A stretch of DNA of 44,540 nt from Thermoplasmata archaeon. GTDB lineage: Archaea > Thermoplasmatota > Thermoplasmata > Lutacidiplasmatales > UBA184. The stretch covers positions 1 through 44,540 of the forward strand of contig DASYZY010000123.1 in NCBI GenBank assembly GCA_035945735.1, written 5' to 3'. Of this stretch, positions 1-44,540 are shown piece after piece. The notes beneath the pieces were generated by a model. It was not told the origin of the DNA and did no database searches. It saw only the letters and a program-made list of their open reading frames with translations. Both the position numbers and the translations under genes were made by a program. Position 1 is the stretch's first letter, and each line of letters opens with the position of its first letter.

Positions 1-349
1 TGAGCCGCACCGTGGTGGCTCTGCGGCTCGAGCAGTACTCCGCCGTCCTCCTCGAGGCGTACGACCGGCTCGATGCCTCGCTCCGGCGCCACCGCGGCAC
101 CCCGCTCGACGAGGTCGACCGCCCGCCGGCGGGCGCGAGCCCGCTCGCGCCGGCGGACCGCCGCCGCTACCGGCGCCTCGCCACGCGCCTCACGCAGCTC
201 CACCTGCACGCGCTTCGCCTGGAGAGCGGCAGCTGGCTCCGCTGGGACTTCTGGCGGAGCCTCGAGGCCTCCCGCCGCTGGTTCTTCCGCCGTCTCGACT
301 CCCTCCTGGGGGAGGTCGACTCGGATCTGACGCTCCTGGAGAGATCGCG

Positions 350-353
<4 letters not shown>
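1..353 (+). CDS. hypothetical protein, 5'-truncated at window edge
   Basis: The frame is open to the window edge. The stop TGA at 351-353 overlaps the ATG of the downstream MoxR gene (ATGA). The C-terminal tail ...VDSDLTLLERSR resembles the tail ...VDSELTRLERAS of the 38489..38896 product in the second MoxR operon. Confidence 0.4.
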
Positions 354-1387
<1,034 letters not shown>

Positions 1388-1399
1388 GCGCGCGAGATC

Positions 1400-2710
1400 G
1401 TGATCGCCCCCCGCGGCCACCTCGCGCTCGCCGCCACGCTCGCGGCGCTGCTCCTCGCCGCGTTCACGCTCGAGCTCCTGCTGCTGCTCGCGAGCACCGT
1501 CGCCTTCGCTCTCGTCGCCGGCGAGATCGTACGGTTCCACCGGGCGCGCCCGGGCGCCGACCAGTTCGCGGCGGTGCGCGAGGAGCACCCCGGCGTTCTC
1601 TCCCCCGGCCACGAGGCGTTCACCCAGGTCTCGGTCCGCTACGTCGGAGCGGCGCCCGTGCTCGCGGCCGTGCAGGACCTGCTGCCTCAGGCGCTCGCGC
1701 CGGCCGGCCCGCCTCCGGCCGCCGTCCGCTGGTGGGCGCCGGGCGTCCGAAGGCGGCTGCGCTCGCGGCTTCACTCCGGATCGCGAGGAAGCCACGTCGT
1801 CGGGCCCGTGGCGGTGACGCTGTGGAGCCCGCGCCGCCTCGCCTGGGCGCAGCTCCTGTTCTCCGAGACGCGCGCGCCGGTCAAGGTCGTGCCCCCGGCG
1901 CCGATCGAGCACGCGCAGCGTATTGGTCCCGCCCTGTTCACCCGGGTGCAGGGGCGGCTCGCCCTGCGGCACCGCGGCTTCGGCAGCGAGTTCCGATCGC
2001 TCCGGCCGTACCAGACCGACGACGATCTCCGCCACGTCGCCTGGCAGCGGAGCCGGCCCGGCCAGTGGTACGTCCGGGAGTTCGAGCAGGAGAGCCGCCA
2101 GGACTTCCTGCTCGCGCTCGACGTGACGCCGGCGATGCTCGCCGGGCTCCCCGGTGAGAACGCGCTGGACCGGGCCGTGGAGGCCGCGAGCCTCGTGACC
2201 GCGGTGGTGGCCCGCAGCGGCGAGGACCGGGTCGGTCTGACCACGGGCACCGACAAGATCCGCCAGTACCTGCGCCCGTCGCGCGGAGCGCGCCACTTCC
2301 GGCTCCTGGCCGAGAACCTGGCCTACCTGCGCACCGAAGAGGGGAGCTTCGCCTTGCCGGCGCTCCTGGAGGGGCTCACCGCGCGGCTGCGCACGAACTC
2401 CCATGTCCTGCTCTTCTCCTCGCTGCGGGGCCCGCTCGACGGTCTCCACCTGGCGCACGCGCGCTTCCGACACCGCGGCCACCACCTCTACGCGTTCCTC
2501 CCACAGGAGGCCGCGTTCTACCCCGAGGGGGAGCCCTCCGTGGCGGCCCGCGCCCTGGCCTGGGCCCGCACCGAGGAGCAGGACCGGTCGGCGCGCCTGC
2601 AATCGGAGCTGCGCGCCGAGGGGATCCCGGTCTTCCCCTACGACCGCCGCGGCGCCAGCGGCCGCGTGCTCGAGACCTACTCGCAGCTCCGGGCCTGGGG
2701 GCTCGCATGA
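1400..2710 (+). CDS. DUF58 (VWA-like) domain protein, MoxR partner
   Basis: It has an N-terminal TM hairpin. The DUF58 signature is present: FRSLRPYQTDDDLRHVAWQRSRPGQWYVREFEQE. It lies immediately downstream of moxR, the canonical arrangement. Confidence 0.85.
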   Translation: MIAPRGHLALAATLAALLLAAFTLELLLLLASTVAFALVAGEIVRFHRARPGADQFAAVREEHPGVLSPGHEAFTQVSVRYVGAAPVLAAVQDLLPQALAPAGPPPAAVRWWAPGVRRRLRSRLHSGSRGSHVVGPVAVTLWSPRRLAWAQLLFSETRAPVKVVPPAPIEHAQRIGPALFTRVQGRLALRHRGFGSEFRSLRPYQTDDDLRHVAWQRSRPGQWYVREFEQESRQDFLLALDVTPAMLAGLPGENALDRAVEAASLVTAVVARSGEDRVGLTTGTDKIRQYLRPSRGARHFRLLAENLAYLRTEEGSFALPALLEGLTARLRTNSHVLLFSSLRGPLDGLHLAHARFRHRGHHLYAFLPQEAAFYPEGEPSVAARALAWARTEEQDRSARLQSELRAEGIPVFPYDRRGASGRVLETYSQLRAWGLA

Positions 2711-3537
2711 GACCCGGCCACGACCCGCTGGGTCGGCTGGCGCTCCCGGTGCTCGCGTACCTCAGCGTCGTGAGCCTCGCCGCGCTCGGGAGCGCTGGCG
2801 CGGCCTTCGTCGTCGGCCTCCTCCTCGCGGCGACACCGCTCGTCCTCGTGCGGTTCCCGGAGCGCGCTCCCTCGATCGCGCTGCTCCCGCTCGTCGCGAT
2901 GGGCGCGGTCCTGGTGGGCGGGATCACCTCCGGCTTTCTCCTCGTCGCGCCGTGGGATGCGCTTCTGGGAGGGATCCTCTGTGGCCTTCCCCTCGGCGTG
3001 CTCGGCGTCCTGCAGACCGGCCTTGGAGATCCCACGTCCCGGTTCCTTCTCCTCGTCGCGGCGCTCTGGGAGGGCCTCGGACTGCGGGCGGCCGGCGGGA
3101 GCTCGCCGGGCGCGATGGGGGGCGGCTTCCTCCGGGTCCAGCTCCAGCAGGTCGGCGGGCTCGGGGCCTGGTCCGGCGGAGCGGGCTCACCGATACTCCC
3201 GCTCGCCTCGGTCAATGACCCGATCTTCCTGGGCCTCGCCCTGCTCGCCCTCGGGGGCGCGCTCCTGGCGATGCTGCGGAGCCCCGTCACCGACGGGATC
3301 GTCGCCGCCCAACGCGAGGGCGACCTATGGCTCGTCGTCGCCGCGCTCGCCGCCGGCGCGCTCTTCGAGGTGCTGGCCCTGGGGGCGCCCCGCTTCGCGC
3401 TGCTCGGACTCGCGCTCGCGGTCGTGGTCCTCGTGGGAGCGCTGCTGCTCGTCGGGAGCCGACGCGGTTCCGCGTGGCTCGCGCGGCTCCTCCGGCGGCT
3501 CGGCCGCGGCCGGCTCTCCTCGAACCTCCCCGACTAA
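2707..3537 (+). CDS. polytopic membrane protein, hypothetical
   Basis: Start overlaps the DUF58 stop (ATGA). Multiple hydrophobic helices run throughout 276 aa. Confidence 0.6.
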   Translation: MRPGHDPLGRLALPVLAYLSVVSLAALGSAGAAFVVGLLLAATPLVLVRFPERAPSIALLPLVAMGAVLVGGITSGFLLVAPWDALLGGILCGLPLGVLGVLQTGLGDPTSRFLLLVAALWEGLGLRAAGGSSPGAMGGGFLRVQLQQVGGLGAWSGGAGSPILPLASVNDPIFLGLALLALGGALLAMLRSPVTDGIVAAQREGDLWLVVAALAAGALFEVLALGAPRFALLGLALAVVVLVGALLLVGSRRGSAWLARLLRRLGRGRLSSNLPD

Positions 3538-3570
3538 GTACCGGGCCAGCGCCTCTCCGCACCGTCGGGG

Positions 3571-4824
3571 ATGGCGGCGTTCGTTTCTACCGAGGCATTC
3601 GACTCGCTGCTGTTCATCTTCATCCTGCTGGCCTTCGCCGAGCTCGTCGGCTCGCTCGCCCAGCGCTACCGCTTCCCGCCGCTCGTCGCGGAGGTGCTGG
3701 TGGGCGTCGTGCTCAGCTCGTTTGCGATCGGCGGTATCGTCGACGGGCTCCTGCACTCGACGCTGTTCAACGTCACCCCGTACGTCCTGCTCTTCGCGGA
3801 CTTCTCCGTCATCCTCGTGATCTTCGCCGCCGGCGTCGAGGGCGGCTTCGCCTCGCTCCGCAGCGCCGGCTGGCAGGGGATCGCCTCCGCCCTCGGCGGA
3901 GGGCTCCTGTCCTTTGCGCTCGCCACGGTCGCCGTGGCGCACTTCTACTCGCTCCAGACCGCGCTCTTGGTCGGCGTGGCCGTGGGGCCGACCAGCACGG
4001 CGGTCGTGGCCTATCTCATCCGGTCCGGCGAGGTCGCCGGCGGCGCCGGCGGTCAGTTCCTGCTCGCGGTCTCGGCGATCGACGACGTCGCCGGCCTCAT
4101 CCTGCTCTCGGTCGTCCTCACCTCGATCGGGGGCAGCTTCAACCCGATCGCGGTGACCGGCGGGATCGTCTTCGCCGTCGTCGCCTGGGTCGTCATCCTG
4201 CTCGCCTCGGTGTTCGTCGTGCCGCGCCTGTTCCGGCTGCCGGGCTTCCGGCAGTCGCGCGAGATGCCCTTCCTCGTGCTGTTCGTGCTCGTCGCCATCG
4301 TCGCCGCGCTCGGCTTCTCGGTGGTGGTCGGCGCGTTCATCGCCGGGCTCGCGCTCGCCGAGACGCTCCGGAACTCCGGCGCCCGTCAGCTCTCCGACGC
4401 CCTGCTGGCGCTGTTCGGTCCGCTGTTCTTCGTGGTGATCGGCGTGCAGTTCGATGTCGGGCTCCTGCTCAACCCTCGCCTGCTGCTGCTCGCCGGCCTC
4501 CTCACGTCGATCGCGATCCTGGGCAAGCTCCTGGGGATCCTGCCGTTCGCCTACGCCCGGTTCCGCAGCCTCCGCGCCGCGCTCCCGGTCGCCGTGGGCG
4601 CGATGCCCCGCGGTGAGATCGGGCTCATCGTGGGCTCGATCGGGGTGTCGCTCGGACTGTTCGGGAGCGCGCTGTTCGGCGCGATCGTGCTGATGGCGCT
4701 CATCACGACCTTCGTGGGCGGCTACCTCTTCCCGTATCTCGTCGGCCAGGGGTCCCCGCTCGCCGCATCGCGGGAGGTGCCGGAGCCGGCGGCGCCCGAG
4801 CCGTCCGCCGAGTCCGAAAGCTGA
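3571..4824 (+). CDS. cation:proton antiporter (CPA2 / Kef-NapA-like Na+/H+ exchanger family)
   Basis: 417 aa with about 11-12 TM segments. The N-terminus FIFILLAFAELVGSLAQRYRFPPLVAEVLVGVVLS is typical of Na_H_Exchanger family proteins. Confidence 0.75.
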   Translation: MAAFVSTEAFDSLLFIFILLAFAELVGSLAQRYRFPPLVAEVLVGVVLSSFAIGGIVDGLLHSTLFNVTPYVLLFADFSVILVIFAAGVEGGFASLRSAGWQGIASALGGGLLSFALATVAVAHFYSLQTALLVGVAVGPTSTAVVAYLIRSGEVAGGAGGQFLLAVSAIDDVAGLILLSVVLTSIGGSFNPIAVTGGIVFAVVAWVVILLASVFVVPRLFRLPGFRQSREMPFLVLFVLVAIVAALGFSVVVGAFIAGLALAETLRNSGARQLSDALLALFGPLFFVVIGVQFDVGLLLNPRLLLLAGLLTSIAILGKLLGILPFAYARFRSLRAALPVAVGAMPRGEIGLIVGSIGVSLGLFGSALFGAIVLMALITTFVGGYLFPYLVGQGSPLAASREVPEPAAPEPSAESES

Positions 4825-4879
4825 GCCCGGTCGGAGTCGACCTGGTCCGAGCCCTCGCAAGACGCTCCCGGTGCCGCGG

Positions 4880-4927
4880 TGAATATATCTGGTAACATGT
4901 ATATACACCAGTGACGATACATGGTTC
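4880..4927 (+). promoter_or_regulatory. AT-rich promoter/operator upstream of the ArsR operon (TATA-like element, probably leaderless)
   Basis: This is the only AT-rich patch in the area. TATATA at 4900-4905 lies inside the 8-bp palindrome GTATATAC (4899-4906), about 23-28 nt upstream of the GTG start at 4928. A flanking inverted repeat is CTGGT (4889-4893) / ACCAG (4907-4911). Confidence 0.45.
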
Positions 4928-5257
4928 GTGAGCGTCGACGTCTTCGCCCTCCTCGCCGACCCGATGCGGCGGCGGATGGTGGAGATCCTGCACGATGGGG
5001 AGCGGTCGGTCAACGAGATCGTGGCGAAGGTCCGCCTCCGCCAATCCGGCGTCTCCCGTCACCTTCGCATCCTCTACGAGGCGGGGTTCGTCCAGGTGCG
5101 ATCGGACGGCCAGCGGCGCATCTACTCCCTCCGCCCCGATCGCTTCCGGGATCTGGAGGCCTGGATGCGAAGTTACGCGTACGACCAGCTCGGCCGCCTC
5201 GAGCGGCTGTCGAAGCTGGTCGATACACCCATCAAGAACCAGGAACGGAAACCATGA
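4928..5257 (+). CDS. ArsR/SmtB-family winged-helix transcriptional regulator
   Basis: FALLADPMRRRMVEILHDGERSVNEIVAKVRLRQSGVSRHLRILYEAGFV matches the ArsR HTH pattern. 109 aa. Confidence 0.9.
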   Translation: MSVDVFALLADPMRRRMVEILHDGERSVNEIVAKVRLRQSGVSRHLRILYEAGFVQVRSDGQRRIYSLRPDRFRDLEAWMRSYAYDQLGRLERLSKLVDTPIKNQERKP

Positions 5258-5730
5258 CGACCCCCACCGGCGCCGCAGCGAACCCCGAGCGCGAACTCGT
5301 CCTCGAACACCGCTTCAACGCCCCCGCCGCGAAGGTGTTCGCCGCCTACACGGACCCGAAGTTGATCCCCAAGTGGTGGGCCCAAGCTGGCGGCTCCTTC
5401 CGGGTCGACGTGATGGAGGTACGTACCGGCGGCCGCTGGCGATTCGTCGAGCGACGGCCCGATGGCCGGGAGGTGGCCTTCAGTGGCCAGTACCTCGAGG
5501 TCCACCCGGTCACCCGCCTGGTGTACACCTTCCAGGTGGAAGGTCAACCCGGTAGCGAGCTCACCGCCGCCGTCGACCTGCACGAGTCCGCCGGCGTCAC
5601 CCGGCTCAAGCTCACGAGCACCTTCCCTACCAAGGAGATTCGTGACGCCATGCTGAGCTACGGGGCGGCGGCGGGTGCGCGAGCGAGCTGGGAGCGGCTC
5701 GCCGAGGCCATCGGGGGGGTCCGGACATGA
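5254..5730 (+). CDS. SRPBCC-superfamily protein (AHSA1/START-like)
   Basis: The internal ATG at 5254 overlaps the ArsR stop (ATGA). LVLEHRFNAPAAKVFAAYTDPKLIPKWW...GGRWRF...G.YLEVHPVTRLVYTF is typical of Aha1-like SRPBCC proteins, which commonly pair with ArsR. Confidence 0.8.
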   Translation: MTTPTGAAANPERELVLEHRFNAPAAKVFAAYTDPKLIPKWWAQAGGSFRVDVMEVRTGGRWRFVERRPDGREVAFSGQYLEVHPVTRLVYTFQVEGQPGSELTAAVDLHESAGVTRLKLTSTFPTKEIRDAMLSYGAAAGARASWERLAEAIGGVRT

Positions 5731-6197
5731 CGCCTGGGGTGAAGGGCGCCCGGAAGACCGGCGCCGAGAGCGCCGGGATGACCGCCGACGAGAGGGCGGC
5801 GGTCAAGGAGTACATGCGAGAGCGGCGGGCCGCGTCCCGCCGCCGAGCGGCCGCCAGCCCGGAGGAAGGGGAGCGGGAGGTGCTGGCCAAGATCGCCGGA
5901 ATGCCAGAACCGGATCGCAGCAAGGGCCAACGGATCCACGCCATCGTCCGGGCGAACGCCCCGAGCCTGGTGTGCCGGACCTGGTACGGGATGCCCGCCT
6001 ACGCCAACAGCGAGGGCGACGTCGTCTGCTTCTTCCAGGACGCGGCGAAGTTCAAGACGCGCTACGCGACGCTCGGCTTCAGCGACTCGGCGAACTTGGA
6101 CGACGGGGGGTTCTGGCCGGTGGGGTTCGCGGTTCACGAGCTGAACTCCGCCATCGAGGCCCGCATCGCCGCCTTGGTGAAGCGGGCCGTGGGCTGA
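5727..6197 (+). CDS. DUF1801 (YdhG-like) domain protein
   Basis: Start overlaps the previous stop (ATGA). WYGMPAYANSEGDVVCFFQDAAKFKTRYATLGF resembles DUF1801 proteins, which are usual in ArsR-SRPBCC clusters. Confidence 0.6.
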   Translation: MTPGVKGARKTGAESAGMTADERAAVKEYMRERRAASRRRAAASPEEGEREVLAKIAGMPEPDRSKGQRIHAIVRANAPSLVCRTWYGMPAYANSEGDVVCFFQDAAKFKTRYATLGFSDSANLDDGGFWPVGFAVHELNSAIEARIAALVKRAVG

Positions 6198-6493
6198 CCG
6201 GCGGGGGACGAGACGCCCCCGGGGCCGGCGCGCCTGTACCGGAGGTCGTAGGCGCCGATACGGAATACCGTCGTCGACGGGCCCCAGTTCCGGGCCGGAG
6301 GCGCTCGAGTCGGGGCGGGCGAAGTCGAGGGTCGCCGCGGCACTTTTTTCGAGAGAAAATGCGCCCCGGATTAACTAGGGGAGCGCGGGTCCGTCGGGCG
6401 ATGCCGACCCCCAAGCGCCTGCAAGACGCGAACCCTTCCTGCCGTCACGCTGAAACGGAGAGAGGAACGGAGGAACGATACCGATCGTCCTCG

Positions 6494-9064
6494 ATGGCGC
6501 TCGGGTTCGCAGTCTTCGCGAGCCTAGCCCTGCTCGCCGTCTTCGCTCAACCGTCCATCGGCGCGACGGGCTCCGGGTCCGGAGCCGGACCGCTGCCGGG
6601 ATGGACAAGCGCGCCCTCCCACGGTCTCCCGAGCCCGGCGGTCCCGGCCCGAACTGCCGGCCCACGAGCCGGGTCGGCCGGGTGGGAGAACGCGACACCC
6701 TCCGTGCTCCCCAGCCTCCGATACGGCCAGGCCGTCGCATACGACTCCGGCGACGGCTACCTCGTGCTGTTCGGGGGCCTCGCGGCTCCGCCGTCGGGCG
6801 GATACCTGAACGACACGTGGATCTACCAGAACGGGAGCTGGACAAACGTCTCCGCCTCGGTCGGCCCCGCACCGCCGGCCCGCGCTTACGCGAGCCTCGT
6901 CTCCGACGCACGGGACGGGTACCTCGTCCTTGTGGGAGGCACCTGCGTCAAGGGCAACTTCTGCAACGACACGTGGGAGTTCTCCGGGGGCCAGTGGCAC
7001 GCCGGGGGCGCAGCGCCGATCAATCCCGGTTCCAGCGACACCGTCGCGGTGTACGACTCGACTGACGGCTACCTCCTCATGGCGGACTGCGCGACCCACG
7101 CCGCCCACCGGTTCAGCGCGGGCGTCTGGTCCAGCGTCCCGGGCACCACGCCCCGCGGCTGCAGTCCTGCCATGTCGGACGACCCGGCGAACCACGGGGT
7201 CCTCTTCGATGGGGGGGAACAGGGCGGCTACTACGGCGGCACGTGGCTGTACTCGTCGGGGAACTGGACGAATGTGACCGCTACCTCGGGCCCAATGGAC
7301 AACCTGTCCTTCGCCCTGTCCGAGAGCATCGCGGCTTACGACCCCCAGCTCGGGGCCGTCCTTCAACTGAGCCCGGCGGGCTACCGCATCGGCTCGAGCG
7401 GGCTCGGGACCACGTTCACGTACACGTACAACAGCACATGGACGAACATCACGGGACCCGTGGCTCCCCCTTGGGACAGCTATCCGGGCCTCGCCTGGGA
7501 CCCGTCGGCCGGCGGGGTCGTCCTCGTCGATCTGGAGGCCTCACCGAGCCTCTGGATCTTCACCGCGCACCCGGCGATCGTCGACGCCGCCGCGAAGGCC
7601 ACGCTCGCGGTCGCGGACGTGGGGATCGTCGACACCTTTGCCGCGACGTTCTACGGGGGCACCGGACCGTTCGGCTACTCCTGGAGCTTCGGGGATGGGA
7701 CGACCGGGACGGGGGCCAGCCCCGCGCATGCGTACTCCGCGCTGGGGACCTACACCGTGACCGTCCAGATCACCGACAGCGCCGGGGACTCTGCCACCGC
7801 CTCGACCACGGTCCAGGTGGTGCAGGACCTCGTCGCCGCTCCCTCGGCGCTACCGAACCCCACCGAAGTGGGGCTCTCGACCCAGTTCTCGGCCGGGCTT
7901 TCGGGAGGCGTCGCCCCGGAGCAGTACGGTTGGGCGTTCGGAGACGGGAGCACAAGCGCGACCGCCGGTCCGAGCCATACCTACAGCAAGGCGGGCAAGT
8001 TCGTCGTCAACCTGTCCGCGTCCGATTCGGTCGGGAGCCGGGCCAACGCCAGCTTCGGCCTCGTAGTGGACCCGGCACTCTCCGTTTCGCTCTCGGTGAA
8101 TCCGGCGGCCCCCGATCTCGGTCAGCTGACCAACTTCACCGCCAATGTCACGGGCGGCGTGGGGGCCTACCGGTACAGCTGGGTCTTCGGCGATGGAGGC
8201 ACGGGGGGTAACCTGAGCCGCATCGCCCACGTCTACACCACCGACGGCCCGTTCACGGCCGCGGTCACGGTACGAGATGGTGCGGGAGCGATCACCAGCG
8301 CCACGGCGACCTTGAACATCGCGCTGAACCTGAGCATCGTCGGAAGCTGGTCGATGGGTGCGGCCCCCTTGCCGGTCTCCTTCGGAAGCCATGTCCAGGG
8401 CGGCCGACCGGGCTATGCCTACTACTGGGAGTTCGGGGACGGGGCCACGAGCTCTCTGCCCTCCCCGGCCCACACCTACGCCCAGGCCGGGTTCTACCAA
8501 GCGACCTTGACGGTGACCGACGCCGCGGGAACGACGGCGCAGGCCATCTGGCCGTTGTACATCGCGGCCGGCGGAGAACCGCTGGGAGTCGCGGTCGTGG
8601 CGGCCCCGTCGCAGGTAGCGGTCGGAGGCGTGTTCGTCGTCTCCGCCCAGCCCGCCGGCGGCGTGGGTGGCTACGCCCTTCACTGGTCGACGGGAGCCGC
8701 CGTCTGCGCGGCGACCGGCATCGCGAGCGAACGCTGCACGGAGGGATCGGCCGGGCAGTACACCCTCTCCGTGGTCGTGACCGATGGCGCCGGGCAGCAG
8801 GCGCAGGGAAGCTCCGTCGTAGCGGCGGGGGGTCCGATCACCAGCGGGATCCACCCCACCCCGGCGAACGGCCTCCCGTCGCTCACCGTGGCGCTGCTCG
8901 GGGTGGCGGCGGGAGCGGCCGTGGCGCTCGGCGGCGTCGCGATCGCCCAGCGCATCCGACTCCGACGCTCCGCCCCTGAGGAGAAGGGACCGCCGGCGAG
9001 CCCCCCCGAGAACGGCGGCCCCGACTCGGGAGAGGGAGCGGATCCGTTCGAGGATCTGATCTAG
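6494..9064 (+). CDS. large cell-surface protein: signal peptide, Kelch-type repeats, at least 4 PKD repeats, C-terminal TM anchor
   Basis: The start is at the internal ATG (MALGFAVFASLALLAVFAQPSIGA, a signal peptide). Kelch-like units are present (DGYLVLFGG...NDTWIY; DGYLVLVGG...NDTWEF). PKD units include FGDGTTGTGASPAHAYSALGTYTVTVQITDSAGDSATAS. The TM segment LTVALLGVAAGAAVALGGVAIA is followed by QRIRLRR. There are many N-x-S/T sequons. Confidence 0.85.
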   Translation: MALGFAVFASLALLAVFAQPSIGATGSGSGAGPLPGWTSAPSHGLPSPAVPARTAGPRAGSAGWENATPSVLPSLRYGQAVAYDSGDGYLVLFGGLAAPPSGGYLNDTWIYQNGSWTNVSASVGPAPPARAYASLVSDARDGYLVLVGGTCVKGNFCNDTWEFSGGQWHAGGAAPINPGSSDTVAVYDSTDGYLLMADCATHAAHRFSAGVWSSVPGTTPRGCSPAMSDDPANHGVLFDGGEQGGYYGGTWLYSSGNWTNVTATSGPMDNLSFALSESIAAYDPQLGAVLQLSPAGYRIGSSGLGTTFTYTYNSTWTNITGPVAPPWDSYPGLAWDPSAGGVVLVDLEASPSLWIFTAHPAIVDAAAKATLAVADVGIVDTFAATFYGGTGPFGYSWSFGDGTTGTGASPAHAYSALGTYTVTVQITDSAGDSATASTTVQVVQDLVAAPSALPNPTEVGLSTQFSAGLSGGVAPEQYGWAFGDGSTSATAGPSHTYSKAGKFVVNLSASDSVGSRANASFGLVVDPALSVSLSVNPAAPDLGQLTNFTANVTGGVGAYRYSWVFGDGGTGGNLSRIAHVYTTDGPFTAAVTVRDGAGAITSATATLNIALNLSIVGSWSMGAAPLPVSFGSHVQGGRPGYAYYWEFGDGATSSLPSPAHTYAQAGFYQATLTVTDAAGTTAQAIWPLYIAAGGEPLGVAVVAAPSQVAVGGVFVVSAQPAGGVGGYALHWSTGAAVCAATGIASERCTEGSAGQYTLSVVVTDGAGQQAQGSSVVAAGGPITSGIHPTPANGLPSLTVALLGVAAGAAVALGGVAIAQRIRLRRSAPEEKGPPASPPENGGPDSGEGADPFEDLI

Positions 9065-9209
9065 GCGACCCCGCAGGCTCGCGTGACGGGCGCCAAAGCC
9101 ACGGTCCGAGATCGGCCGACCGGTCCCGGACCCCGTCCCCGGGGGCGGAGACCGCTCTGAACGCTCAATGGCCCGACCGTGCTGGGTCCGATGAGGAGGC
9201 CCACTCGGA

Positions 9210-10250
9210 GTGAGGGCGCTGCATCCGGCCGAGGCCCGGGTAACCCAAGCGCTCTTGGCCGGTGACTCGGCCGCTGACCTGGTCGACCGGCTACCCCGTC
9301 GCACTCGGCAGACGGTCCTCCGGAGGATCGAGGCGTGGGGCTGGCTGGTCGATCGTCAGGTCCCCGTTGCGGCCTGCGTCGAGTCGCCCGTGCTCGCCTT
9401 CGTCGTGGCGCGTGCATATGCGGAACGGTCCCGAGAGCTCGAGCGTCTGTGGCAAAGCTCGCCGGCTACCGTCCATGCCTGGACATCTGGAGGAGGCTCG
9501 TTCGGCGTGTTCGCCGCGGGCTCTCGCTCCGAGCTCCAAACCCTGGGAAGGAGCAGCGTGCCGGATGAGCTCGGTCGCACGGACCTCTGCCTGAGCGCGG
9601 ACCTACGGTTGGGGGAGGTGCTCGCCTACTTCGACTTCGAAGGTGCGTGGGCCCGCATCGCCCATCTCGATGGGGTTCGCGCCTATCCACGGGGGATCTC
9701 ACAGGCGCACCGCCCAACCGACCGGTCCGGCCCGGTGGGCGAACCTTCCGAGCACGTCCGCCGGGCGGTGGGACTTCACGTGAATCAGTTCGAGGACGCG
9801 CTCCGTGAGCAGTCGAGGGACGCCCTCGACAGGCTTCGCGCCGACTCCCACGCAACGAGATTGACCCAACAAGGATGGGTGCAGAGACGAAGCTTCCTCG
9901 ACCCCTCGGCGGTGGCTCGGGTCGTCACGAACTTTCCAGCCCAGATCGTGCTAGTGTGGGGTACGCCGGCTCCGCGCGCGGAGTTGGGAGAGCTGTTTCC
10001 AGATCTCCTGGGCCACGTTCGTTCGGCGCCGTTCCTCTTTGTCGCCTCGCCCTCGGGGGTGCTGGCCGGGTTCCTCAGCCGACCCGTGAATTACCCGGGA
10101 GCATCGGGCCGGGGCATGCTCGAGCTCCTACGAAAGTACCTGGTCCGGATCGAGTCGTCTCGGCTAGCCATCTCCTCGCTCCGCACCATTGTCCAGCACC
10201 GCTACAGCGCGCTACTGCGCCGCCCGCCGGAGGTGGCCGACTCCGACTAG
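9210..10250 (+). CDS. hypothetical protein with N-terminal HTH-like segment (possible regulator)
   Basis: 346-aa ORF with a GTG start. The N-terminal LVDRLPRRTRQTVLRRIEAWGWLV looks like a wHTH. I recognise no family. It lies just outside attL. Confidence 0.5.
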   Translation: MRALHPAEARVTQALLAGDSAADLVDRLPRRTRQTVLRRIEAWGWLVDRQVPVAACVESPVLAFVVARAYAERSRELERLWQSSPATVHAWTSGGGSFGVFAAGSRSELQTLGRSSVPDELGRTDLCLSADLRLGEVLAYFDFEGAWARIAHLDGVRAYPRGISQAHRPTDRSGPVGEPSEHVRRAVGLHVNQFEDALREQSRDALDRLRADSHATRLTQQGWVQRRSFLDPSAVARVVTNFPAQIVLVWGTPAPRAELGELFPDLLGHVRSAPFLFVASPSGVLAGFLSRPVNYPGASGRGMLELLRKYLVRIESSRLAISSLRTIVQHRYSALLRRPPEVADSD

Positions 10251-10322
10251 CTGGTGACTCGGATCTGCCTTTGCTTGGATCGGAGCTCGAAGTGGCGAAT
10301 CTACACGCGGGTAGCGCCGATG

Positions 10323-10339
10323 GGAGTGCGGGCACCGGG
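10323..10339. repeat. attL core: 17-bp perfect direct repeat GGAGTGCGGGCACCGGG
   Basis: Identical to 28777-28793, which covers the 3'-terminal 13 nt of tRNA-Gly plus 4 nt. Extended similarity is 30/36 over 10311-10346 versus 28765-28800. Confidence 0.8.
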
Positions 10340-10408
10340 GTTCGAGGACTGAACCTCGGGAGCCTTGCCTACCTCGACCCCGGTTTGCTACTTCGCGAGG
10401 GGCCTTGA

Positions 10409-10609
10409 GTGGCAGCCGCGGCTCGCCTCGTTTCCGCGAGCTTCGGCGGCTCGGGTGATCTCAAGGAGGCGCTCCGCTCCGAGTGGCTCAGCCGCCACCG
10501 TATCCCCGAGGACTTCGAGCTGCTCTGGAACCTCTACTGGCGCGAGCTTGGCCCGCTCGCCGCTCTTCCCGCTTCGATCCACGATCTTGAGGAGGTGCTC
10601 GTCCGCTGA
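10409..10609 (+). CDS. hypothetical small protein
   Basis: 66-aa ORF with a GTG start and protein-like composition (DLKEALRSEWLSRHRIPEDFELLWNLYWREL). It is the first ORF inside attL. Confidence 0.4.
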   Translation: MAAAARLVSASFGGSGDLKEALRSEWLSRHRIPEDFELLWNLYWRELGPLAALPASIHDLEEVLVR

Positions 10610-10647
10610 TCGGCGTTCACCGACTCCGCGAGATCTCCCCGCCTCCA

Positions 10648-10995
10648 GTGATCACGCTCGAGTTCCGGTTCTGGCGAGAGCTCAATCTGCAGCGGAGGAA
10701 ACCCTTCGGCTGCCCCGACTGCCGGCACACCTTCGCGACGACAACCGTGATCCCGCGACACCTGCGGAACGAGCATCCTCGATGGATCCCGTTCTTGAAC
10801 GCTCGGGAGGTGATGAAGAACCCTCGACCAACGCCTCGAGCTGAACTCTGGAAGGATCCCGAGTTCAGAGCCCGGAACGCAGCCGCCGTCCGGGCGACCC
10901 TCGACAAGCGTTGGAAGGATCCCGAGTTCAGAGCCCGGAACGCAGCCGCGCTCGAAGCGTGGTACAACCGCGGCCGAACTGGCGGTGCGAGTTGA
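10648..10995 (+). CDS. C2H2 zinc-finger protein with duplicated WKDPEFRARNAAA motif
   Basis: CPDCRHTFATTTVIPRHLRNEH fits C-x2-C-x12-H-x4-H. The C-terminal half contains two copies of a 13-aa motif encoded by a 38-bp perfect DNA repeat. Confidence 0.65.
   Translation: MITLEFRFWRELNLQRRKPFGCPDCRHTFATTTVIPRHLRNEHPRWIPFLNAREVMKNPRPTPRAELWKDPEFRARNAAAVRATLDKRWKDPEFRARNAAALEAWYNRGRTGGAS
10849..10949 (+). repeat. 38-bp perfect direct repeat (10849-10886 and 10912-10949), period 63 bp, intragenic
   Basis: TGGAAGGATCCCGAGTTCAGAGCCCGGAACGCAGCCGC occurs twice in frame within the C2H2 gene. Confidence 0.9.
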
Positions 10996-11390
10996 TCTCC
11001 TCGCGCCGCCCTATCTACCACTCCTCGACCACATCGAGGGGCGCGGCCGTTCTACCCGGTGCGGCCGTCGCCCCCGCTTTCTCTGAGCGCCTTGCGATCG
11101 AGGCTCGCGCGATCAGCGACGCTCTCAGCCGACTCACGGGCCGGCGCTCCCTCTCCCCCCGGATACATCGAGGCTCGGCGGGCGCCACGTCAGGGCGGGC
11201 AGAAGGGGGGGAGCGGCTCGTTCCGCCGTCTCTGGCTTCTGCTCCGCCGCCCGTCACCGCGACCTGCTCGCTCTGCCACGAGTTCATCTACGTCAACGAT
11301 CGGCTCGGGATCTCCTTCTGTCAGATCCACGGCCTCCACGCCCCGATCGTGTTCCTCCCCGTTGCTCAGCGGCGCCTTTCTGGGGTCTAA
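10992..11390 (+). CDS. hypothetical protein with C-terminal CxxC...CxxH zinc-ribbon-like motif (start uncertain)
   Basis: The TTG at 10992 overlaps the upstream stop (TTGA), matching the coupling style of this element. The C-terminal CSLCHEFIYVNDRLGISFCQIH looks protein-like. GC3 is lower than in neighbouring genes, so coding status is uncertain. Confidence 0.3.
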   Translation: MISSRRPIYHSSTTSRGAAVLPGAAVAPAFSERLAIEARAISDALSRLTGRRSLSPRIHRGSAGATSGRAEGGERLVPPSLASAPPPVTATCSLCHEFIYVNDRLGISFCQIHGLHAPIVFLPVAQRRLSGV

Positions 11391-11433
11391 CCTTGTCAGT
11401 TTTTCTCCAACCTGGTCCCCTTGCCGCTCCCGC

Positions 11434-11458
11434 CGTCCCGTCCCGTCCCGTCCCGTCC
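11434..11458. repeat. pentanucleotide microsatellite (CGTCC)x5
   Basis: Five perfect tandem units, followed by a degenerate unit (CGGGTCC). It lies in the intergenic region downstream of an oligo-T tract (TTTTT, 11400-11404). Confidence 0.9.
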
Positions 11459-11561
11459 CGGGTCCGACCGAACGTACGCACTCCCGCACTCCCCTGCCCT
11501 CCCGTCCCGACCGACGCGCGCGTAGAGCTCCATAGTCGGAGGCGCCCCGTCAGCTCCCGTC

Positions 11562-11721
11562 CAACCCGGGTTGAACAGGGGTCGCCCAACCCGGGTTGCA
11601 ACCCGGGTTCACGTCGAGAGGAGGCCTCGAATGCCCCCCGCTGAGGCGGTTCCAACCCGGGTTGACACCGGGTTGAGGGCGTCGATCGCGCACGGGCCGG
11701 AGAAGGACTGGGACCGGGTTG
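11562..11721. promoter_or_regulatory. array of the 12-bp palindrome CAACCCGGGTTG (3 perfect, one 11/12, two half sites): candidate operator or origin
   Basis: Perfect copies are at 11562-11573, 11587-11598 and 11653-11664. An 11/12 copy is at 11599-11610. Half sites ACCGGGTTG are at 11667-11675 and 11713-11721. The array straddles the start region of the RHH gene. Confidence 0.6.
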
Positions 11722-12182
11722 GGATGAACGTCACCCTCTCTGTCACAGTTCCGGCTGCGATGGTCCGCTGGGCCCGGGCCCACGGCATCGTCCTGAGCCG
11801 GGTCCTCCGCGACAGCGTCGAGCGCCTCCAGGGCGGAGCGAGCCTCGCTCGCACCCGCGAGGAACTCCAGACGGCCCGTGAGCGCGTCCTCCAGCTCGAG
11901 ACGTACGAGGCCCGTCTCCTCGAGGAGGCGAAGGCGGCCGACGACGCAAAGGCCCAGGAGAAAGCGCGGGAGAAGGCGATCCGCGAGCTCACCGCCGAGT
12001 TCGCCGCCGCGGAGGTCAGCCAGGGATCGTTCACGGTCCACCGGCCTTCCCTCGGCAACTCTCCGTCGAACCTCGCGTGGATCGAGCCTCGCGTAGAGAA
12101 GAACCCCGTCCTGCGACCTATGAAGGCGAGGGCGGTCCTCGATCTCGTTCTCACCGCCTGCTCGAAGTCGGAGGCAGCGTGA
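11631..12182 (+). CDS. ribbon-helix-helix (CopG/Arc-like) protein with C-terminal coiled coil
   Basis: VTLSVTVPAAMVRWARAHGIVLSRVLRDSVERL fits a beta-strand followed by two helices (RHH). The ATG at 11631 is preceded by GGAGG with 6-nt spacing. An alternative ATG at 11724 would put the RHH strand at the N-terminus. Confidence 0.65.
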   Translation: MPPAEAVPTRVDTGLRASIAHGPEKDWDRVGMNVTLSVTVPAAMVRWARAHGIVLSRVLRDSVERLQGGASLARTREELQTARERVLQLETYEARLLEEAKAADDAKAQEKAREKAIRELTAEFAAAEVSQGSFTVHRPSLGNSPSNLAWIEPRVEKNPVLRPMKARAVLDLVLTACSKSEAA

Positions 12183-12445
12183 GCGCCGAGGTCGACCTCG
12201 AGTCGCTAACCCGCCGTGAGCTCGAGAACCTCATGCTCACTGAGCACGGGGCGCTGACGCGGATCCTCGAGGCGGTCCGGATGTACTCCGAGCCGGGGTG
12301 GAAGGTTCGGCGGGAGGTCGAGCGGATCGTCAAAGAGGCGGCCGATCGGCGTCCGTTCGCCGTCGCGTTCCAGCGTTCGGCCGACGCCACGCTCTCCGAG
12401 CTCCGGTCGGACTCGAACGAGAGGCGGTGGAGGCAATGGCGGTGA
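12179..12445 (+). CDS. hypothetical protein
   Basis: The GTG at 12179 overlaps the upstream stop (GTGA). The 88-aa product has balanced composition (LESLTRRELENLMLTEHGALTRILEAVRMY). Confidence 0.5.
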   Translation: MSAEVDLESLTRRELENLMLTEHGALTRILEAVRMYSEPGWKVRREVERIVKEAADRRPFAVAFQRSADATLSELRSDSNERRWRQWR

Positions 12446-12909
12446 GGATCCTGGACGCCACCGCCGGCAACCGTGGGGTCTGGTTCGACAAGAACTACCG
12501 GGATGCGACGTTCATCGACATCAGGGCGAAGGGGGAGACCTCCGAGCTGAAGCAGGACAACCTGGTCCTCGACTGTCGGAACACCCGATTCCCAGACGGG
12601 TCGTTCGACTTGGTGATCTTCGACCCCCCGCACATAGCAATCGGACCGAACGCCGAAATGGCGAAGCGGTACGGGTCGCTGCCCAATCCACCGGGACCCG
12701 AACCTATGAGGTCTAACGGCGGATATCCCTCTCTGGCCCGGTGCGACGTCGGCGAGTGCACATGGACGTACCGTGTGCCCGAGCGGCGGCCCCAGAGCCG
12801 AGCGAAGTCCGCGGTCTACATGCACCTCGCCAACCACCACGGTCTAAGAGGCCGGCTAAGGATGATCGCAGCCGATCGAATCTGCATGCGGCTCCAGGTG
12901 CCGGAGTGA
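12436..12909 (+). CDS. putative SAM-dependent (DNA) methyltransferase with DPPH motif and C-terminal C2H2-like finger
   Basis: ILDATAGNRGVW is motif-I-like. DLVIFDPPH is a motif-IV D/N-PP-Y/H type. The tail CDVGEC...MHLANHH is finger-like. No adjacent restriction endonuclease was recognised. Confidence 0.45.
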   Translation: MAVRILDATAGNRGVWFDKNYRDATFIDIRAKGETSELKQDNLVLDCRNTRFPDGSFDLVIFDPPHIAIGPNAEMAKRYGSLPNPPGPEPMRSNGGYPSLARCDVGECTWTYRVPERRPQSRAKSAVYMHLANHHGLRGRLRMIAADRICMRLQVPE

Positions 12910-13616
12910 ACGACCCCGTCGCCCTCTACCTGCGCGTTTCCACCGAGGACCAGGATCTCGGCGCCCAGGAGCGTGAGCTGCGGGAGTACGCCGGCCGCCG
13001 CGGCTGGACTGTCGAAGCGGTCTTTGCCGAGAAGGCGTCGGCGACGGGCAAGATCGAGCGCGAGGCGTGGGAGCAGCTGAGGAAGGAGGCATGCCTTCCG
13101 ACGACCCGCAGGTTTGAGCATGTCCTCGTCTGGGCACTCGACCGCTGGAGCCGGGACCGATCGTTCGTGAAGGCGATCGGCTCGATAGAGGAGCTCGAGC
13201 TCCTAGGCGTGGGTTTCCACAGTTTCAGGGAGCCGACGCTCGACTCCGGCGAGGATGGGAGCTCGAACCTAGCTCGGGACCTCCTCCGCGGGATCCTTCC
13301 AACGATCGCAGCGTTCGAGGCGCAGCGGCGCTCGGACCGCACGCGGGTCGCGATGCAGGAGATCAAGCAGGGTCGCCGGCGGACTCGCTCGGGGCGGCCC
13401 GTGGGCCGGCCGCGGCGCGTGACGCCTGAACTCGAACAGAAGGTGCGCGAGCTGCGCGCCCGGGGGCTGAAGTGGCGCGAGATCGCCGTTCGGCTCCGAA
13501 TCCCCTCCGGAACCGCTCGGAAGGTGCGGCTGCGGGAAACTGCTCGTGCGGAAAAAGGTCAGGGCGGGTTTGCCGCACCTTCGGCGGCATCCTTGGACCT
13601 GCCTACCGTCGGCTAA
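12906..13616 (+). CDS. small serine recombinase (resolvase/invertase family) with C-terminal HTH
   Basis: The GTG at 12906 overlaps the upstream stop. ALYLRVSTEDQDLGAQERELREYA contains the catalytic Ser motif (Y-x-R-V-S-T-x-x-Q). VWALDRWSRD follows, and the C-terminal HTH is VRELRARGLKWREIAVRLRIPSGTARKV. Confidence 0.9.
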   Translation: MNDPVALYLRVSTEDQDLGAQERELREYAGRRGWTVEAVFAEKASATGKIEREAWEQLRKEACLPTTRRFEHVLVWALDRWSRDRSFVKAIGSIEELELLGVGFHSFREPTLDSGEDGSSNLARDLLRGILPTIAAFEAQRRSDRTRVAMQEIKQGRRRTRSGRPVGRPRRVTPELEQKVRELRARGLKWREIAVRLRIPSGTARKVRLRETARAEKGQGGFAAPSAASLDLPTVG

Positions 13617-13631
13617 GGAACCGTTCCGCAC

Positions 13632-15227
13632 ATGCGCGCGCTCTGGATCCTGGTCGGGGTCCTCCTGACCGGGCCGATACTCACATCGCCCCAGGCCGCA
13701 GCAGCCCACCCGGCAGCCGGTGACTCGATTACGATCGGCTCGACCCTCTACACGCTCAACCTGAGCACATTCTGGGGTGCGGTCGGCCAGTTCGGGGCTA
13801 ACCCGTCGACGCCCGCGCTGCGCGCCGATACGAACGCCACCCCGCTCCAGGTCTTCCGCTTCGCCGACGGCATGGACTCGACGAACCTGAGCGCGAACGA
13901 GACCTGGACGCCGGGGGCGAGCAGCGCGACGGCCGGCACTATCGGGATCAACGTCCTCACCGACTGGCAGTTTTGCGAGGAGCTCCGCTCCCCGTGCACC
14001 TTTGTCTTCCAGCTGCCCGGCGAGACCGACTCGGCGGGCGACGTGCGCTCCGCGCTTCAGTTCTTGCAGATCCACGACATCGAGCCCGCGTACTACTCCA
14101 TCGGAAACGAGCCATCGCTCTGGAAGCACTGGGGTGAGGCCTGGTCGACGTGGGCCACATCCGACTCGTCGAAGCCGACGGGGCTGCAGTACGCCCAGGA
14201 GGTCCAGCAGCTGGTCCCTGTGATCCGCGCGATCGTCCCGGGTGCGAGGATCATCGGCCTCGAGGACGACCAGTGCTCGAATGACTCCTACGTGCAGCAG
14301 GTGGCGAAGATCAACGGACCTAACCTCTCGGCGATCGCGTGTCACTCATATTCGGCCAACTCCCAGGACGTCGCGGGCGCGGGGCTCCAGCAGTTCTACA
14401 ACGTCCTCACGTCGACAGGCGCGAACCCCGCCACGAACGTCCCGAAGGTCAGGGCTGGGATCAGGTTCGGCTGCGGCAGCTGCTCGCTGCCCGTCTGGAT
14501 CGACGAGGATAACGCGATCTCGGGCGCCGATCCCGCCCACTTCTCCCGCTACACGAGCTCCTACCCGGACTTCGTACTGACGGCTGGCGACCTGCTCGAC
14601 GCGATCGCGGTTGGCACTCCGCACGTCCTGTTCTTCCAGTATTGGGCTCCAAGCGGGTCGACCTACGGCATGGTGAATGGGTCGGGCCTCTACCTCCGGC
14701 CTACGTACTTTTGGTACTCCGCCTTCGCCGACCTGATTCCCTCGGGACCGGTGAGCGTGAATCAGACCTCGGTCGCGCCGTCGACGCAGCCGCTCGTGGC
14801 GCAGTTCCTCCAGAGCAACTCGACGAACTCAGTGGTGGTCGTGAACGGCAACGCGACGACGCCTGAGATCGTGACACTGCCGGTCTCGATGGAGGGAGCG
14901 TCTGGAGGGCGATCGGTCTACTGGGACAACAACACGCTCCAGCCATCGGTCATGAGCTGGACGGCTGCCCCACCTTCGCTCGTCTACATGCTCGGGCCCC
15001 AGTCGGTACTCCTGGTCGACAGCAGCCGCGCGCCTGCGATCGCTGGCACCGGCGGCTCGGGAGCGTCGCCCGCGCCCCCTTCGGGGACGGGCACTAACAG
15101 CTCGGGCGGGTTCCTCCTTCAGCCCGACGGCTCCTCAGCGATCCCTTGGACCTGGATCGGCGCGGGGGCCGGCCTGCTCGGCGTCGTGGCCCTGGCTGCC
15201 GTCTCCCGCCACCGGAGGCTGCGGTGA
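13632..15227 (+). CDS. secreted, C-terminally anchored glycoside-hydrolase-like protein (clan GH-A TIM barrel candidate)
   Basis: The signal peptide is MRALWILVGVLLTGPILTSPQAAAA. YYSIGNEPSLW carries the NEP acid/base motif of clan GH-A, and LPVWIDEDNA is a candidate nucleophile strand. There are many N-x-S/T sequons. The C-terminal TM WIGAGAGLLGVVALAAV is followed by SRHRRLR. Confidence 0.5.
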   Translation: MRALWILVGVLLTGPILTSPQAAAAHPAAGDSITIGSTLYTLNLSTFWGAVGQFGANPSTPALRADTNATPLQVFRFADGMDSTNLSANETWTPGASSATAGTIGINVLTDWQFCEELRSPCTFVFQLPGETDSAGDVRSALQFLQIHDIEPAYYSIGNEPSLWKHWGEAWSTWATSDSSKPTGLQYAQEVQQLVPVIRAIVPGARIIGLEDDQCSNDSYVQQVAKINGPNLSAIACHSYSANSQDVAGAGLQQFYNVLTSTGANPATNVPKVRAGIRFGCGSCSLPVWIDEDNAISGADPAHFSRYTSSYPDFVLTAGDLLDAIAVGTPHVLFFQYWAPSGSTYGMVNGSGLYLRPTYFWYSAFADLIPSGPVSVNQTSVAPSTQPLVAQFLQSNSTNSVVVVNGNATTPEIVTLPVSMEGASGGRSVYWDNNTLQPSVMSWTAAPPSLVYMLGPQSVLLVDSSRAPAIAGTGGSGASPAPPSGTGTNSSGGFLLQPDGSSAIPWTWIGAGAGLLGVVALAAVSRHRRLR

Positions 15228-15376
15228 CCGAGATACTGGAACTGTCCGGTCGCCAGCGCTGCCACGAGTGTCGGAAGGAGCTCCCGCTCGGTTACAGGGC
15301 GAAGAAGTGGCATCTCGCTGAGCACCGCCGGCACCGAAACCGAATTGGGGGGGTTCGGCCCTCTCCCGTTCGCTGA
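15224..15376 (+). CDS. small C2H2-like zinc-finger protein
   Basis: The GTG at 15224 overlaps the upstream stop (GTGA). CHECRKELPLGYRAKKWHLAEH fits C-x2-C-x13-H-x3-H. Confidence 0.4.
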   Translation: MTEILELSGRQRCHECRKELPLGYRAKKWHLAEHRRHRNRIGGVRPSPVR

Positions 15377-15424
15377 GGGCCGCGGCGCGGCCCTCGGTGC
15401 GACGCCCGGCCCTCGAGAGAGGGC

Positions 15425-16855
15425 ATGGACCATCGGGCGCCGGGAATCGGGGTGACAGCCCTCGTCCTTCTCGTTCTTACGCTGCCATCGACGGCTGCCT
15501 ACTCACCCCGGGGCGGTCTGGAACCTGACCCGTGGATCTCCGGCAACGTCACCTTCACCGGACACCAGGAGTCGTGGCCGGCGCTCCAGTACGCCCCGGC
15601 AACTGGCCTCAACGCCGAGGTCAACCCGCATACCGGCGACCCATACTTCGTCGACCCGACGGGGATCTCCTCGGCGGTCCTTCAGAACGACACCGTCGGG
15701 TTGACGGAGTGGAACCAGCCGTCGGCGTGGTTCTGGCAGCCGAATCTCGCGCCGGGTTCGGTGACGCGCCTCTTCTCGACGACGTGGCATGGACTCCCAG
15801 CGATCGAGGCGAGCCTGAACACGAGCTCGAAGAGCTCACAGAACGTTGGGATCGAGTACGACATCCCGTACTCCGCGCTCCCTTCGGCGAACCCGTCGAA
15901 GGACTATCTCTCGCTGGGGTTCCGGTTCGACGGGCCGCGCTGTCCCTATCAGAACGCGACTCCCGCGTGCACGGCGCAGCTTCTCGTCACGAACGGGACC
16001 TACGCGGGGTACTGGGCAGCGGCGTTCACCCCGCAATACCAGGCGACCGAGGTCGGGACGCAGTCGTACCCGCTGCCCGGCGGGTCTTCCTGGGTCTCGA
16101 CGTCGCTCGCGTCGATGGACTACCCGTACATCAGCGCGGGGTGGCCGGGAGTCAACTTCTGGAACTCGCTGAACGCCTCGAAGGGGATCCAGGTGGTCAT
16201 CCAGTTCTTCCTCCCCGAGTGGCCGCCGGCCGAGTCGTACACCTACAACGTCACGGTGACGGCGATGGAGCTCAGCCAGTCCCCCGTGGTCCTCGGCTCA
16301 TTGGACTGGGGGAAGACCGTCGTGAGCCCGAGCGTCTCGATGGGCTTCGTCAACCTCTCGGCCCTTTCCCCCAACATCGGCATAGCCGAGTTCGCCGGCC
16401 CTACCTACCGGTTGAGCGTGGCCCAGCCGATGGATCTCCTCTCGGGGGCCAGTGCGACCCCTGTCGCGCTTCCATCCGGGTCGGAGCGGGTGACCTACTT
16501 CGCGCCGTTCGCGCTGGCGTCGGCGCCCCCGCTGCAGTACGGGACCTTCCAACTCGGCGACATCCAGGCGGTCCCGTCGTACTTCTACTCCAGCGCGAGC
16601 CTTGGCTCGATGAACGTCCTGCCGAACTACACTCGCCCCGGGCAGGTCATCCTGGCAACCCCGCTGACGGCGCCGGTGCCCGGGAACTACTCGGCTACCG
16701 TCACGTACAACGCGACGGATTGGGCGGCGATCATCGCGACTCCCGGCGGGCTGCTCCTCAGCTCCGGGTTCCTCTCGTTCCTGGGGACATGGTGGCCGCT
16801 CCTCGCTCTCGCGGCCGGGACGACAGTCGTCGGCGTGGTGGCCCTCCGCCGCTGA
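15425..16855 (+). CDS. secreted N-glycosylation-rich protein with C-terminal membrane anchor (spike-like, paralog A)
   Basis: It has a signal peptide / N-terminal TM (GIGVTALVLLVLTLPSTAA). The large ectodomain has many sequons. The C-terminus is TPGGLLLSSGFLSFLGTWWPLLALAAGTTVVGVVALRR. Shared motifs with 16965..18482 include GN.TF..H..W..L.Y, LQND.V and WNQ. Confidence 0.7.
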   Translation: MDHRAPGIGVTALVLLVLTLPSTAAYSPRGGLEPDPWISGNVTFTGHQESWPALQYAPATGLNAEVNPHTGDPYFVDPTGISSAVLQNDTVGLTEWNQPSAWFWQPNLAPGSVTRLFSTTWHGLPAIEASLNTSSKSSQNVGIEYDIPYSALPSANPSKDYLSLGFRFDGPRCPYQNATPACTAQLLVTNGTYAGYWAAAFTPQYQATEVGTQSYPLPGGSSWVSTSLASMDYPYISAGWPGVNFWNSLNASKGIQVVIQFFLPEWPPAESYTYNVTVTAMELSQSPVVLGSLDWGKTVVSPSVSMGFVNLSALSPNIGIAEFAGPTYRLSVAQPMDLLSGASATPVALPSGSERVTYFAPFALASAPPLQYGTFQLGDIQAVPSYFYSSASLGSMNVLPNYTRPGQVILATPLTAPVPGNYSATVTYNATDWAAIIATPGGLLLSSGFLSFLGTWWPLLALAAGTTVVGVVALRR

Positions 16856-16964
16856 CGCGGACCGAGCGAAACCTATCTGTGGGGGGTACGGCATAGTCCC
16901 GTCCGCTGAGGGCCTGACGCCCGGCCCTCAGCAAGCCGCGCCAGGTCCTCCGCGCAGGACGCGG

Positions 16965-18482
16965 ATGAAGGCGGAATCGGGCGAGGCGCGAAGACTTCGG
17001 CGAGCTGGAGCGAGGGCAGTCTCCCTCGCGGTCGCGGTCCTGGTCGTTGGGATCGCCTTCGTCGCGTTCGGATCCCCTCCGGCGCGCGCCTACACGCCGC
17101 AGTCGTACAACGGCGCGGTCATCGAGCCGAATCCTGAGATGGAGGGCAACACCACCTTCTCGACGCATCTTGCGGGCTGGAACCCGCTCGAGTACTCCGC
17201 CTCGAGCGGCCAGGGCAACCTGAGCGCCGCCACGGATCCGCGGGTCCCAACCCCCTTCTCGATCAACCCCGGCGGAATCGTCGCTCCGGGCATTCTGCAG
17301 AACGACAAAGTCTCCGGGACCACCCCTTGGAACCAGACGAGCTACCTCGGCAACATGGGCGGGATGTCCGCCGGCGGAACCTCTACGGAGACGGCACCTA
17401 CGGTGAACGGCCAGACGGCCCTCCAGTGGGTCGTGAACACCTCGAACGGCGCGGGCCAGGGCCTCGTGAGCACGACCTCCGCGATCTCCTCGGCGAGCTG
17501 GCCCTCGAGCAACCCGACCTTCGACTACGTCACTGCGATCATGACTGTCTCGGGTGGCTCGTGCGCGACCTGCTCAGCCAGCCTTGAGCTCGGCAACGCC
17601 TCGGTGGCCTACCAGTCGGTCTACGTCTCCTCCACCGGTCAGCCGGTGAACGGAGCTGTTGCAGGAGCTACTGCCTGGAAGCTCGGGGTAGGTAGCTCGG
17701 GGATCGTCAGCTTCTCTCTCGCACAAGAGACGTACTCGGGCATCGGACTCAACTACACCGGCAAGGGCGCCACGGCGAGCCTAACACTGACGATCGCGAT
17801 TTCGCTCGCGAAGCAGGCGTCGACTTCGATTACGGTGCAACTCCGTGGTCTTGCCTTCGGCACCGCGCCGCTGACCCTCGGCAACAGCGTCTGGGGGACG
17901 AACCCGGGGACCTACGCCCGCGCCTCCTACACCGGGAACGCGAACCTGACGGCGCTCAACCCGTCGTTCGCCTACAGCTCGGTCTCGGGCGGCAGTTACA
18001 CGGTCGCGCTCGTCCAGCGCGCCTCGGACCTCCCCTCGGGGAACGTGAGCCTGACCGAGTCCGCGCTCTCGAACGGCTCCGAGCAGGTCTCCTACAATTT
18101 CGCCTTCGGCCTTCCGATCGCGCCTGGGCTCACCTACGGCGCGTTCAAGCTGGTCGACGTCCCGCGGCTCGCGGCCTGGCAGTACATCGCCGTGAACTTC
18201 GGCGGTTCGAGCTACCTCTCAACGTATCAGACGAAGACCAACATCGGCAACTACACGACGGTCATCGCTTCGGTCGCGCCGACCACCGGGCAGAGCTGGG
18301 TCGGAACGATCGTCTACACCGAAGCCCAATGGATCGGGATCAGCTCGACGCCCGGGCTGTTCACGACAGGCTGGTTCGCGTTCAACTTCTGGTGGATCGT
18401 CGGAGGGTTTGCAGGCCTGATGGGCATCGGCGGGACGGTCGCCTTTGCGCAGCGCCGAGGAGCTGCGTCCCGGGTCCGCTGA
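16965..18482 (+). CDS. secreted N-glycosylation-rich protein with C-terminal membrane anchor (spike-like, paralog B)
   Basis: The N-terminal TM is AVSLAVAVLVVGIAFVAFG. The ectodomain is Ser/Thr/Asn-rich. The C-terminus is TPGLFTTGWFAFNFWWIVGGFAGLMGIGGTVAFAQRR. N- and C-terminal regions are collinear with 15425..16855. Confidence 0.7.
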   Translation: MKAESGEARRLRRAGARAVSLAVAVLVVGIAFVAFGSPPARAYTPQSYNGAVIEPNPEMEGNTTFSTHLAGWNPLEYSASSGQGNLSAATDPRVPTPFSINPGGIVAPGILQNDKVSGTTPWNQTSYLGNMGGMSAGGTSTETAPTVNGQTALQWVVNTSNGAGQGLVSTTSAISSASWPSSNPTFDYVTAIMTVSGGSCATCSASLELGNASVAYQSVYVSSTGQPVNGAVAGATAWKLGVGSSGIVSFSLAQETYSGIGLNYTGKGATASLTLTIAISLAKQASTSITVQLRGLAFGTAPLTLGNSVWGTNPGTYARASYTGNANLTALNPSFAYSSVSGGSYTVALVQRASDLPSGNVSLTESALSNGSEQVSYNFAFGLPIAPGLTYGAFKLVDVPRLAAWQYIAVNFGGSSYLSTYQTKTNIGNYTTVIASVAPTTGQSWVGTIVYTEAQWIGISSTPGLFTTGWFAFNFWWIVGGFAGLMGIGGTVAFAQRRGAASRVR

Positions 18483-18504
18483 GGGGGACGAGGGGGGTAG
18501 AAAC

Positions 18505-18999
18505 ATGGCTCGCACGTTCCACTTCGCGCTCGCCGCGATCGTCCTCGGCCTGACCTCGATCGGCCTCGCCTTCGGTCTCGGCTTCTTCGCCCCGGGCTGG
18601 TTCGCCTCTCCGTCGCAGGCGACGGAGATCATCCTGGTGGTCGGGGTGATCGCCACCTTCATCCTGTTCCTCGCGGCAATCGCCGTCGAAGGGAAGGACG
18701 GCCGGGCCTCGCGCGCAGTCGGCCACCCGATCTTCGGTCTGCCGAGCCGGGGGCTGCGCCGCAACTTCCGAGGCGTAGACGGCTGGAGGGGACACCACGT
18801 CGGGTGGCTGGTGATCTCGCTGTTCTTCCTCGTCCTCGTCTCGGCAGGCGCCTACGCCTGGGCGGTCGTCTACGAGGGCGCGGACCTGGTCAGCGCGGGA
18901 GTGATCGCATTCCTGATCTTCCTGCTGACCGCGCTCGTCGTGGCGATCGTCTTCGCCGCGATGAAGACGAAGAAGTGGGTCGCGAGCCACCGCCGCTGA
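18505..18999 (+). CDS. small membrane protein (about 4 TM)
   Basis: The ATG at 18505 is preceded by a purine-rich SD-like GAGGGGGGT. Four hydrophobic helices are present. Confidence 0.65.
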   Translation: MARTFHFALAAIVLGLTSIGLAFGLGFFAPGWFASPSQATEIILVVGVIATFILFLAAIAVEGKDGRASRAVGHPIFGLPSRGLRRNFRGVDGWRGHHVGWLVISLFFLVLVSAGAYAWAVVYEGADLVSAGVIAFLIFLLTALVVAIVFAAMKTKKWVASHRR

Positions 19000-19024
19000 G
19001 CCCGCCGGTGCCGAGGCGAGGACC

Positions 19025-19366
19025 GTGCCCTGGACGCTGAGAGGAGACATCGTCTCCCAGATCACCAACCTCATCTGGGGGTTCTTCTCGTCGATCCTGA
19101 CGGGCATCGAGTCCTTCTTCGGCAACATCTTCTCGTCGATCTCGAACCTCTTCGCGACCATCTTCCAGGCCCCTGCCACCGCGATCAGCACCTCGTGGGC
19201 GTCGCTGACGGCGTGGGTCAACATGTGGGGACCGCTCGCCCCGATCATCACCGTCGGGATCGTGGTCCTCGTCGTCCTCATCACCGTCGGGGGAGCGTGG
19301 CTCGTACTGCGCGAGTCAACCGCCGAGGCGAACAAGGAGATCGACGAGGTCGAGGAAGGCGAGTAG
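19025..19366 (+). CDS. small membrane protein with amphipathic N-terminal region, one C-terminal TM and an acidic tail
   Basis: 113 aa. GPLAPIITVGIVVLVVLITVGGAWLVL is followed by RESTAEANKEIDEVEEGE. The TM region resembles that of the next gene. Confidence 0.6.
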   Translation: MPWTLRGDIVSQITNLIWGFFSSILTGIESFFGNIFSSISNLFATIFQAPATAISTSWASLTAWVNMWGPLAPIITVGIVVLVVLITVGGAWLVLRESTAEANKEIDEVEEGE

Positions 19367-19375
19367 GAGGCCCGC

Positions 19376-20008
19376 TTGTGGAGCAACTGGTCTCGCGCCG
19401 AGAAGATCGTCTTCGTGGTCGTGGTGAGCCTGGCAGCTTGGGAAGGAGCCGGCGCCGCCTACCTCTACGCCACGACCCCGGCGCAAGGCGGCGGCCCGGG
19501 GAACGCCTTCGGGCCAATCGGACCGCACCCGCAGGAGGTCCTCGGCTGCAACTGGCTGGAGCAACTCCTCGGGGAGTGCCCGGGCGGCAACGCGGGACTT
19601 CCGGGCGGAGGAGGTGGCTTCGCCTGCATCGAGAGCCCGTCGCAGTTTGCTTCCTGCGTCAGTCAGGACATCCTGAACTCGATCTCGGCGATCTGGACCA
19701 ATCTCCTGCCCTTCCTCGAGACGTATCTCGCCAACCTGGCGTCAGCAGTCCTCGCTGCGATAGCGGGGGCTATCTCGGCGGTCGAGAATGCAATCGCCGG
19801 CGGAGTCCAGTCCATCGTCGTCGATGTCCTGACGCCCTTCAACTGGCTGTTCAACCTGGCCAACCAGGCGGCCAGCTCCTTCGGCCCGCTTTCCCCGATC
19901 ATCGTGACTCTGATCGTGGTCATCGGGGTCGTGGGCCTCATCGCGTTGCTCGGGCTCGTGGTCCTGCTCCTCTGGGGCGCAGGGAAGACGGCGTACAACG
20001 CCTTCTGA
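19376..20008 (+). CDS. membrane protein (N-terminal TM, Cys-containing Gly-rich loop, C-terminal TM)
   Basis: The TTG start is preceded by GGAGG. The C-terminal GPLSPIIVTLIVVIGVVGLIALLGLVVLLL is similar to the 19025 product. Confidence 0.6.
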   Translation: MWSNWSRAEKIVFVVVVSLAAWEGAGAAYLYATTPAQGGGPGNAFGPIGPHPQEVLGCNWLEQLLGECPGGNAGLPGGGGGFACIESPSQFASCVSQDILNSISAIWTNLLPFLETYLANLASAVLAAIAGAISAVENAIAGGVQSIVVDVLTPFNWLFNLANQAASSFGPLSPIIVTLIVVIGVVGLIALLGLVVLLLWGAGKTAYNAF

Positions 20009-20026
20009 GGGGGTGCCGATAGTCCG

Positions 20027-20434
20027 ATGGAGTTCCGAACGGCCCGCCGGATCAGCCTCATCCTCGGGCTCCTGATCGGCGTCCTCATCCTTGCCGAGAC
20101 CCTCATCAACGCCGTCTCGCTCGCGCCCAGCTTCGGTGAGACAGTCCCCTCCTGGCTCGCCTGGGCCGGCAACATTCCGCTGATCGAGTCGCTGTATGTC
20201 GACTCGCTTGTGTCGATTGTCTTCATCGTCTGGATCGCGTTCCAGTTCGCTGAGCGCGACACTCTCGACCACCCGCCCCGGCGTATGCGCTCGAGCGGGC
20301 GCGGGAGCGCCGCTGGAGGCGCGATCCTCCTCTTCCTGGCGTTCGTCCTCGGCGGGGCCTTCCTCTACGCGGTCTTCGGGCTCAACGTCGGCGACATCGG
20401 CTCGAACTTCCTGCACTTCTTAGGAGGCCTCTGA
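20027..20434 (+). CDS. small membrane protein (3-4 TM)
   Basis: 135 aa with hydrophobic helices throughout, tightly packed against its neighbours. Confidence 0.6.
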   Translation: MEFRTARRISLILGLLIGVLILAETLINAVSLAPSFGETVPSWLAWAGNIPLIESLYVDSLVSIVFIVWIAFQFAERDTLDHPPRRMRSSGRGSAAGGAILLFLAFVLGGAFLYAVFGLNVGDIGSNFLHFLGGL

Positions 20435-20436
20435 TC

Positions 20437-20778
20437 ATGCGGCGCCCTCGGCGACGCCTGTACCGGGGAAGCGGGACTCGGTCCCGCGAACTCCGCGAGT
20501 TCGACCGACGGTACGGCCGCCGGGGCGCCGAGGTTTACGGCAGGACGATCAACAAAGTGTCGCGCGAACGAGCGGCCGAACGGCCTGGGGGTGAACTCCG
20601 AGAATACGTCCGACCTCACCGGGCGACGTCCGACCGCGGGCGCCGCTACCCGGTACGCGGCCACTACGAAGAGATCCACGCGCACCCGCACGGGAAGGGC
20701 GACCACGCAGGCCGCTGTACGCGAGCCTGTCGCCGCGGGACCATGAGTCATGGTCACCGACGGCGCCGCCGACGCTGA
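20437..20778 (+). CDS. highly basic small protein (possible nucleic-acid-binding protein, or N-terminal part of the next gene)
   Basis: The ATG lies 2 nt after the previous stop. The product is Arg/His-rich but has protein-like stretches (YGRTINKVSRERAAE). It ends MSHGHRRRRRR, immediately before an out-of-frame signal-peptide-like segment. Confidence 0.4.
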   Translation: MRRPRRRLYRGSGTRSRELREFDRRYGRRGAEVYGRTINKVSRERAAERPGGELREYVRPHRATSDRGRRYPVRGHYEEIHAHPHGKGDHAGRCTRACRRGTMSHGHRRRRRR

Positions 20779-20810
20779 AGTTCGCCCTCGTCCTCCTGCT
20801 GCTCGCGGCC

Positions 20811-22559
20811 TTGGTCGCCGCGACGGCAAGCGCCACCGCGTCAACCGTCTCCCCGCTCCCGCCCCCATCCTCCAGCGGCCCATGCGCAGCCGGCGGCCTG
20901 TTCGGCGAGGTCTCCCCGGTCGGCCACGCCCTCGTCGGGATCCAGTACGCCGACCCGCAGACGGGCGACTCCTGCATCCTCGAGCAGGGCGCGACCCTCC
21001 CCGGGGACGAATTGATCGTCACGCTGTTCACCCCCGACCCAGTCCCGAGCTCCAACGTCACGTTCGACGTCGAGGAGTTCCGCTGGGGCTCGGAGACGGT
21101 GAGCTCGCCCGGGCCAAACAACACGACGGTCAGCCGGTCCGTCCCGGTCCAGGTCGACGTCGTCTGGTCGAACGCGACGGTCCCGGCGAACCCTGGCGAG
21201 ATCCAGCGGTTCGGGCTCAGCGTGCCCCCGGTCTTCACGACGCCCAATTCGGCAGCGAACCTGAGCGTCAGTGTCCTCGGCCTCTCCCTTCAGTTCAGGA
21301 TCGCGACGCCGGGGACGGGGATCCCGATCCCCGAGACCGTAGGGGGCCTCATCGGCTGGCTGGCCGCCATGACCCCCGTCGGGATAGTCGTCTTCCTCTC
21401 GGGGTTCGCTCCCGGCGAATGGTTCCTCCGTCGGATGCGCTACGTCTCGACGGCAATGTGGGCCGCGGCGTTCGCGCTGCTCGTCACCGTGATCATCCTC
21501 GTGGGAGTGCTCGCGGACTTCGTCGGGTTCCTCTACTGGCTCGGCGACGTCGGCGTAGCCGGCCTCGCGCTTGTCCTCCTGCTCCCGATCTTCCTCTGGG
21601 GGTGCGTCTTCTGGATCTTCGTTCGGAAGAACCGCGTCCCGCTGCGGATCCTCCGCGGGCCGATCGCGAAGGCGACGACCCGCGGGGAGCCAGTGTCGGA
21701 GCTGCTCCCGGTCCGCGTTTACGGCGGGGGGACCACCGGCCAGGAGGAGGAGCTCGTAGAGGGGCTTGGGATCGGAGGCCCCGGCGCGGCCTGGTATCGC
21801 CTGCTCGGGGTACGGGTCAAGTGGAAGCCAACCGAGCTCACCGACCGCCCGACGCTCGTCCGCTACGAGTTTCCGCACGGGAAACTCCCGATCGAGGGCG
21901 AGTACGCCGGCTGGCCCGGCCGCGGCGGCGCGCGCCTCGAGGTGAAGACCGTGAGGCCCTCTACCGTCTGGTTCCCGTGGCGCAAGTCCGTACGGGCGCG
22001 TCTGGATCCACCCGACCCTAACGAGCCGAACGGCCACGGACCGGCACCCCAGGCTAAGCGCCTCGAGAAGACCCTCCAAGAGGACGACTGGGCCCACCGC
22101 GGGTTCTTCCTCGGCCTCCGACATGGCGAGGCCCGGGTCGCCGCCCTCGGCTCTCCCGACTTCGTCGGGCCGGACATGTACATCCGCGGGGTCTCGAGCG
22201 CCGCCGAGTTCGGCCGCGAGGCCCAGCGCTGCCGCACTGCCCTGGTCGTTCAGAGCGCGCGCCTCGACCACGAGAGTTGGCTGAAGGCCGAGGAGATCCA
22301 GGCGGTCCACGACCGGATGGAACAGTTCGGGGGAGCCCCCGAGGTCCTCGAGGGCGTCCGTGAGCTCTCGACCCGATCGCTCGACCCGATGTTCGACCCC
22401 GGCGAGCTGATGGACCGACTCGAGCGCCGCGGCGTTCGGCGCGTCGACTACCGACCCCCGGGGACCTCGAAGTACTCCTACTCCTCGGAGACGAAGGCCG
22501 AGGTCGACGCGGATGCGACCAACCCGACCCCGCCCGAGTCGCGAGGGAAGGGCAAGTGA
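20811..22559 (+). CDS. large membrane protein: glycosylated N-terminal ectodomain, at least 3 TM, ~320-aa cytoplasmic domain (5' end unresolved)
   Basis: Sequons are NVTF, NNTT, NATV and NLSV. TM helices include VGGLIGWLAAMTPVGIVVFLSGF, AAAFALLVTVIILVGVLADFVGFLYWL and GLALVLLLPIFLWGCVFWIFV. The frame stays open upstream to at least 20709 (stop not located) and encodes LKFALVLLLLAALVAATASA without a canonical start. Confidence 0.7.
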   Translation: MVAATASATASTVSPLPPPSSSGPCAAGGLFGEVSPVGHALVGIQYADPQTGDSCILEQGATLPGDELIVTLFTPDPVPSSNVTFDVEEFRWGSETVSSPGPNNTTVSRSVPVQVDVVWSNATVPANPGEIQRFGLSVPPVFTTPNSAANLSVSVLGLSLQFRIATPGTGIPIPETVGGLIGWLAAMTPVGIVVFLSGFAPGEWFLRRMRYVSTAMWAAAFALLVTVIILVGVLADFVGFLYWLGDVGVAGLALVLLLPIFLWGCVFWIFVRKNRVPLRILRGPIAKATTRGEPVSELLPVRVYGGGTTGQEEELVEGLGIGGPGAAWYRLLGVRVKWKPTELTDRPTLVRYEFPHGKLPIEGEYAGWPGRGGARLEVKTVRPSTVWFPWRKSVRARLDPPDPNEPNGHGPAPQAKRLEKTLQEDDWAHRGFFLGLRHGEARVAALGSPDFVGPDMYIRGVSSAAEFGREAQRCRTALVVQSARLDHESWLKAEEIQAVHDRMEQFGGAPEVLEGVRELSTRSLDPMFDPGELMDRLERRGVRRVDYRPPGTSKYSYSSETKAEVDADATNPTPPESRGKGK

Positions 22560-23071
22560 GCGACGGGGACATCCACCCCGAGATCGAACTCCCCCCGTGG
22601 GAGCGAGAGGACGTCTACAAGGTCCCGGTGGTCCGCGGGGGTCGTCCCGACCTCCCCGGCATCGAGCAGGAGCAGGAGGCGCTCCTCCGCCTGATCGGGA
22701 CCCTCCCGAAGGACCTCGCCTGGTGGCCGGGCCACGGGAACGCGCTCCAGGTCGCCTATGAGGTGCGCGCCCGGCTCCTCCCTCGGATCAACGTGATCAC
22801 CCTCGGCCGCTGGCAGGAAGACGCCTACATCTGGTTCTTCCTCCTCGGCCCGGGCCCGAAGGACTACCGCTGCGCCACGCTCTGCATCCCCCACCCCACC
22901 GACGCCGCGTGGCTCTCCGGGAAGATCCCGCGCGAGCTGCTCTACCGCGGGGAGCGGAACCGGAACCTCCTCTCGAAGCACGTCATGGAGGCGTCCGCCC
23001 GGGCGATGCGCGAGGAGCAGGCCCGCCACTGGGTCCTCGCCCCCGAGCTCTCCAGCGACCGGGACCGATGA
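22556..23071 (+). CDS. hypothetical protein
   Basis: The GTG at 22556 overlaps the upstream stop (GTGA). The 171-aa product has soluble-protein composition and no recognised motifs. Confidence 0.6.
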   Translation: MSDGDIHPEIELPPWEREDVYKVPVVRGGRPDLPGIEQEQEALLRLIGTLPKDLAWWPGHGNALQVAYEVRARLLPRINVITLGRWQEDAYIWFFLLGPGPKDYRCATLCIPHPTDAAWLSGKIPRELLYRGERNRNLLSKHVMEASARAMREEQARHWVLAPELSSDRDR

Positions 23072-23994
23072 GCCACAACCCGCTGTTCGACCCTTCTGGC
23101 CCCCGCTTCTCGCTCCTCTATCGTTCGAGGGGACCTGTCGACGAGGGCCCCACCCGGGCGGAGATCTGGAAGTTCTGGATCGGCCGATGGCGCGCGCGCC
23201 TGAAGGCCGGCCGCGACTTGGTGATCGTGATCGACGCGGACCGGACCGGGAGCCCCGACGGCGTCGACGCGGGGGCGACCCGGGCCGGCAAGTCGACGCT
23301 GGGCCTCGAGATCCTCCAGGAGCTCGACCCGACGTTCACCCCGGCGAAGGTCCGCAACCGCGTGGCGGGGAGCGGGCCGGACCTCGCGCGGTACGTAATC
23401 GGCTGCGAGCGGGGAAACGGCTTCCTCTATGACGAGGGGATGTGGGGCGCGCGCGGCCGCGACGCGATGTCGCCCGAGACCAAGATGGTCGGGGAGGTCC
23501 TCGGGACTCTCGCTTCGCGCGGCGCGATCGTGGTCTTCTGCTGCCACTCGATGCTGACCCTCGACCCGGAGGTGAAGGCCCTCGCGTCGTACCGACTCCT
23601 GGTCCGGCGGAGGGGCCTTGCCGAGGTGCATACTCCCACCGTGCAGCTCGACCTCGAGCGGCCCCGACTCCTCCCGTTCCGCCAGCATGAGATGTCGCCG
23701 ATCGAGTGGGCCCCTCTCCGCGGAAAGCTCTGGAACGCGTACACCGCCGCGAAGACCGAGATGCAGGACGAGCGGATCCGCCTCAAGCTGGAGGAGCAGC
23801 GCGTATACCAGGCTCGCCGCCTCGGCCAGCGGGTCGACAATCCTTCTTCTGAGGGCGCGACCGCCGGCGGACCCGTAGTAAGGGGCGCGCGCGCGCCCGC
23901 TTGGAAGTGCTCGAAGTGCGGCTCGGCGTGGGGGCGGCGCTCCGACCGCGATCGCCACGAGGCGCGCTGCTCGGCGACGACGGGGTTCGGCTGA
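23068..23994 (+). CDS. small P-loop NTPase with C-terminal C2HC zinc finger
   Basis: The ATG at 23068 overlaps the upstream stop (ATGA). Walker A is GATRAGKST and Walker B is GFLYDEG. The C-terminal finger is CSKCGSAWGRRSDRDRHEARC. Confidence 0.75.
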   Translation: MSHNPLFDPSGPRFSLLYRSRGPVDEGPTRAEIWKFWIGRWRARLKAGRDLVIVIDADRTGSPDGVDAGATRAGKSTLGLEILQELDPTFTPAKVRNRVAGSGPDLARYVIGCERGNGFLYDEGMWGARGRDAMSPETKMVGEVLGTLASRGAIVVFCCHSMLTLDPEVKALASYRLLVRRRGLAEVHTPTVQLDLERPRLLPFRQHEMSPIEWAPLRGKLWNAYTAAKTEMQDERIRLKLEEQRVYQARRLGQRVDNPSSEGATAGGPVVRGARAPAWKCSKCGSAWGRRSDRDRHEARCSATTGFG

Positions 23995-24075
23995 CGGCCG
24001 CCCCTAAGACCGTCCGACGCTGTTTCGGCAACCCTCCCCGTCGGTTCAAAGAGCGGGGGCCGAGGTCCGCACCGC

Positions 24076-24309
24076 ATGAACCGATTCGACCTGCAGTTCT
24101 GGGAGGGCGCCCGGGAATCGGCGCTCGCGATCTACGACTTCGTGAAAGGCCGCCCCGACGTACCCCTCGAGGTGAGAGAGTTCGTCCTCAGGGTCCTCGT
24201 CAGCGCCGGCGAGAAGAAGAACCGAGACTTCAGAGAGTCCATCGGCGCTGAAGTCAGCGCCGCCCGGGAGAAGGCCTGGTCCGCTGTGACTCCGGCGGTC
24301 AGGCGTTAA
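24076..24309 (+). CDS. hypothetical small protein
   Basis: 77-aa ORF with balanced composition. Its stop overlaps the stop of the convergent minus-strand gene. Confidence 0.45.
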   Translation: MNRFDLQFWEGARESALAIYDFVKGRPDVPLEVREFVLRVLVSAGEKKNRDFRESIGAEVSAAREKAWSAVTPAVRR

Positions 24310-24647
24310 TCGAACTGCCTAAGGACGCTCCTCGCGAGGAGGAAGGCCGACGCCGAGAGGGCGAGCAACGCGAAGAGGACGATCTCGAGCCCGATGATCG
24401 CCACCGACTCCGCCGCCGGTAGGTTGGACAGGACCGTGCCCGAGGTGTAGCACGACGTGGTCCCGTTGAAGTCGCTGCAGGTCGTGTACGGCTCGAGCAG
24501 AGCAGCCCCTACCGCTACTTGAGCTCCGATGAAGACCAGGAGGAGCGCGAGGCTCCGGAGCGCGTAAGCGCGTAGTCGGTCGCGGTGGGCCCGGGGCATT
24601 CGGTCCCAACGAGAGAGCAGGCCGCGGGAAGGTTGGTTCGGGATCAT
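24306..24647 (-). CDS. small 2-TM membrane protein with Cys-containing extracellular loop
   Basis: The internal ATG at 24647 overlaps the stop of the upstream RHH gene (ATGA on the minus strand). TM1 is LALLLVFIGAQVAVGAALL and TM2 is VAIIGLEIVLFALLALSASAFLL. Confidence 0.6.
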   Translation of the reverse strand: MIPNQPSRGLLSRWDRMPRAHRDRLRAYALRSLALLLVFIGAQVAVGAALLEPYTTCSDFNGTTSCYTSGTVLSNLPAAESVAIIGLEIVLFALLALSASAFLLARSVLRQFD

Positions 24648-24859
24648 TCCCGTCGACGGACCGCTCCCGGCGGCGCCCCAAGCGGGTGCTCCTTTTTCCA
24701 GCGCTCGATCTTCTCCTTCAGAGCCTCTCGGACGAACTCCACGCGGTCGAACCACCGTGGATCCGCCCTCATGATCTCGAGCATCTCGTCGTGGATCCTC
24801 CGAGGGATCGTGACCCCGACCCGCTCGTAGTCGGTCGTCGAGCGCTTTTTCCCGGGCAC
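24644..24859 (-). CDS. ribbon-helix-helix (CopG-family) DNA-binding protein
   Basis: RVGVTIPRRIHDEMLEIMRADPRWFDRVEFVREALKEKI fits the CopG/RHH pattern. The GTG start lies about 27 nt from a TATA-like element, consistent with a leaderless transcript. Confidence 0.8.
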   Translation of the reverse strand: MPGKKRSTTDYERVGVTIPRRIHDEMLEIMRADPRWFDRVEFVREALKEKIERWKKEHPLGAPPGAVRRRE

Positions 24860-24880
24860 CCACGGGCGACAACGGTCCGC

Positions 24881-24927
24881 CGATAAAGACTAAATACAGC
24901 GGTGATTATGGAATACTGTAATCACCC
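24881..24927. promoter_or_regulatory. divergent promoter with operator-like inverted repeat GGTGATTA-N10-TAATCACC
   Basis: The AT-rich ATAAAGACTAAATA (24883-24896) lies between divergent starts at 24859 (minus) and 24928 (plus). The 8-bp inverted-repeat arms are at 24901-24908 and 24919-24926, ending 1 nt before the plus-strand ATG. Confidence 0.6.
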
Positions 24928-25140
24928 ATGGTCCCGAAGGAACACCGAGGGTACGCCGCGACCGAGGGAGAAGGGAATGGGTCGGCCCAGAACACCACGA
25001 TTCGCCTCAGGCGCGAGACTGTCGAAGAGCTGCGCCCCCTCAAGCAGAAGGGGTTCGGCGCCGAGGAGACCTGGGACCACTTCATCCGACGGGTTACTGG
25101 CCTACCCGAACTCGAGCTCTCCGATGGGGTCCCCGCGTGA
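24928..25140 (+). CDS. COG1753/VapB-like putative antitoxin-type DNA-binding protein
   Basis: TTIRLRRETVEELRPLKQKGFGAEETWDHFIRRV matches the archaeal pattern 'tI.v.eet...L..lK...eSf.dvIrrl'. No PIN-domain partner follows. Confidence 0.5.
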   Translation: MVPKEHRGYAATEGEGNGSAQNTTIRLRRETVEELRPLKQKGFGAEETWDHFIRRVTGLPELELSDGVPA

Positions 25141-25466
25141 GCGCCGACCCCGAGCCCGGCGCGATCAGCACCTTCCTCGACATCTCGACGCACGAGACGA
25201 CCGAGGGAGGCCTGCATGTCTACTCTCTCGGGGAGAAGCTCGCCCGCAACCGAGCCGACCGGTCCCTCCGGCTCTCGGGGCTCGTTCTCTCGGTCAACTT
25301 CCTCCTCGTCTTCGTTGTTGGCGTCGCCACGCTCTACCTCGGGCTCCCGCCAGGGAACGAGAACTGGGGCGCGCTCTACAACCTCGCCCTCGGCGCAGCC
25401 GTGGGTTGGGCGGTCTCTGCCTGGGCCGCGTGGATGGTCTTCTGGCGCGGGAGGCCTGACGCGTGA
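25137..25466 (+). CDS. small 2-TM membrane protein
   Basis: GTGA overlap with the upstream gene. TM segments are LVLSVNFLLVFVVGVATLYLGL and LALGAAVGWAVSAWAAWMVFW. Confidence 0.55.
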   Translation: MSADPEPGAISTFLDISTHETTEGGLHVYSLGEKLARNRADRSLRLSGLVLSVNFLLVFVVGVATLYLGLPPGNENWGALYNLALGAAVGWAVSAWAAWMVFWRGRPDA

Positions 25467-25729
25467 GCGCAACGGCGACCCTCGACGATTGGATCCGTCC
25501 TGGAGAGGTCGTCCCTGAGATCCTCGAACTCGCGCGCAGCTCGGGCCCCGCCGGCTTCACCGTCGAAGACCTCCGCCTTCGCGGACTCTTCACCGCCAAC
25601 CTCGGCGCCCCTCTCGGACGTCTCTGCGCGCAGGGCTGGCTCCGGGTGATCGGTGACGAGCCCTCGAAGTTCCGCACCTCGAAGGGCCGCCACGTCCGCC
25701 GCTTCGCGATCGGACCGGAGGCCCCGTGA
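25463..25729 (+). CDS. small winged-helix-like protein, hypothetical
   Basis: GTGA overlap. 88 aa; FTVEDLRLRGLFTANLGAPLGRLCAQGWLRVIG resembles a wHTH recognition helix plus wing. Confidence 0.45.
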   Translation: MSATATLDDWIRPGEVVPEILELARSSGPAGFTVEDLRLRGLFTANLGAPLGRLCAQGWLRVIGDEPSKFRTSKGRHVRRFAIGPEAP

Positions 25730-25980
25730 ACCGCCCCGAGTGGATCCGGTTCAAGGAGATGGACCCGGAGTGGCAGGCGCGCGACGAGCTCGCGCGGCAG
25801 AAGTCGCGAGCAAAGGACGCAACCAAACGCCGGTACACCCGGTCGGAACGCTACCTCCGTCGAATGGCGGCGAACAAGCGGAGGAAGTACCGGGATGACC
25901 CGGTCTACCGCGAGCAGCAGAAGGCGCGCTGCCGCGAGTACGGCCGCCGTCTTCGAGCGACCCGCCGGAGCGCCCGATGA
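25726..25980 (+). CDS. small basic protein, hypothetical
   Basis: GTGA overlap. 84 aa, Lys/Arg-rich with a helical character (RQKSRAKDATKRRYTRSERYLRRMAANKRRKYR). Confidence 0.45.
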   Translation: MNRPEWIRFKEMDPEWQARDELARQKSRAKDATKRRYTRSERYLRRMAANKRRKYRDDPVYREQQKARCREYGRRLRATRRSAR

Positions 25981-26558
25981 GCGGCGCCGACTTCAAGGAC
26001 GGGAACGAGGTCCGAGATGAGGAGCGGGCGGCAATCGCCAAGCGGTTCCGATACCACGAGGACGCCTCGCCGAGCTCGGCGACCCTGGTGGTTCGTCCAG
26101 AGGTTGGCCTCGCAGAAGCCTGCGCCGTCTGGAACGATTTTTTGAAACTCCGTGACGAGATCCTCGCCGACCCGGCCTGCTTCGACATCCTCGACGGGCA
26201 CAGGGAGATGAACCGCACGGGCGCAACTCGCCTCGCACTCCCGTTCGGTCTCTCGATCCAGGAGCGCGACATCGAGGAGGGGCGAGTCGAACTCGCGGAT
26301 GAGGGCCAGTTCGACTACCGCTTCCGAGTTCGGGTCCGAGTCTCGAAGGGCGCGCGGTTCGTCGACAACATCGGCTCCTGCCGTCTCTCCGAGATCCCCG
26401 AGCGGACTCGCGACAAGGGCCACCCCGGAACGGTCGACTTCAAGCCGGGCCACGCGGTCCCGCTCTCCCAGCGCGAGCACTTCGCGCTGAGCAAGGCCTG
26501 GACGCGCGCGGTGAAGCGCGCGATCGCCGACATCCTGGGGGGTGTCGAAGCGGAGTGA
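25977..26558 (+). CDS. hypothetical protein, possible Rad52/Sak-type single-strand annealing protein
   Basis: ATGA overlap. The C-terminal REHFALSKAWTRAVKRAIADILGG resembles the conserved A..KRA...FG helix of Rad52-superfamily annealing proteins. This is a weak, motif-level call only. Confidence 0.3.
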   Translation: MSGADFKDGNEVRDEERAAIAKRFRYHEDASPSSATLVVRPEVGLAEACAVWNDFLKLRDEILADPACFDILDGHREMNRTGATRLALPFGLSIQERDIEEGRVELADEGQFDYRFRVRVRVSKGARFVDNIGSCRLSEIPERTRDKGHPGTVDFKPGHAVPLSQREHFALSKAWTRAVKRAIADILGGVEAE

Positions 26559-26561
26559 GTC

Positions 26562-26777
26562 TTGCCGGGCCGTCCGACGCTCCTTCGGACCCTCGCGTGC
26601 GCCCTGTTCGGCTGCGCCCCCGATCCGGCCACGGTCTGGGTCGCCTCGGACGGATGCCACGGGACCTTGTGCTCGCTCTGTCGCAGGTGCGGGCTGCCCA
26701 GTTGGACCCCACTCCCCGGCCAACTCGCCGGCGTCGTCGTGCAGCTGGACGCACCGCCGAGATCGTCTTCGAGGTGA
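26562..26777 (+). CDS. small Cys-rich (zinc-binding?) protein
   Basis: The TTG start lies 3 nt after the previous stop. There are 7 Cys in 71 aa, including CSLCRRC. The gene fills the gap exactly before the ASCH gene. Confidence 0.35.
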   Translation: MPGRPTLLRTLACALFGCAPDPATVWVASDGCHGTLCSLCRRCGLPSWTPLPGQLAGVVVQLDAPPRSSSR

Positions 26778-26784
26778 CCCGAGG

Positions 26785-27105
26785 ATGATCTTCACGCGGG
26801 CCAACATCGGGAAGATCTCAGCTGGTGAGAAGACCGAGACTCGGCGAATCTGGAAGAGGCCCCATGTCCGCGTCGGGGGCGTCTACAGAGTTCGGTCAAG
26901 TCGACGCCTCCCTGCGGACCCGGCTGACCCACAGATACGAGTGACCGACCTTCGCTCCGAACTCCTGGGCGAGATCACCGCAGAGGCCGTCCTTCGGGAA
27001 GGCTGCTCGAGCCTGGAGGAGTTCGTTCTCCAGTGGCAGGACCTCCACGGCGAGTGGGACCCGAAACAAGCGGTCTACATCGTCGATTTCGAGGTCGTAC
27101 CATGA
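26785..27105 (+). CDS. ASCH domain protein
   Basis: The N-terminal MIFTRANIGKISAGEKTETRR matches the G-x-K-T-x-E-x-R ASCH motif. The C-terminal part is EAVLREGCSSLEEFVLQWQDLHG. 106 aa. Confidence 0.6.
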   Translation: MIFTRANIGKISAGEKTETRRIWKRPHVRVGGVYRVRSSRRLPADPADPQIRVTDLRSELLGEITAEAVLREGCSSLEEFVLQWQDLHGEWDPKQAVYIVDFEVVP

Positions 27106-27491
27106 CCGACCCGTGGGACAACGAACTCGCCGAGTACGAGGCTGCTCGAGTCGCATTCGAGGCGAAGCACAAGCAGGAAGGCGCGGTCTTCTCCCGGGCA
27201 ACCGCCGTCGCGAAGGCCGACGCCGCGACAGCCTCGACGCGGATCGAGGCCGAGTACTCGAACAAGGTCCGCGAAGCGAAGTCGGAACTCGCCGCGACCG
27301 CCCGTCGAGTGAAGGCTCAACTCGCCGACTTCCGGCTCACACGCGACGCGCTGCTACGGGCGGAGTCTCGGAAGCTGGACGGGCTGCTCGCACCAGCGAG
27401 GCAGGCCAGGTCGATGGCGCTGACGGACCTTCGCAAGGCCAAGGACGAGGCCTGGGCCCGTTACAAAGCGAAGAGGTGGCCCGAGTCGTGA
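27102..27491 (+). CDS. coiled-coil protein, hypothetical
   Basis: ATGA overlap. 129 aa, Ala/Lys/Glu-rich with a heptad-like helical sequence. Confidence 0.5.
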   Translation: MTDPWDNELAEYEAARVAFEAKHKQEGAVFSRATAVAKADAATASTRIEAEYSNKVREAKSELAATARRVKAQLADFRLTRDALLRAESRKLDGLLAPARQARSMALTDLRKAKDEAWARYKAKRWPES

Positions 27492-27691
27492 TCAGCGACG
27501 TCCCTCGTCCAGCCCCCGAGCGCTGGGACCGACCTTCGGTCGAGACCCGGCGCGCATCCGACCCTTGCGGCGTCTGCGGATTCCCGATCGCCGACTCCCA
27601 GGAGGCTCTCAGCGTGCCCCACGTCGGCGGTCCCGACTCCTGGATTCACAAGGTCTGCCCGAAGGTCTCCTGCACGGGGGTCGCACGGTGA
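27488..27691 (+). CDS. small zinc-ribbon-like protein
   Basis: GTGA overlap. The motif is CGVCGFPIADSQ...HKVCPKVSC (CxxC...CxxxxC). Confidence 0.4.
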   Translation: MISDVPRPAPERWDRPSVETRRASDPCGVCGFPIADSQEALSVPHVGGPDSWIHKVCPKVSCTGVAR

Positions 27692-27846
27692 AGGCGCTCC
27701 AGGCTCATTTCTCGACGGCGCACGGCTACTGGCGCTTCAAAATCCTCAAGCAAACACAGCCGGTCGAACGGACCGATAGAAGGGCGCGCTGGCGCAGGAA
27801 GGTGAGGAGGGCAACCGTCCGTTCCGGACCCTCCGATTCCGCGTGA
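27688..27846 (+). CDS. very small basic ORF, hypothetical
   Basis: GTGA overlaps at both ends link it to the upstream gene and the integrase. 52 aa with no motifs. Confidence 0.3.
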   Translation: MKALQAHFSTAHGYWRFKILKQTQPVERTDRRARWRRKVRRATVRSGPSDSA

Positions 27847-28799
27847 CGATCGACTTTGCCCGCTACCGCTCCTGGTGCCTCGCCCAGGGCCACAGCCTAC
27901 GGACCGTCCAGAAGTCGGTCCGCTACCTCGTCCACTTCGCCGAGGACAAGGGGCTGGGGCTCGCGCCCGAGCTGCTCAACGAGGACGCGGTGATCGAGTT
28001 CGTCGCGCGCTGCCGTGAGCGAGGCACCCACCCGAAGACCCTGAACAACTACGTCCGCGAGCTCAACCTCTGGAGCCGGTTCAACCACCTCGGCTGGAAG
28101 CTGTCCTACTTCCGCCGCCACGCCCCGGTCCTGATGGATCTCCTCGGGCCCGACGACGAGGACCGTTTGCGGGCCGTTCGATTTGTCGATCCCGCGGTCA
28201 ACTCGAGGAACCGCGCGATGCTACTCCTGAGCCTCGACCAGGGGCCCCGCCGCGACGAGATGCTCCAGATGAAGCTCTCCGACCTGGTCGACACTCCGGC
28301 GGGCGGGAAGGGCGTCCTAGTGCGCCGCGGGAAGGGTGACCGCCCGCGCCTGCTCTACCTCGCCCCCGAGACGTGGCGCGAGATCTCCAGCTACGTCGAG
28401 ACCTACCGCATCCGATCGGACGCTTCAGCGCTGTTCACCGCGCGACGCGGCCCGGTCTCGTACGGCATGATGGGGAAGCTCGCGAAGGACATCGGCCGCG
28501 CCGCCGGCGTCCCGAACTTCAGTTGGCACCGCGGGCGCCACCGGATGATCGACGCGATGCTCGATCGAGGGGTCTCGCTCCCGGCAATCCAGGAGGTCGC
28601 GGGCCACTCGAAGGCCGAGACGACCGTCGCCTACGCGAGCCGCCGCGCGCTCAGGTCGCTGACCGAGCGCGAGGTACGATACTTCCAAAAGCGCCGTTTT
28701 GAGCCGATCCAGCCACGAGCCCCCGTCGAGCCGGGCGGGGACGAAGTGGCAAATGTATCCGCGAGTAGCTCGGATAGGAGTGCGGGCACCGGGATTTGA
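27843..28799 (+). CDS. int: tyrosine recombinase / integrase (XerC/D-phage integrase family)
   Basis: It has an N-terminal SAM-like core-binding domain. Catalytic-region motifs are GPRRDEML (Arg), HRGRHRMID (H-x-x-R) and GHSKAETTVAYA (His...Tyr). The last 19 nt overlap the tRNA-Gly gene. Confidence 0.9.
   Translation: MTIDFARYRSWCLAQGHSLRTVQKSVRYLVHFAEDKGLGLAPELLNEDAVIEFVARCRERGTHPKTLNNYVRELNLWSRFNHLGWKLSYFRRHAPVLMDLLGPDDEDRLRAVRFVDPAVNSRNRAMLLLSLDQGPRRDEMLQMKLSDLVDTPAGGKGVLVRRGKGDRPRLLYLAPETWREISSYVETYRIRSDASALFTARRGPVSYGMMGKLAKDIGRAAGVPNFSWHRGRHRMIDAMLDRGVSLPAIQEVAGHSKAETTVAYASRRALRSLTEREVRYFQKRRFEPIQPRAPVEPGGDEVANVSASSSDRSAGTGI
28777..28793. repeat. attR core: 17-bp perfect direct repeat GGAGTGCGGGCACCGGG
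   Basis: Identical to 10323-10339. It spans the tRNA-Gly discriminator, the 3' acceptor strand and the 3' T-stem strand, plus 4 nt downstream. Confidence 0.8.
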
Positions 28800-28854
28800 A
28801 CCCGAGTTATAGGCTTGGCAAGCCTATGTGATAACCAGACTACACTATGCCCGC
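28781..28854 (-). tRNA. tRNA-Gly: tRNA-Gly (anticodon GCC), 74 nt, no encoded CCA
   Basis: Manual cloverleaf of the reverse complement. Acceptor: GCGGGCA/UGCCCGC. D arm: GUGU...UCAC with G18G19. Anticodon stem: UAGGC/GCCUA with loop UUGCCAA. T arm: UCGGG-UUCAAAU-CCCGG. Discriminator: A. Confidence 0.92.
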
Positions 28855-28984
28855 ACCGTCGGAGGCGTTAGCTACTCCCGACACGCGGGGCCCCCGAACT
28901 TCGTCCCAATAAAACACTCCCGCCTCTCGGCGCGCGGCGAGGGGCGCTCGCCCCCGAGGGCCCAGCGCGCCCGCTTCTACGCTT

Positions 28985-29809
28985 ATGCGGCGACCGAGCT
29001 CCCCGGAGCCGGCAGCGGTCATGACGGGAGACGGAAGCGCCTGGAAACCCGGCGAGCTGGTGCTCCTCTGGGCCTCCGAGCGCGACGTCATCGTCCTGCC
29101 CCTCGAGCCCGGGCCCCGCTCGGTCGGCGGACGCGGGGTCGTCGACCTCACCCCCCTCATCGGAGCCGAGGCGGGCGGGGCCTTCGAGTGGGCCGGACGT
29201 CGGTACCGGGCGCTCCGCCCGTCGCTTGCCGACCTCTTCGCGATCCTCGACCGGCGCGCGCAGGTCGTGACCCAAAAGGACTCGGCACGATTGTTGCAGC
29301 TCGCGGGGGTCGGACCCGGAGCTCGCGTGGCCGAGGCGGGCAGCGGCAGCGGATGGCTCACCGTCGCCCTCGCCTTCGCGGTCGGGCCGACCGGGGCCGT
29401 CTACTCGTTCGATCGGCGTCCGGAGTTCCTCGACGTGGCGCGGCAGAACCTTCGCCGCGTGGGTCTCGAGGCTCGCGTGACCTTCGAGGAGCGCGACGTC
29501 GCTCGCGAGGGCTTCGCGCAGTCCGGTCTCGAGGCGATCCTCCTCGACCTTCCCGAGCCCTGGACCCTGCTCGATGGGGCGAGCCGGGCCCTCGCCCCGG
29601 GCGGACGCCTCTGCGCCTACCTGCCGACCTACAACCAGCTGGAGCGCACGGTACGGGCCTTGCGCGATGCGCGCTTTGCGGAGGTCCGGGCCGAAGAGCT
29701 CCTCCTTCGGCCCATCGAGGTGGGCGAGGGCGGGACCCGCCCCGCCTTCGAGATGCTCGGGCACACGGGGTTCCTCGTCACCAGCCGCTGGATGGGGCCG
29801 CCGTGGTGA
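28985..29809 (+). CDS. trmI: tRNA (adenine-N1)-methyltransferase TrmI (GCD14 family)
   Basis: The SAM motif is RVAEAGSGSGWLTVALA. LDLPEPW and the C-terminal HTGFLVTSR are typical of TrmI/Gcd14. An alternative ATG is at 29021. Confidence 0.8.
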   Translation: MRRPSSPEPAAVMTGDGSAWKPGELVLLWASERDVIVLPLEPGPRSVGGRGVVDLTPLIGAEAGGAFEWAGRRYRALRPSLADLFAILDRRAQVVTQKDSARLLQLAGVGPGARVAEAGSGSGWLTVALAFAVGPTGAVYSFDRRPEFLDVARQNLRRVGLEARVTFEERDVAREGFAQSGLEAILLDLPEPWTLLDGASRALAPGGRLCAYLPTYNQLERTVRALRDARFAEVRAEELLLRPIEVGEGGTRPAFEMLGHTGFLVTSRWMGPPW

Positions 29810-30564
29810 ACTCGGCCCTCTCGATCGGCGGACTCGTCGGCGTCCTGCTCTCCGGCGGGTTCGTCTACTGGCAGATCGGCCGGTACGCCGCCCCCCAGGT
29901 CCCGGAGAGCCTGTTCGACGAACGGCGCGTCTTCGTGGCCTACGCCGCCGGCCTGTTCGTGGGCGCCCCGCTCATCTTCCCGTTCCTGTTCTTCCTGATC
30001 GCGCTCCGCAACGGCGCGCCGGACAGCGCGGTCCTCGACGCCGTTCTGTTGATCGCGGGCACCGAGCTCGCGGCCTGGCTCGTGCCCCGGCTCCGCTATT
30101 TCGGGCGCGATGTCGCCGCCCCGTTCTACGCGCTCGCCCTCCGGGCGGGCGCGGCGGGCATCCTCGTGGTCGCGCTCATGACGAGCGCGTACAGCCCAAG
30201 CCCTCCGCCGGCCCTCGAAGCGCCCGTCGTCTACGCGCAAGCGATCGCCGTCGTGGCGGTTTCCACGGCGGCCGGCTATCTCGCCGTGCGCCTCCCGGCC
30301 CGGCGGGGCCTTCTCGGCGGTTCGCCCTTCGGCGCGGCGCTCTTCGCCCTCTTTGGGTACGCTCTCATCGGAGGGGCCGAGATCCTGGACCCACTGACTG
30401 GGCTCCTGGCGGCCGGTCTAGCTGTCGCGGGCGGGACGTGGGTGATCTTTCGGCTGCGCGAACCCGTGCTGGGTCGGATCCCGCCTCCGTCCGGGCCGGC
30501 GCGGGAGCGCAGCACGCCCACCGCGTACGGACGCGTCGATCGGGGCGACGGCCCGTCCTCCTGA
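29806..30564 (+). CDS. polytopic membrane protein, hypothetical
   Basis: The GTG at 29806 overlaps the TrmI stop (GTGA). About 7 hydrophobic helices. The long upstream part of ORF 28828..30564 is an off-frame shadow. Confidence 0.6.
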   Translation: MNSALSIGGLVGVLLSGGFVYWQIGRYAAPQVPESLFDERRVFVAYAAGLFVGAPLIFPFLFFLIALRNGAPDSAVLDAVLLIAGTELAAWLVPRLRYFGRDVAAPFYALALRAGAAGILVVALMTSAYSPSPPPALEAPVVYAQAIAVVAVSTAAGYLAVRLPARRGLLGGSPFGAALFALFGYALIGGAEILDPLTGLLAAGLAVAGGTWVIFRLREPVLGRIPPPSGPARERSTPTAYGRVDRGDGPSS

Positions 30565-30688
30565 GGGCGACCTAGCGTTACCCAAACAGGTTTGACCCCG
30601 TCCGCACTCGGAGCCGCCCAACTGACCGGGGGTCTCCCTCGCCGGAGCGCATCCGCTCCGGCTTCGGCGGTCTCGGCCGGTCGAGGCC

Positions 30689-32047
30689 ATGGCGAACCGC
30701 CCCCGCCCTTCCGCACCTGCCCGCCGCTCGCCTGCCCGCAGGGGCCGAAAGCCGGCCAAGCTCGCCCGGGCCGAGCGAATCCGCCGGAAGCCCCGGCGCC
30801 AGCGCCTGACCGAGCTCTCCGAGACACTCCAGTGGAGCCGACCGCCGGAACCCGCGCCGCCGACGCAGCGGGTCGGGCTCCGGCATCTCCACATCCTGAT
30901 GGTGGGCTGGGAGTTTCCCCCGTCGCACTCGGGCGGGCTCGGGGTCCACTCCTACGAGCTCGTGCGCGAGCTCAGCCGGATGGGTCATCGCGTGACCTTC
31001 CTGCTGCCGTACGGAGGAGAGTACTCCTCCGTTCCCGGCGTCGAGCTCGCCTGGCCCGGAGCGGCGCGGAAGGTCCGTCGCGGCGCCAAGACGAGCTTCG
31101 GCGCGTACGATCGACCGCTCTCGCCGAACGACGGGTTCCTGAGCACGGTGGACTCGTACACCGAGTGGATCGCGCGGTTCGAACCGGAGGCCGGCACCGA
31201 CCTCGTCCACGTGCACGATTGGTTCGGCACGGAGGGAGGCTCGCGACTCGCCAAGCAGCACCACTTGCCCATGGTCTTCACCGTCCACTCGACCGAGTAC
31301 GACCGGAGCCTCGGCCACCCGTGGGCCGAGATCCTCGGACGCGAGCAGCTCGGGATCAAGGAGGCGGACCGGATCATCGCGGTCAGCAAGCACCTGAAGC
31401 AGCAGCTCGTTGACCGGTACGGCGCGCCTCCGGACAAGATCCGGGTGATCTACAACGCCGTCCGACCACCGGAGCGGCTCGCGCGGATCCCGCCAGAGCG
31501 GCCCACCGTCCTCTACCTGGGGCGGCTCGCGGCGATGAAGGGGGTGGACACCTTCCTGCGCGCCGCGGCCCAGGTCGCGCCGCAGATCCCGAACGCGCTG
31601 TTCGTCGTCGCGGGAGAGGGTCCCGAGTACCCGCGGCTGCTCGCGCTCGCCGCGCACCTCGGCATCGCCGAGCGCACGCTGTTCCTGGGCCGCGTCACCG
31701 ATGAGGAGCGGACCTCGCTGCTCGCCCGCGCCGACGTCTTCGTGCTCCCGAGCGTGGTCGAGCCGTTCGGGATCGCCGCGCTCGAGGCGATGGCCTCTGG
31801 GGTGCCCACCATCCTGTCCAAGACGAGCGGCGTCGCCGAGGTCGCCGGCCACGCCTTCGCCGTCGATTTCTGGGACATCGATGAGTACGCGAGCCGGATG
31901 GCCGAGCTCCTGAGCTACCCCGCGCTCCGCCGCACGATGGGCGAACAGGGCCGGGAGCAGGTGCTCAGCACCGGATGGGCGGAGCGCGCTCTCGAGACGG
32001 TGGGCGTCTACCTCGACGTGCTGGGAGCGGCACGGCCCCATCGATGA
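30689..32047 (+). CDS. glycosyltransferase family 4 (glycogen-synthase-like)
   Basis: GGLGVHSYELVRELSRMGHRVTFLLP is an N-terminal GT-B motif, and EPFGIAALEAMASGVPTI is the GT4 E-x7-E region. The ~65-aa Arg/Pro-rich N-terminal extension makes the true start uncertain. Confidence 0.8.
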   Translation: MANRPRPSAPARRSPARRGRKPAKLARAERIRRKPRRQRLTELSETLQWSRPPEPAPPTQRVGLRHLHILMVGWEFPPSHSGGLGVHSYELVRELSRMGHRVTFLLPYGGEYSSVPGVELAWPGAARKVRRGAKTSFGAYDRPLSPNDGFLSTVDSYTEWIARFEPEAGTDLVHVHDWFGTEGGSRLAKQHHLPMVFTVHSTEYDRSLGHPWAEILGREQLGIKEADRIIAVSKHLKQQLVDRYGAPPDKIRVIYNAVRPPERLARIPPERPTVLYLGRLAAMKGVDTFLRAAAQVAPQIPNALFVVAGEGPEYPRLLALAAHLGIAERTLFLGRVTDEERTSLLARADVFVLPSVVEPFGIAALEAMASGVPTILSKTSGVAEVAGHAFAVDFWDIDEYASRMAELLSYPALRRTMGEQGREQVLSTGWAERALETVGVYLDVLGAARPHR

Positions 32048-33222
32048 AGATCGTCTTCTACGCGCACCTCCACCAGCCGTGGCGTCTCGCCCGGTTCCGC
32101 TACCTGGACCTGGGCAGCGGGCGGCCGTACTTCGACGTCGAGCGGAACCTCGCGATCTTCCGGCGGATCGCCGAGCAGTGCTACCGGCCGGCGATGGGCC
32201 GGCTGCGCGATTCGCTCGAGCGGCACCCGGAGTTCCGGTTCTCGCTCTCGGTCACCGGCACCTGGATCGAGCAGGCGCGCGAGGCCGCGCCCGACGTGAT
32301 CGATCTCCTGCGCGATCTCGTACGTACCGGCCGAGTCGCCATCCTGTCGGAGACGTACTACCACTCGCTCGCCTTCCTGGTCCCCCCACCGGAGCTCGAG
32401 GAGGAGGTCGCCCTCCATCGCCGGCTCGTCAACGAAGTGCTGGGGGTCACGCCGAGCGTGCTGCGCATGACCGAGCTCGCCTACTCCGACGAGCTCGCCC
32501 AGTTCGCCTCGGCGCACGGCTTCAAGGGCATGCTCGCCGAGGGGTGGGAAGGGGTGCTGCGGGGCCACCCGCCGACCGAGCGATACACGTCCGTCGCGGC
32601 CACCGAGCTCTCCGTGCTCCTGCGGCACTACCGGCTCTCGGACGACGTCGGCTTCCGATTCTCCTCCAAGAGCTGGAACGAATACCCGCTCACGAGCGAG
32701 AAGTACGCCCACTGGATCGCTCAGACGCCCGGGGAGATGGTCGGGATCTTCCTCGACTTCGAGACCTTCGGCGAGCACCATCCGGCGTCGACCGGGATCC
32801 TGGACTTCCTTTCCGCCCTCCCGGACTCGGTCGCCCGGGAACACCACCTCGGCTGGGCCACGGTCGAGGACGCGCTGAGCCTGCCGAACGCCGGCCCGTT
32901 CTCGGCCCCGGTCACGCTCACGTGGGCCGACCAGAACCGGGACCTCGGCGCCTGGCTCGGCAACGACCTGCAGCGCTCGGCCTTCGAGGCCGCGAAGAAG
33001 GCCGGTACGCTCGTTCGGCGCGCGGGGGATGCCGAGCTACTGACCCGATGGCGGAAGCTCCTGACCTCCGACCACTTCTACTACATGTACCTCGGCGGGC
33101 ACGGCGCCGATCTCGGCGTCCACCAGTACTTCAGCTCCTACGGGAGCCCGTACGACGCCTACGCGAACTACATGAACGCGCTCACGGACCTGCGCGACCG
33201 CGCGCTCGAAGAGCTTCGATAG
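32044..33222 (+). CDS. glycoside hydrolase family 57 protein
   Basis: The ATG at 32044 overlaps the GT4 stop (ATGA). MKIVFYAHLHQPWR... and FLDFETFGEH are characteristic of GH57 enzymes. Confidence 0.8.
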   Translation: MKIVFYAHLHQPWRLARFRYLDLGSGRPYFDVERNLAIFRRIAEQCYRPAMGRLRDSLERHPEFRFSLSVTGTWIEQAREAAPDVIDLLRDLVRTGRVAILSETYYHSLAFLVPPPELEEEVALHRRLVNEVLGVTPSVLRMTELAYSDELAQFASAHGFKGMLAEGWEGVLRGHPPTERYTSVAATELSVLLRHYRLSDDVGFRFSSKSWNEYPLTSEKYAHWIAQTPGEMVGIFLDFETFGEHHPASTGILDFLSALPDSVAREHHLGWATVEDALSLPNAGPFSAPVTLTWADQNRDLGAWLGNDLQRSAFEAAKKAGTLVRRAGDAELLTRWRKLLTSDHFYYMYLGGHGADLGVHQYFSSYGSPYDAYANYMNALTDLRDRALEELR

Positions 33223-33283
33223 AGCTCAGGGAAGGGGTTGGTGCGGCGGAGCGGTCGCCCCGCCGCAGGCGGAGGGTCCTGTT

Positions 33284-33865
33284 CTACAGTCCGCCGGAGA
33301 TCCCGCCGACCGAGACGTTCGGGACCAGCTGGATCACCAGGAACATCAGGACCAGCGACACGATGATCACCAGTCCGTTGAACCGGCGCTCCCAAGCCAG
33401 GTAGTTGTACTCTTCGGGCTTGCTCTCAGCCGTCGGCTTGAGGCTGTACTGCATCCGCAGCGCCGAGCCCACGATGATCGCGGAGAAGCCCAGGACGAGC
33501 AGGATGCGGCCGATCAGTGTCGCGGTCGCGGCCCCGCTGAGGTAGTTCTGTGTGCAGTTCGCCGACGGGCTCGTGATACACCCGGAGGGCGGGTTCGTGC
33601 CGATCACGACCACGAGGGCCGCGACGAAGATGAGAACGAATCCGAGCAGCCGGAATATGGTGACGAACGCGCTCGCGGAGTGCTCCATCTTCTCCATTCG
33701 GTTCTGCATCGCCATCATCGGGTTCTGGTTCTGACCCATCGGCGACGCCGGAGGCTGTCCCTGGGGGCTCCACGCGGGAGGGGGTGGGGACTGGCCCCAG
33801 TTCGGCGGCGGTGGCGGGTTCTGGCCCCAGCCCGAGGGGGGCGGGGGCGGAGGGGTAGCGCCCAT
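33284..33865 (-). CDS. membrane protein with Pro-rich N-terminal repeats (about 4 TM)
   Basis: The N-terminus is PPPPPPSGWGQNPPPPPNWGQSPPPPAWSPQGQPP. Four hydrophobic helices follow. Confidence 0.65.
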   Translation of the reverse strand: MGATPPPPPPSGWGQNPPPPPNWGQSPPPPAWSPQGQPPASPMGQNQNPMMAMQNRMEKMEHSASAFVTIFRLLGFVLIFVAALVVVIGTNPPSGCITSPSANCTQNYLSGAATATLIGRILLVLGFSAIIVGSALRMQYSLKPTAESKPEEYNYLAWERRFNGLVIIVSLVLMFLVIQLVPNVSVGGISGGL

Positions 33866-33936
33866 GGACTACGGCACCCGGGGACATGGGCATTAAAACT
33901 ATCGTTCGGCAGGGAGGAGGTCTCCCGACGGGAAAG

Positions 33937-34974
33937 CTAGTTAGCCATGACGCTGGCCGCCCGGACCGCCCAGGACTCGACCCCTTCCGGGGCGAAGGCG
34001 AAATCGACCGGTCGGCCGCCGGAGCGGGTGACCGCCTTGGCGACCTCCTGGCGGCGCTGGAAGTCGCAGAAGAGCAGCAGGTAGCCTCCGCCGCCGGCCC
34101 CGGTCAGCTTGCCCCCGAGCGCGCCGGCCTCCCGGGCCCGATCGTAGAGCGCGTCGATGCCGGGGTTGGTGACCGCCTCGGTGAACTTCTTCTTGGCCTC
34201 CCAGCCGCGGTGGAGGAGCTCGCCCATCGCATCGAGATCGCCCGTGAGCAGCGCCTTCTTCATGTCGAAGGCCAGGTGCTTGGCCTCGTCGAGCGCCTCC
34301 ACGGTCCCCGCGTTGCCCTCCCGGTAGGCCTTGGTCTGGTTCTCGATCAGGGTCCCGGAAAACCGGGTGGCGCCCGTGAAGCAGAGCATGAGACGGTAGG
34401 CGAGCTCGTTGCGGACCTCCGGGTCGATCCGGAGCGAGTTGACGACGGTCGAGCCCTTGGAGAACTCCATGAAGTTGAAGCCGCCGAAGGCCGCGGCGTA
34501 CTGGTCCTGGCGGCCGCCGGGGTCGCCGAGCTCGACCCGCTCGATGGTGTAGGCGAGCTCCGCGAGCTCGTAGGTGGTCATCGGCCGCTTCAGGTACCGA
34601 CCGAAGAGGGCGACCAGGGCGACCGTCAGGGTCGACGAGCTGCCGAGCCCGGTGCGCGGCGGGGCGTCGGAGTGCAGGAAGATCTCGACCTCCTGGTCGG
34701 TGCGGTGGAAATGCTTCAGCACTGCCTTCACGAGGTCGAGCTCGCCGTTGTAGACGAGCTCCTGCGGGGTCCGAAACGTCGCGTCGAGGTCGAAGTCGAG
34801 CGAGCGCACGCGGGCGCTTCCGCCCCCGGACTTGGCCCGAAGCGTCGCGTACGCGAACTTGTCGATCGTGGCGTTCAGGACCGCGCCGCCCCGTTCCTCG
34901 GGGTACGGGCTCACGTCGGTCCCGCCCCCGGCGAAGGAGATCCGCAGCGGGGCCTTCGCCCGGAGGATTTCCAT
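33937..34974 (-). CDS. GHMP-family sugar kinase
   Basis: The start is at the internal ATG (MEILRAKAPLRISFAGGGTD). The GHMP motif is PPRTGLGSSSTLTVALV, and the C-terminal motif is GGKLTGAGGGGYLLLF. Confidence 0.85.
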   Translation of the reverse strand: MEILRAKAPLRISFAGGGTDVSPYPEERGGAVLNATIDKFAYATLRAKSGGGSARVRSLDFDLDATFRTPQELVYNGELDLVKAVLKHFHRTDQEVEIFLHSDAPPRTGLGSSSTLTVALVALFGRYLKRPMTTYELAELAYTIERVELGDPGGRQDQYAAAFGGFNFMEFSKGSTVVNSLRIDPEVRNELAYRLMLCFTGATRFSGTLIENQTKAYREGNAGTVEALDEAKHLAFDMKKALLTGDLDAMGELLHRGWEAKKKFTEAVTNPGIDALYDRAREAGALGGKLTGAGGGGYLLLFCDFQRRQEVAKAVTRSGGRPVDFAFAPEGVESWAVRAASVMAN

Positions 34975-35029
34975 CGACGGCGCGCGAGCGCTCCATATCT
35001 TGATAAGAGTGCCGCATTCCGGGCGCGAG

Positions 35030-35455
35030 ATGCCCGAGGAGAGCGGGAAATCCGGCGGCCGGAAGCTCCGCACCTTCCTCCGGACCTACCGGTTCCCGAT
35101 CGCGGTGGTCATCTTCGTCGTGGGCGACGTGCTGAGCGCGCTCGCGATCGGCGACTTCACGCCGCTGTCGAACACCCCCGCCTTCTCTTCGATCGATTCG
35201 GTGACGAACGCGCCGGACGGGACGAACTACAACCTCCTGTTCGTGGTCCTCGGACCCATCGTCGCGATCATCGGGGCGTACTTCGTCGGGGCCTACCTCG
35301 TGGCGCGGCGCAAGTTCGAGCACCTGATGGAGACCAAGAGCAAGGCGGAGTTCCTCCGGAACATCCCCGAGCTCGAGCAGCTCCTGTGGGACCTGACGCC
35401 CCACGACGAGGAGCGGTACTTCGACAAGCGGATCGAACTGCGCGTCCGCCGCTAG
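35030..35455 (+). CDS. small 2-TM membrane protein, hypothetical
   Basis: The internal ATG at 35030 lies downstream of the AT-rich TGATAAGA (35001-35008), divergent from the GHMP kinase gene. Two TM helices are followed by a charged C-terminal helix. Confidence 0.6.
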   Translation: MPEESGKSGGRKLRTFLRTYRFPIAVVIFVVGDVLSALAIGDFTPLSNTPAFSSIDSVTNAPDGTNYNLLFVVLGPIVAIIGAYFVGAYLVARRKFEHLMETKSKAEFLRNIPELEQLLWDLTPHDEERYFDKRIELRVRR

Positions 35456-35501
35456 GGTCGCGGCGCGGCCCCGTAAAGTAGTCCCGCCCGGTCGACGGCC
35501 G

Positions 35502-36407
35502 ATGGCCGGCTCCGCCGGGCTGGAAAAGGTGCGGGAGTTCCGGCTCCGGCCGATCGACAAGCCCGAGGAGCTGCGCGCCGCCGAGGGGCTCGAGCGGCAG
35601 GCGATGGGCGGGGGCGACGAGGTCCCCGTCTCGGTGTCGGTCCTCCGGGCGGCCCAGGAGCACGGAGGCCTCGTCTTCGGCGCCTTCGCCGACATCTACC
35701 TCGCCGGTGTGGGCGCCGACCTGCTCGGCTGGGACGGCACCGAGCTGTACCGGTACGCGCTCCTCACGGCCGTACTTCCCGAGTACCAGCACCACCAGCT
35801 CGCCTACCGGCTCATGCTCTTCCGCCGCGAGTCGGCGCTCCAGCAGGGGCTCCCGGCGATCCGCTGGACCTTCGACCCGCTGCGCCGCCGCGCGGCACGG
35901 CTGTCGATCCGCCGCCTCGGGGCGCGACCGGAGAAGTACCTCCCGCACCACCTCGGCCGCCTCGCGTGGACGGAGGAGGCGGGCCTCGACACCGACCGAC
36001 TGCGGGTCCGCTGGCCCATCGCCGAGCCGGCGATCGAGACCCGCCTGGCAGCTCCCCCCGCCGCATCCGAGGATGACCGGGCGCTCTGGGAACCGGCCCG
36101 GCCGATCCTGACGACCGAGCCGGGTGAGCACGGGCTCCGCGCTCCGGTCGCCGTCGAAGAACCGGTCGGCCCCTCGGCCCACCTCGAGATCCCGTTCGAT
36201 CTCGCGGCGGTGCGAGAGCACGAGCCCGAGGCGCTGCCCCGATGGCGGTACGCGGTGCGGGACGGGTTCCGCGCCGCCCAGGACCTGGGCTACGAGGTGA
36301 CCGACTTCCTGGCGTTCGCGGTGGAGCACGAGCGACGCTGCTTCTACCTGCTCCGTCCCGTCTCGAAGGCCCCCGCCCCCTCCCCCGCGGCCGCCGAAGC
36401 CCCCTAA
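35502..36407 (+). CDS. GNAT-like acetyltransferase-fold protein (COG3375-like), tentative
   Basis: 301 aa. AVLPEYQHHQLAYRLMLFRRESALQQGLPAIRWTFDPL resembles the acetyl-CoA-binding core of GNAT-type proteins. Confidence 0.45.
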   Translation: MAGSAGLEKVREFRLRPIDKPEELRAAEGLERQAMGGGDEVPVSVSVLRAAQEHGGLVFGAFADIYLAGVGADLLGWDGTELYRYALLTAVLPEYQHHQLAYRLMLFRRESALQQGLPAIRWTFDPLRRRAARLSIRRLGARPEKYLPHHLGRLAWTEEAGLDTDRLRVRWPIAEPAIETRLAAPPAASEDDRALWEPARPILTTEPGEHGLRAPVAVEEPVGPSAHLEIPFDLAAVREHEPEALPRWRYAVRDGFRAAQDLGYEVTDFLAFAVEHERRCFYLLRPVSKAPAPSPAAAEAP

Positions 36408-36431
36408 GTACGGGCCCCGCGCTGTACGAGC

Positions 36432-37376
36432 ATGCCGCGCCCGCCGGGCGACCCCCGCCGATGGAGGTTGCTCATCGTCCTCCTGCTGGCGGTCGGCTTC
36501 GGCGCGGTGGCGGCGTTCATCGCCTCACCCGCTCCGAGCGCGCACTCCGGCACACCGAGCTACCATCCGTACCACCCGACTCCGGCGGTGATCTTCGTCG
36601 ACCTCCTGGCCGTGGGGGTTCCGACCGTCTTCGCCGGGTGGATCATCTGGCTCCTGACGATGCGCGTCCGGGGCCAGACCATGCCGATGGCCTACTCGGC
36701 CATCATCTTCGTACTGGTCCTGCTCGCCATGGTCGTCTTCCTGTCGGTCGTCGGCCTGCTCCACCAATCGGCCTGGCCCACGCAATCCTCCCCGGGGACC
36801 CCCACCGCGGGCACCGGCAATCCGGGCGGCCCGGGGGTCAACAGCAGCTGCACGAACTGCACGGGCGGCTCCCCTGCCCCGCCCATCGCCTTCCCCACCT
36901 GGGCGCTCGGCACCCTCGCCTTCTCCGGTCTCGCCATCGCGGGCCTCATCGTCCTCCTGTACGTCCTCACCTTCCGACGCTCGCCCTCGGCGGCCGGCGC
37001 AGAGGATCCGCGCGACGCCCTTCGACGCGAGCTGCGTCGGGCGCTCCAGCAGTTCGCCGATAGCGAGCCCGAGGACCCGCGTCAGATCATCCTCGCCCTG
37101 TACGCCCGGCTGCTGCTCCACATCCAGCCGCGCATGGCCGCGACCGAGCCCCTCACTCCACGGGAGATCGAGCGGACGCTCGTCGCCCATCTGGGCATCC
37201 GACCCGTCCCCGCCGAGCGGCTCACCCGGATCTTCGAAGAGGCCCGCTACTCCTCCCGACCCATGTCGGCGGAGATGGTGGCCGAGACCCGGGCGGCCCT
37301 CGGCCAGGTGCTGGAGGATCTGGGCGGCGTGATACCGGCGCCGCTCGCGGCCCCCCTCGCCTCCGGCGGCCCGTAG
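36432..37376 (+). CDS. membrane protein with C-terminal DUF4129-like domain
   Basis: Several TM helices are followed by LTPREIERTLVAHLGIRPVPAERLTRIFEEARYSSRPMS (the DUF4129 pattern TPRE...FE.ARY). It lies in a MoxR/DUF58 operon. Confidence 0.55.
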   Translation: MPRPPGDPRRWRLLIVLLLAVGFGAVAAFIASPAPSAHSGTPSYHPYHPTPAVIFVDLLAVGVPTVFAGWIIWLLTMRVRGQTMPMAYSAIIFVLVLLAMVVFLSVVGLLHQSAWPTQSSPGTPTAGTGNPGGPGVNSSCTNCTGGSPAPPIAFPTWALGTLAFSGLAIAGLIVLLYVLTFRRSPSAAGAEDPRDALRRELRRALQQFADSEPEDPRQIILALYARLLLHIQPRMAATEPLTPREIERTLVAHLGIRPVPAERLTRIFEEARYSSRPMSAEMVAETRAALGQVLEDLGGVIPAPLAAPLASGGP

Positions 37377-37427
37377 GGAAATCTCCATCCCCGCGGGGGC
37401 CCTTCCCCCGCGCCCGAAAGGCCGGTC

Positions 37428-38489
37428 ATGACTCTCGATCCCGCTTCGATCGCCGACTCGGACGAGTGGCTCGGAGAGGAACTGCGGCGGACCGGTCCCG
37501 TCCCCGCGGCGCCGAGCCGCTGGTTCGCCTCCTTCCCGGCGCTCGTCCTGCTGGTCACCTTCACCCTCGGCGTCGGGGTCGCCGCGAGCTTCCTCGCACC
37601 GGGGATCAGCGGCTTCCCATCGAATCCGTTCGGCGGCGGCGGCGTCCACGGCACCAACAATTCGACGCAGCTCCCGATCAACGGCACGAACCCGGTCGCT
37701 CCGCCCCCCAACCCGGATCCGAGCAAGCTCCCCACCCCGAACAACAACTCGACCGGCAGCAACACGACCGGGTGCACGGGCGGCCACACCGGGGGATGCA
37801 CCAATGGCACCGGCACCAACGGCACCGGGACCAATGGGACCGGCCCCGGCGGCAATGGCACCGGGCCGTGTACGACCAACTGCTCCGCTGGCCCGCAGGG
37901 GCCCGGCAACAACTCCTCCACCCCGGTCCGGCACGCTCCGCCCCCTCCGAAGACGATCGCCGTCGACCGATTGCCGTGGCTTTCCTGGCAGCCGCAGCTC
38001 CTGATCGCGATCTCCGCTGTTACCGCCATCGGGTCGCTCGTTGCTCTCGTCGCGTTCGACGCCGTCCGGCCGCCTCCGTCCACGCCGGGCGATCCCTGGC
38101 GCTTCCAGCGGAAGCGCCCGCCGAATCGCGCCGCGCCGATCGACGCCCAGGAGGCCGTGAGCGAGGCCGCGCGGCGGCTGGAGGCCGCCCTCGCCATCGG
38201 CTACACCTTGCCTCGGGAGGAGTTGCGCGGCCACATCTTCGCGCTCTACGGGGCGCTGCTCGACGCGTTGGCTCCCGCGCTCGGCGAGCTGAGCGCCCGC
38301 ACGCCGCGCGAGGTGGAGTGGCTCTCGGTCCGCTACCTCGGCGTGTCGCCCGAGACGGCGCGCTGGCTCACTGGCCTGTTCGAGGAGGCGCGCTACTCCT
38401 CCCACCCGATCCCACCGGAGTCCGTCGGCTCCGCGCGCACGGTCCTCGCCCGACTGCTCCAAGAGCTGCAGCGGTTCGTGGGGCGGTAG
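37428..38489 (+). CDS. membrane protein with DUF4129-like domain and N-glycosylation sequon array
   Basis: The C-terminal RTPREVEWLSVRYLGVSPETARWLTGLFEEARYSSHPI is paralogous to the previous gene. The ectodomain contains NGTGTNGTGTNGTGPGGNGTG. Confidence 0.55.
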   Translation: MTLDPASIADSDEWLGEELRRTGPVPAAPSRWFASFPALVLLVTFTLGVGVAASFLAPGISGFPSNPFGGGGVHGTNNSTQLPINGTNPVAPPPNPDPSKLPTPNNNSTGSNTTGCTGGHTGGCTNGTGTNGTGTNGTGPGGNGTGPCTTNCSAGPQGPGNNSSTPVRHAPPPPKTIAVDRLPWLSWQPQLLIAISAVTAIGSLVALVAFDAVRPPPSTPGDPWRFQRKRPPNRAAPIDAQEAVSEAARRLEAALAIGYTLPREELRGHIFALYGALLDALAPALGELSARTPREVEWLSVRYLGVSPETARWLTGLFEEARYSSHPIPPESVGSARTVLARLLQELQRFVGR

Positions 38490-38896
38490 TGGCCATCCGA
38501 CCGCTGACGGGACTCCTCGCGATCGTCGCCGCCGTCGGCGGCGCGCTCGCGTTCTTCGCGGGCTCCAACCTGTCCCTCGCGGTGCCGGCGGCCGGGCTCG
38601 GCGTCGTCTGCGCCGCCGCGGCGGCCGGACTTGTGCTCGCCGGCGGGGCGCGGATCCGGCCCCCGCCGGCGCCGGAGCGACTGGCCGACGCGCCGGTCGA
38701 GCTCCTGGACGCCTTCCAGTCCGGCCGCCTCGGTCGGGTGAGCATCATCGCCGCGGTCCGCCGACTGAGCCGCTCCGTGGACGAGGGCCGCGAGCTCCTG
38801 AGCGTGGGCGAGGAGGATCGCCTCCTGGAGGCGCCGGAGCCGGAGTTCCTCCGTTGGGTCGACTCGGAGCTCACACGGCTGGAGCGCGCGTCGTGA
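38489..38896 (+). CDS. small membrane protein, hypothetical (paralog of the truncated ORF at 1..353)
   Basis: The GTG at 38489 overlaps the last base of the upstream TAG. It has two N-terminal TM helices. The C-terminal ...FLRWVDSELTRLERAS is similar to the tail of ORF 1..353. Confidence 0.5.
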   Translation: MAIRPLTGLLAIVAAVGGALAFFAGSNLSLAVPAAGLGVVCAAAAAGLVLAGGARIRPPPAPERLADAPVELLDAFQSGRLGRVSIIAAVRRLSRSVDEGRELLSVGEEDRLLEAPEPEFLRWVDSELTRLERAS

Positions 38897-40185
38897 GCCC
38901 GCCCCCCTCGCCCCCCCGCGTCGTGTGGACCGGGCGGGGCGTGCTGCTCGTCGGTGCCGGCGCGTATCTCGCCCTCCTCGCCGTCGCCTTCCGCTCGCCC
39001 ATTCCTCTGTTCCTCGGGGTGCCGCTCCTATTGGCCCCCGTGGGCTCCGGTCTGCTGCTGCCCCGGGTCGGTCTCCGGGCTCGGCTCGAGTGGACGGAGA
39101 CCGGGTCCGCCGGCGCGGTCCGGATCGCCGGCCGTCTCACGGTAGAGCCGGCGATGTCCGCGTCCCAGCTGTACCCGCAGTTCCGCTTCCCGGAGCCCCT
39201 CAAGCAGCCGGTCCCCCCGACCCTCGAGCCCATCGGGGCCGAGCTCCGGTTCGTCGCGGACATGGTGCTGCCATTCCCGTGCGTCGTCGAGGTCCCGCTC
39301 CCCGAGCTCCGGTGGCGCGACCCGCTCGGCCTCGTCGAGGTCCCGGTCGTGGTCGAAGGGGAGACGCTCGCGGTGGAGCGGTACCCGCCGGAGCTCCGGC
39401 GGCTCGGCCGCGTGAACCTCCGCCGGACGACCACGCTGCCGGGGGAGGTCCGCTCGCCGGCGATCGGCGGGAGCGGCGAGTTCCACGCCGTGCGCCCGGC
39501 GGCCCCCACCGATGCCGCGCGCCGGATCAACTGGCGGGCGACCGCCCGCAAGGGCGCGCTCGTGGCGAACGACTTCCGGCTCGAGCGCACCGGGGACCTG
39601 CTCATCCTGCTCGATGTCCGGCCGACCTCGGCCGGCCCGGCGCGCGACGAGGTCCTCCTCTCGCTCTCCCGGGCCGCGGCCGCCGGCCTCGCTTCCGGAT
39701 TCCTCGACGCCAAGAGCCGCGTCGGGGTCGGCGTCTTCGGCGAGTTCCTGGAGGCGGTCCCGCTCGGTAGCGGCCGCCGGCAGCGCTACCGGATCCGCCG
39801 GTTGCTCCGGCGCGCTCGGATGACCACGAACCCGGGCCCCCCCGAGCGCCTCGCGATCGGGCTGCGCCAGTACGTTCCGCCCGGCGTGCTCACCGTGCTG
39901 CTCAGCCCGATGTCGGAGGAGGAGCAGCTGCTCCTCCTGCCCCACCTGCGCCGACGGGGCTACCCGGTGCTGGTCGTGAGCCCCTCGCCGATCCCGCTCC
40001 TGGTCCCGCCGGAGAAGAACTCCGTCCGCGACCGGCTCGCGCGCCGACTGCTCGCCCTCGATCGGCGCCGGCGGCTCGCTGAGGTATGGCGCGAGGCTCC
40101 TGTCGTCGACTGGAGCGAGTACTGGTCGCTCGCCCAGCTCGTCGTGTTCTTCCGGCAACCGGTTCGCCGCGAGGTGAGCCGGTGA
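38893..40185 (+). CDS. DUF58 (VWA-like) domain protein
   Basis: GTGA overlap. It has an N-terminal TM hairpin. The DUF58 signature is GEFHAVRPAAPTDAARRINWRATARKGALVANDFRLER. Confidence 0.8.
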   Translation: MSPPPSPPRVVWTGRGVLLVGAGAYLALLAVAFRSPIPLFLGVPLLLAPVGSGLLLPRVGLRARLEWTETGSAGAVRIAGRLTVEPAMSASQLYPQFRFPEPLKQPVPPTLEPIGAELRFVADMVLPFPCVVEVPLPELRWRDPLGLVEVPVVVEGETLAVERYPPELRRLGRVNLRRTTTLPGEVRSPAIGGSGEFHAVRPAAPTDAARRINWRATARKGALVANDFRLERTGDLLILLDVRPTSAGPARDEVLLSLSRAAAAGLASGFLDAKSRVGVGVFGEFLEAVPLGSGRRQRYRIRRLLRRARMTTNPGPPERLAIGLRQYVPPGVLTVLLSPMSEEEQLLLLPHLRRRGYPVLVVSPSPIPLLVPPEKNSVRDRLARRLLALDRRRRLAEVWREAPVVDWSEYWSLAQLVVFFRQPVRREVSR

Positions 40186-40718
40186 CCCCCGCGAGCCGGG
40201 ATGGACCGGCCATCCGCCCCGAGTGGGTGGCGCTCCTGCTGCTGGTCGCCGCCGGATTCCTGCTCGGCATCGGTTCCTCGGTCGGGCCGCTGTTCGGCAT
40301 CGCGATCCCCTCCGGCGGTATCGTGCTCGGGCTCCTCGTCCGCCGGTTCCTGCCGGTCACCGGGCGGACCCTCTCGACGATCCCCATCGTCGCGGGCCTG
40401 AGCGCGGTCGCTGCCTACGACCCGATCAGCGCGGTCGGGGAGCTGACCGCCGGCGGCGCCGGCCTGGCCCTGCTACTGTGGCTGGCGAGCGAGCCGTACC
40501 CCCGCGGCCGGTGGATGGACGTGGTCGGCGCGCTCCTGTTGCCCTCGCTCGCCGTGCTCGTCGGCATCCTCGCCAGCGTGGCGCTCCCAGGAGCTCCGGA
40601 CGCCTTCGGCGCCGCCGCGGGACTGCTGGTCACGGAGCTACTGTTCGCCGCCTGGCTCTACAGCCACCCCGGGGAGCTCGCCGACGCCGGCCGCTCCCCG
40701 GCCCCGTCATCGATTTAG
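40182..40718 (+). CDS. polytopic membrane protein, hypothetical
   Basis: GTGA overlap with the DUF58 gene. About 5 hydrophobic helices. Its position is analogous to 2707..3537. Confidence 0.55.
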   Translation: MTPASRDGPAIRPEWVALLLLVAAGFLLGIGSSVGPLFGIAIPSGGIVLGLLVRRFLPVTGRTLSTIPIVAGLSAVAAYDPISAVGELTAGGAGLALLLWLASEPYPRGRWMDVVGALLLPSLAVLVGILASVALPGAPDAFGAAAGLLVTELLFAAWLYSHPGELADAGRSPAPSSI

Positions 40719-40978
40719 CCCCGGGGGGAGATGGCGGGACGGGCCGCGAAGGCGGCGCCCGGTCCCCGACGAAGGGTCCCTCTTGACCTCCGCGGGCGAG
40801 TCGCCCGCACGGGATGAAGCGAGGACAACCCCGGGGCCCGAAACCCCCGGCCGGGGTCAGGACGCCGAGAGGGCCGGACGGCCACCTCTGACGCGCTCCG
40901 TTACGGCTGGGGCATACGGGGAGCTCGGGGCGTTCGGGCCAAATACAGGCGGCCGCCTCGGCGCGACCGGTACTCCCG

Positions 40979-41959
40979 GTGAACGGAGCCGAGGTGCGCA
41001 CCCGGATGGCCGACGTCCGGACGGCCGTGCACTCCGCGGTGGTCGGGCGCGAGATGGCGCTCGACCTGATCTCGACCGGGCTGCTCGCCGACGGCCACCT
41101 CCTGCTCGAGGACCTTCCGGGGCTCGGCAAGACCCTGCTCGCGAAGAGCTTCGCCCAGGCGCTCGGCCTCAAGTTCTCGCGCGTGCAGTTCACCGCCGAC
41201 CTGCTTCCGCAGGACATCACGGGCAGCGAGGTGCTCGACACCCGCACCCAGAGCTTCTCGTTCCGGCCGGGACCGCTGTTCGCCAACATCGTGCTCGCCG
41301 ACGAGATCAACCGTGCCCCGCCCAAGGTCCAGTCGGCGCTGCTGGAGGCGATGCAGGAGTTCCAGGTCACAAGCGAGGGGGGCACCCATCCTCTGGAACG
41401 GCCCTTCATCGTGCTCGCCACCCAGAACCCGATCGAGCTCGAAGGTACCTACCCGCTGCCGGAGGCGCAGGTCGACCGGTTCCTCATGCGCCTCGCCGTC
41501 GGCTACCCGACGGCCGAGGAGGAGCGGATGATCCTCCGGCGCCGCCGCGAGCGGAAGGAGGACGTCGCCGTGGTCCCCCAGGTCCTGAAGCCCGAGGAGC
41601 TCCGCGCGATGCAGCGCTCGGTCGAGGACGTCGAGATCGACGCCTCGCTCGAGGAGTACTCGGTCCAGCTGGTCGCCGCGACGCGCGGCGACAATCGCGC
41701 CGAGGTGGGCGCCTCCCCGCGGGGCTCGCTCGCCCTCCTGAAGCTCTCCCGCGCCCGAGCGCTGCTCGAGGGCCGGGACTACGTCATCCCGGACGACGTG
41801 AAGTCCATCGCCGTGCCGGCGCTCGCCCACCGGATCGTGGTGAAGCCGGAACCCTGGATCCGGGGCATCCGGGGCGAGCAGGTGGTCCGCAGCGCGCTCG
41901 AGAAGGTGCCGGTGCCGAAGACCGGCGCTTCGGCCGTGGCGGTCCCAGCGGCGCGCTAG
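40979..41959 (+). CDS. moxR: MoxR-family AAA+ ATPase (second copy)
   Basis: Walker A is DLPGLGKT. The signature LADEINRAPPKVQSALLEAMQEFQVT is followed by ATQNPIELEGTYPLPEAQVDRF. GTG start. Confidence 0.92.
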   Translation: MNGAEVRTRMADVRTAVHSAVVGREMALDLISTGLLADGHLLLEDLPGLGKTLLAKSFAQALGLKFSRVQFTADLLPQDITGSEVLDTRTQSFSFRPGPLFANIVLADEINRAPPKVQSALLEAMQEFQVTSEGGTHPLERPFIVLATQNPIELEGTYPLPEAQVDRFLMRLAVGYPTAEEERMILRRRRERKEDVAVVPQVLKPEELRAMQRSVEDVEIDASLEEYSVQLVAATRGDNRAEVGASPRGSLALLKLSRARALLEGRDYVIPDDVKSIAVPALAHRIVVKPEPWIRGIRGEQVVRSALEKVPVPKTGASAVAVPAAR

Positions 41960-42762
41960 ACCCGGGCCCGCGCCGAACCGAGCACCGCCGCGACCGGGAC
42001 CGAGAAGCCGTCCTTCCGCCTATACGCGTCAAGACGGGACCGGACCTCGCGCTCGACCCGGCTCCGGTCGTGCTCCGAGAGCGCGAGGAGCGACGCCCGG
42101 GTCCGCGCGGAGCCTTCCCGGAACATCCGCCAGAAGTGCTCGGCGCTCGGCAGCTCCGCCGTGCCGCGAACCGTTCGCTCGGTCGCCTCGGTGAGACCGG
42201 CGCCCTGGAGCGCGGCCTCGAACGCCCCATCCTCGGCGAAGGCGAAGAAGCCGGGCGCCGCGGGGAGCTCCGGCGACAGCTGCAGCGCCGCCAGCGCGTC
42301 CGGTACGATCCGGAGCGCGACGGAGTCCCGGGCCCAGACGGTGAGGGCGAGCCGTCCGCCCGGGGCGAGCAGCCGGGCGCCCTCGGCGATCGCGCGGGAC
42401 GGGTCGGCGAAGTGCAGCAGGCCGAAGTTGCAGGTGAGCGAGTCGAAGGCGCCGTCCCGGAGCGGGAGGCGCTCGGCGCGGGCGAGCACGAGGCGGGTCA
42501 ACGCGGGGTGCGCGCGTCGGGCGCGCTGGAGCATGGCGAGCGAGAAGTCGACGGCCGTGACGCTCGCGCGCCGCTCCAGGGCCGCGGCCGTGACCGTGCC
42601 CGGGCCGCAGGCGAGGTCGATCAGCCGGCGGCCCGGTCCGGCCCCCACCGCATCGAGGAGCGCCCCGACCGTGAAGCGCACGACGTTCGGGAACCCCTCG
42701 GCGTAGGCCGCGGCGACGCTGTCGGAGGTCCAGGCGCGGCGCTCGAGCTCGGCGAACGACAT
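41956..42762 (-). CDS. class I SAM-dependent methyltransferase
   Basis: Motif I is LIDLACGPGTVT. FDSLTCNFGLLHF and LAPGGRLALTVW are the post-I / motif II-III pattern of Methyltransf_11-type enzymes. Confidence 0.8.
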   Translation of the reverse strand: MSFAELERRAWTSDSVAAAYAEGFPNVVRFTVGALLDAVGAGPGRRLIDLACGPGTVTAAALERRASVTAVDFSLAMLQRARRAHPALTRLVLARAERLPLRDGAFDSLTCNFGLLHFADPSRAIAEGARLLAPGGRLALTVWARDSVALRIVPDALAALQLSPELPAAPGFFAFAEDGAFEAALQGAGLTEATERTVRGTAELPSAEHFWRMFREGSARTRASLLALSEHDRSRVEREVRSRLDAYRRKDGFSVPVAAVLGSARARV

Positions 42763-42824
42763 CGGCCTCCCGAGACGGGCCCCCGCTTGAGCCTCGCGGA
42801 GCGCCGAGCGCGGTCAAGCTTAAT

Positions 42825-43799
42825 TTGCGGCCCCCGGGTCGGCGCGCCGTGCCGACGGCGCCGCCGCTCGTCCTGATCGCCGACCCCATCGATCCCTCGG
42901 CCGCCCGCCTCCTGTCCGAGGGGAACTGCCGGGTCGTGGACGCCAGCGCCGGCGCAGCCGCGCTGGAGCCGTACCTCGGCGAGGCCTGGGCGCTCGTGGT
43001 CCGCAGCCGGACCAAGGTGACGGCCGAGCTCCTGTCCCGGGCGCCGAACTTGCGTCTGATCGCCCGCGCCGGCGTGGGCGTCGACAACGTGGATATGGCG
43101 GAGGCGAGCCGCCGGCGGATCCGGGTGGCGAACGCCCCGACGGCCGCCACCCAGAGCGTCGCGGAGCTCACCCTGGCGCTCATGCTGATGCTCGTGCGGG
43201 GGCTCTATCCCTCGATCGCCGCCACCAAGGGCGGCAAGTGGGACCGCTCCACCCACGGCCACGAGCTCGCCGGCCGCACCGTCGGCTTCGTCGGCTACGG
43301 CCGCATCGCGCGGGAGGCCCGCAACCGGCTCCGGAACTTCGGCGTGACCGTGCTGGCCCACGACCCGTTCCTGCCCAGCTCGCCCGACGGCACCGCGCTG
43401 CTGTCCTTGCACGAGCTCCTCGCGCGGAGCGACATCGTGAGCCTGCATGCCGCGCTCACGAACGACAACCGCCACCTGATCAACGCCGACCGGATGGCCC
43501 GGATGCCCCGCGGCAGCTTCCTCATCAACGTCGCCCGGGGACCGCTCGTCGACGAATCGGCGCTGCTCGCCGCGCTCGACAGCGGCCAGCTCGGAGGCGC
43601 CGCGCTCGACGTCTTCGAGGTCGAGCCGCCGACGCGCGCGGCGCTGCTGGAGCACCCGCACGTCATCGCGACGCCGCACCTGGGCGCCTCCACGGTGGAG
43701 GCCCAGGCGCGCGCCGGCGTGCACGTGGCCGAAGAGCTCTTGCGCGCGCTCCGGCACGAGCCGCTGCTGTACCAGGTGAATCCCGAGGTGAAGGAGTAG
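42825..43799 (+). CDS. serA: D-isomer-specific 2-hydroxyacid dehydrogenase, probable short-form D-3-phosphoglycerate dehydrogenase
   Basis: The NAD-binding motif is GRTVGFVGYGRIAREA. The catalytic region is LINVARGPLVDE...HPHVIATPHLGAST. An alternative GTG start is at 42849. The neighbouring class-V aminotransferase supports a serine pathway role. Confidence 0.75.
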   Translation: MRPPGRRAVPTAPPLVLIADPIDPSAARLLSEGNCRVVDASAGAAALEPYLGEAWALVVRSRTKVTAELLSRAPNLRLIARAGVGVDNVDMAEASRRRIRVANAPTAATQSVAELTLALMLMLVRGLYPSIAATKGGKWDRSTHGHELAGRTVGFVGYGRIAREARNRLRNFGVTVLAHDPFLPSSPDGTALLSLHELLARSDIVSLHAALTNDNRHLINADRMARMPRGSFLINVARGPLVDESALLAALDSGQLGGAALDVFEVEPPTRAALLEHPHVIATPHLGASTVEAQARAGVHVAEELLRALRHEPLLYQVNPEVKE

Positions 43800-43800
43800 G

Positions 43801-44540
43801 ATGGGCTACGATCCCGAGACCGCGACGTTTTTGATCGCCGGACCGGTCCGCATCCACCCCCGCGTGCTGCGGGCGATGAGCGCGCCCTCGCTCAACCATC
43901 GCGGCGAGTACTTCCACGAGATCGTCGCCGAGATCCGCGAGCTGCTGCCCGTCATGTTCGGGACGAGCGGCGCGCAGGTGGTCCTCTCGGGCAGCGGCAC
44001 CGCCGGGCTCGAGGCGGTCTACTCCTCGCTCCTGCGCCGGGGCGAGCGCACGATCACCGTCCGGAACGGGAACTTCGGCGACCGCACCGACCAGATCTCC
44101 CGGCGCTACTGCGACCGGGTGACCACGATCGAGGCCCCTTGGGGTCAGCCGCTGCCGGTCGAGGCGATCCGGGCCGAGCTCGCCCGAGGGGACGTCCGCG
44201 CGCTCTGCGTGGTCTACAACGAGACGAGCGTGGGGCTGCGCAACGATCTGGCCGCCATCGCCGCGGACGTCCGCAAGTCCGGAGCGCTGTTCCTGGTCGA
44301 CGGCATCTCCGCGGTCGCCGGCATCCCCTGTCCCATCCGAGACTGGGGGATCGACGCGCTCGTGGCCGGGAGCCAGAAGGGGCTCGCCGCGCCGGCCGGC
44401 CTCGCGATGGTCCACCTCTCCGAGCGGGCCCGCAAGGAGCTGCGACCCGGTACGTTCTATCTCGATCTCGCGGCGCATCTCGATAACCTGTCGAAGGACG
44501 ACACGCCGTGGACGCCGGCGGTCCCGCTCTTCCTCGCCCT
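43801..44540 (+). CDS. class-V aminotransferase (serine-glyoxylate / phosphoserine aminotransferase-like), 3'-truncated at window edge
   Basis: This gene is not in the ORF track because it has no stop in the window. The ATG at 43801 is preceded by AAGGAG. My translation MGYDPETATFLIAGPVRIHPRVLRAM...VLSGSGTAGLEA...GSQKGLAAPAGL includes the PLP-lysine SQK motif. The frame is open to position 44540. Confidence 0.8.
   Translation, partial: MGYDPETATFLIAGPVRIHPRVLRAMSAPSLNHRGEYFHEIVAEIRELLPVMFGTSGAQVVLSGSGTAGLEAVYSSLLRRGERTITVRNGNFGDRTDQISRRYCDRVTTIEAPWGQPLPVEAIRAELARGDVRALCVVYNETSVGLRNDLAAIAADVRKSGALFLVDGISAVAGIPCPIRDWGIDALVAGSQKGLAAPAGLAMVHLSERARKELRPGTFYLDLAAHLDNLSKDDTPWTPAVPLFLA

Follow-up and report, generated by a model that had tools for sequence, protein, structure and literature searches.

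A candidate provirus of a new archaeal virus family at the tRNA-Gly(GCC) gene of a soil Thermoplasmata archaeon

Described tRNA-targeting systems and the present locus

Archaeal integrative elements that target tRNA genes and have non-split integrases include the pNOB8-type and SNJ2-type elements. Their tyrosine recombinase integrates at the tRNA 3' end with duplication of the 3' segment, and the integrase is potentially functional when integrated (see PMC5861418). SSV-type integrases are split into two fragments on integration (PMC4158269, PMC7253208). Aeropyrum pernix ovoid virus 1 (APOV1, Guttaviridae) is enveloped and has a small circular dsDNA genome that is tRNA-integrated; besides a tyrosine integrase and a glycoside hydrolase, it encodes a DnaA-like ATPase (PMC5882108). 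The pleolipovirus-like AvPV1 is an approximately 18-kb provirus (17.9 kb) in tRNA-Gly; it has an att repeat, a neighbouring tyrosine integrase and spike glycoproteins (two copies), after which come small membrane proteins and, further downstream, an NTPase. In this group the morphogenetic block is conserved and the replication genes are exchangeable (PMC10919331).

We analysed a 44,540-nt stretch of DNA from a Thermoplasmata archaeon (contig DASYZY010000123.1, here called the window), in which a unit of 18,454 bp (10323-28793) is almost certainly an integrated tRNA-targeting mobile element. It resembles AvPV1 in all the respects named above, but has no detectable VP4, VP3 or ORF6 homology, an NTPase of the phrog_5484 instead of the phrog_1979 lineage, extra core genes (a 582-aa membrane protein, a 171-aa protein and a serine recombinase) and a soil Thermoplasmata archaeon as host. 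The features given for pNOB8-/SNJ2-type elements are shared as well; the difference is that the integrase stop region and the core overlap, which makes the integrase protein differ between the two states. As in SSV1 (Fuselloviridae), the att site lies within the integrase ORF and integration therefore alters the integrase gene, although, unlike in SSV-type integrases, the exchange is confined to a 21-residue C-terminal tail and leaves the catalytic domain whole. The NTPase falls in the B251 AAA+ family of SSV1 through intermediates and positional orthologs; it differs by a C-terminal C2H2 finger, and no VP1/VP3-type capsid protein was found in the element. With APOV1 the element shares tRNA integration, a tyrosine integrase and a DnaA-like ATPase (orf19-247 of APOV1, same PHROG), but no other gene at the HMM level, and the integrase of APOV1 is of the SSV type while the virus infects a hyperthermophilic crenarchaeon.

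Attachment site, integrase and host flanks

The 17-bp perfect direct repeat reported in the initial annotation, GGAGTGCGGGCACCGGG, was confirmed at 10323-10339 and 28777-28793 (both + strand). These are the only copies in the window, with no third at two mismatches or fewer, and two matches were seen in 0 of 100 shuffles. The left copy (attL core) is the displaced copy of the tRNA-Gly 3' end, while the right copy (attR core) is the functional one and, read from the sequence, consists of CCCGG, TGCCCGC and A (T-stem, acceptor 3' strand and discriminator; 13 nt) with a CTCC trailer, just as had been proposed. The target, tRNA-Gly(GCC), is intact on the - strand (28780-28854 by ARAGORN, 28781-28854 by Rfam, with 67.1 bits against a gathering score of 29). 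ARAGORN also called a 96-nt tRNA-Pro(CGG) at 22647-22742, which lies inside coding sequence and has no Rfam support.

The imperfect similarity around the repeats is exactly 30/36 (10311-10346 versus 28765-28800), as first counted, and its true extent is longer (48/58, 10288-10345 versus 28742-28799). It had been explained by a longer tRNA-like segment in attP, but the leftward part matches the integrase 3' end instead: the 35 nt left of the core (10288-10322, + strand, just outside attL) are identical to 28742-28776 at 27 positions, and at least 26/35 was reached by 0 of 200,000 random 35-mer pairs from the window. This remnant of the last ~12-16 codons of an integrase gene resembles the integrase 3' end more closely than it does the DNA flanking the tRNA in two relatives (L003 and L004), and is likely a trace of a previous, related element at this site.

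The gene at 27843-28799 (+) encodes a tyrosine integrase, as originally identified (PF00589, E 7e-16; best NCBIfam match archaeal XerA, 1e-22, below cutoff). Its adjacency to the repeat holds too, but the gene does not simply abut it, since the ORF reads through the att core (its last 8 codons) and stops inside the tRNA gene; it ends ...SAGTGI*, and the TGA stop (28797-28799) comes from the tRNA T-loop complement (ATT TGA). In the excised circle, by junction reconstruction, the ORF would continue into the opposite element end and gain a 21-residue tail, VRGLNLGSLAYLDPGLLLREGP and then a stop, from the P' arm (10340-10408, +). Since the integrase gene carries the att core within its 3' end, integration swaps this conserved tail for a stop supplied by the tRNA. 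The tail is kept in relatives: those of L055 (actual, GHGGIQPRGAGSLSSPGLNAF), L054 (reconstructed, GHGGIQSPGFGLLSPPELNPY) and the window (GVRGLNLGSLAYLDPGL) are homologous. L055 is assembled in the unintegrated, attP-joined gene order, with PrimPol, three small ORFs and the integrase contiguous, while in the integrated L054 these are at opposite ends. L054 itself sits in tRNA-Ala(CGC) with an 18/19 repeat, the copies being 19.5 kb apart, and its integrase (...GHGGI*) likewise ends inside the tRNA.

For comparison, 48 related Thermoplasmata genomes that keep the tRNA-Gly-TrmI neighbourhood were used. All 48 lack the 18,454 bp that separate the two repeat copies, and the element genes g11-g30 (11673-28799) have no homolog in 48/48 of these loci. 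The empty site proposed as a check was found in the closest genome, L003, where one flanking gene, the homolog of window gene 3571-4824, ends 80 bp from the tRNA and the other lies 2.6 kb from it. In L028 this homolog stops ~2.0 kb short of the tRNA and in L031 ~5.2 kb short, and TrmI follows 0.3-0.5 kb further on; in the window the same two genes are separated by 24 kb. The claim that housekeeping genes resume immediately outside is firm only on the right, with TrmI, because the left flank (ArsR, SRPBCC, DUF1801, a PKD/Kelch surface protein and ORF 9210-10250) shows no synteny with the nearest relatives. Window 10920-28810 recurs in an assembly made independently (Logan SRR12347822). Neither the circular attP junction that had been suggested nor an empty-site sequence was found for this very strain.

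Gene content and the element family

The accessory genes that had been described between the repeats were recovered, namely a serine recombinase, zinc-finger and RHH-like ORFs, an ASCH protein, glycoproteins that are secreted or membrane-bound and form a block, and a P-loop NTPase. At the left end, a small basic zinc-finger protein (10648-10995, +; CPDC...HLRNEH in the translation) has an internal KDPEFRARNAAA duplication. A 64%-identical homolog lies immediately downstream of the L053 integrase, and the DNA directly after that integrase is 68.6% identical to window 10537-10949. The non-coding control region at 11390-11672, with (CCGTC)x5.6 and 4-5 palindromes CAACCCGGGTTG, may be operator- or origin-like. 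It is followed by a hypothetical coiled-coil protein (11673-12182, +; codon-usage gene call, possible start 11571) without a match in Pfam or NCBIfam, a hypothetical 88-aa protein (12179-12445, +; gene call), a hypothetical 160-aa protein (12427-12909, +) whose translation has DxxAGxG and FDPPH motifs and is methyltransferase-like by eye only, with no family match, and a serine recombinase of the resolvase/invertase type (12906-13616, +; PF00239, E 3.1e-23), with homologs of 38-70% identity in seven of eight loci (L051, L052, L054-L056, L063 and L064).

The next block starts with a secreted glycoprotein with a C-terminal membrane anchor and 12 NxS/T sequons (13632-15227, +); it has no sequence match in Pfam, PHROG or PDB, and its domain reappears in relatives fused to fn3 or Kelch domains. 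Glycosidase activity, guessed from an NEP motif, was unsupported in the Pfam and PDB sequence searches. Two spike-like type-I membrane glycoproteins are paralogs (29% identity, E 2e-35): 15425-16855 (+, 11 sequons) and 16965-18482 (+, 10 sequons), the latter a family core gene (8 homologs, all from metagenomes or Thermoplasmata MAGs; 36-45% identity) with a signal peptide, a beta-rich ectodomain and a C-terminal anchor, the AF2 model of which is all-beta with weak jelly-roll/CBM-like matches, although the model is weak (pLDDT 61). Four small polytopic membrane proteins are predicted from TM segments (18505-18999, 19025-19366, 19376-20008 and 20027-20434, all +), the last three being conserved in the family. 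The 582-aa core protein (20811-22559, +) has a signal peptide, a glycosylated ectodomain, 3 TM helices and a highly conserved cytoplasmic domain of ~300 aa (alignment mean column identity 63%); its 12 homologs (50-57% identity) come only from metagenomes or MAGs, and no relatives were found in PDB or phages. The start of the 171-aa soluble core protein (22556-23071, +) overlaps the preceding stop by 4 nt.

The P-loop NTPase (23068-23994, +) has Walker A TRAGKST, Walker B LYDE and the zinc finger mentioned above, and its 18 homologs (49-73% identity) are all from metagenomes or Thermoplasmata MAGs. The profile of this tight family alone does not match B251, but 40/57 remote homologs match phrog_5484, which contains SSV1 B251 (5e-101) and APOV1 orf19-247 (2e-58), and the positional orthologs in L063 and L064 match it directly. 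The NTPase is distantly of the B251/"DnaA-like" kind, by a transitive link through these intermediates. In BFVD, the three best fold matches span the whole protein (prob 0.91-0.97; TM-score 0.39-0.48 by either normalisation).

To the right lies an accessory or regulatory block of small ORFs (24076-27691) with a conserved RHH-like ORF (24644-24859, -), an ASCH-domain protein (26785-27105), a zinc-ribbon ORF (27488-27691), two small membrane proteins, a 193-aa protein and a coiled-coil protein. In the copy of the element carried by the window, no gene could be recognised as a replication initiator.

Eight loci share a conserved gene order, with a core of spike-like glycoprotein, small membrane proteins, ~580-aa membrane protein, ~170-aa protein, NTPase, serine recombinase and integrase. 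Core ORFs are full length against their homologs (query coverage 85-100% among closer ones; for the NTPase it drops to 57-72% with two short or fragmentary entries). We are confident that the element is a member of a small, metagenome-only, new family. The relatives carry swappable PrimPol or ParB replication modules. A core of secreted and membrane proteins, including glycoproteins with 10-12 N-glycosylation sequons each, that stays conserved while replication modules vary is virus-like.

Viral or plasmid nature

The initial suggestion of an undescribed archaeal virus or plasmid type is in line with a module that has no match in Pfam, PHROGs, INPHARED, PLSDB or IMG/VR. Between the two we lean towards a virus, and on balance favour a temperate archaeal virus, non-tailed and membrane-enveloped, that belongs to an undescribed family and is present here as a provirus. 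Recombination of the att core with the tRNA-Gly(GCC) 3' end gave the 17-bp repeat and left the tRNA intact. In the proposed life cycle, the circle may replicate with host functions after excision, its multimers being resolved by the serine recombinase, and the RHH and zinc-finger proteins may control the switch of state together with the CAACCCGGGTTG palindromes. The particle would be built from the conserved block (two paralogous spike-like and a third glycoprotein, the four small membrane proteins, and the trio of 582-aa protein, 171-aa protein and B251-like NTPase, whose genes overlap and are probably coupled in translation), with the glycoproteins binding host surface glycans and a membrane-anchored NTPase complex handling the genome at the membrane.

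That the element is instead an integrative plasmid or a genomic island of non-viral nature seems to us less likely. With the same integrase/tRNA mechanism, its membrane/glycoprotein block would remodel the host surface or serve vesicle- or contact-dependent DNA transfer without virions. The ParB, PrimPol and resolvase genes of relatives are just as characteristic of archaeal plasmids, searches of the element detected neither a capsid nor any known virion protein, and relatives of the NTPase and the 582-aa protein are absent from IMG/VR. Kelch repeats are common to the left-flank host surface protein and an element protein of L064, so such proteins move between host and element, and B251-like ATPases, although virus-associated, also occur in uncharacterised integrated islands (PMC4158269). 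Against this, it is the glycoprotein/membrane/NTPase block that is most conserved while replication genes are swapped, which is the pattern of pleolipovirus-like viruses (PMC10919331); the NTPase lineage is common to fuselloviruses and a guttavirus; and neither a conjugation ATPase (VirB4/TraG-type, by Pfam) nor a PLSDB match was found.

We consider it improbable that the element belongs to the pleolipovirus assemblage (Pleolipoviridae, 'Thalassapleoviridae' and Methanomassiliicoccales proviruses) as a divergent member with unrecognised VP4-type fusogens as spikes, despite the architecture and size of AvPV1, VP4-like proviruses reported from another Thermoplasmatota order, and a weak match of the superfamily profile to betapleolipovirus NTPases (1e-4, in a small search space). 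The NTPase does not appear closely linked to pleolipovirus VP8, since hhalign against HRPV-1 VP8 gave a probability of 0.6% and 0/57 remote homologs matched phrog_1979, the pleolipovirus NTPase family. The spike profile does not match VP4, and the fusogen folds 6QGL and 6QGI are outside the Foldseek top 50 of the weak spike model. More widely, the spike-like and 582-aa profiles had no match in HRPV-1, HRPV-9, HRPV-10, His2, SSV1 or APOV1, and the small membrane proteins and the 171-aa protein remained below 2% hhalign probability against SSV1 VP1/VP3 and pleolipovirus VP3/ORF6/ORF7.

That there is no discrete element, only a chance repeat or an old, fixed and immobile island, is largely refuted: searches yielded no excision product for this exact strain and GC content is only modestly different (0.65-0.71 versus 0.69-0.75 in the flanks), but the repeat is statistically unexpected and coincides with the tRNA 3' end and the integrase stop, core ORFs are full length, and relatives occur in a different tRNA and in unintegrated form.

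An integrated element that is most likely the provirus of a new archaeal virus family is, taken as a whole, what we regard as the probable explanation. To our knowledge, almost no viruses of Thermoplasmata are known, and if this explanation is true, the locus would be the dormant genome of an undescribed enveloped virus in an uncultured soil Thermoplasmata archaeon.

The integration site and its surroundings

The 17-bp perfect direct repeat GGAGTGCGGGCACCGGG described in the initial annotation is present in exactly two copies in the window, at 10323-10339 (attL) and 28777-28793 (attR); no third copy occurs in the window at up to 2 mismatches, and two matches were seen in 0 of 100 shuffles. As was also stated there, the repeat consists of the 3'-terminal 13 nt of the tRNA plus a 4-nt trailer (CCCGG-TGCCCGC-A and CTCC on the tRNA strand). 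The tRNA-Gly(GCC) was located by ARAGORN at 28780-28854, minus strand, and scores 67 bits with the Rfam tRNA model, and no other RNA family was found in the window by Rfam. Direct repeats, one of them supplying the 3' end of a tRNA that is intact, are thus present, as in tRNA-integrating elements with a tyrosine integrase. ARAGORN also called a 96-nt tRNA-Pro(CGG) on the minus strand at 22647-22742, within the overlap of two coding genes; it falls below the Rfam tRNA threshold and is probably a spurious call within GC-rich coding DNA.

The 30/36 identity noted around the cores is exact, but the similarity reaches further, with 48/58 positions identical over 10288-10345 versus 28742-28799. It had been explained by a longer tRNA-like segment beside the core, whereas it instead matches the integrase gene end: the 35 nt directly left of attL are identical at 27 of 35 positions to the 35 nt left of attR, which are the integrase coding end. 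None of 200,000 random 35-mer pairs from the window reached 26/35, and comparable resemblance to this stretch is absent from the tRNA flanks of L003 and L004, two related Thermoplasmata host loci. On the simplest reading, the site would have been occupied earlier by a related element whose integrase gene tip remained in place, and the present element may then have inserted into the regenerated tRNA end. The 35-bp integrase-like scar is the sole surviving support for such an earlier occupant.

With the TrmI protein (29060-29809) as query, 48 loci were found among the GTDB representative genomes, nearly all from Thermoplasmata MAGs of soil, peat or sediment, and most of them have a minus-strand tRNA-Gly(GCC) immediately upstream of TrmI. 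When all window proteins were compared with these 48 loci by tBLASTn, the right-flank genes were recovered in order, and no homologs of the element genes g11-g30 (11673-28799) were detected at E<=1e-5. In the closest relative, L003, a membrane protein gene that is 79% DNA-identical to window 3571-4824 ends 80 bp from the tRNA-Gly 3' end, and in the host loci L028 and L031 the homolog of 3571-4824, tRNA-Gly and TrmI all lie within a few kb. The empty site that the initial annotation proposed to look for in relatives is thus seen in these three loci, which belong to other species rather than other strains and carry the flanking genes and tRNA-Gly without the element. Since the flank genes lie close together there without element genes, the 18.45 kb are an insertion relative to related genomes. 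In a limited search of genomes and metagenomes, the attP junction (28776, core, 10340) of the window's own element was not found. Sequence alone could hardly make the identification as a tRNA-targeting, integrated mobile element more secure.

The left flank is less tidy than had been assumed, with 4825-10322 missing in L003 and other cellular genes at this place in L004. In the window this stretch encodes ArsR, SRPBCC/AHSA1 and DUF1801 proteins, a Kelch and PKD surface protein and a 346-aa ORF. We rejected it as the body of an older element, as there is no third att copy and the L004 equivalent consists of Rieske and cytochrome b genes; PKD proteins left of tRNA-Gly in several relatives also count against it. 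On the other side of the tRNA, about 2.6 kb separate tRNA-Gly from TrmI in the two nearest relatives, L003 (1118-3710) and L004 (7302-10000, with a short-chain dehydrogenase), while the window has no such DNA, so both sides of the tRNA are rearrangement-prone. Elsewhere in the host DNA there are two paralog pairs unrelated to the element, 350-1387 with 40979-41959 (48-52% identity over about 300 aa) and 36468-37376 with 37428-38489 (32-43% over the C-terminal part).

An independent assembly of the same element, a Logan contig from SRR12347822, stops 17 nt beyond the core, inside the tRNA. Population heterogeneity was considered for this end; however, co-occurring relatives with the same tRNA and a different trailer base explain it equally well (the trailer base next to the tRNA in L003 differs from that of the window), and the contig end is therefore uninformative.

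Gene content and related elements

As the window has a G+C content of about 70%, raw ORF lists are noisy; genes were called with a codon-usage model trained on the window and cross-checked with independent gene calls on the identical public contig. The element starts on the left with a small zinc-finger ORF that contains a near-perfect internal duplication (KDPEFRARNAAA twice, 10880-10960). The Logan contig begins at window 10920, the contig of a related element (L053) terminates in a homologous repeat, and the duplication is a point at which short-read assemblies break. There follows the only sizeable non-coding stretch of the element, occupied by repeats at 11433-11460 and 11562-11672, where (CCGTC)x5.6 precedes four to five copies of the 12-bp palindrome CAACCCGGGTTG; it looks like a set of operator sites or an origin. 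Further to the right there are three small ORFs, a serine recombinase (PF00239, 3e-23) and three glycoproteins, all secreted, anchored at the C-terminus and bearing 10-12 NxS/T sequons apiece; two of them are paralogs with 29% identity. Four small polytopic membrane proteins come next. They are followed by a 582-aa protein (20811-22559), in which an ectodomain and a large cytoplasmic domain are accompanied by three TM helices, by a 171-aa protein (22556-23071) and by a 308-aa P-loop NTPase with a C2H2 finger (23068-23994); consecutive genes among these last three of the core share 4 nt. The stretch from there to the tyrosine integrase (27843-28799, plus strand) has some ten small ORFs, one of them RHH-like and another coding for an ASCH protein. 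The integrase has a tyrosine recombinase catalytic domain (PF00589, E 7.2e-16, residues 120-267) and shows the R, HxxR and Y motifs in its translation.

Except for the two recombinases and ASCH, no element gene had a match in Pfam, PHROGs or NCBIfam. The NTPase is annotated by NCBI as a hypothetical protein, and PDB sequence searches with the NTPase family, the 531-aa glycoprotein and the 582-aa family returned the C2H2 finger only, or nothing. The suggestion of an undescribed archaeal virus or plasmid type holds, as the structural genes are wholly unmatched and nothing corresponding to the element is present in INPHARED, PLSDB or IMG/VR; protein-profile scans of IMG/VR and JGI metagenome contigs likewise gave nothing.

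Relatives of the core proteins were found nevertheless, all in metagenomes or Thermoplasmata MAGs: 18 for the NTPase (49-73% identity), 12 for the 582-aa protein (50-57%) and 8 for the spike-like glycoprotein (16965-18482). Gene-order comparison of eight contigs of related elements shows a common order of spike-like glycoprotein, small membrane proteins, ~580-aa protein, ~170-aa protein and NTPase, often with an extra large secreted protein before the ~580-aa gene that has fn3, Kelch or the domain of the glycoprotein at window 13632-15227. Most of the eight also have the serine recombinase and the integrase. Replication and partition genes vary, with PrimPol and PriCT in L055, a PrimPol-like 841-aa protein in L054 and ParB in L052, L054, L056, L063 and L064; no PrimPol- or ParB-type gene was recognised in the window's copy. 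In the two sister elements L063 (12103-12990) and L064 (10693-11580) the NTPase, only 26-27% identical to that of the window, lies downstream of conserved ~580-aa and ~170-aa genes (41-52% identical); it has either been replaced or is evolving much faster than its partner genes. Membership of the element in a new family is well supported.

Two further observations were made on these contigs. L064 encodes at 2681-5743 a 1,020-aa secreted protein that joins Kelch repeats to the domain of window 13632-15227. Its Kelch repeats share 31% identity with the ones in the host surface protein on the left side of attL (6494-9064), a hint that domains may pass between surface proteins of the host and glycoproteins of the elements. 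In L051 (17071-17257), ARAGORN called adjacent tRNA-Ile(TAT) and tRNA-Arg(TCT), 88-90 nt each, within a 278-aa ORF at the contig end; these could be spurious or element-borne.

The integrase tail in integrated and free forms

Another integrated relative is L054, a whole contig of 19,787 bp in which tRNA-Ala(CGC) at 52-124 converges on the integrase (105-1121) and the 3' end of the tRNA is repeated, with 18/19 positions identical, at 19658-19676. As L054 sits in tRNA-Ala and the window's element in tRNA-Gly, the family targets different tRNAs with the same geometry. The integrase of L055 is 57% identical to that of L054 and is internal, with PrimPol and three small ORFs before it, and the gene order corresponds to L054 with its two ends joined. 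In L053, within about 110 bp after the integrase, there begins a stretch that has 68.6% DNA identity with the left end of the element in the window (10537-10949). L055 and L053 thus both show the unintegrated, attP-joined configuration.

The window's integrase ORF runs through the core and stops at ATT TGA (...SAGTGI*, 318 aa). When 28793 is joined to 10340 in a reconstruction, the stop is lost and the ORF extends to 339 aa, ending in ...SAGTGVRGLNLGSLAYLDPGLLLREGP. The L054 integrase ends in ...GHGGI* in its integrated state and in ...GHGGIQSPGFGLLSPPELNPYPGVA in its reconstructed form, and the actual integrase ORF of the unintegrated L055 ends in ...GHGGIQPRGAGSLSSPGLNAFLSMLQGELAKEL, with a tRNA-Ala-like core followed by a loop without a stop. 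This core was recognised by eye, Rfam finding no tRNA-like fragment near the integrase ends of L052 and L055. Both integrated integrases end in Gly-Ile-stop (window 28794-28799; L054 105-127) because ATT TGA complements the conserved tRNA T-loop UUCAAAU (TTCAAAT), while the attP versions carry a loop variant without a stop. Since the tails of the window, L054 and L055 are alike, the tail across attP is conserved at the protein level, which supports the proposed element boundaries and a circular intermediate. It also means that integrated and free forms encode different integrases, and the tail difference may bear on direction control of the enzyme. In the SSV type the integrase is split by integration, whereas here it stays intact through the catalytic Tyr and the tail alone changes; this integrase is intermediate between ordinary integrases and the 'suicidal' SSV type.

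Affinities and nature of the element

A full HMMER scan with the NTPase profile gave 451 remote relatives, and 40 of 57 sampled ones matched phrog_5484, the PHROG to which SSV1 B251 and APOV1 orf19-247 belong. This PHROG is matched directly by the positional-ortholog NTPases of L063 and L064, and a combined NTPase HMM recovered B251 at 1e-9 and APOV1 at 1e-8. The window NTPase alone did not match B251, and in a direct comparison of its family with B251 the Walker A motif alone aligned, so remote homologs were needed as intermediates. By this transitive route, the element has a B251-type DnaA-like ATPase, a feature of Fuselloviridae. For the fuselloviral VP1/VP3 major capsid protein, with its two hydrophobic helices, no counterpart was found there. 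APOV1, an enveloped ovoid virus integrated in a tRNA, encodes an integrase and a glycoside hydrolase in addition to its DnaA-like ATPase (PMC5882108); of its genes, orf19-247 for the ATPase was the only one matched in HMM searches, and this by the superfamily HMM. An AlphaFold model of the NTPase (pLDDT 73) had three full-length BFVD matches of 236-290 aa (A0A7L4XRS4, A0A0N9NKD7, G3CAX5), for which no names or literature mention were found, and it matched zinc fingers only in the PDB (Foldseek).

We lean towards a provirus, since the conserved core has glycoproteins and membrane proteins adjoining an NTPase whose lineage is associated with viruses, the replication modules can be exchanged and the layout parallels that of pleomorphic proviruses. 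A non-viral integrative plasmid or island, which we consider less likely, would be in keeping with the plasmid-like ParB, PrimPol and resolvase genes of relatives and with the fact that no known virion proteins were found in the element; on the other hand, neither a conjugation ATPase, a relaxase nor a recognised plasmid replication protein was found in the window's copy by Pfam, NCBIfam and PLSDB searches.

Within the viral reading, pleolipovirus membership was the leading idea after AvPV1, a close analogue of the element: a 17.9-kb provirus in tRNA-Gly of Archaeoglobus veneficus with 27-nt repeats, an adjacent integrase, two spike copies, VP3-like and ORF6-like proteins and an NTPase (PMC10919331). 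VP4-like proviruses are also reported in Methanomassiliicoccales (PMC10919331). Pleolipovirus membership was rejected, support having come neither from the NTPase family, nor from profile and fold searches with the spike-like protein, nor from comparing the small proteins. The NTPase family aligned to HRPV-1 VP8 with an hhalign probability of 0.6%, and phrog_1979, which four pleolipovirus NTPases match at 1e-93 to 1e-111, was matched by 0 of the 57 sampled remote homologs; betapleolipovirus NTPases reached only about 1e-4 with the combined HMM, and that with just a few hundred ORFs searched, a distant superfamily signal. The spike-like protein model (AlphaFold, 10 sequences, pLDDT 60.8) is beta-rich, with jelly-roll carbohydrate-binding (CBM) and MAM domains as best PDB matches (Foldseek, E about 5e-4), and at this pLDDT the V-shaped VP4 fusogen (6QGL, 6QGI) was not among its best 50. 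The spike-family HMM did not find VP4 in four pleolipoviruses, and spike and 582-aa family HMMs had no match in HRPV-1, HRPV-9, HRPV-10, His2, SSV1 or APOV1. The small membrane proteins and the 171-aa protein stayed below 2% in hhalign against VP3, ORF6, ORF7 and SSV1 VP1/VP3, a comparison in which short hydrophobic proteins perform poorly.

Returning to the provirus reading, we tentatively propose that mesophilic Thermoplasmata of soil and peat may host a new virus family, enveloped and non-tailed, of which these elements would be the first members. Their virion proteins would lack detectable relatives, and the link to fuselloviruses and guttaviruses would run through the B251-like NTPase alone; the integrase would toggle between a long-tailed free and a tRNA-terminated integrated form, as a built-in marker or regulator of the integration state.

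The element belongs with the tRNA-integrating archaeal proviruses and elements and opens no new category. Thermoplasmatota are abundant in soils, peat and sediments. A 2026 survey listed only 30 provirus regions across 5,041 Thermoplasmatota and 2,275 Nanobdellota genomes (PMC13573593); the host group is nearly virus-free in databases and Thermoplasmatota are almost blank on the virus map. Beside this host group and the unmatched structural genes, the interest lies in the integrase-tail switch, which is directly testable, the integrase/attP overlap being a simple case of a recombinase sequence that depends on the integration state. The family is defined, its att sites being known exactly, its core gene set being conserved and both configurations, integrated and free, being represented. 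Its 582-aa protein, NTPase and spike-like protein provide a marker set for finding such elements, and it is a concrete candidate for a new group of archaeal viruses.

Follow-up and report, generated by a model that had tools for sequence, protein, structure and literature searches.

An array of short GC-rich palindromes, located 1.2 kb inside attL of an 18.4-kb element that a tyrosine integrase has inserted into a tRNA-Gly gene of a Thermoplasmata archaeon, is on balance best read as a cluster of operators cognate to the 183-aa protein encoded beside it, which would form a switch for negative autoregulation near the element's edge. The stretch of DNA analyzed (hereafter called the window) comprises 44,540 nucleotides of contig DASYZY010000123.1 from assembly GCA_035945735.1. 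The core of this idea, that the array is a set of candidate binding sites for the adjacent RHH protein, is strongly supported by the sequence comparisons described herein, and the putative sites most likely act as the control switch of the downstream gene block. The sites are real, are found nowhere else in the genome, keep their positions among relatives, and co-vary both with one another and with one ribbon residue of the protein. An earlier sequence-only reading of the window had proposed autoregulated operators bound by an RHH protein. The binding-site part of that proposal stands, given that position is kept, copies co-vary, and unit type tracks a ribbon residue, whereas negative autoregulation by the adjacent protein remains an inference, as a TATA box was not found. 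Actual binding, cooperativity, bridging, and repression are predictions of the same kind.

The 12-mer CAACCCGGGTTG occurs as three perfect copies (P1, P2, and P4) and one 11/12 copy (P3), exactly where the sequence-only reading had placed them (Table 1). These four matches compare with 0.10 expected from shuffles, and 0 of 100 shuffles reach four. Within the whole 1.41-Mb assembly the 12-mer is present at this array only, which rules out a dispersed repeat, and four of the six genome-wide copies of the 10-mer AACCCGGGTT are found here. Likewise, nine of the 11 matches to CCGGGTTG in the window fall inside 11562-11721. The half-site ACCGGGTTG is indeed found at both of the previously reported positions, 11667 and 11713, but the second copy is missing from relatives and is probably a chance by-product of WDRVG codons. 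Three other members of the array had been overlooked, namely the conserved distal site P0 and the degenerate units P1′ and P4′. The P1′ unit is perfect in locus L012, yet it is conserved poorly within clades. Neighboring units are 11-13 bp apart (-63/-52, -38/-26, and +28/+39) in about 40 loci.

Table 1. Sites, boxes, and genes of the array region, in window coordinates
Feature	Positions	Strand	Remarks
Upstream gene, C-terminal Zn-ribbon-like motif	10911..11390	+	C-terminal part conserved in several relatives, directly 5′ of the array
AGTTTTTC, sole host-type TATA-like match upstream (score 7.6)	11398..11405	+	Includes oligo-T at 11400-11404
Conserved box TGCCGCTCC	11422..11430	+	About 25 nt 3′ of the AT-rich box; alignment
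Pentanucleotide microsatellite (GTCCC)x5	11435..11459	+	Tandem copy of the left half of P0
P0, distal degenerate site GTCCCGGGTC	11455..11464		Center -171; core co-varies with P1-P4; footprint
CGTACG box, conserved	11473..11478		Alignment
CGTCAG box	11548..11553	+	
P1, perfect CAACCCGGGTTG	11562..11573		Center -63
P1′, degenerate unit AACAGGGGTC	11574..11583		Abuts P1; 7/10
P2, perfect palindrome	11587..11598		Center -38
P3, CAACCCGGGTTC	11599..11610		Center -26; abuts P2
Conserved CACGTCGAGAGGAGG	11610..11624	+	With second CGTCAG-type box and Shine-Dalgarno-like GGAGG (11620-11624)
RHH gene, 183-aa protein	11631..12182	+	
P4, perfect palindrome	11653..11664		Center +28; codons 8-11 (CCA ACC CGG GTT = PTRV)
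P4′, degenerate abutting unit ACACCGGGTT(G)	11665..11675		Center +39
Half-site ACCGGGTTG	11713..11721	+	Left out of the array; not conserved in relatives
88-aa gene	12179..12445	+	4-nt overlap with RHH stop; conserved in many relatives
DNA-methyltransferase-like gene	12427..12909	+	Optional passenger of the module
Small serine recombinase (Resolvase domain)	12906..13616	+	Frequent, non-obligatory partner of the module

Conservation in related elements, which the sequence-only reading had left to be checked, is extensive. Homologous elements carry the array at the same position in about 40 loci, all from Thermoplasmata, and these share one layout that runs from the microsatellite through P0, P1, the abutting P2/P3 pair, GGAGG, and the start codon to P4 in codons 8-11. 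This architecture was observed in 19 loci from 15 of the 180 genomes of the family and in 20 more metagenomic or contig loci, but in none of the 342 other genomes sampled from the class, and a scan of IMG/VR viral contigs yielded zero relatives of the element family. The P2-P3 DNA pattern occurs 14 times in the 180 genomes, each time at an RHH gene or a truncated stump of one. Site centers remain constant at -63/-38/-26/+28 across relatives, and divergence is 0-7% at P0, P1, P2-P3, and P4 versus 20-39% in the spacers. The surroundings of P0 (-190 to -161) diverge by 0.03-0.06, compared with 0.2-0.39 in spacers. In L015 and L016, P4 is located outside the gene.

Four unit types were found (AACCCGGGTT, AACTCGAGTT, AACCCCGGTT, and AACCCCGGAT), and each element uses a single type for all of its copies, with P0 and the microsatellite unit among them. 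The core of P0 is CTCGAG in L013, CCCCGG in L012, and CCCGGAT in L068. Elements with CCCGGG units have Ser, Thr, or Ala as the central DNA-facing residue of the predicted ribbon, whereas CTCGAG goes with Gly and CCCCGG goes with Gln. The two core changes fall on branches where this residue changed, and the sisters of L013 retain Ser together with CCCGGG. In L068, a change of an outer base (GTT to GAT) is accompanied by a change of the outer ribbon residue to Gln. This ribbon covariation comprises only two to three independent changes, on branches that also carry other residue changes. Separately, the mutual inversion and compensation seen for P1/P2 and P3/P4 are compatible with nucleic-acid pairing as well.

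The P4 site is kept within coding sequence by very rare codons. CCA and GTT each represent 3.1% of host Pro and Val codons, respectively, and the probability of the P4 codons given PTRV is 2.3e-4 under host codon usage. Locus L013 retains PTRV by way of ACT and CGA, which fit its own unit, and the peptide is altered in L012 (PTPV) and L068 (PTPD).

The 183-aa protein begins with a disordered N-terminal arm (residues 1-24; PTRV..AHGPE.xW). A predicted RHH core follows, with a strand at residues 32-40 and helices at 42-50 and 55-66; the full-length AlphaFold2 model has the same two helices and places the strand at about residues 29-35. The core leads into a helix of 58 residues (69-126), after which comes a small C-terminal domain. 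The predicted DNA-facing residues of the strand are Thr35, Ser37, and Thr39. A core-only AlphaFold model (pLDDT 90-95) has an extended segment plus helices at 17-25 and 30-41. The strand V34-T35-L36-S37-V38-T39-V40-P41 alternates hydrophobic and polar residues and, with the turn G53-I-V-L-S56-R57, conforms to the RHH pattern; T39, P41, S56, and R57 are invariant in 15 sequences, and the pattern is also present in 35 distant members. All five Foldseek matches to the core are RHH proteins (CopG-DNA, two VapB, and two CdbA chains; 1ea4, 5x3t, and 6sbx), with the CopG-DNA complex 1ea4 ranked first, at E values of 4-9 that are below significance. The full-length model returned noise only. A profile of the core matches the C-terminal DNA-binding domain of HicB (9svk_B) at E 0.009. 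Of 35 members, 10 match Pfam CcdA (best E 2.5e-5, below curated cut-offs), and the window protein scores E 0.21 against this family, with no match at E<=0.01. The RHH assignment made in the sequence-only reading is consistent with the fold and with these weak profile matches, but zero curated-family matches lie above threshold.

Because relatives have an upstream stop and a single equivalent ATG, ATG 11631 is the real start, as the sequence-only reading had preferred. The alternative that it offered, ATG 11724, is internal, and comparison with relatives likewise rules out TTG 11571. GGAGG lies 6 nt before the start. In the host genome, which is mostly leaderless, this motif precedes 6% of genes versus a background of 3%, and its conservation here points to an operon transcript or to a leader of some length, in which case the sites may lie 3′ of the transcription start. 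When searched with a TATA matrix derived from host tRNA genes, 15 of 18 loci have no host-type TATA-like box (score of at least 7) within 300 nt upstream. P3 (-26) coincides with the position of the host TATA box, which is about -28.

The upstream non-coding region, which is 70% G+C, contains additional conserved features. The AGTTTTTC box follows the stop codon (11388-11390) of the upstream Zn-ribbon gene, and relatives have ATGCATCC at this place; it might serve as a promoter or a terminator. In the alignment, most clades have CTGCCGCTCC at the position of TGCCGCTCC. Relatives also have CGTCAGAG 24-30 nt 5′ of P1, with a second copy after P3. Both the oligo-T tract and the pentanucleotide repeat that the sequence-only reading noted beside the array are present, and repeat finding describes the latter as (CCGTC)5.6 at 11433-11460. 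In other clades the microsatellite unit is AACCC, AACTC, TTCCC, or ATCCC, and it always equals the half-site of its own element. Its length is constant, with zero indels among relatives that are 83-99.6% identical in 890-nt comparisons, which rules out a phase-variable microsatellite. A G-quadruplex or G-free strand was rejected as a general conserved feature, as G makes up 24% of the tract in the window and G-runs are absent from both strands in the L013 clade. A hidden upstream coding region was also rejected, with substitutions per codon position of 109/132/117 versus 179/115/419 inside the gene. About 130 nt of conserved upstream sequence, comprising the boxes, the fixed-length microsatellites, and P0, exceeds the needs of a simple operator. 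The region is not the only sizeable non-coding gap of the element, as had been stated, because the provisional gene map shows gaps of about 350-380 bp at 20435-20810 and 27492-27842.

Characterized relatives were found for none of the element's genes. In L029-type relatives, a full N6_N4 methylase occupies the place of the methyltransferase-like gene. The possibility that the array is a methylation target or reflects restriction-site avoidance is disfavored: CCCGGG is not avoided (1641 observed versus 1739 expected genome-wide), and in L013, whose units are of the CTCGAG type, the interval from the RHH gene to the resolvase gene lacks a methyltransferase gene.

If the array is a cognate operator cluster, RHH dimers would contact the center of each 10-bp unit, AACCCGGGTT in the window, by fitting a two-stranded antiparallel ribbon with its Thr35/Ser37/Thr39 face into the major groove. 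Abutting units (P1/P1′, P2/P3, and P4/P4′), which are about one helical turn apart, might be filled cooperatively, as for Arc, CopG, and MetJ. The P1-P2 and P3-P4 pairs are dyad-related about -50 and about +1, and the coiled coil together with the C-terminal domain may bridge them. Looping may also draw in the distal P0 site (-171). A fully occupied array would span -69 to +45 relative to the start codon, a range that takes in the host TATA position at -28. The RHH gene would consequently be turned off along with the 88-aa gene, the methyltransferase, and the serine recombinase, and perhaps the long plus-strand block that follows the recombinase would be shut off too.

An unlikely but broader proposal is that the locus combines control with replication, or serves as a single-strand hairpin center, in an undescribed family of Thermoplasmata viruses or plasmids. 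The RHH-coiled-coil protein would then clamp dyad-related pairs around its own start codon and loop in P0, and shifts in the code linking protein to site would set immunity or incompatibility types, through which related elements could coexist in one host. In favor of this last idea, individual genomes hold elements with differing units: G126 contains elements of both the CTCGAG and the CCCGGG type, and a CCCCGG-type element is accompanied by a CCCGGG-type remnant in both G356 and G462.

A replication origin is also unlikely; in this case the RHH-coiled-coil protein would bind the origin or act like an initiator. The half-sites and P0 might act as iterons and the gene-start palindromes as an inverted-repeat operator, or else the P1:P2 and P3:P4 dyads might extrude hairpins in a single-stranded or supercoiled stage. 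A replicase was recognized nowhere in the element, the conserved non-coding region is unusually long with fixed spacing, and direct half-site repeats occur together with inverted units. Wherever units are asymmetric, the members of each pair (P1/P2 and P3/P4) are inverted or compensated relative to one another, and the sites adjoin the gene of the presumed binding protein, as for many Rep proteins. However, the G+C-rich region has no AT-rich unwinding stretch, and most relatives are without a TATA-like or AT-rich box. No helicase, primase, or HUH gene was found among the neighbors that travel with the module. Furthermore, P1:P2 complementarity is broken in L008/L019 (7/10). Iteron origins have 17-22 bp direct repeats, an A+T-rich element, and an initiator gene, whereas the repeats here are 5-bp half-sites, too short for separate binding sites, and an initiator was not recognized. 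RHH proteins are also not known to serve as replication initiators.

Control at the level of RNA seems quite improbable. A long leader beginning 5′ of P1 would allow P1:P2 and P3:P4 to pair in the mRNA, with the P3:P4 pair enclosing the Shine-Dalgarno sequence and the start codon, and so gate translation. The conserved GGAGG with no TATA box nearby is in keeping with this idea, as are the complementarity of P1/P2 and P3/P4 in every lineage with asymmetric units and the predicted folds, which are more stable than shuffles (z -2.3 and -4.0). Yet the ensemble is diffuse (MFE frequency 3.5%), Rfam gave zero matches in 11200-11800, one-sided changes yield C.A rather than G.U, and the start codon of L015/L016 is outside the P3:P4 loop. 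P3-P4 spacing clusters at 41-44 and 54-55 bp, close to 4 or 5 helical turns, a property relevant to DNA and not to an RNA loop. Moreover, pairing alone requires neither a near-invariant unit shared across 30%-identity relatives, nor P0 with its half-site repeats, nor covariation with a ribbon residue.

It is very doubtful that the array is the operator of a toxin-antitoxin pair, a special case of autoregulation in which the RHH protein is the antitoxin and the overlapping 88-aa gene encodes the toxin. In many loci the RHH gene is followed by a small gene that overlaps it by 4 nt, and the weak profile matches are to antitoxin families (CcdA, HicB, and CopG_antitoxin). Stability modules are also often located beside resolvases on plasmids. 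However, neither the 88-aa protein nor its counterparts match any family, toxin families included, in Pfam, NCBIfam, or PHROGs; L035 has no such gene between its RHH and resolvase genes; and the RHH protein, at 183 aa and with 58 residues of coiled coil, would be an unusual antitoxin.

Another reading, which we disfavor as very unlikely, is a res-like accessory or crossover site for the serine recombinase whose gene lies 1.3 kb downstream; the RHH protein would then play an architectural role or control directionality. In many relatives a small serine recombinase gene is found after the RHH gene, with nothing in between in L035, L036, and L052, the three unit pairs span 114 bp, which is reminiscent of the size of Tn3/gamma-delta res, and the module sits at the edge of mobile DNA. 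Complete arrays nonetheless occur on Resolvase-free contigs (G098 C18, 35.6 kb; G266 C3, 33 kb; and G278 C70, 49.5 kb with two arrays), and genome G419 has no Resolvase domain at all. Resolvase dimers bind 25-34-bp sites with two inverted arms of about 12 bp around a central crossover dinucleotide, whereas the units here are 10-12-bp palindromes with half-site centers about 5 bp apart. Only P2 and P3 jointly reach 24 bp, and in L068 these two units are direct rather than inverted. Specificity changes instead follow the RHH ribbon. Finally, a partition centromere bound by an RHH protein of the ParG/ParR/omega type, which the sequence-only reading had also entertained, is disfavored as extremely unlikely: short repeats are clustered 5′ of the RHH gene as in parC or parH, but no ParA- or ParM-type ATPase gene is among the neighbors in the window or in any relative examined, and the element integrates via a tyrosine integrase.

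How mobile elements of uncultivated, high-G+C Thermoplasmata control their genes is almost unexplored, and the locus supplies a candidate pair of protein and DNA site that is ready for recognition studies. The four natural specificity variants (CCCGGG, CTCGAG, CCCCGG..GTT, and CCCCGG..GAT), which are linked to one or two ribbon residues, should make an RHH recognition code directly and cheaply testable. P4 is a putative regulatory site whose place inside coding sequence is paid for with very rare codons, and the half-site microsatellites are held constant in length instead of being variable. Metagenomes can also be searched with the array, a sharp DNA marker of an element family that virus catalogues miss entirely.

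Among known systems, Tn3/gamma-delta res resembles the array in being a dyad-symmetric subsite cluster of about 114 bp located 5′ of an operon that often includes a small serine recombinase, and the Tn3 res cluster doubles as an operator. Unlike res, the array persists without a recombinase, its unit geometry misfits resolvase dimers, and an RHH gene is directly downstream. Arc, Mnt, CopG, MetJ, and ORF56/CopG of the archaeal plasmid pRN1 each read a short (pseudo)palindromic unit by means of a beta-ribbon. In these systems, adjacent units about one helical turn apart are filled cooperatively, and the repressor gene is first in the operon that it controls. Operators of this type overlap a recognizable promoter, whereas a promoter was not found for the window array, and the corresponding proteins are only 45-105 aa, with neither a distal site carrying tandem half-sites nor a site in their own coding sequence.

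Archaeal viruses provide other parallels. F55 is an RHH protein of an archaeal virus/provirus whose sites overlap the BRE and the transcription start, and its occupancy is graded by site number and affinity (PMC5569661). Like the window protein, for which binding is predicted, F55 belongs to an integrating archaeal element and has repeated short sites at its own promoter. It also binds target promoters, using AT-rich direct tandem repeats (ATAGATAG) at four promoters, whereas the window array consists of GC-rich palindromes at a single locus, one of them inside coding sequence. F55 is small, in contrast to a 183-aa protein with a coiled coil and an extra domain, and zero sequence relationship is detectable between the two. 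SvtR of SIRV1 represses its own promoter, and both SvtR and AvtR (AFV6) bind imperfect inverted repeats (PMC5569661). Their sites are AT-rich and longer than those of the window, without an array of identical units or a half-site microsatellite, and the proteins are 6.6 kDa (SvtR) and 11.9 kDa (AvtR) compared with 183 aa for the window protein. For both, spreading or oligomerization from a high-affinity site toward the core promoter has been proposed (PMC5569661), an arrangement comparable to the distal P0 and proximal sites of the window array.

The palindrome array is a real and conserved feature of this contig. The 12-mer CAACCCGGGTTG gives four matches against an expectation of 0.10, a number not attained in any of 100 shuffles. 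Nine of the 11 matches to the 8-mer CCGGGTTG in the 44.5-kb window lie inside 11562-11721. The palindromes, the 11/12 copy, the ACCGGGTTG half-sites, the oligo-T and the microsatellite noted in the sequence-only reading are all correctly placed, although the half-site at 11713 does not stand as a member of the array: its conservation was sought in related loci and not found. No second locus of the 12-mer was found in the 1.41-Mb, 71%-complete assembly, which rules out a dispersed repeat; the 10-mer AACCCGGGTT has six copies genome-wide, four at the array and two as isolated singletons.

Coordinates of the array and of other features of the contig
Feature	Position	Strand	Remark
Similar att regions	10288-10326 vs 28742-28779		83% over 58 nt
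17-bp direct repeat	10323-10339 and 28777-28793		bounds 18.4-kb integrated element
ORF with C2H2-like motif	10648-10995		CPDC..H..H
Perfect 38-nt direct repeat	10849-10886 and 10912-10949		63-nt period
Oligo-T	11400-11404
(CCGTC)5.6 tract	11433-11460
CAACCCGGGTTG, perfect	11562, 11587, 11653
CAACCCGGGTTG, 11/12	11599
ACCGGGTTG	11667, 11713
RHH gene	11631-12182	+	183 aa
88-aa gene	12179-12445	+	no family match
DNA-methyltransferase-like gene	12427-12909	+	phrog_954, E 1.8e-21
Serine recombinase	12906-13616	+	Resolvase, E 5.7e-23
Long block of membrane and glycoprotein genes	further downstream	+
Coding gene	22556-23071
tRNA-Pro(CGG) call (ARAGORN)	22647-22742	-	96 nt
Tyrosine integrase	27843-28799
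tRNA-Gly(GCC)	28780-28854	-

Of 180 genomes in this archaeon's family, 15 contain homologues of the ribbon-helix-helix (RHH) gene; none turned up in 342 further genomes sampled from the class. The array is present at the same place in related loci, and one plan is common to all of them. It starts at host DNA or where a Zn-ribbon gene ends. Next come a box richer in A+T (ATGCATCC, or AGTTTTTC in the window), the box TGCCGCTCC and a microsatellite of pentanucleotide units that leads into the degenerate distal site P0. After P0 follow CGTACG, a second tract of short repeats and a CGTCAG(AG) box, and then site P1 with its degenerate neighbor P1', abutting P2 and P3, CACGTC..GGAGG, and the start codon, followed by P4 and degenerate P4'. 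Unit centers relative to the start codon are -63, -38, -26, +28 and +39 in the window's clade and -59, -35, -22 and +22 in the clade of locus L013. The pattern AACCCGGGTTNNAACCCGGGTT occurs 14 times in the 180 genomes, 12 times at an RHH gene and twice at stumps cut after 'VPTRVGP'. These two loci, L043 (G356:C15) and L044 (G462:C91), are degraded modules that retain the complete non-coding array region; in L043, the cut gene is followed by an ORF for an IS110-type transposase.

No indels were found over 890 nt in pairs of relatives down to 83% identity. Within clades, divergence is 0-7% at -190..-161 (P0), -70..-61 (P1), -40..-11 (P2, P3, CACGTC) and +20..+39 (P4), versus 20-39% in the spacers. 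Substitutions by codon position are 109/132/117 upstream, without periodicity, versus a periodic 179/115/419 in the RHH gene. The second short-repeat tract follows P0 in every clade (e.g., L052, L055, L013, L015 and L016), with units of (CTCA)n, (CTAC)n or (CT)n by clade and CCGT-rich in the window's own; it is conserved as a feature and not as a sequence. At G278:C70:16407-22891, two modules of different clades (L016/L050 and L006/L039) lie convergent and 6.4 kb apart, each with its own array, an arrangement that two elements joined tail to tail, or a single segment with an array at each end, could explain.

Two starts had been proposed for the RHH gene. Because most homologues have a stop codon a few codons upstream of a single ATG equivalent to that at 11631, this start is retained rather than ATG 11724, and the palindrome at 11653 falls in codons 8-11. 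An AlphaFold2 model built on a 15-sequence alignment opens at the N-terminus with a disordered arm (residues 1-24), followed by a short strand (about 29-35), helices (42-50 and 55-66), a 58-residue helix (69-126) and a small C-terminal domain. Its 47-residue core, modeled alone, reaches pLDDT 90-95. Foldseek against 350,542 chains gave only five matches to this core, all RHH (the CopG-DNA complex 1ea4 and two chains each of VapB 5x3t and CdbA 6sbx), at E values of 4-9 that are expected for so small a query. A profile of the core has a match (E 0.009) to the DNA-binding domain at the C-terminus of a HicB antitoxin, and Pfam CcdA matches 10 of 35 diverse members (best E 2.5e-5). Core and polar residues alternate in the strand V34-T35-L36-S37-V38-T39-V40-P41, and the turn G53..S56-R57 is conserved. 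None of the matches reaches a curated family threshold. With the fold model, the RHH-only matches and this strand and turn pattern, we accept the earlier RHH label as likely, and hold it with high confidence. The family is small: a search of 1.84 billion representatives gives 40 clusters at E<=1e-3, and no members were found in IMG/VR.

The sites and the protein appear to change together. Most loci carry units of the type AACCCGGGTT, L013 has AACTCGAGTT, L012 and L014/L021 have AACCCCGGTT and its complement, and L068 has AACCCCGGAT and its complement. All copies within one element, P0 included, are of a single type, and the microsatellite unit is always the left half of its own P0 (GTCCC, AACCC, AACTC, TTCCC or ATCCC). 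The central DNA-facing residue, the fourth counted backward from the invariant T-x-P at the strand's end (Ser37 in the window), is Ser in all main clades with CCCGGG units (Thr in L015/L016, Ala in L067), Gly with CTCGAG units (L013/P0012) and Gln with CCCCGG units (L012, L014, L068). A maximum-likelihood tree places both core changes on branches along which this residue also changed, though this is a small sample of two or three independent events. The nearest relatives of L013 (P0019, P0020, P0022) keep Ser and CCCGGG units, and Gly/Ser is the sole DNA-facing strand difference between L013 and P0019. In L068, an outer base (GTT to GAT) and the outer ribbon residue (to Gln) also changed. Central residue varying with central bases between constant AAC..GTT flanks is the geometry that an RHH ribbon across the dyad would be predicted to give.

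At P4 the constraint acts on DNA and not on peptide, because the window spells PTRV as CCA ACC CGG GTT (CCA and GTT are each just 3.1% of their codon family; chance 2.3e-4), L013 keeps PTRV via ACT (2.4%) and CGA (8.2%) in agreement with its own unit, the peptide is altered elsewhere (PTPV in L012 and L014, PTPD in L068), and P4 lies upstream of the start codon in L015 and L016, where the peptide is absent. These comparisons make it very probable that the array is the set of cognate sites for the RHH protein encoded next to it.

Different site types also co-reside. Genome G126 (L013, L015, L017) holds CTCGAG- and CCCGGG-type elements together, and G356 and G462 (L014/L021 plus L043/L044) each hold a CCCCGG-type element and a CCCGGG-type remnant. 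Such co-residence hints that the types mark immunity or incompatibility, although two CCCGGG-type elements share G420.

Asymmetric units form inverted pairs, P1 with P2 and P3 with P4 (< > < > in L012 and L014; > < < > in L068). P1 is AACCCGGGTC in L061 and P2 its exact complement GACCCGGGTT, and in L059/L066/L017 P1 ACCCCGAGTC and P2 GACTCGGGTT are 9/10 complementary, unlike their own P3 and P4. L008/L019 is a counter-example, its P1 and P2 being complementary at just 7/10. P3:P4 complementarity totals 177/180, with a midpoint at +1 in main clades and spacings of 54-55, 44, 42 or 41 bp (about 5 or 4 helical turns). Perhaps a two-fold-symmetric protein bridges these dyad-paired sites, since two arms of the predicted 58-residue helix, each about 87 Å long, could span roughly 50 bp. 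The organization also fits hairpin or cruciform formation. The RNA fold is better than shuffles (z -2.3 and -4.0) with a diffuse ensemble, and one-sided changes yield C.A, not G.U.

Negative autoregulation is the best-supported mechanism for the array, and we rate it slightly better than even. The main gap in this operator reading is the promoter. A TATA matrix from 18 tRNA upstream regions of the same genome, scanned before 635 predicted genes, peaks sharply at -30..-26 from start codons (79 matches in a 5-nt bin versus 2-7 in far-upstream bins), and the host therefore appears to make mostly leaderless mRNAs. P3 occupies this TATA position at the RHH gene. The cognate-site part of the earlier autoregulated-operator proposal is upheld by the conserved array and the ribbon covariation, whereas its autoregulation part stays conditional, with no TATA-like box scoring at least 7 within 300 nt upstream in 15 of 18 loci. 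The window's only such match is AGTTTTTC at -229. RHH loci keep a conserved GGAGG 6-11 nt ahead of the start codon, and GGAGG-type motifs are rare before genes of this genome (6% vs 3% background, about two-fold enrichment). P2/P3 may overlie a cryptic core promoter, or else the gene may be expressed from an operon transcript or with a long leader, and the sites would then serve as a roadblock or in control at the level of RNA.

Among other explanations, a replication origin would account for a conserved region that is long and fixed in length and for dyad site pairs, but no A+T-rich element or recognizable initiator was found. The gene layout would suit a toxin-antitoxin operator, but the small downstream gene matches no family. 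A methylation or restriction target is disfavored: CCCGGG is not avoided genome-wide, and the methyltransferase gene is optional in the module. The earlier suggestion of a partition (centromere-like) site is not sustained because no ParA/ParM-type gene travels with the module in the window or the relatives examined. A res site for the serine recombinase is also disfavored: complete arrays lack a Resolvase domain on their contigs in G098 C18, G266 C3 and G278 C70 (two arrays), G419 lacks one in its whole genome, and unit geometry is at odds with resolvase dimers.

The window is an entire contig from an archaeal MAG of roughly 70% G+C, and every relative with a name is a 'MAG: Thermoplasmata archaeon'. 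The array is situated within the element, 1.2 kb from attL, at the head of a series of plus-strand genes. Host genes (undecaprenyl-PP synthase, MsrA, Cys/Met PLP enzyme, LysO) are found a few hundred bases upstream in several relatives, and the module is therefore at the edge of mobile DNA. The short (160-aa) methyltransferase-like ORF has motifs ..LDATAGNRG.. and ..DPPH.. and no Pfam match; relatives such as L029 (10578-11867) have a full 429-aa N6_N4 methylase in its place. Similarity of the att regions exceeds the 17-bp core and runs on the right into the integrase C-terminus, with a matching 18-residue fragment translatable on the left, which points either to att homology of greater extent or to what is left of an earlier, related element at this tRNA. 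The 38-nt repeat doubles the peptide WKDPEFRARNAAA in the ORF with the C2H2-like motif. The tRNA-Pro call inside a coding gene is probably a false positive, or else an intron-bearing or pseudo tRNA.

The motif was not found described in the literature, where all 45 text matches were cloning primers. CopG, Arc and MetJ are plasmid and phage RHH repressors with tandem operators, and the window locus is also close to these. The nearest functional counterparts are archaeal-virus RHH regulators: F55 of SSV1, SvtR and AvtR (PMC5569661). Unlike all of these, the window locus has no recognizable promoter, and its protein belongs to a new family that joins RHH, coiled coil and C-terminal domain and matches no curated family. 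The repeated unit is a GC-rich palindrome, identical between copies and confined to one locus; one copy lies within coding sequence, the distal site is built from a fixed-length half-site microsatellite, and the site pairs around the start codon are dyad-related.

Follow-up and report, generated by a model that had tools for sequence, protein, structure and literature searches.

A conserved morphogenesis-type gene module in a tRNA-Gly-integrated element of a Thermoplasmata archaeon, probably a provirus of an undescribed capsid-less virus family

The described systems closest to the locus reported here are spindle-shaped and pleomorphic viruses of archaea. Halspiviridae-type viruses (BLv25, His1) encode an ATPase of about 300 aa with a small DNA-binding end module, which is a helix-turn-helix in His1, and in His1 two proteins with a signal and a C-terminal anchor (ORF26 and ORF27) stand beside several small TM proteins. 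AvPV1, the pleomorphic virus 1 of Archaeoglobus veneficus, is a 17.9-kb provirus in tRNA-Gly with an integrase at one end, and its genes encode, in order, two spike paralogues, proteins of 126 aa (basic), 550 aa (multi-TM) and 124 aa, and an ATPase. The fusellovirus SSV1 is temperate and integrates in a tRNA gene; upstream of its B251-type ATPase lie the genes for a large adsorption protein that is anchored, for small hydrophobic proteins and for a basic protein that binds DNA. Members of the Pleolipoviridae sensu stricto (HRPV-1, HRPV-3) combine a spike, small membrane proteins, a membrane protein and an NTPase, and have no capsid.

The block lies in a stretch of 44,540 nucleotides (contig DASYZY010000123.1, hereafter the window) from a Thermoplasmata MAG, which bears out the archaeal host proposed by the first-pass annotation. 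A mobile element of 18.4 kb (about 10,340-28,793), inserted in a tRNA-Gly gene, has this block as its conserved core and, as its ends, a repeat holding the tRNA-Gly 3' end, with a tyrosine integrase adjoining. The features that define the element and flank the block are as follows:

10288..10345, no strand: attL, left copy of a 58-nt imperfect direct repeat (repeat D2, 83% identity)
10323-10339: attL core GGAGTGCGGGCACCGGG, exact 17 nt, holding the displaced copy of the tRNA-Gly 3' end
10648..10995, + strand: C2H2 zinc-finger protein, 115 aa (translation; third-position GC supports the frame)
12741..13616, + strand: serine recombinase, resolvase or invertase type (Pfam Resolvase, E 5.7e-23)
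24644..24859, - strand: candidate regulator, 71 aa (ribbon-helix-helix assignment from sequence reading only)
27843..28799, + strand: tyrosine integrase (Pfam Phage_integrase, E 7e-16)
28742..28799, no strand: attR, right copy of the 58-nt repeat, core 28777-28793
28781..28854, - strand: tRNA-Gly(GCC), the integration target (ARAGORN; Rfam tRNA, 67 bits)

In the window, the 17-nt core is present in two copies only, one at each end of the element, and 0 shuffles reached two matches. The final 20 nt of the integrase gene overlap the tRNA-Gly 3' end, and the gene remains intact upon integration, in contrast to that of SSV1, which is split. Its product is 44% identical to the integrase of the related metagenomic contig L002. 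At the other end, the first conserved gene inside attL is 10648, in whose product the WKDPEFRARNAAA motif is duplicated over an exact 38-nt repeat; on the related contig L003, a homologue (64% identical over 94 aa, E 1e-26) lies directly 3' of the integrase, as would be the gene order over the junction of a circularised element. No circular or virome-derived copy of the element was found, which counts against a provirus, as does the absence of an identified replication protein. In total, the element encodes three C2H2-type fingers, which are common in archaeal viruses. The serine recombinase has counterparts of 55-69% identity in L001, L002 and L004, and the candidate regulator, which has no Pfam match, was found by tblastn in L002, L003 and L007 (E 2e-8 to 6e-7). 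Pfam scans identified no replication protein in the element.

Between the serine recombinase and the regulator lies the block itself:

13632..15227, + strand: candidate anchored surface glycoprotein, 531 aa, with signal peptide, C-terminal TM and 12 sequons
15224..15376, + strand: candidate ORF, 50 aa, with the C2H2 pattern CHEC-x12-H-x3-H
15425..16855, + strand: anchored surface glycoprotein, paralogue A, 476 aa, with leader, anchor and 11 sequons
16965..18482, + strand: anchored surface glycoprotein, paralogue B, 505 aa, with leader, 10 sequons and nine homologues
18505..18999, + strand: 4-TM protein, 164 aa (TM prediction)
19025..19366, + strand: 113-aa protein conserved in the close clade, with a region of amphipathic repeats, a single TM and an acidic tail
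19376..20008, + strand: membrane protein, 210 aa, same family as 19025
20027..20434, + strand: 3-4-TM protein, 135 aa, conserved in the close clade
20437..20778, + strand: very basic protein, 113 aa, pI 11.8, conserved in relatives
20772..22559, + strand: membrane protein, about 582-595 aa, with signal peptide, sequon-bearing ectodomain, TMs and cytoplasmic domain
22556..23071, + strand: soluble protein, 171 aa, translationally coupled to both neighbours
23068..23994, + strand: AAA+-type ATPase, 308 aa, with a C-terminal C2HC zinc finger (profile searches)

All block ORFs proposed earlier exist at their positions, and the co-directional, tightly coupled layout was likewise confirmed, with intergenic gaps from 12741 through 24076 of 15, -4, 48, 109, 22, 25, 9, 18, 2, 32, -4, -4 and 81 nt. 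Third-position GC backs every frame of the block except 20437..20778. The composition first described, with three anchored ectodomain proteins, four small membrane proteins, one basic protein, one 582-aa multi-TM protein, a 171-aa protein and an NTPase, also holds. Ten block proteins scanned against Pfam and PHROGs gave no credible match, and no capsid, portal or terminase family was matched, in agreement with the earlier remark that no capsid is recognisable.

The three ectodomain proteins had been described as having a signal peptide, a C-terminal TM and a basic tail. N-terminal hydrophobic leaders are present on 13632, 15425 and 16965, and an anchor with an R-rich tail scored in 13632 and 15425; that of 16965 fell below the hydropathy threshold, its C-terminus reading as a glycine-rich hydrophobic stretch before an R-rich end. 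N-X-S/T sequons number 12, 11 and 10 in these proteins, a density of about 2-2.3 per 100 aa; these counts were reached in 0, 0 and 61 of 1000 composition-preserving shuffles, respectively, and the window's cytoplasmic proteins have 0-2, so that the reported enrichment is confined to ectodomain proteins. Proteins 15425 and 16965, which had not been recognised as related, are paralogues (29% identity, E 1e-38), and 15425 has homologues in L001, L002 and L004. The predicted model of 16965, of low confidence (pLDDT 53), has an ectodomain of nearly all beta strands with a single 6-residue helix; Foldseek ranks MAM, CBM30/27/22 and a phage baseplate protein highest, neither 6QGI nor 6QGL being among the 50 best matches listed, and a beta-sandwich of lectin or CBM type is suggested. 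Protein 13632 belongs to a large-ectodomain family that both clades of related elements possess; its homologues occur in L001, L003 and L006, several of them with Fn3 domains. Moreover, 13632 carries GNEP and IDE motifs which recall clan-A glycosidases, a resemblance that is unproven; its N-terminal domain has no Pfam or PDB sequence match, and the "hydrolase-like" label given to it at first came solely from the NEP-type motif and is backed by no sequence search.

The small membrane proteins 18505, 19025, 19376 and 20027 are predicted to have 1-4 TM segments each. Two relations among them amend the first reading: the C-terminal half of 18505 matches the C-terminal extension of longer 16965 homologues, and 19025 and 19376 form one family with a common GPL(A/S)PII-plus-TM end. 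Against PHROGs, 19025 gave just weak tape-measure matches (E 7e-4). The coding status of the 15224 ORF is uncertain, because no homologue was found in related loci. The basic protein 20437, on the other hand, is a real gene despite its third-position GC, since six related contigs (L001-L004, L006 and L007), when translated, show stretches of 48-54% identity to it at the equivalent place in the module. The C-terminal part of the protein holds a conserved motif, HxxGRCxxxCRxGxxxHxH, that may bind zinc and also occurs in homologues in L017, and the gene is duplicated in L006 and L017; being basic with such a motif, the product is a candidate DNA-condensing protein.

In the 20811 product, 3 TM segments (residues 176-273) separate the N-terminal part, which bears sequons, from a C-terminal part of 300 aa; the protein is about 50% identical to its homologues in L001 and L004 and 29% to those in L002 and L016. 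Contrary to the earlier gene call, no canonical start precedes the signal peptide: the first one, TTG 20811, falls within it, and the in-frame codons upstream are ACG 20772 and CTG 20775. The 171-aa protein has homologues in L001, L004 and L005 and matches no family in Pfam or PHROGs.

The ATPase 23068 is the gene that connects the block to known viruses. It had been accurately described as an NTPase with Walker A/B motifs and a terminal zinc finger (GATRAGKS, FLYDEG and C-x2-C-x12-H-x3-C), and all three motifs are kept in 18 homologues. Profile comparisons place it in the AAA+ family of SSV1 B251, His1 ORF16, BLv25 ORF1 and AvPV1 gp10. The family profile found 451 representatives, and 37 of 54 distant relatives matched phrog_5484, the PHROG family matched by SSV1 B251 (5e-101) and AvPV1 gp10 (6e-13). 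In hhalign, the broad profile reached 96.6% with AvPV1 gp10 and 95.2% (E 2.7e-8) with SSV1 B251, while a narrow six-sequence profile matched ORF1 of the Halorubrum spindle-shaped virus BLv25 (hmmsearch E 2.9e-8; hhalign 95.8%, E 7e-9) and His1 ORF16 (42.7%, E 2.5e-4) and gave 3% with AvPV1-type ATPases; the nearest known ATPase among those tested directly is from a spindle-shaped virus. Assignment to the VP8 family of haloarchaeal pleolipoviruses (phrog_1979) was rejected (hhalign 9%), as was assignment to the VirB4, HerA, FtsK or VirD4 ATPases, the protein being a 300-aa B251-type AAA+.

The same gene order was found on nine further metagenomic contigs (L001-L004, L006, L007, L016, L017 and L021), and on most of the longer ones (L001-L004 and L021) an integrase, resolvase or ParB lies alongside; the module is thus conserved and mobile, and what is conserved across contigs is the module, not a replication gene. 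ParB is a plasmid-type function, an observation that counts against a provirus. L003 also has a DUF87 ATPase (HerA/VirB4-like; weak match) outside the module. All close relatives carry a 66-101-aa two-helix hydrophobic protein, similar to the spindle capsid protein in size and topology, which the window copy lacks together with a roughly 840-960-aa protein of relatives. Being short of two module genes of relatives, and with a further gene that no longer has its start codon, the window copy may be defective, and both features weigh against a provirus.

Compared with Halspiviridae-type viruses, the locus shares the ATPase, here ending in a zinc finger, and the His1-like grouping of anchored and small TM proteins. 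However, the ATPase is the sole common protein: a His1 VP21 plus BLv25 ORF2 profile found SSV1 VP1 (E 9e-6) and nothing significant here, no protein-primed polymerase is present, and the host is of another phylum and not a halophile. AvPV1 resembles it in integration site, gene order and ATPase, but no similarity links its gp08, gp09 or gp07 to the 582-aa, 171-aa and basic proteins here. SSV1 is alike in its ATPase, its temperate tRNA-gene integration and the genes upstream of the ATPase, but nothing here is similar to VP1, VP3, VP2, C792, A153 or B277. Pleolipoviridae sensu stricto share the general gene content, whereas their NTPase is of another family and homology to VP4 and VP3 is absent here. 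The lack of any structural protein homologous to VP4, VP3, spindle capsid proteins, SSV1 C792 or His1 VP27 speaks against a provirus. When the NTPase, 16965 and the 582-aa protein served as tblastn queries, GenBank phage records gave no match; neither IMG/VR nor GenBank phages contained a relative, a further point against a provirus.

A chromosomal S-layer or transport operon, which would have argued against a virus, does not describe the block, as it sits in an integrated mobile element with att repeat, integrase and tRNA. Its mobility, the absence of a capsid-type protein and the homology of its NTPase to the morphogenetic ATPase of capsid-less viruses make the candidate lineage of capsid-less archaeal virus suggested at the outset the best reading. 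We consider the block to be a morphogenesis-type module of a temperate element and, since its sole link to known biology is the ATPase of capsid-less spindle-shaped and pleomorphic viruses, probably that of a provirus of an undescribed, capsid-less and membrane-associated archaeal virus family. It is rather unlikely, though worth serious weight, that the element is an integrative plasmid or satellite-like element which borrows a virus-type ATPase, makes no particles of its own and spreads vertically, by helper virus or by membrane vesicles, its surface proteins acting on the host envelope. The same ATPase is a core gene of the plasmids pSSVx and pL6 and of SRCE satellites, so that it is by itself no proof of virion formation; the ParB and serine recombinase of relatives, the missing two-helix protein and the lack of a detectable known virion protein would also fit. 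Known satellites, however, are 2.7-9 kb and have no large envelope-type proteins, whereas more than 10 kb of this 18.4-kb element is given to a conserved set of secreted, anchored glycoproteins, small membrane proteins and one basic protein in an AvPV1/His1 gene order, and it is this module that persists across contigs.

The specific pleolipovirus analogy drawn by the first-pass annotation does not hold. A very divergent true member of that lineage (Pleolipoviridae or 'Thalassapleoviridae'), with 15425 and 16965 as unrecognisable VP4-like fusogens and 20027 as VP3-like, seems improbable, even though AvPV1 matches in gene order, tRNA-Gly target, 18-kb size and duplicated spike, its gp10 is related to the ATPase here, and VP4-encoding proviruses are reported from Methanomassiliicoccales, likewise Thermoplasmatota (PMC10919331). 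Homologues of the VP4 fusogen, the hallmark of pleolipoviruses, and of VP3 were not detected although controls worked: hhalign gave <=2% probability for the spike and 13632 families against AvPV1-type or HRPV-1 VP4, while the control, AvPV1-type VP4 against HRPV-1 VP4, gave 76% (E 2e-5). VP4-type spikes begin with a four-helix bundle, which the beta-rich, low-confidence 16965 model does not show, and the narrow ATPase profile is nearer to the spindle-virus ATPase than to the AvPV1 type, with the VP8 family unmatched. Vesicle- or secretion-type DNA transfer, also raised initially, gained no support, and an ICE-like or Ced/Ted-like conjugative element, with a channel made of the membrane proteins and DNA transfer driven by the NTPase, is the least probable of these readings and hardly to be expected. 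The NTPase does adjoin several small and polytopic membrane proteins, and L003 has its DUF87 protein, but that gene is missing from the window and the other relatives, the conserved NTPase is of the B251 type, and no conjugation family was matched in Pfam.

If the element is a provirus, the integrase would excise it, the serine recombinase would resolve multimers, and the circular genome could then be condensed by the basic, putatively zinc-binding protein. The small hydrophobic proteins and the 582-aa membrane protein might, aided by the ATPase, come together at the cell membrane to form the particle, either spindle-shaped or a pleomorphic vesicle. The three glycosylated, C-terminally anchored ectodomain proteins would decorate this particle and serve in its attachment. 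Before entry, the glycosylated host surface may be the target of the lectin-like beta-sandwich and of the putative glycosidase.

Such elements are rare: the NTPase falls into 19 clusters among 5.8 billion proteins, and across 185,579 species genomes the module turned up at a single locus, which belongs to a Thermoplasmata MAG.

The 11-gene block lies within a provirus-like element that is integrated at a tRNA-Gly gene in a Thermoplasmata archaeon MAG (contig of 44,540 bp, GC ~70%). The features that delimit and accompany this element are as follows:

10288-10345: second copy of a 58-nt imperfect repeat that covers the 3' ends of tRNA and integrase
10648-10995, + strand: C2H2 zinc-finger protein, 115 aa, the first conserved gene inside attL
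12741..13616: serine recombinase, encoded by the element
24644..24859: conserved small candidate regulator, ribbon-helix-helix-like by eye only
27843..28799, + strand: tyrosine integrase (Pfam E 7e-16), its 3' end within tRNA-Gly(GCC)
28781-28854: tRNA-Gly(GCC), on which ARAGORN and Rfam agree

A site-specific recombinase adjoins its tRNA target, and direct repeats are present on both flanks. The exact 17-nt att core was found only at 10323-10339 and 28777-28793, two matches being reached in no shuffle, and from these positions the element measures about 18.4 kb. Outside it, MoxR, DUF58, a Na/H exchanger and a PKD/Kelch protein are encoded on one side and GT4, GH57 and a GHMP kinase on the other, all of which look like ordinary host genes. 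The product of 10648..10995 is 64% identical to that of the gene directly after the integrase on L003 (L-numbers denote metagenomic contigs carrying a related module), which is the order expected in a circularised element. An ASCH protein is also encoded in the element, while no replication protein was recognised there, and no att-like tRNA fragment was found in related loci. Two candidates were discarded: ORF 10365..10844, whose match on L003 is only a shadow, in another frame, of the real gene 10648..10995, and 9210..10250, which had been considered as a second integrase. Gene 10648..10995 itself contains an exact 38-nt direct repeat (10849-10886 and 10912-10949) that duplicates the motif WKDPEFRARNAAA.

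All ORFs listed in the first-pass annotation were present in the block at the coordinates given there, and their frames are backed throughout by third-position GC except that of 20437..20778, which encodes the basic protein. The latter is nevertheless a gene, because translation of six related contigs (L001-L004, L006, L007) gives, at this place in the module, sequence 48-54% identical to its product. The co-directional, tightly spaced arrangement was confirmed, with gaps from 12741 to 24076 of 15, -4, 48, 109, 22, 25, 9, 18, 2, 32, -4, -4 and 81 nt. Three large products had been described as anchored ectodomain proteins; a leader is present in 13632, 15425 and 16965 (ORFs named by start coordinate), and a scored C-terminal TM followed by arginines in 13632 and 15425, but the C-terminal hydrophobic stretch of 16965, which is glycine-rich and was read from the sequence, falls under the hydropathy threshold. 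The ectodomains are indeed rich in sequons (12, 11 and 10, respectively, vs 0-2 in cytoplasmic proteins of the window), and these counts were matched in 0/1000, 0/1000 and 61/1000 shuffles. Likewise, the 308-aa NTPase has Walker A and Walker B motifs and a terminal C2HC finger, all kept in 18 homologues. Some relationships within the block needed correction: 15425 and 16965 are paralogues (E 1e-38), 19025 and 19376 cluster in one family, and 18505 is the counterpart of a C-terminal extension in longer 16965 homologues. Ten block proteins were compared with Pfam and PHROGs, and none had a credible match.

Homologues of the NTPase formed only 19 clusters among 5.8 billion proteins, all of them metagenomic. 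Nine further contigs with the same gene order were recovered, eight from the contexts of the NTPase clusters and one via a spike homologue. The shared order runs from large anchored surface protein(s) through small membrane proteins, a basic protein, a 546-593-aa membrane protein and one to three small proteins to the ATPase, and on most of the longer contigs (L001-L004, L021) the module is accompanied by integrase, serine recombinase or ParB genes. By clustering, the contigs fall into a close clade (L001, L002, L004, L016, L021) and a distant clade (L003, L006, L007, L017). Members of the former encode, like the window, proteins of the spike family together with the small membrane proteins and the 582-aa protein. 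The latter resemble the window in their ATPase, in the basic protein and in having large surface proteins from the 13632 family; where the 582-aa protein would lie, they encode one of 546-551 aa (hhalign between the two, E 7e-4 across 233 columns). In 185,579 species genomes a single locus was found, likewise in a Thermoplasmata MAG. No relative was detected in IMG/VR with either the NTPase or its alignment, nor in the JGI metagenome scan, and tblastn of the NTPase, spike B (16965) and the 582-aa protein against 50,697 GenBank phage records gave no match. The distribution is therefore patchy, a rare module whose neighbour genes vary between contigs. An ordinary chromosomal S-layer or transport operon is refuted because the module is conserved, rare and mobile across contigs.

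The ATPase is the only gene of the element with known relatives, and it points to the wider set of ATPase-bearing spindle-shaped and pleomorphic viruses, as far as can be read from sequence profiles. A profile of 18 homologues retrieved 451 representatives at E ≤ 1e-3 from 1.84 billion proteins, and 37 of the 54 more distant relatives match phrog_5484, the family that in control scans matched SSV1 B251 (5e-101) and AvPV1 gp10 (6e-13; AvPV1 is the Archaeoglobus pleomorphic virus). In profile-profile comparison, the broad ATPase profile, a widened alignment including the window protein, scored 96.6% with AvPV1 gp10 (E 6.6e-10) and 95.2% with SSV1 B251 (E 2.7e-8), while the narrow profile of six sequences matched ORF1 of BLv25, a Halorubrum spindle-shaped virus, at 95.8% and His1 ORF16 more weakly at 42.7%, with 3% for AvPV1-type ATPases and 1% for B251. 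Narrow profiles against single HRPV-1, HRPV-3 and AvPV1 proteins were negative, and profile links came only from the broadened ATPase profile and from BLv25. The element thus encodes an AAA+ ATPase of the B251/His1 ORF16 kind found in spindle-shaped viruses (Fuselloviridae, Halspiviridae and allies); it is also known from pleomorphic viruses of the AvPV1 type and from plasmids or satellites (pSSVx, pL6, SRCE elements). The structural model (pLDDT 73) has a strand/P-loop/helix core, and its C2H2-like finger superposes on CTCF fingers. Foldseek of this model against the PDB returned the zinc finger and no P-loop match, and the NTPase profile against PDB sequences likewise matched only a C2H2 finger. 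In BFVD, the best viral matches were three unnamed proteins of 236-290 aa (probability 0.91-0.97), and a literature search for their accessions gave no result.

The first-pass annotation had proposed a new lineage of capsid-less archaeal virus resembling pleolipoviruses, or else a vesicle- or secretion-type transfer element. The former holds in kind, as an archaeal capsid-less virus-like element of a new lineage, but the specific pleolipovirus affiliation does not. In gene order, the window element does resemble AvPV1. This provirus of 17.9 kb sits in tRNA-Gly and encodes a pair of paralogous spikes, followed by a basic protein (126 aa), a multi-TM protein (550 aa), a 124-aa product and finally the ATPase. 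On the other hand, the AvPV1 proteins at the corresponding positions show no likeness to the 582-aa, 171-aa and basic proteins. Membrane protein 20027 (135 aa, 3-4 TM) suits a VP3-like protein in size and topology; it shows no profile similarity, but the control of AvPV1-type against HRPV-1 VP3 also reached only 0.5%, so that this comparison has no power. The VP4 fusogen (V-shaped fold, PDB 6QGI/6QGL) was not detected: when the spike and 13632 families, whose profiles are shallow, were compared by hhalign with AvPV1-type and HRPV-1 VP4, the probability was ≤2%, while AvPV1-type against HRPV-1 VP4 as positive control gave 76% (E 2e-5). In the AlphaFold model of 16965, nearly the whole ectodomain consists of beta strands; the model is of low confidence (pLDDT 53), because only the 10 sequences from which it was built exist; a second spike search with the alignment added none. 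Its best Foldseek matches were MAM, CBM30/27/22 and a phage baseplate protein, and 6QGI/6QGL were absent among the 50 best matches listed for this pLDDT 53 model. VP4-type spikes start with a four-helix bundle that includes one helix of >40 residues. As for the NTPase, HRPV-1 VP8 and HRPV-3 ORF5 match phrog_1979, which is distinct from phrog_5484. Neither the window NTPase nor its relatives match phrog_1979 (hhalign against HRPV-1 VP8, 9%). The secretion- or vesicle-type system received no support. Conjugative or Ced-type transfer is very unlikely, since the module has no VirB4, HerA or FtsK-type ATPase and its conserved ATPase is of the B251 AAA+ type; a DUF87 ATPase is additionally carried by L003, and by this contig only, outside the module.

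A spindle-shaped particle is the other candidate. All relatives encode 66-101-aa proteins with a leader and two hydrophobic helices, which share the topology of spindle capsid proteins, the likeness being in topology only. A capsid profile of His1 VP21 and BLv25 ORF2 found SSV1 VP1 (E 9e-6) and none of the family's proteins (best E 0.28), and no major capsid protein of the hydrophobic alpha-helical hairpin type was recognised. Comparison by hhalign of every module family with AvPV1-type, HRPV-1, SSV1, BLv25 and His1 proteins yielded nothing beyond the ATPase. A likeness of 19025 to the spindle capsid loop ('STSW...W...LP' plus a TM helix) was dropped, as it scored 8% against His1 VP21 alone and was gone against the two-sequence capsid profile. 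Because of the ATPase affinities and the two-helix proteins of the relatives, we lean towards a spindle-like putative particle, with a little less than even confidence; a pleomorphic one is rather unlikely, and some other shape slightly more so.

The surface proteins might supply an entry function. A GNEP or GDEP motif and a downstream (I/V)(D/G)E motif are common to 13632 and two homologues, from which 13632 is hypothesised to be a clan-A glycosidase, with a TIM barrel, the NEP acid/base and a nucleophile Glu. 13632 had no Pfam match, and the PDB sequence search with its family returned Fn3 domains in relatives and nothing else. Very large proteins with glycoside-hydrolase domains have been reported in nanohaloarchaeal spindle-shaped viruses. 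On a speculative reading, which we hold to be improbable, the element could represent a new virus family of non-halophilic, high-GC Thermoplasmata, with a putative virion of proteins unrelated to known virion proteins and a new entry machinery, in which anchored glycoproteins of a lectin-like type and a glycosidase that destroys the receptor would act on the glycocalyx of hosts largely lacking a wall. Only an ancient AAA+ morphogenesis ATPase would be shared with spindle-shaped and pleomorphic viruses and, if this is true, the virion architecture might therefore be one unseen so far. Few viruses of Thermoplasmatota are known, and a 2026 survey (PMC13573593) of >7,000 genomes from Thermoplasmatota and Nanobdellota reported no more than 30 provirus regions. 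The element family was missed by the resources tested, namely IMG/VR and GenBank phages (both for the proteins queried) and PHROGs and Pfam (no credible match for the ten block proteins). With its well-conserved ATPase and fixed gene order as markers, metagenomes from soil and sediment can be screened for archaeal viruses without a capsid. Moreover, the AAA+ ATPase family by which spindle-shaped viruses and pleomorphic ones of the AvPV1 type are linked gains a Thermoplasmata branch, and the block is a source of candidate new envelope and attachment proteins for experiments.

The window copy is without two genes of its closest relatives, a two-helix protein and a protein of ~840-960 aa. Close relatives encode one or two two-helix proteins of 66-77 aa after the 135-aa membrane protein and before the basic one, and three of them also an extra 836-957-aa protein upstream of the 582-aa homologue:

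L001, 4496-4720: two-helix gene(s)
L002, 3498-3971: two-helix gene(s)
L016, 4371-4577: two-helix gene(s)
L001, 5036-7738: extra large protein
L004, 5210-7720: extra large protein
L016, 4964-7837: extra large protein

At the site of the two-helix gene the window has 2 nt only (20434-20437), and the distant clade has 90-101-aa versions of this protein. The extra large protein had no family match and no counterpart in the window or L002. The signal peptide of the 582-aa protein, KFALVLLLLAALVAATASA, is coded upstream of the first canonical start (TTG 20811), with no ATG, GTG or TTG ahead of it; the frame opens with ACG 20772 and CTG 20775, overlapping the stop of the basic-protein gene, and the homologues have Met at the equivalent starting point. 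This gene has either lost its start, and the provirus would then be decaying, or begins at a non-canonical codon.

Several minor observations were also made. At the C-terminus of the basic protein lies a conserved motif of His and Cys residues, HxxGRCxxxCRxGxxxHxH, and the gene for this protein is tandemly duplicated in the distant clade (L006 5309-5908; L017 5914-6438). A 96-nt tRNA-Pro called by ARAGORN inside the 171-aa gene (22647-22742, - strand) is probably a false positive because Rfam does not support it. Outside the block, two small ORFs (25137-25466, + strand; 24306-24590, - strand) each encode a leader and two hydrophobic helices, and their products resemble neither the two-helix proteins of the relatives nor the capsid proteins of spindle-shaped viruses. 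The ORF at 12298-12740 (+ strand) has a DPPH motif reminiscent of DNA methyltransferases and no Pfam match; the L002 module contains a Methyltransf_11 gene. Outside the att core, host-side 10288-10322 compared with 28742-28776 resembles the 3' end of the integrase gene (83% identity over the whole repeat), which may be a remnant of an earlier integration by a related element. GC across 4000-10300 is below that of the outer flanks. As well, a large host-side ORF at 5675-9064 (+ strand) encodes Kelch repeats and four PKD domains with one sequon only, and third-position GC suggests that its true start is near 6361, downstream of the annotated ORF start.

What the first reader, a model, noticed from the sequence alone, without database searches (positions are those of the whole stretch)
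24306..25466. Mirror-image switch locus: divergent promoter with an operator-like inverted repeat, flanked on each side by a small DNA-binding gene coupled to a 2-TM membrane gene
The only minus-strand genes of the element are a CopG-type RHH (24644-24859) and a 113-aa 2-TM protein (24306-24647), overlapping by ATGA. They diverge from a plus-strand pair with the same logic. That pair is a VapB/COG1753-like small DNA-binding protein (24928-25140) GTGA-coupled to a 109-aa 2-TM protein (25137-25466). The 68-bp spacer between the divergent starts is the most AT-rich spot in the element. It contains ATAAAGACTAAATA, placed for leaderless or near-leaderless transcription both ways. It also contains a GGTGATTA-N10-TAATCACC inverted repeat ending 1 nt before the plus-strand ATG. 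This looks like a lysogeny/maintenance versus early-gene switch. The paired membrane proteins could be superinfection-exclusion or immunity factors, or toxin-like partners. The VapB-like protein lacks its usual PIN partner.
Basis: partly seen in the sequence, partly recalled or inferred. Interest (0 to 1): 0.6.

Follow-up and report, generated by a model that had tools for sequence, protein, structure and literature searches.

The report
Two-repressor control hub, archaeal provirus
A 68-base gap between two back-to-back small DNA-binding genes is the conserved control hub of an integrated mobile element in an uncultured archaeon, probably its on/off switch, but the two membrane genes that made it look like a mirror image are accessory cargo found only in this copy.

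Summary
The four ORFs, the ATGA and GTGA overlaps, the 68-bp spacer and the GGTGATTA-N10-TAATCACC repeat ending 1 nt before the ATG are all present. The spacer has the lowest GC of the whole window.

Comparison with about 35 related loci splits the finding in two.

**Conserved part.**
- The divergent pair of small genes recurs in 22 of 30 loci of the host family and in 5 of 5 metagenome loci.
- Spacer length is nearly fixed, at 68 nt in the close relatives and 62 nt in a second subgroup.
- An A/T box (ATAAAG-N3-AAATAC) lies exactly 22-23 nt from the minus-gene start, which matches the host's own leaderless-promoter geometry.
- An element-specific inverted repeat sits between that box and the plus-gene start.

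**Protein families.** Both proteins are ribbon-helix-helix (RHH) by profile-profile comparison only. The minus one resembles CopG/NikR-N. The plus one resembles the N-terminal half of VapB (PF02697).

**Not conserved.** The two 2-TM partners are unrelated to each other. One is an orphan and the other belongs to a rare family. Relatives carry a Zn-finger gene, or nothing, in those positions. The "mirror image" is therefore incidental.

**Best reading.** This is a two-RHH maintenance/early-operon switch, analogous to phage P22 immI (Mnt/Arc) and SSV1 F55. No expression or binding data exist.

The parts
24306..24647 (-). TMm: a 113-aa two-pass membrane protein, translationally coupled (ATGA) to RHHm. 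It is accessory cargo in a variable slot. Conserved motifs are WDRMPRAHRDR..AY.LRG, TM1, a Cys-containing loop, TM2 and SAFLxARSVLRQFD.
   Evidence: The ORF and overlap are. GC1/2/3 is 0.63/0.50/0.83 and the TM segments are 33-51 and 81-99. Only 4 homologous clusters exist among 1.84 billion representatives (alignment). It was not found in 180 family genomes or 400 class genomes. It is absent from this position in relatives.
24644..24859 (-). RHHm: a 71-aa ribbon-helix-helix protein and the candidate maintenance repressor. Its mRNA is predicted to be leaderless.
   Evidence: Homologues occur in 39 of 180 family genomes and 32 of 401 class genomes. hhalign against RHH_1/NikR-N members gives Prob 83%, P=8.5e-6 over residues 11-61. 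Marginal hits all fall on the same region: the HicB3 RHH domain, NikR and RHH_8/5/1. AF2 gives pLDDT 69, an extended N-terminus and helices 20-32 and 36-57. The start is fixed by the N-termini of homologues (MPGKKRS).
24860..24927 (.). 68-bp divergent control region, the lowest-GC stretch of the window.
   Evidence: Spacer length is conserved at 68, 68, 68, 68 and 67 nt in five close loci and at 62 nt in most (11) subgroup-2 loci.
24883..24897 (.). Bipartite A/T box ATAAAGACTAAATAC. CTTTAT (minus sense) is the TATA box for RHHm, 23 nt from its GTG. TAAATAC (plus sense) is the TATA box for RHHp, 30 nt from its ATG.
   Evidence: The same box sits at the same 22-23 nt distance in L080, L051, L034 and L052, with a variant in L054. 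In the host genome A/T boxes peak 25-33 nt before start codons, and (T/A)AAATAC is a common host form.
24901..24926 (.). Candidate operator, the inverted repeat GGTGATTA-N10-TAATCACC. It spans about -20 to +6 of the predicted RHHp transcription start and ends 1 nt before the ATG.
   Evidence: Shuffle P is 0.0025. It is unique in the window. Inverted repeats occupy the analogous position in L050 (GGGTGA-N6-TCACCC), L037, L052, L034 and subgroup 2.
24928..25140 (+). RHHp: a 70-aa protein resembling the N-terminal RHH part of VapB. It is the first gene of the plus-strand operon and a candidate counter-regulator or autoregulator.
   Evidence: hhalign of its family against PF02697 members gives Prob 85%, P=6e-6 over residues 24-62. 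There is no Pfam hit above threshold, and the PF02697 search of the own genome does not find it. The AF2 model is poor, with pLDDT 57 and helices 29-42 and 49-57. It is adjacent and divergent to RHHm in 22 of 30 plus 5 of 5 loci.
25137..25466 (+). TMp: a 109-aa two-pass membrane protein, GTGA-coupled to RHHp. It is an orphan.
   Evidence: GC3 is 0.88. There is no homologue in 5.8 billion clusters by word-indexed search. Only compositional hits appear in 180 family genomes. Relatives have an 80-aa Zn-finger gene at this position.
25463..28799 (+). Remainder of the operon driven from the hub: an 88-aa wHTH-like protein, an 84-aa basic protein, a 193-aa conserved protein, an ASCH protein, further genes and the tyrosine integrase beside tRNA-Gly.
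   Evidence: The order RHHp - (Zn finger) - o88 - o193 - nuclease - integrase is conserved in L050, L054 and L039-L041.
24076..24309 (+). o77: a conserved 77-aa protein (MNRFDLQFWEGAREsALAIY...) convergent on the RHHm side. It is the last gene of the plus-strand circle.
   Evidence: Homologues lie near RHHm in L034, L035, L036, L037, L039, L041-L043, L048, L050-L052, L054 and L059.

Best explanation
The locus is the transcriptional control hub of an 18.5-kb integrated element, provirus-like or plasmid-like, in a Thermoplasmata-type archaeon.

**Promoter layout.** Two back-to-back archaeal promoters share one 15-bp A/T box.
- Leftward, the box drives a leaderless mRNA for RHHm, a CopG/NikR-type ribbon-helix-helix protein, together with a cargo membrane gene (TMm).
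- Rightward, it drives a near-leaderless mRNA that starts inside the right arm of the inverted repeat. This mRNA encodes RHHp, a VapB-N-like RHH protein, followed by the early/replication/integrase genes.
- In the circular form the rightward transcript direction would continue round through every other gene of the element.

**Proposed mechanism (inferred, not shown).**
- In the integrated state RHHm is made and binds the GGTGATTA-N10-TAATCACC operator, which lies between the TATA box and the start site of the rightward promoter.
- Binding there blocks RNA polymerase recruitment and silences the element. RHHm's own promoter, about 15 nt beyond the operator, stays free.
- RHHp, as first product of the derepressed operon, acts as the counter-regulator or autoregulator (Arc/Cro-like).

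**Membrane genes.** TMm is cargo co-expressed with the repressor, possibly an exclusion factor. TMp is an element-specific early gene. Neither belongs to the conserved switch.
For: **Shown.**
- The host is an archaeon with TBP.
- An integrase lies next to tRNA-Gly, with an att-like repeat.
- All genes except RHHm-TMm are on the + strand.
- The divergent RHHm/RHHp pair is present in 22 of 30 family loci and 5 of 5 metagenome loci.
- Spacer length is conserved at 68/68/68/68/67 nt, and at 62 nt in most (11) subgroup-2 loci.
- The CTTTAT box sits at a fixed -29..-24 from the RHHm start in 8 of 10 loci.
- Host-wide, A/T boxes peak 25-33 nt before start codons, and the host TATA form (T/A)AAATAC equals the window's TAAATAC.
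- Inverted repeats adjoin the RHHp start in several loci: WIN P=0.0025, L050, L037 P=0.014, combined P about 4e-4. Subgroup 2 has them too.
- Both proteins have an RHH fold by profile-profile comparison.
- The downstream operon ending in the integrase is conserved.

**Suggestive that RHHm is the binder.**
- WIN and L050 share the RHHm beta-strand ERVGVTIP and the half-site GGTGA/TCACC, while their RHHp strands differ (TTIRLRR against TSIPVSH).
- L035 has an RHHp strand like L050's but an altered RHHm strand, and it has no GGTGA..TCACC site.
- L034 keeps an ATAGCG-N10-CGCTAT repeat beside the box although it has no RHHp gene.
Against: - There are no expression or binding data.
- Family assignment of both proteins rests on hhalign probabilities of 83-85% and on marginal HMM hits. 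No Pfam or NCBIfam threshold is met.
- The AF2 models are mediocre (pLDDT 69 and 57), and Foldseek found nothing.
- In four of seven close loci the repeat near the RHHp start is no better than in shuffles.
- The argument for which protein binds rests on three or four loci.
- An inverted repeat abutting the first gene of an operon is equally typical of autoregulation by that gene's own product.
Confidence: 0.55

Rival explanations
1. The promoter hub is the same, but the inverted repeat is the autoregulatory operator of RHHp. In this reading RHHp is an Arc-, Cro-, antitoxin- or Aca-like first gene that damps its own operon. RHHm acts elsewhere, for example on the A/T box itself or on its own promoter.
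For: The repeat ends 1 nt before the RHHp start codon. RHHp's nearest family, VapB (PF02697), consists of autorepressors of their own operons (established knowledge; similarity). In subgroup 2 the repeat overlaps the RHHp ATG. Early-gene RHH autoregulators are known in archaeal viruses (Aca8, SvtR, AvtR; PMC11065993, PMC5569661).
Against: WIN and L050 share the GGTGA/TCACC half-site and the RHHm beta-strand but not the RHHp beta-strand. L035 shares L050's RHHp strand but not the site. L034 has a repeat in the equivalent place without any RHHp gene. The sample is small.
Confidence: 0.25
2. RHHm-TMm is a toxin-antitoxin-like addiction or abortive-infection pair. An RHH antitoxin would be coupled to a small membrane toxin that stabilises the element, with RHHp-TMp as a second such pair.
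For: Both pairs have 4-nt start/stop overlaps with the RHH gene upstream, the canonical type II layout. Both downstream products are small two-pass membrane proteins. Other loci have different genes coupled behind RHHm (L036, L051, L080, L163).
Against: Most RHHm homologues have no coupled downstream gene. The RHHm C-terminus (EKIERWKKEHPLG) is invariant whatever follows it, so it is not a toxin-specific neutralising tail. RHHp lacks the C-terminal toxin-binding half of VapB, and in relatives its partner is a Zn-finger protein. TMm has strongly conserved cytoplasmic termini rather than a generic pore-former look.
Confidence: 0.07
3. The A/T-rich spacer with its inverted repeat is, or doubles as, the element's replication origin or unwinding element rather than a repressor operator.
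For: It is the lowest-GC spot of the window. No recognisable replicase or origin has been found in the element (first-reader note e1-3327627; Pfam scans).
Against: It is only 68 bp and has no iterons. Its length and the distance of the box from both start codons are conserved exactly as promoter geometry requires. The repeat sequence is not conserved between elements, while the box is.
Confidence: 0.05
4. The inverted repeat has no function. It is a chance palindrome in an ordinary divergent promoter.
For: About 20 distinct perfect repeats of this size occur in the element. Four of seven close relatives have no significant repeat at the site.
Against: Shuffle P is 0.0025 at the site. The same placement is found in L050 with the same half-site, in L037, L052 and L034, and throughout subgroup 2.
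Confidence: 0.08

Closest known systems
Phage P22 immI region (mnt | arc-ant, with sieA beside mnt)
   Same: Two small RHH repressors are transcribed divergently from a short shared control region. One (Mnt) is made in the lysogen and shuts the opposite promoter. The other (Arc) is the first gene of that operon and feeds back on both promoters (PMC11016777). From my own memory, not checked here: sieA, an inner-membrane exclusion gene, lies on the mnt side, which would parallel TMm behind RHHm.
   Different: P22 is bacterial and sigma-70 driven, and immI is a secondary immunity region that controls an antirepressor. Here the promoters are archaeal TATA/TFB type and leaderless. The hub appears to be the only divergent promoter of the whole element, and the regulated operon carries replication and integrase genes. 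There is no detectable sequence relationship, and RHHm and RHHp are not related to each other (hhalign Prob 0.1%).
SSV1 F55, the RHH lysogeny regulator of a spindle-shaped archaeal virus
   Same: It is a small RHH dimer made in the carrier/lysogenic state. It binds sites overlapping the TSS/BRE of early promoters and its own promoter and acts as a molecular switch (PMC5569661).
   Different: F55 recognises tandem direct repeats (ATAGATAG) at four promoters. Here there is a single inverted repeat, unique in the element, and a second divergent RHH gene. The host phylum is different, and RHHm finds no homologue in the phage or plasmid collections.
VapB antitoxins of archaeal VapBC systems (Pfam PF02697, COG1753)
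   Same: The N-terminal beta-alpha-alpha DNA-binding part of RHHp aligns with PF02697 members of the same archaeal class (hhalign Prob 85%).
   Different: RHHp scores below every HMM threshold. It lacks the C-terminal toxin-binding half and has no PIN gene next to it. In relatives its conserved partner is an 80-aa Zn-finger protein.
CopG / NikR-N type RHH regulators (Pfam RHH_1, PF01402)
   Same: The RHHm family aligns over the whole RHH unit with RHH_1 members of the host family, which are mostly NikR N-domains (hhalign Prob 83%). The secondary-structure order fits.
   Different: It is not a member by Pfam or NCBIfam thresholds. It carries a family-specific invariant C-terminal extension, EKIERWKKEHPLG. 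It is confined to mobile elements of uncultured Thermoplasmata.
Lambda cI-rexA-rexB and other repressor-linked exclusion genes
   Same: A cargo gene, here a membrane protein, sits directly behind the maintenance repressor and is co-transcribed with it. This is established knowledge for lambda, recalled and not checked here. The slot behind RHHm is variable and holds membrane, GRAM-like or other genes in relatives, with a TIR-like gene nearby in L054.
   Different: There is no sequence or fold link, and the function of TMm is untested.

Membership tests
Ribbon-helix-helix superfamily (CopG/Arc/MetJ; Pfam RHH_1 PF01402), tested on RHHm | Scores above the curated HMM threshold of an RHH family | tested here: not met
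   The window protein has no RHH hit in Pfam. Homologues give only marginal RHH_8, RHH_5 and RHH_1 hits (E 0.07-0.26). The NCBIfam NikR hit has E=0.06. The PDB HicB3 RHH domain hit has E=0.8.
Ribbon-helix-helix superfamily (CopG/Arc/MetJ; Pfam RHH_1 PF01402), tested on RHHm | Profile-profile similarity across the whole beta-alpha-alpha unit | tested here: met
   hhalign of A2 against 30 RHH_1 members of the host family gives Prob 83.4%, P=8.5e-6, over residues 11-61. The control, A2 against VapB, gives 0.3%.
Ribbon-helix-helix superfamily (CopG/Arc/MetJ; Pfam RHH_1 PF01402), tested on RHHm | N-terminal strand followed by two helices, forming an intertwined dimer | tested here: inconclusive
   The AF2 monomer has an extended N-terminus and helices 20-32 and 36-57, with pLDDT about 83 in the helices and 69 overall. 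Foldseek against PDB found no hit. The dimer could not be modelled.
VapB antitoxin (PF02697 / COG1753), tested on RHHp | Scores above the PF02697 threshold | tested here: not met
   No PF02697 hit at E<=1 for RHHp or any of 10 homologues. The six-frame PF02697 search of the own genome finds only contig C33.
VapB antitoxin (PF02697 / COG1753), tested on RHHp | Homologous N-terminal DNA-binding domain | tested here: met
   hhalign of A1 against 18 PF02697 members gives Prob 85.3%, P=6e-6, over RHHp residues 24-62 against positions 2-36 of the VapB alignment.
VapB antitoxin (PF02697 / COG1753), tested on RHHp | C-terminal toxin-binding segment and an adjacent PIN (VapC) gene | tested here: not met
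   The alignment stops at VapB position 36 of 62. The downstream gene is a 2-TM protein in the window and a Zn-finger protein in relatives.
Type II toxin-antitoxin module | The antitoxin and a specific toxin partner are co-conserved | tested here: not met
   TMm and TMp are absent from about 35 homologous loci. Most RHHm genes stand alone.
Divergent two-repressor immunity switch (P22 immI / lambda cI-cro type) | Two divergently transcribed repressor genes share a short control region | tested here: met
   The pair is present in 22 of 30 plus 5 of 5 loci. Spacers are 56-87 nt, with modes at 68 and 62 nt.
Divergent two-repressor immunity switch (P22 immI / lambda cI-cro type) | Operator(s) overlap the core promoter(s) | tested here: met
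   At the sequence level only. The repeat at 24901-24926 lies between the TATA box (centre about 24894) and the predicted TSS (about 24920), using host geometry.
Divergent two-repressor immunity switch (P22 immI / lambda cI-cro type) | Mutual or hierarchical repression giving two stable states | not testable with these tools
Superinfection-exclusion membrane proteins (SieA, RexB, HK97 gp15 type) | A membrane protein expressed from the prophage that blocks incoming related elements | not testable with these tools
   Only the topology (two TM segments, N-in/C-in) and the position behind the putative repressor are known.

The most novel reading that the evidence does not exclude
RHHm and RHHp form a bistable two-RHH switch that controls an entire archaeal mobile element from a single 68-bp bidirectional leaderless promoter hub. 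Its operators are element-specific and define immunity groups across a whole family of Thermoplasmata proviruses. TMm, co-transcribed with the repressor, would be the first archaeal counterpart of repressor-linked exclusion proteins such as RexB and SieA.
Probability: 0.15. Interest if true: 0.6.

Novelty: new member of a known kind. Interest (0 to 1): 0.4.

Why it matters
Lysogeny and maintenance control is understood experimentally for only a few archaeal viruses, with SSV1 F55 as the main case (PMC5569661). Nothing is known for the mobile elements of uncultured, high-GC Thermoplasmata.

This locus offers a compact, testable regulatory module:
- two RHH proteins of about 70 aa;
- one 68-bp DNA fragment;
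- dozens of natural variants in which protein beta-strands and operator half-sites can be compared.

The geometry of the module also documents how one A/T box can serve two leaderless promoters in this lineage.

The practical correction for annotators is that the membrane genes are not part of the switch. They occupy variable cargo slots, which are good places to look for exclusion or defence genes.

Tried and rejected
- Direct HMM scans (Pfam, NCBIfam, PHROGs) of all four proteins gave nothing above threshold.
- PDB profile searches gave only marginal hits.
- The AF2 models were mediocre, and Foldseek against PDB found no match for either. This approach added little beyond the order of the helices.
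- The word-indexed homologue search found only 4 relatives of RHHm and none of RHHp or TMp.
- The search for related loci gave little in the metagenome collection (3 loci, 1 informative) and nothing useful in the genome or viral collections.
- The contexts of the four TMm homologues (P0008-P0011) could not be retrieved under the tool rules. Whether they also sit behind an RHHm gene is therefore unknown.
- RHHm has no homologue in the phage or plasmid collections.
- Considered and rejected: that the two halves are a duplication. TMm against TMp gives BLASTP E>1, and the RHHm and RHHp families give hhalign Prob 0.1%.
- Considered and rejected: that the 188-aa or 185-aa long frames are the real genes. 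They have the wrong codon-position GC.
- Considered and rejected: that bacterial promoter or terminator scans are relevant. The host is an archaeon, and no sigma-70 site was found.
Full report
**1. The observation**

- RHHm is 24644-24859 (-), with a GTG start. TMm is 24306-24647 (-). They overlap by ATGA.
- RHHp is 24928-25140 (+), with an ATG start. TMp is 25137-25466 (+). They overlap by GTGA.
- The starts are 68 bp apart.
- ATAAAGACTAAATA lies at 24883-24896.
- GGTGATTA-N10-TAATCACC lies at 24901-24926 and ends 1 nt before the ATG.

In this 71% GC genome, real genes have GC1/GC2/GC3 of about 0.65/0.48/0.85. All four ORFs show that signature, and the competing 188-aa and 185-aa frames do not. 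The N-termini of homologues (MPGKKRS...) fix the RHHm start. An in-frame TAA three codons upstream fixes the RHHp start.

Hydropathy gives two TM segments in each membrane protein, with positive charges on the N- and C-terminal sides.

The spacer has the lowest GC in the whole window, at 0.30 over 40 nt. Every other ORF of the element with a coding signature is on the + strand.

An 8-nt perfect inverted repeat is not rare in itself. About 20 distinct ones occur in the element. Within the 30 nt before the ATG, however, it beats 99.75% of shuffles. It is also unique in the window.

**2. Setting**

The genome encodes TBP, so it is an archaeon. Its GC is 0.71 and the assembly is 71% complete.

The locus lies in an element bounded by a tyrosine integrase (27843-28799) next to tRNA-Gly and by an att-like repeat at about 10288-10345 and 28742-28799. 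This agrees with earlier notes of this scan.

If the element circularises, all + strand genes would read in one direction, from the RHHp promoter round to o77 (24076-24309). The RHHm-TMm pair converges on o77. On strand layout alone, the 68-bp spacer is therefore the only divergent promoter region of the element.

**3. What is conserved**

*Distribution of RHHm.* RHHm has homologues in 32 of 401 sampled genomes of the class and in 39 of 180 genomes of the family. Four closer relatives (56-65% identity) occur in metagenomes. No homologue was found in the phage or plasmid collections.

*The divergent pair.* HMMs of the two protein families were run on six-frame translations of 30 family loci and 5 metagenome loci. 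An RHHp-family gene lies divergent and adjacent to RHHm in 22 of 30 and in 5 of 5. One of the metagenome loci has only 49% GC (L059).

*Spacer lengths.* After correcting start codons by alignment, the spacer lengths are as follows.

| Locus or group | Spacer (nt) |
|---|---|
| Window, L080, L052, L035 | 68 |
| L051 | 67 |
| L050 | 77 |
| L054 | 61 |
| L037 | 56 |
| Most (11) loci of subgroup 2 | 62 |

*The A/T box.* In the close subgroup the layout is the RHHm start, then 22-23 GC-rich nt, then ATAAAG-N3-AAATAC, then about 30 nt, then the RHHp start.
- The box is ATAAAGACTAAATAC in the window.
- It is ATAAAGCCCAAATAC in L080 and L051.
- It is ATAAAATCTAAATAG in L034.
- It is ATAAAGTTTAACTAC in L052.
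- The CTTTAT half sits at -29..-24 from the RHHm start in 8 of 10 loci.

*The downstream operon.* The order RHHp - Zn-finger - wHTH - o193 - nuclease - integrase recurs.

**4. What is not conserved**

- TMm and TMp are unrelated to each other.
- TMp has no homologue.
- TMm has four homologous clusters among 1.84 billion representatives. They share cytoplasmic motifs (WDRMPRAHRDR......ARSVLRQFD) and a Cys-containing outer loop. No member was found in 180 family genomes or 400 class genomes.
- In relatives the gene coupled to RHHp is an 80-aa Zn-finger protein in at least 14 loci.
- Most RHHm genes have no coupled gene. The exceptions are a 175-aa membrane protein (L051), a 199-aa one-TM protein (L163), a 177-aa GRAM-like protein (L036) and a soluble ORF (L080). 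L054 has a TIR-like gene nearby.

No related locus repeats the 'RHH + 2-TM on each side' pattern. The mirror image is an accident of what happens to occupy two cargo slots. It is not a design.

**5. Protein families**

No curated HMM reaches threshold for either small protein.

*RHHm.* Its marginal hits all fall on the same beta-alpha-alpha stretch:
- the HicB3 RHH domain;
- the NikR N-domain;
- RHH_8, RHH_5 and RHH_1 in homologues.

I built alignments of bona fide family members from genomes of the same lineage and compared profiles.
- The RHHm family against RHH_1/NikR-N gives Prob 83%, P=8.5e-6, over residues 11-61.
- The RHHp family against PF02697 (VapB) gives Prob 85%, P=6e-6, but only over the N-terminal 35 residues of VapB.
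- The cross-comparisons are negative: RHHm against VapB 0.3%, RHHp against RHH_1 14%, and RHHm against RHHp 0.1%.

The AF2 models show an extended N-terminus followed by two helices in both proteins, at modest confidence. Foldseek returned nothing.

Neither protein is a member by threshold. RHHp lacks both the toxin-binding half of VapB and a PIN partner.

**6. How it most likely works**

*Host promoter geometry.* In the host genome, A/T-rich octamers are enriched 25-33 nt (peak 28-29) upstream of the start codons of well-supported ORFs. No purine-rich Shine-Dalgarno region follows, so leaderless transcripts are the norm. A frequent host box is (T/A)AAATAC.

*RHHm promoter.* The RHHm box centre is 27 nt from its GTG, which predicts a leaderless mRNA.

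*RHHp promoter.* The TAAATAC box centre is 34 nt from the RHHp ATG. That predicts a transcription start at about 24919-24922 and a leader of 6-9 nt.

*Position of the repeat.* The inverted repeat then spans about -20 to +6 of the rightward promoter. Archaeal repressors that sit in this position block polymerase recruitment (principle reviewed in PMC5569661). The left arm lies about 15 nt beyond the RHHm TATA box, so RHHm's own promoter need not be blocked.

*Which protein binds is an inference.*
- The window and L050 share the RHHm strand ERVGVTIP and the GGTGA/TCACC half-site. The spacing is N16 against N6 between these 5-mers, a difference of one helical turn. Their RHHp strands differ.
- L035 has an RHHp strand like L050's, an altered RHHm strand, and no such site.
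- L034 keeps a repeat (ATAGCG-N10-CGCTAT) beside the box without having an RHHp gene.

These points favour RHHm as the repressor of the rightward operon and RHHp as an Arc/Cro-like counter-regulator or autoregulator. Autoregulation by RHHp is the main rival, which I put at about 0.25.

*Subgroup 2.* Here the whole 62-nt spacer is quasi-palindromic around a single CTTATAGA box, with GTAACG next to the RHHm start and CGTTAC next to the RHHp start. One regulator could therefore touch both start sites.

**7. Comparison with known systems**

- The closest functional analogue is phage P22 immI. Its two divergent RHH repressors are Mnt, which represses arc-ant, and Arc, which represses mnt and moderates ant (PMC11016777).
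- In archaea the closest is SSV1 F55, an RHH lysogeny regulator that binds at early promoters (PMC5569661). F55 uses tandem direct repeats at several promoters and has no divergent RHH partner.
- The position of TMm behind the putative repressor recalls lambda rexAB and P22 sieA. I recall these from memory and did not check them here.
- A toxin-antitoxin reading is disfavoured. Neither membrane partner is co-conserved with its RHH gene, and the invariant C-terminal tail of RHHm does not vary with what follows it.

**8. Verdict**

The real and conserved feature is a two-RHH divergent control hub of an undescribed family of Thermoplasmata mobile elements. It is a new member of a known kind of switch.

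The paired membrane genes are incidental cargo.

I score interest at 0.4. The module is a clean, testable regulatory unit in a little-known lineage, but it is not surprising in kind.

Noticed in passing
window 24076-24309 (+); homologues in L034-L043, L048, L050-L052, L054, L059: A 65-77-aa protein (MNRFDLQ[FY]WEGAREAALAIYE...GE[RK]KN[KR].FRE) is conserved beside or near the RHHm gene in most related elements, usually convergent on it. This includes a locus with 49% GC. No Pfam, NCBIfam or PHROG family matches it.
   Followed up: partly
L141-L160 (subgroup-2 loci), spacer between the RHHm and RHHp homologues: The 62-nt spacer is quasi-palindromic around a single CTTATAGA box. GTAACG lies 4-10 nt from one start codon and CGTTAC lies 1-7 nt from the other, with extra TTCGTA/TACGAA copies. 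This looks like one TATA box serving both directions, with symmetric operators.
   Followed up: partly
L054:532-1005 (-) (G480 contig C29): In this relative, a 157-aa protein with a sub-threshold TIR_2 match (E=1.7e-4) lies about 190 nt downstream of the RHHm homologue. A defence-type domain sits in the cargo region next to the putative repressor.
   Followed up: no
G000 contig C41:6640-6828 (L049): There is a second, truncated RHHm-like ORF in the same genome. Only the C-terminal half is homologous (DNA 80% identical over 85 nt) and the beta-strand is missing. It lies next to a 551-aa HATPase-like gene and may be a remnant of another element.
   Followed up: partly
window 11563-11660: A cluster of overlapping perfect palindromes is built on AACCCGGGTTG, with several copies within 100 nt. 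It lies near the start of another small ORF that a first-reader note calls RHH-like. It may be a second operator region of the element.
   Followed up: no
window 10849-10886 and 10912-10949: There is a perfect 38-nt direct repeat with 63-nt spacing just inside the left end of the element.
   Followed up: no
window 24226-24262: Nested inverted repeats (GACTTCAG-N14-CTGAAGTC and CGGCGCTGA...) lie in the 3' end of o77, where the plus-strand genes meet the convergent TMm gene.
   Followed up: no
window 22647-22742 (-): ARAGORN calls a 96-nt tRNA-Pro(CGG) inside the coding region of the 171-aa ORF. Rfam does not support it, so it is probably a false positive.
   Followed up: partly
L052 (NCBI GCA_054637635.1, labelled Acidimicrobiales bacterium): This contig carries the archaeal-type RHHm/RHHp pair with a 68-nt spacer, plus an o77 homologue. 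Either the contig is mis-binned or the label is wrong. The RHHp gene was not called in the record.
   Followed up: partly
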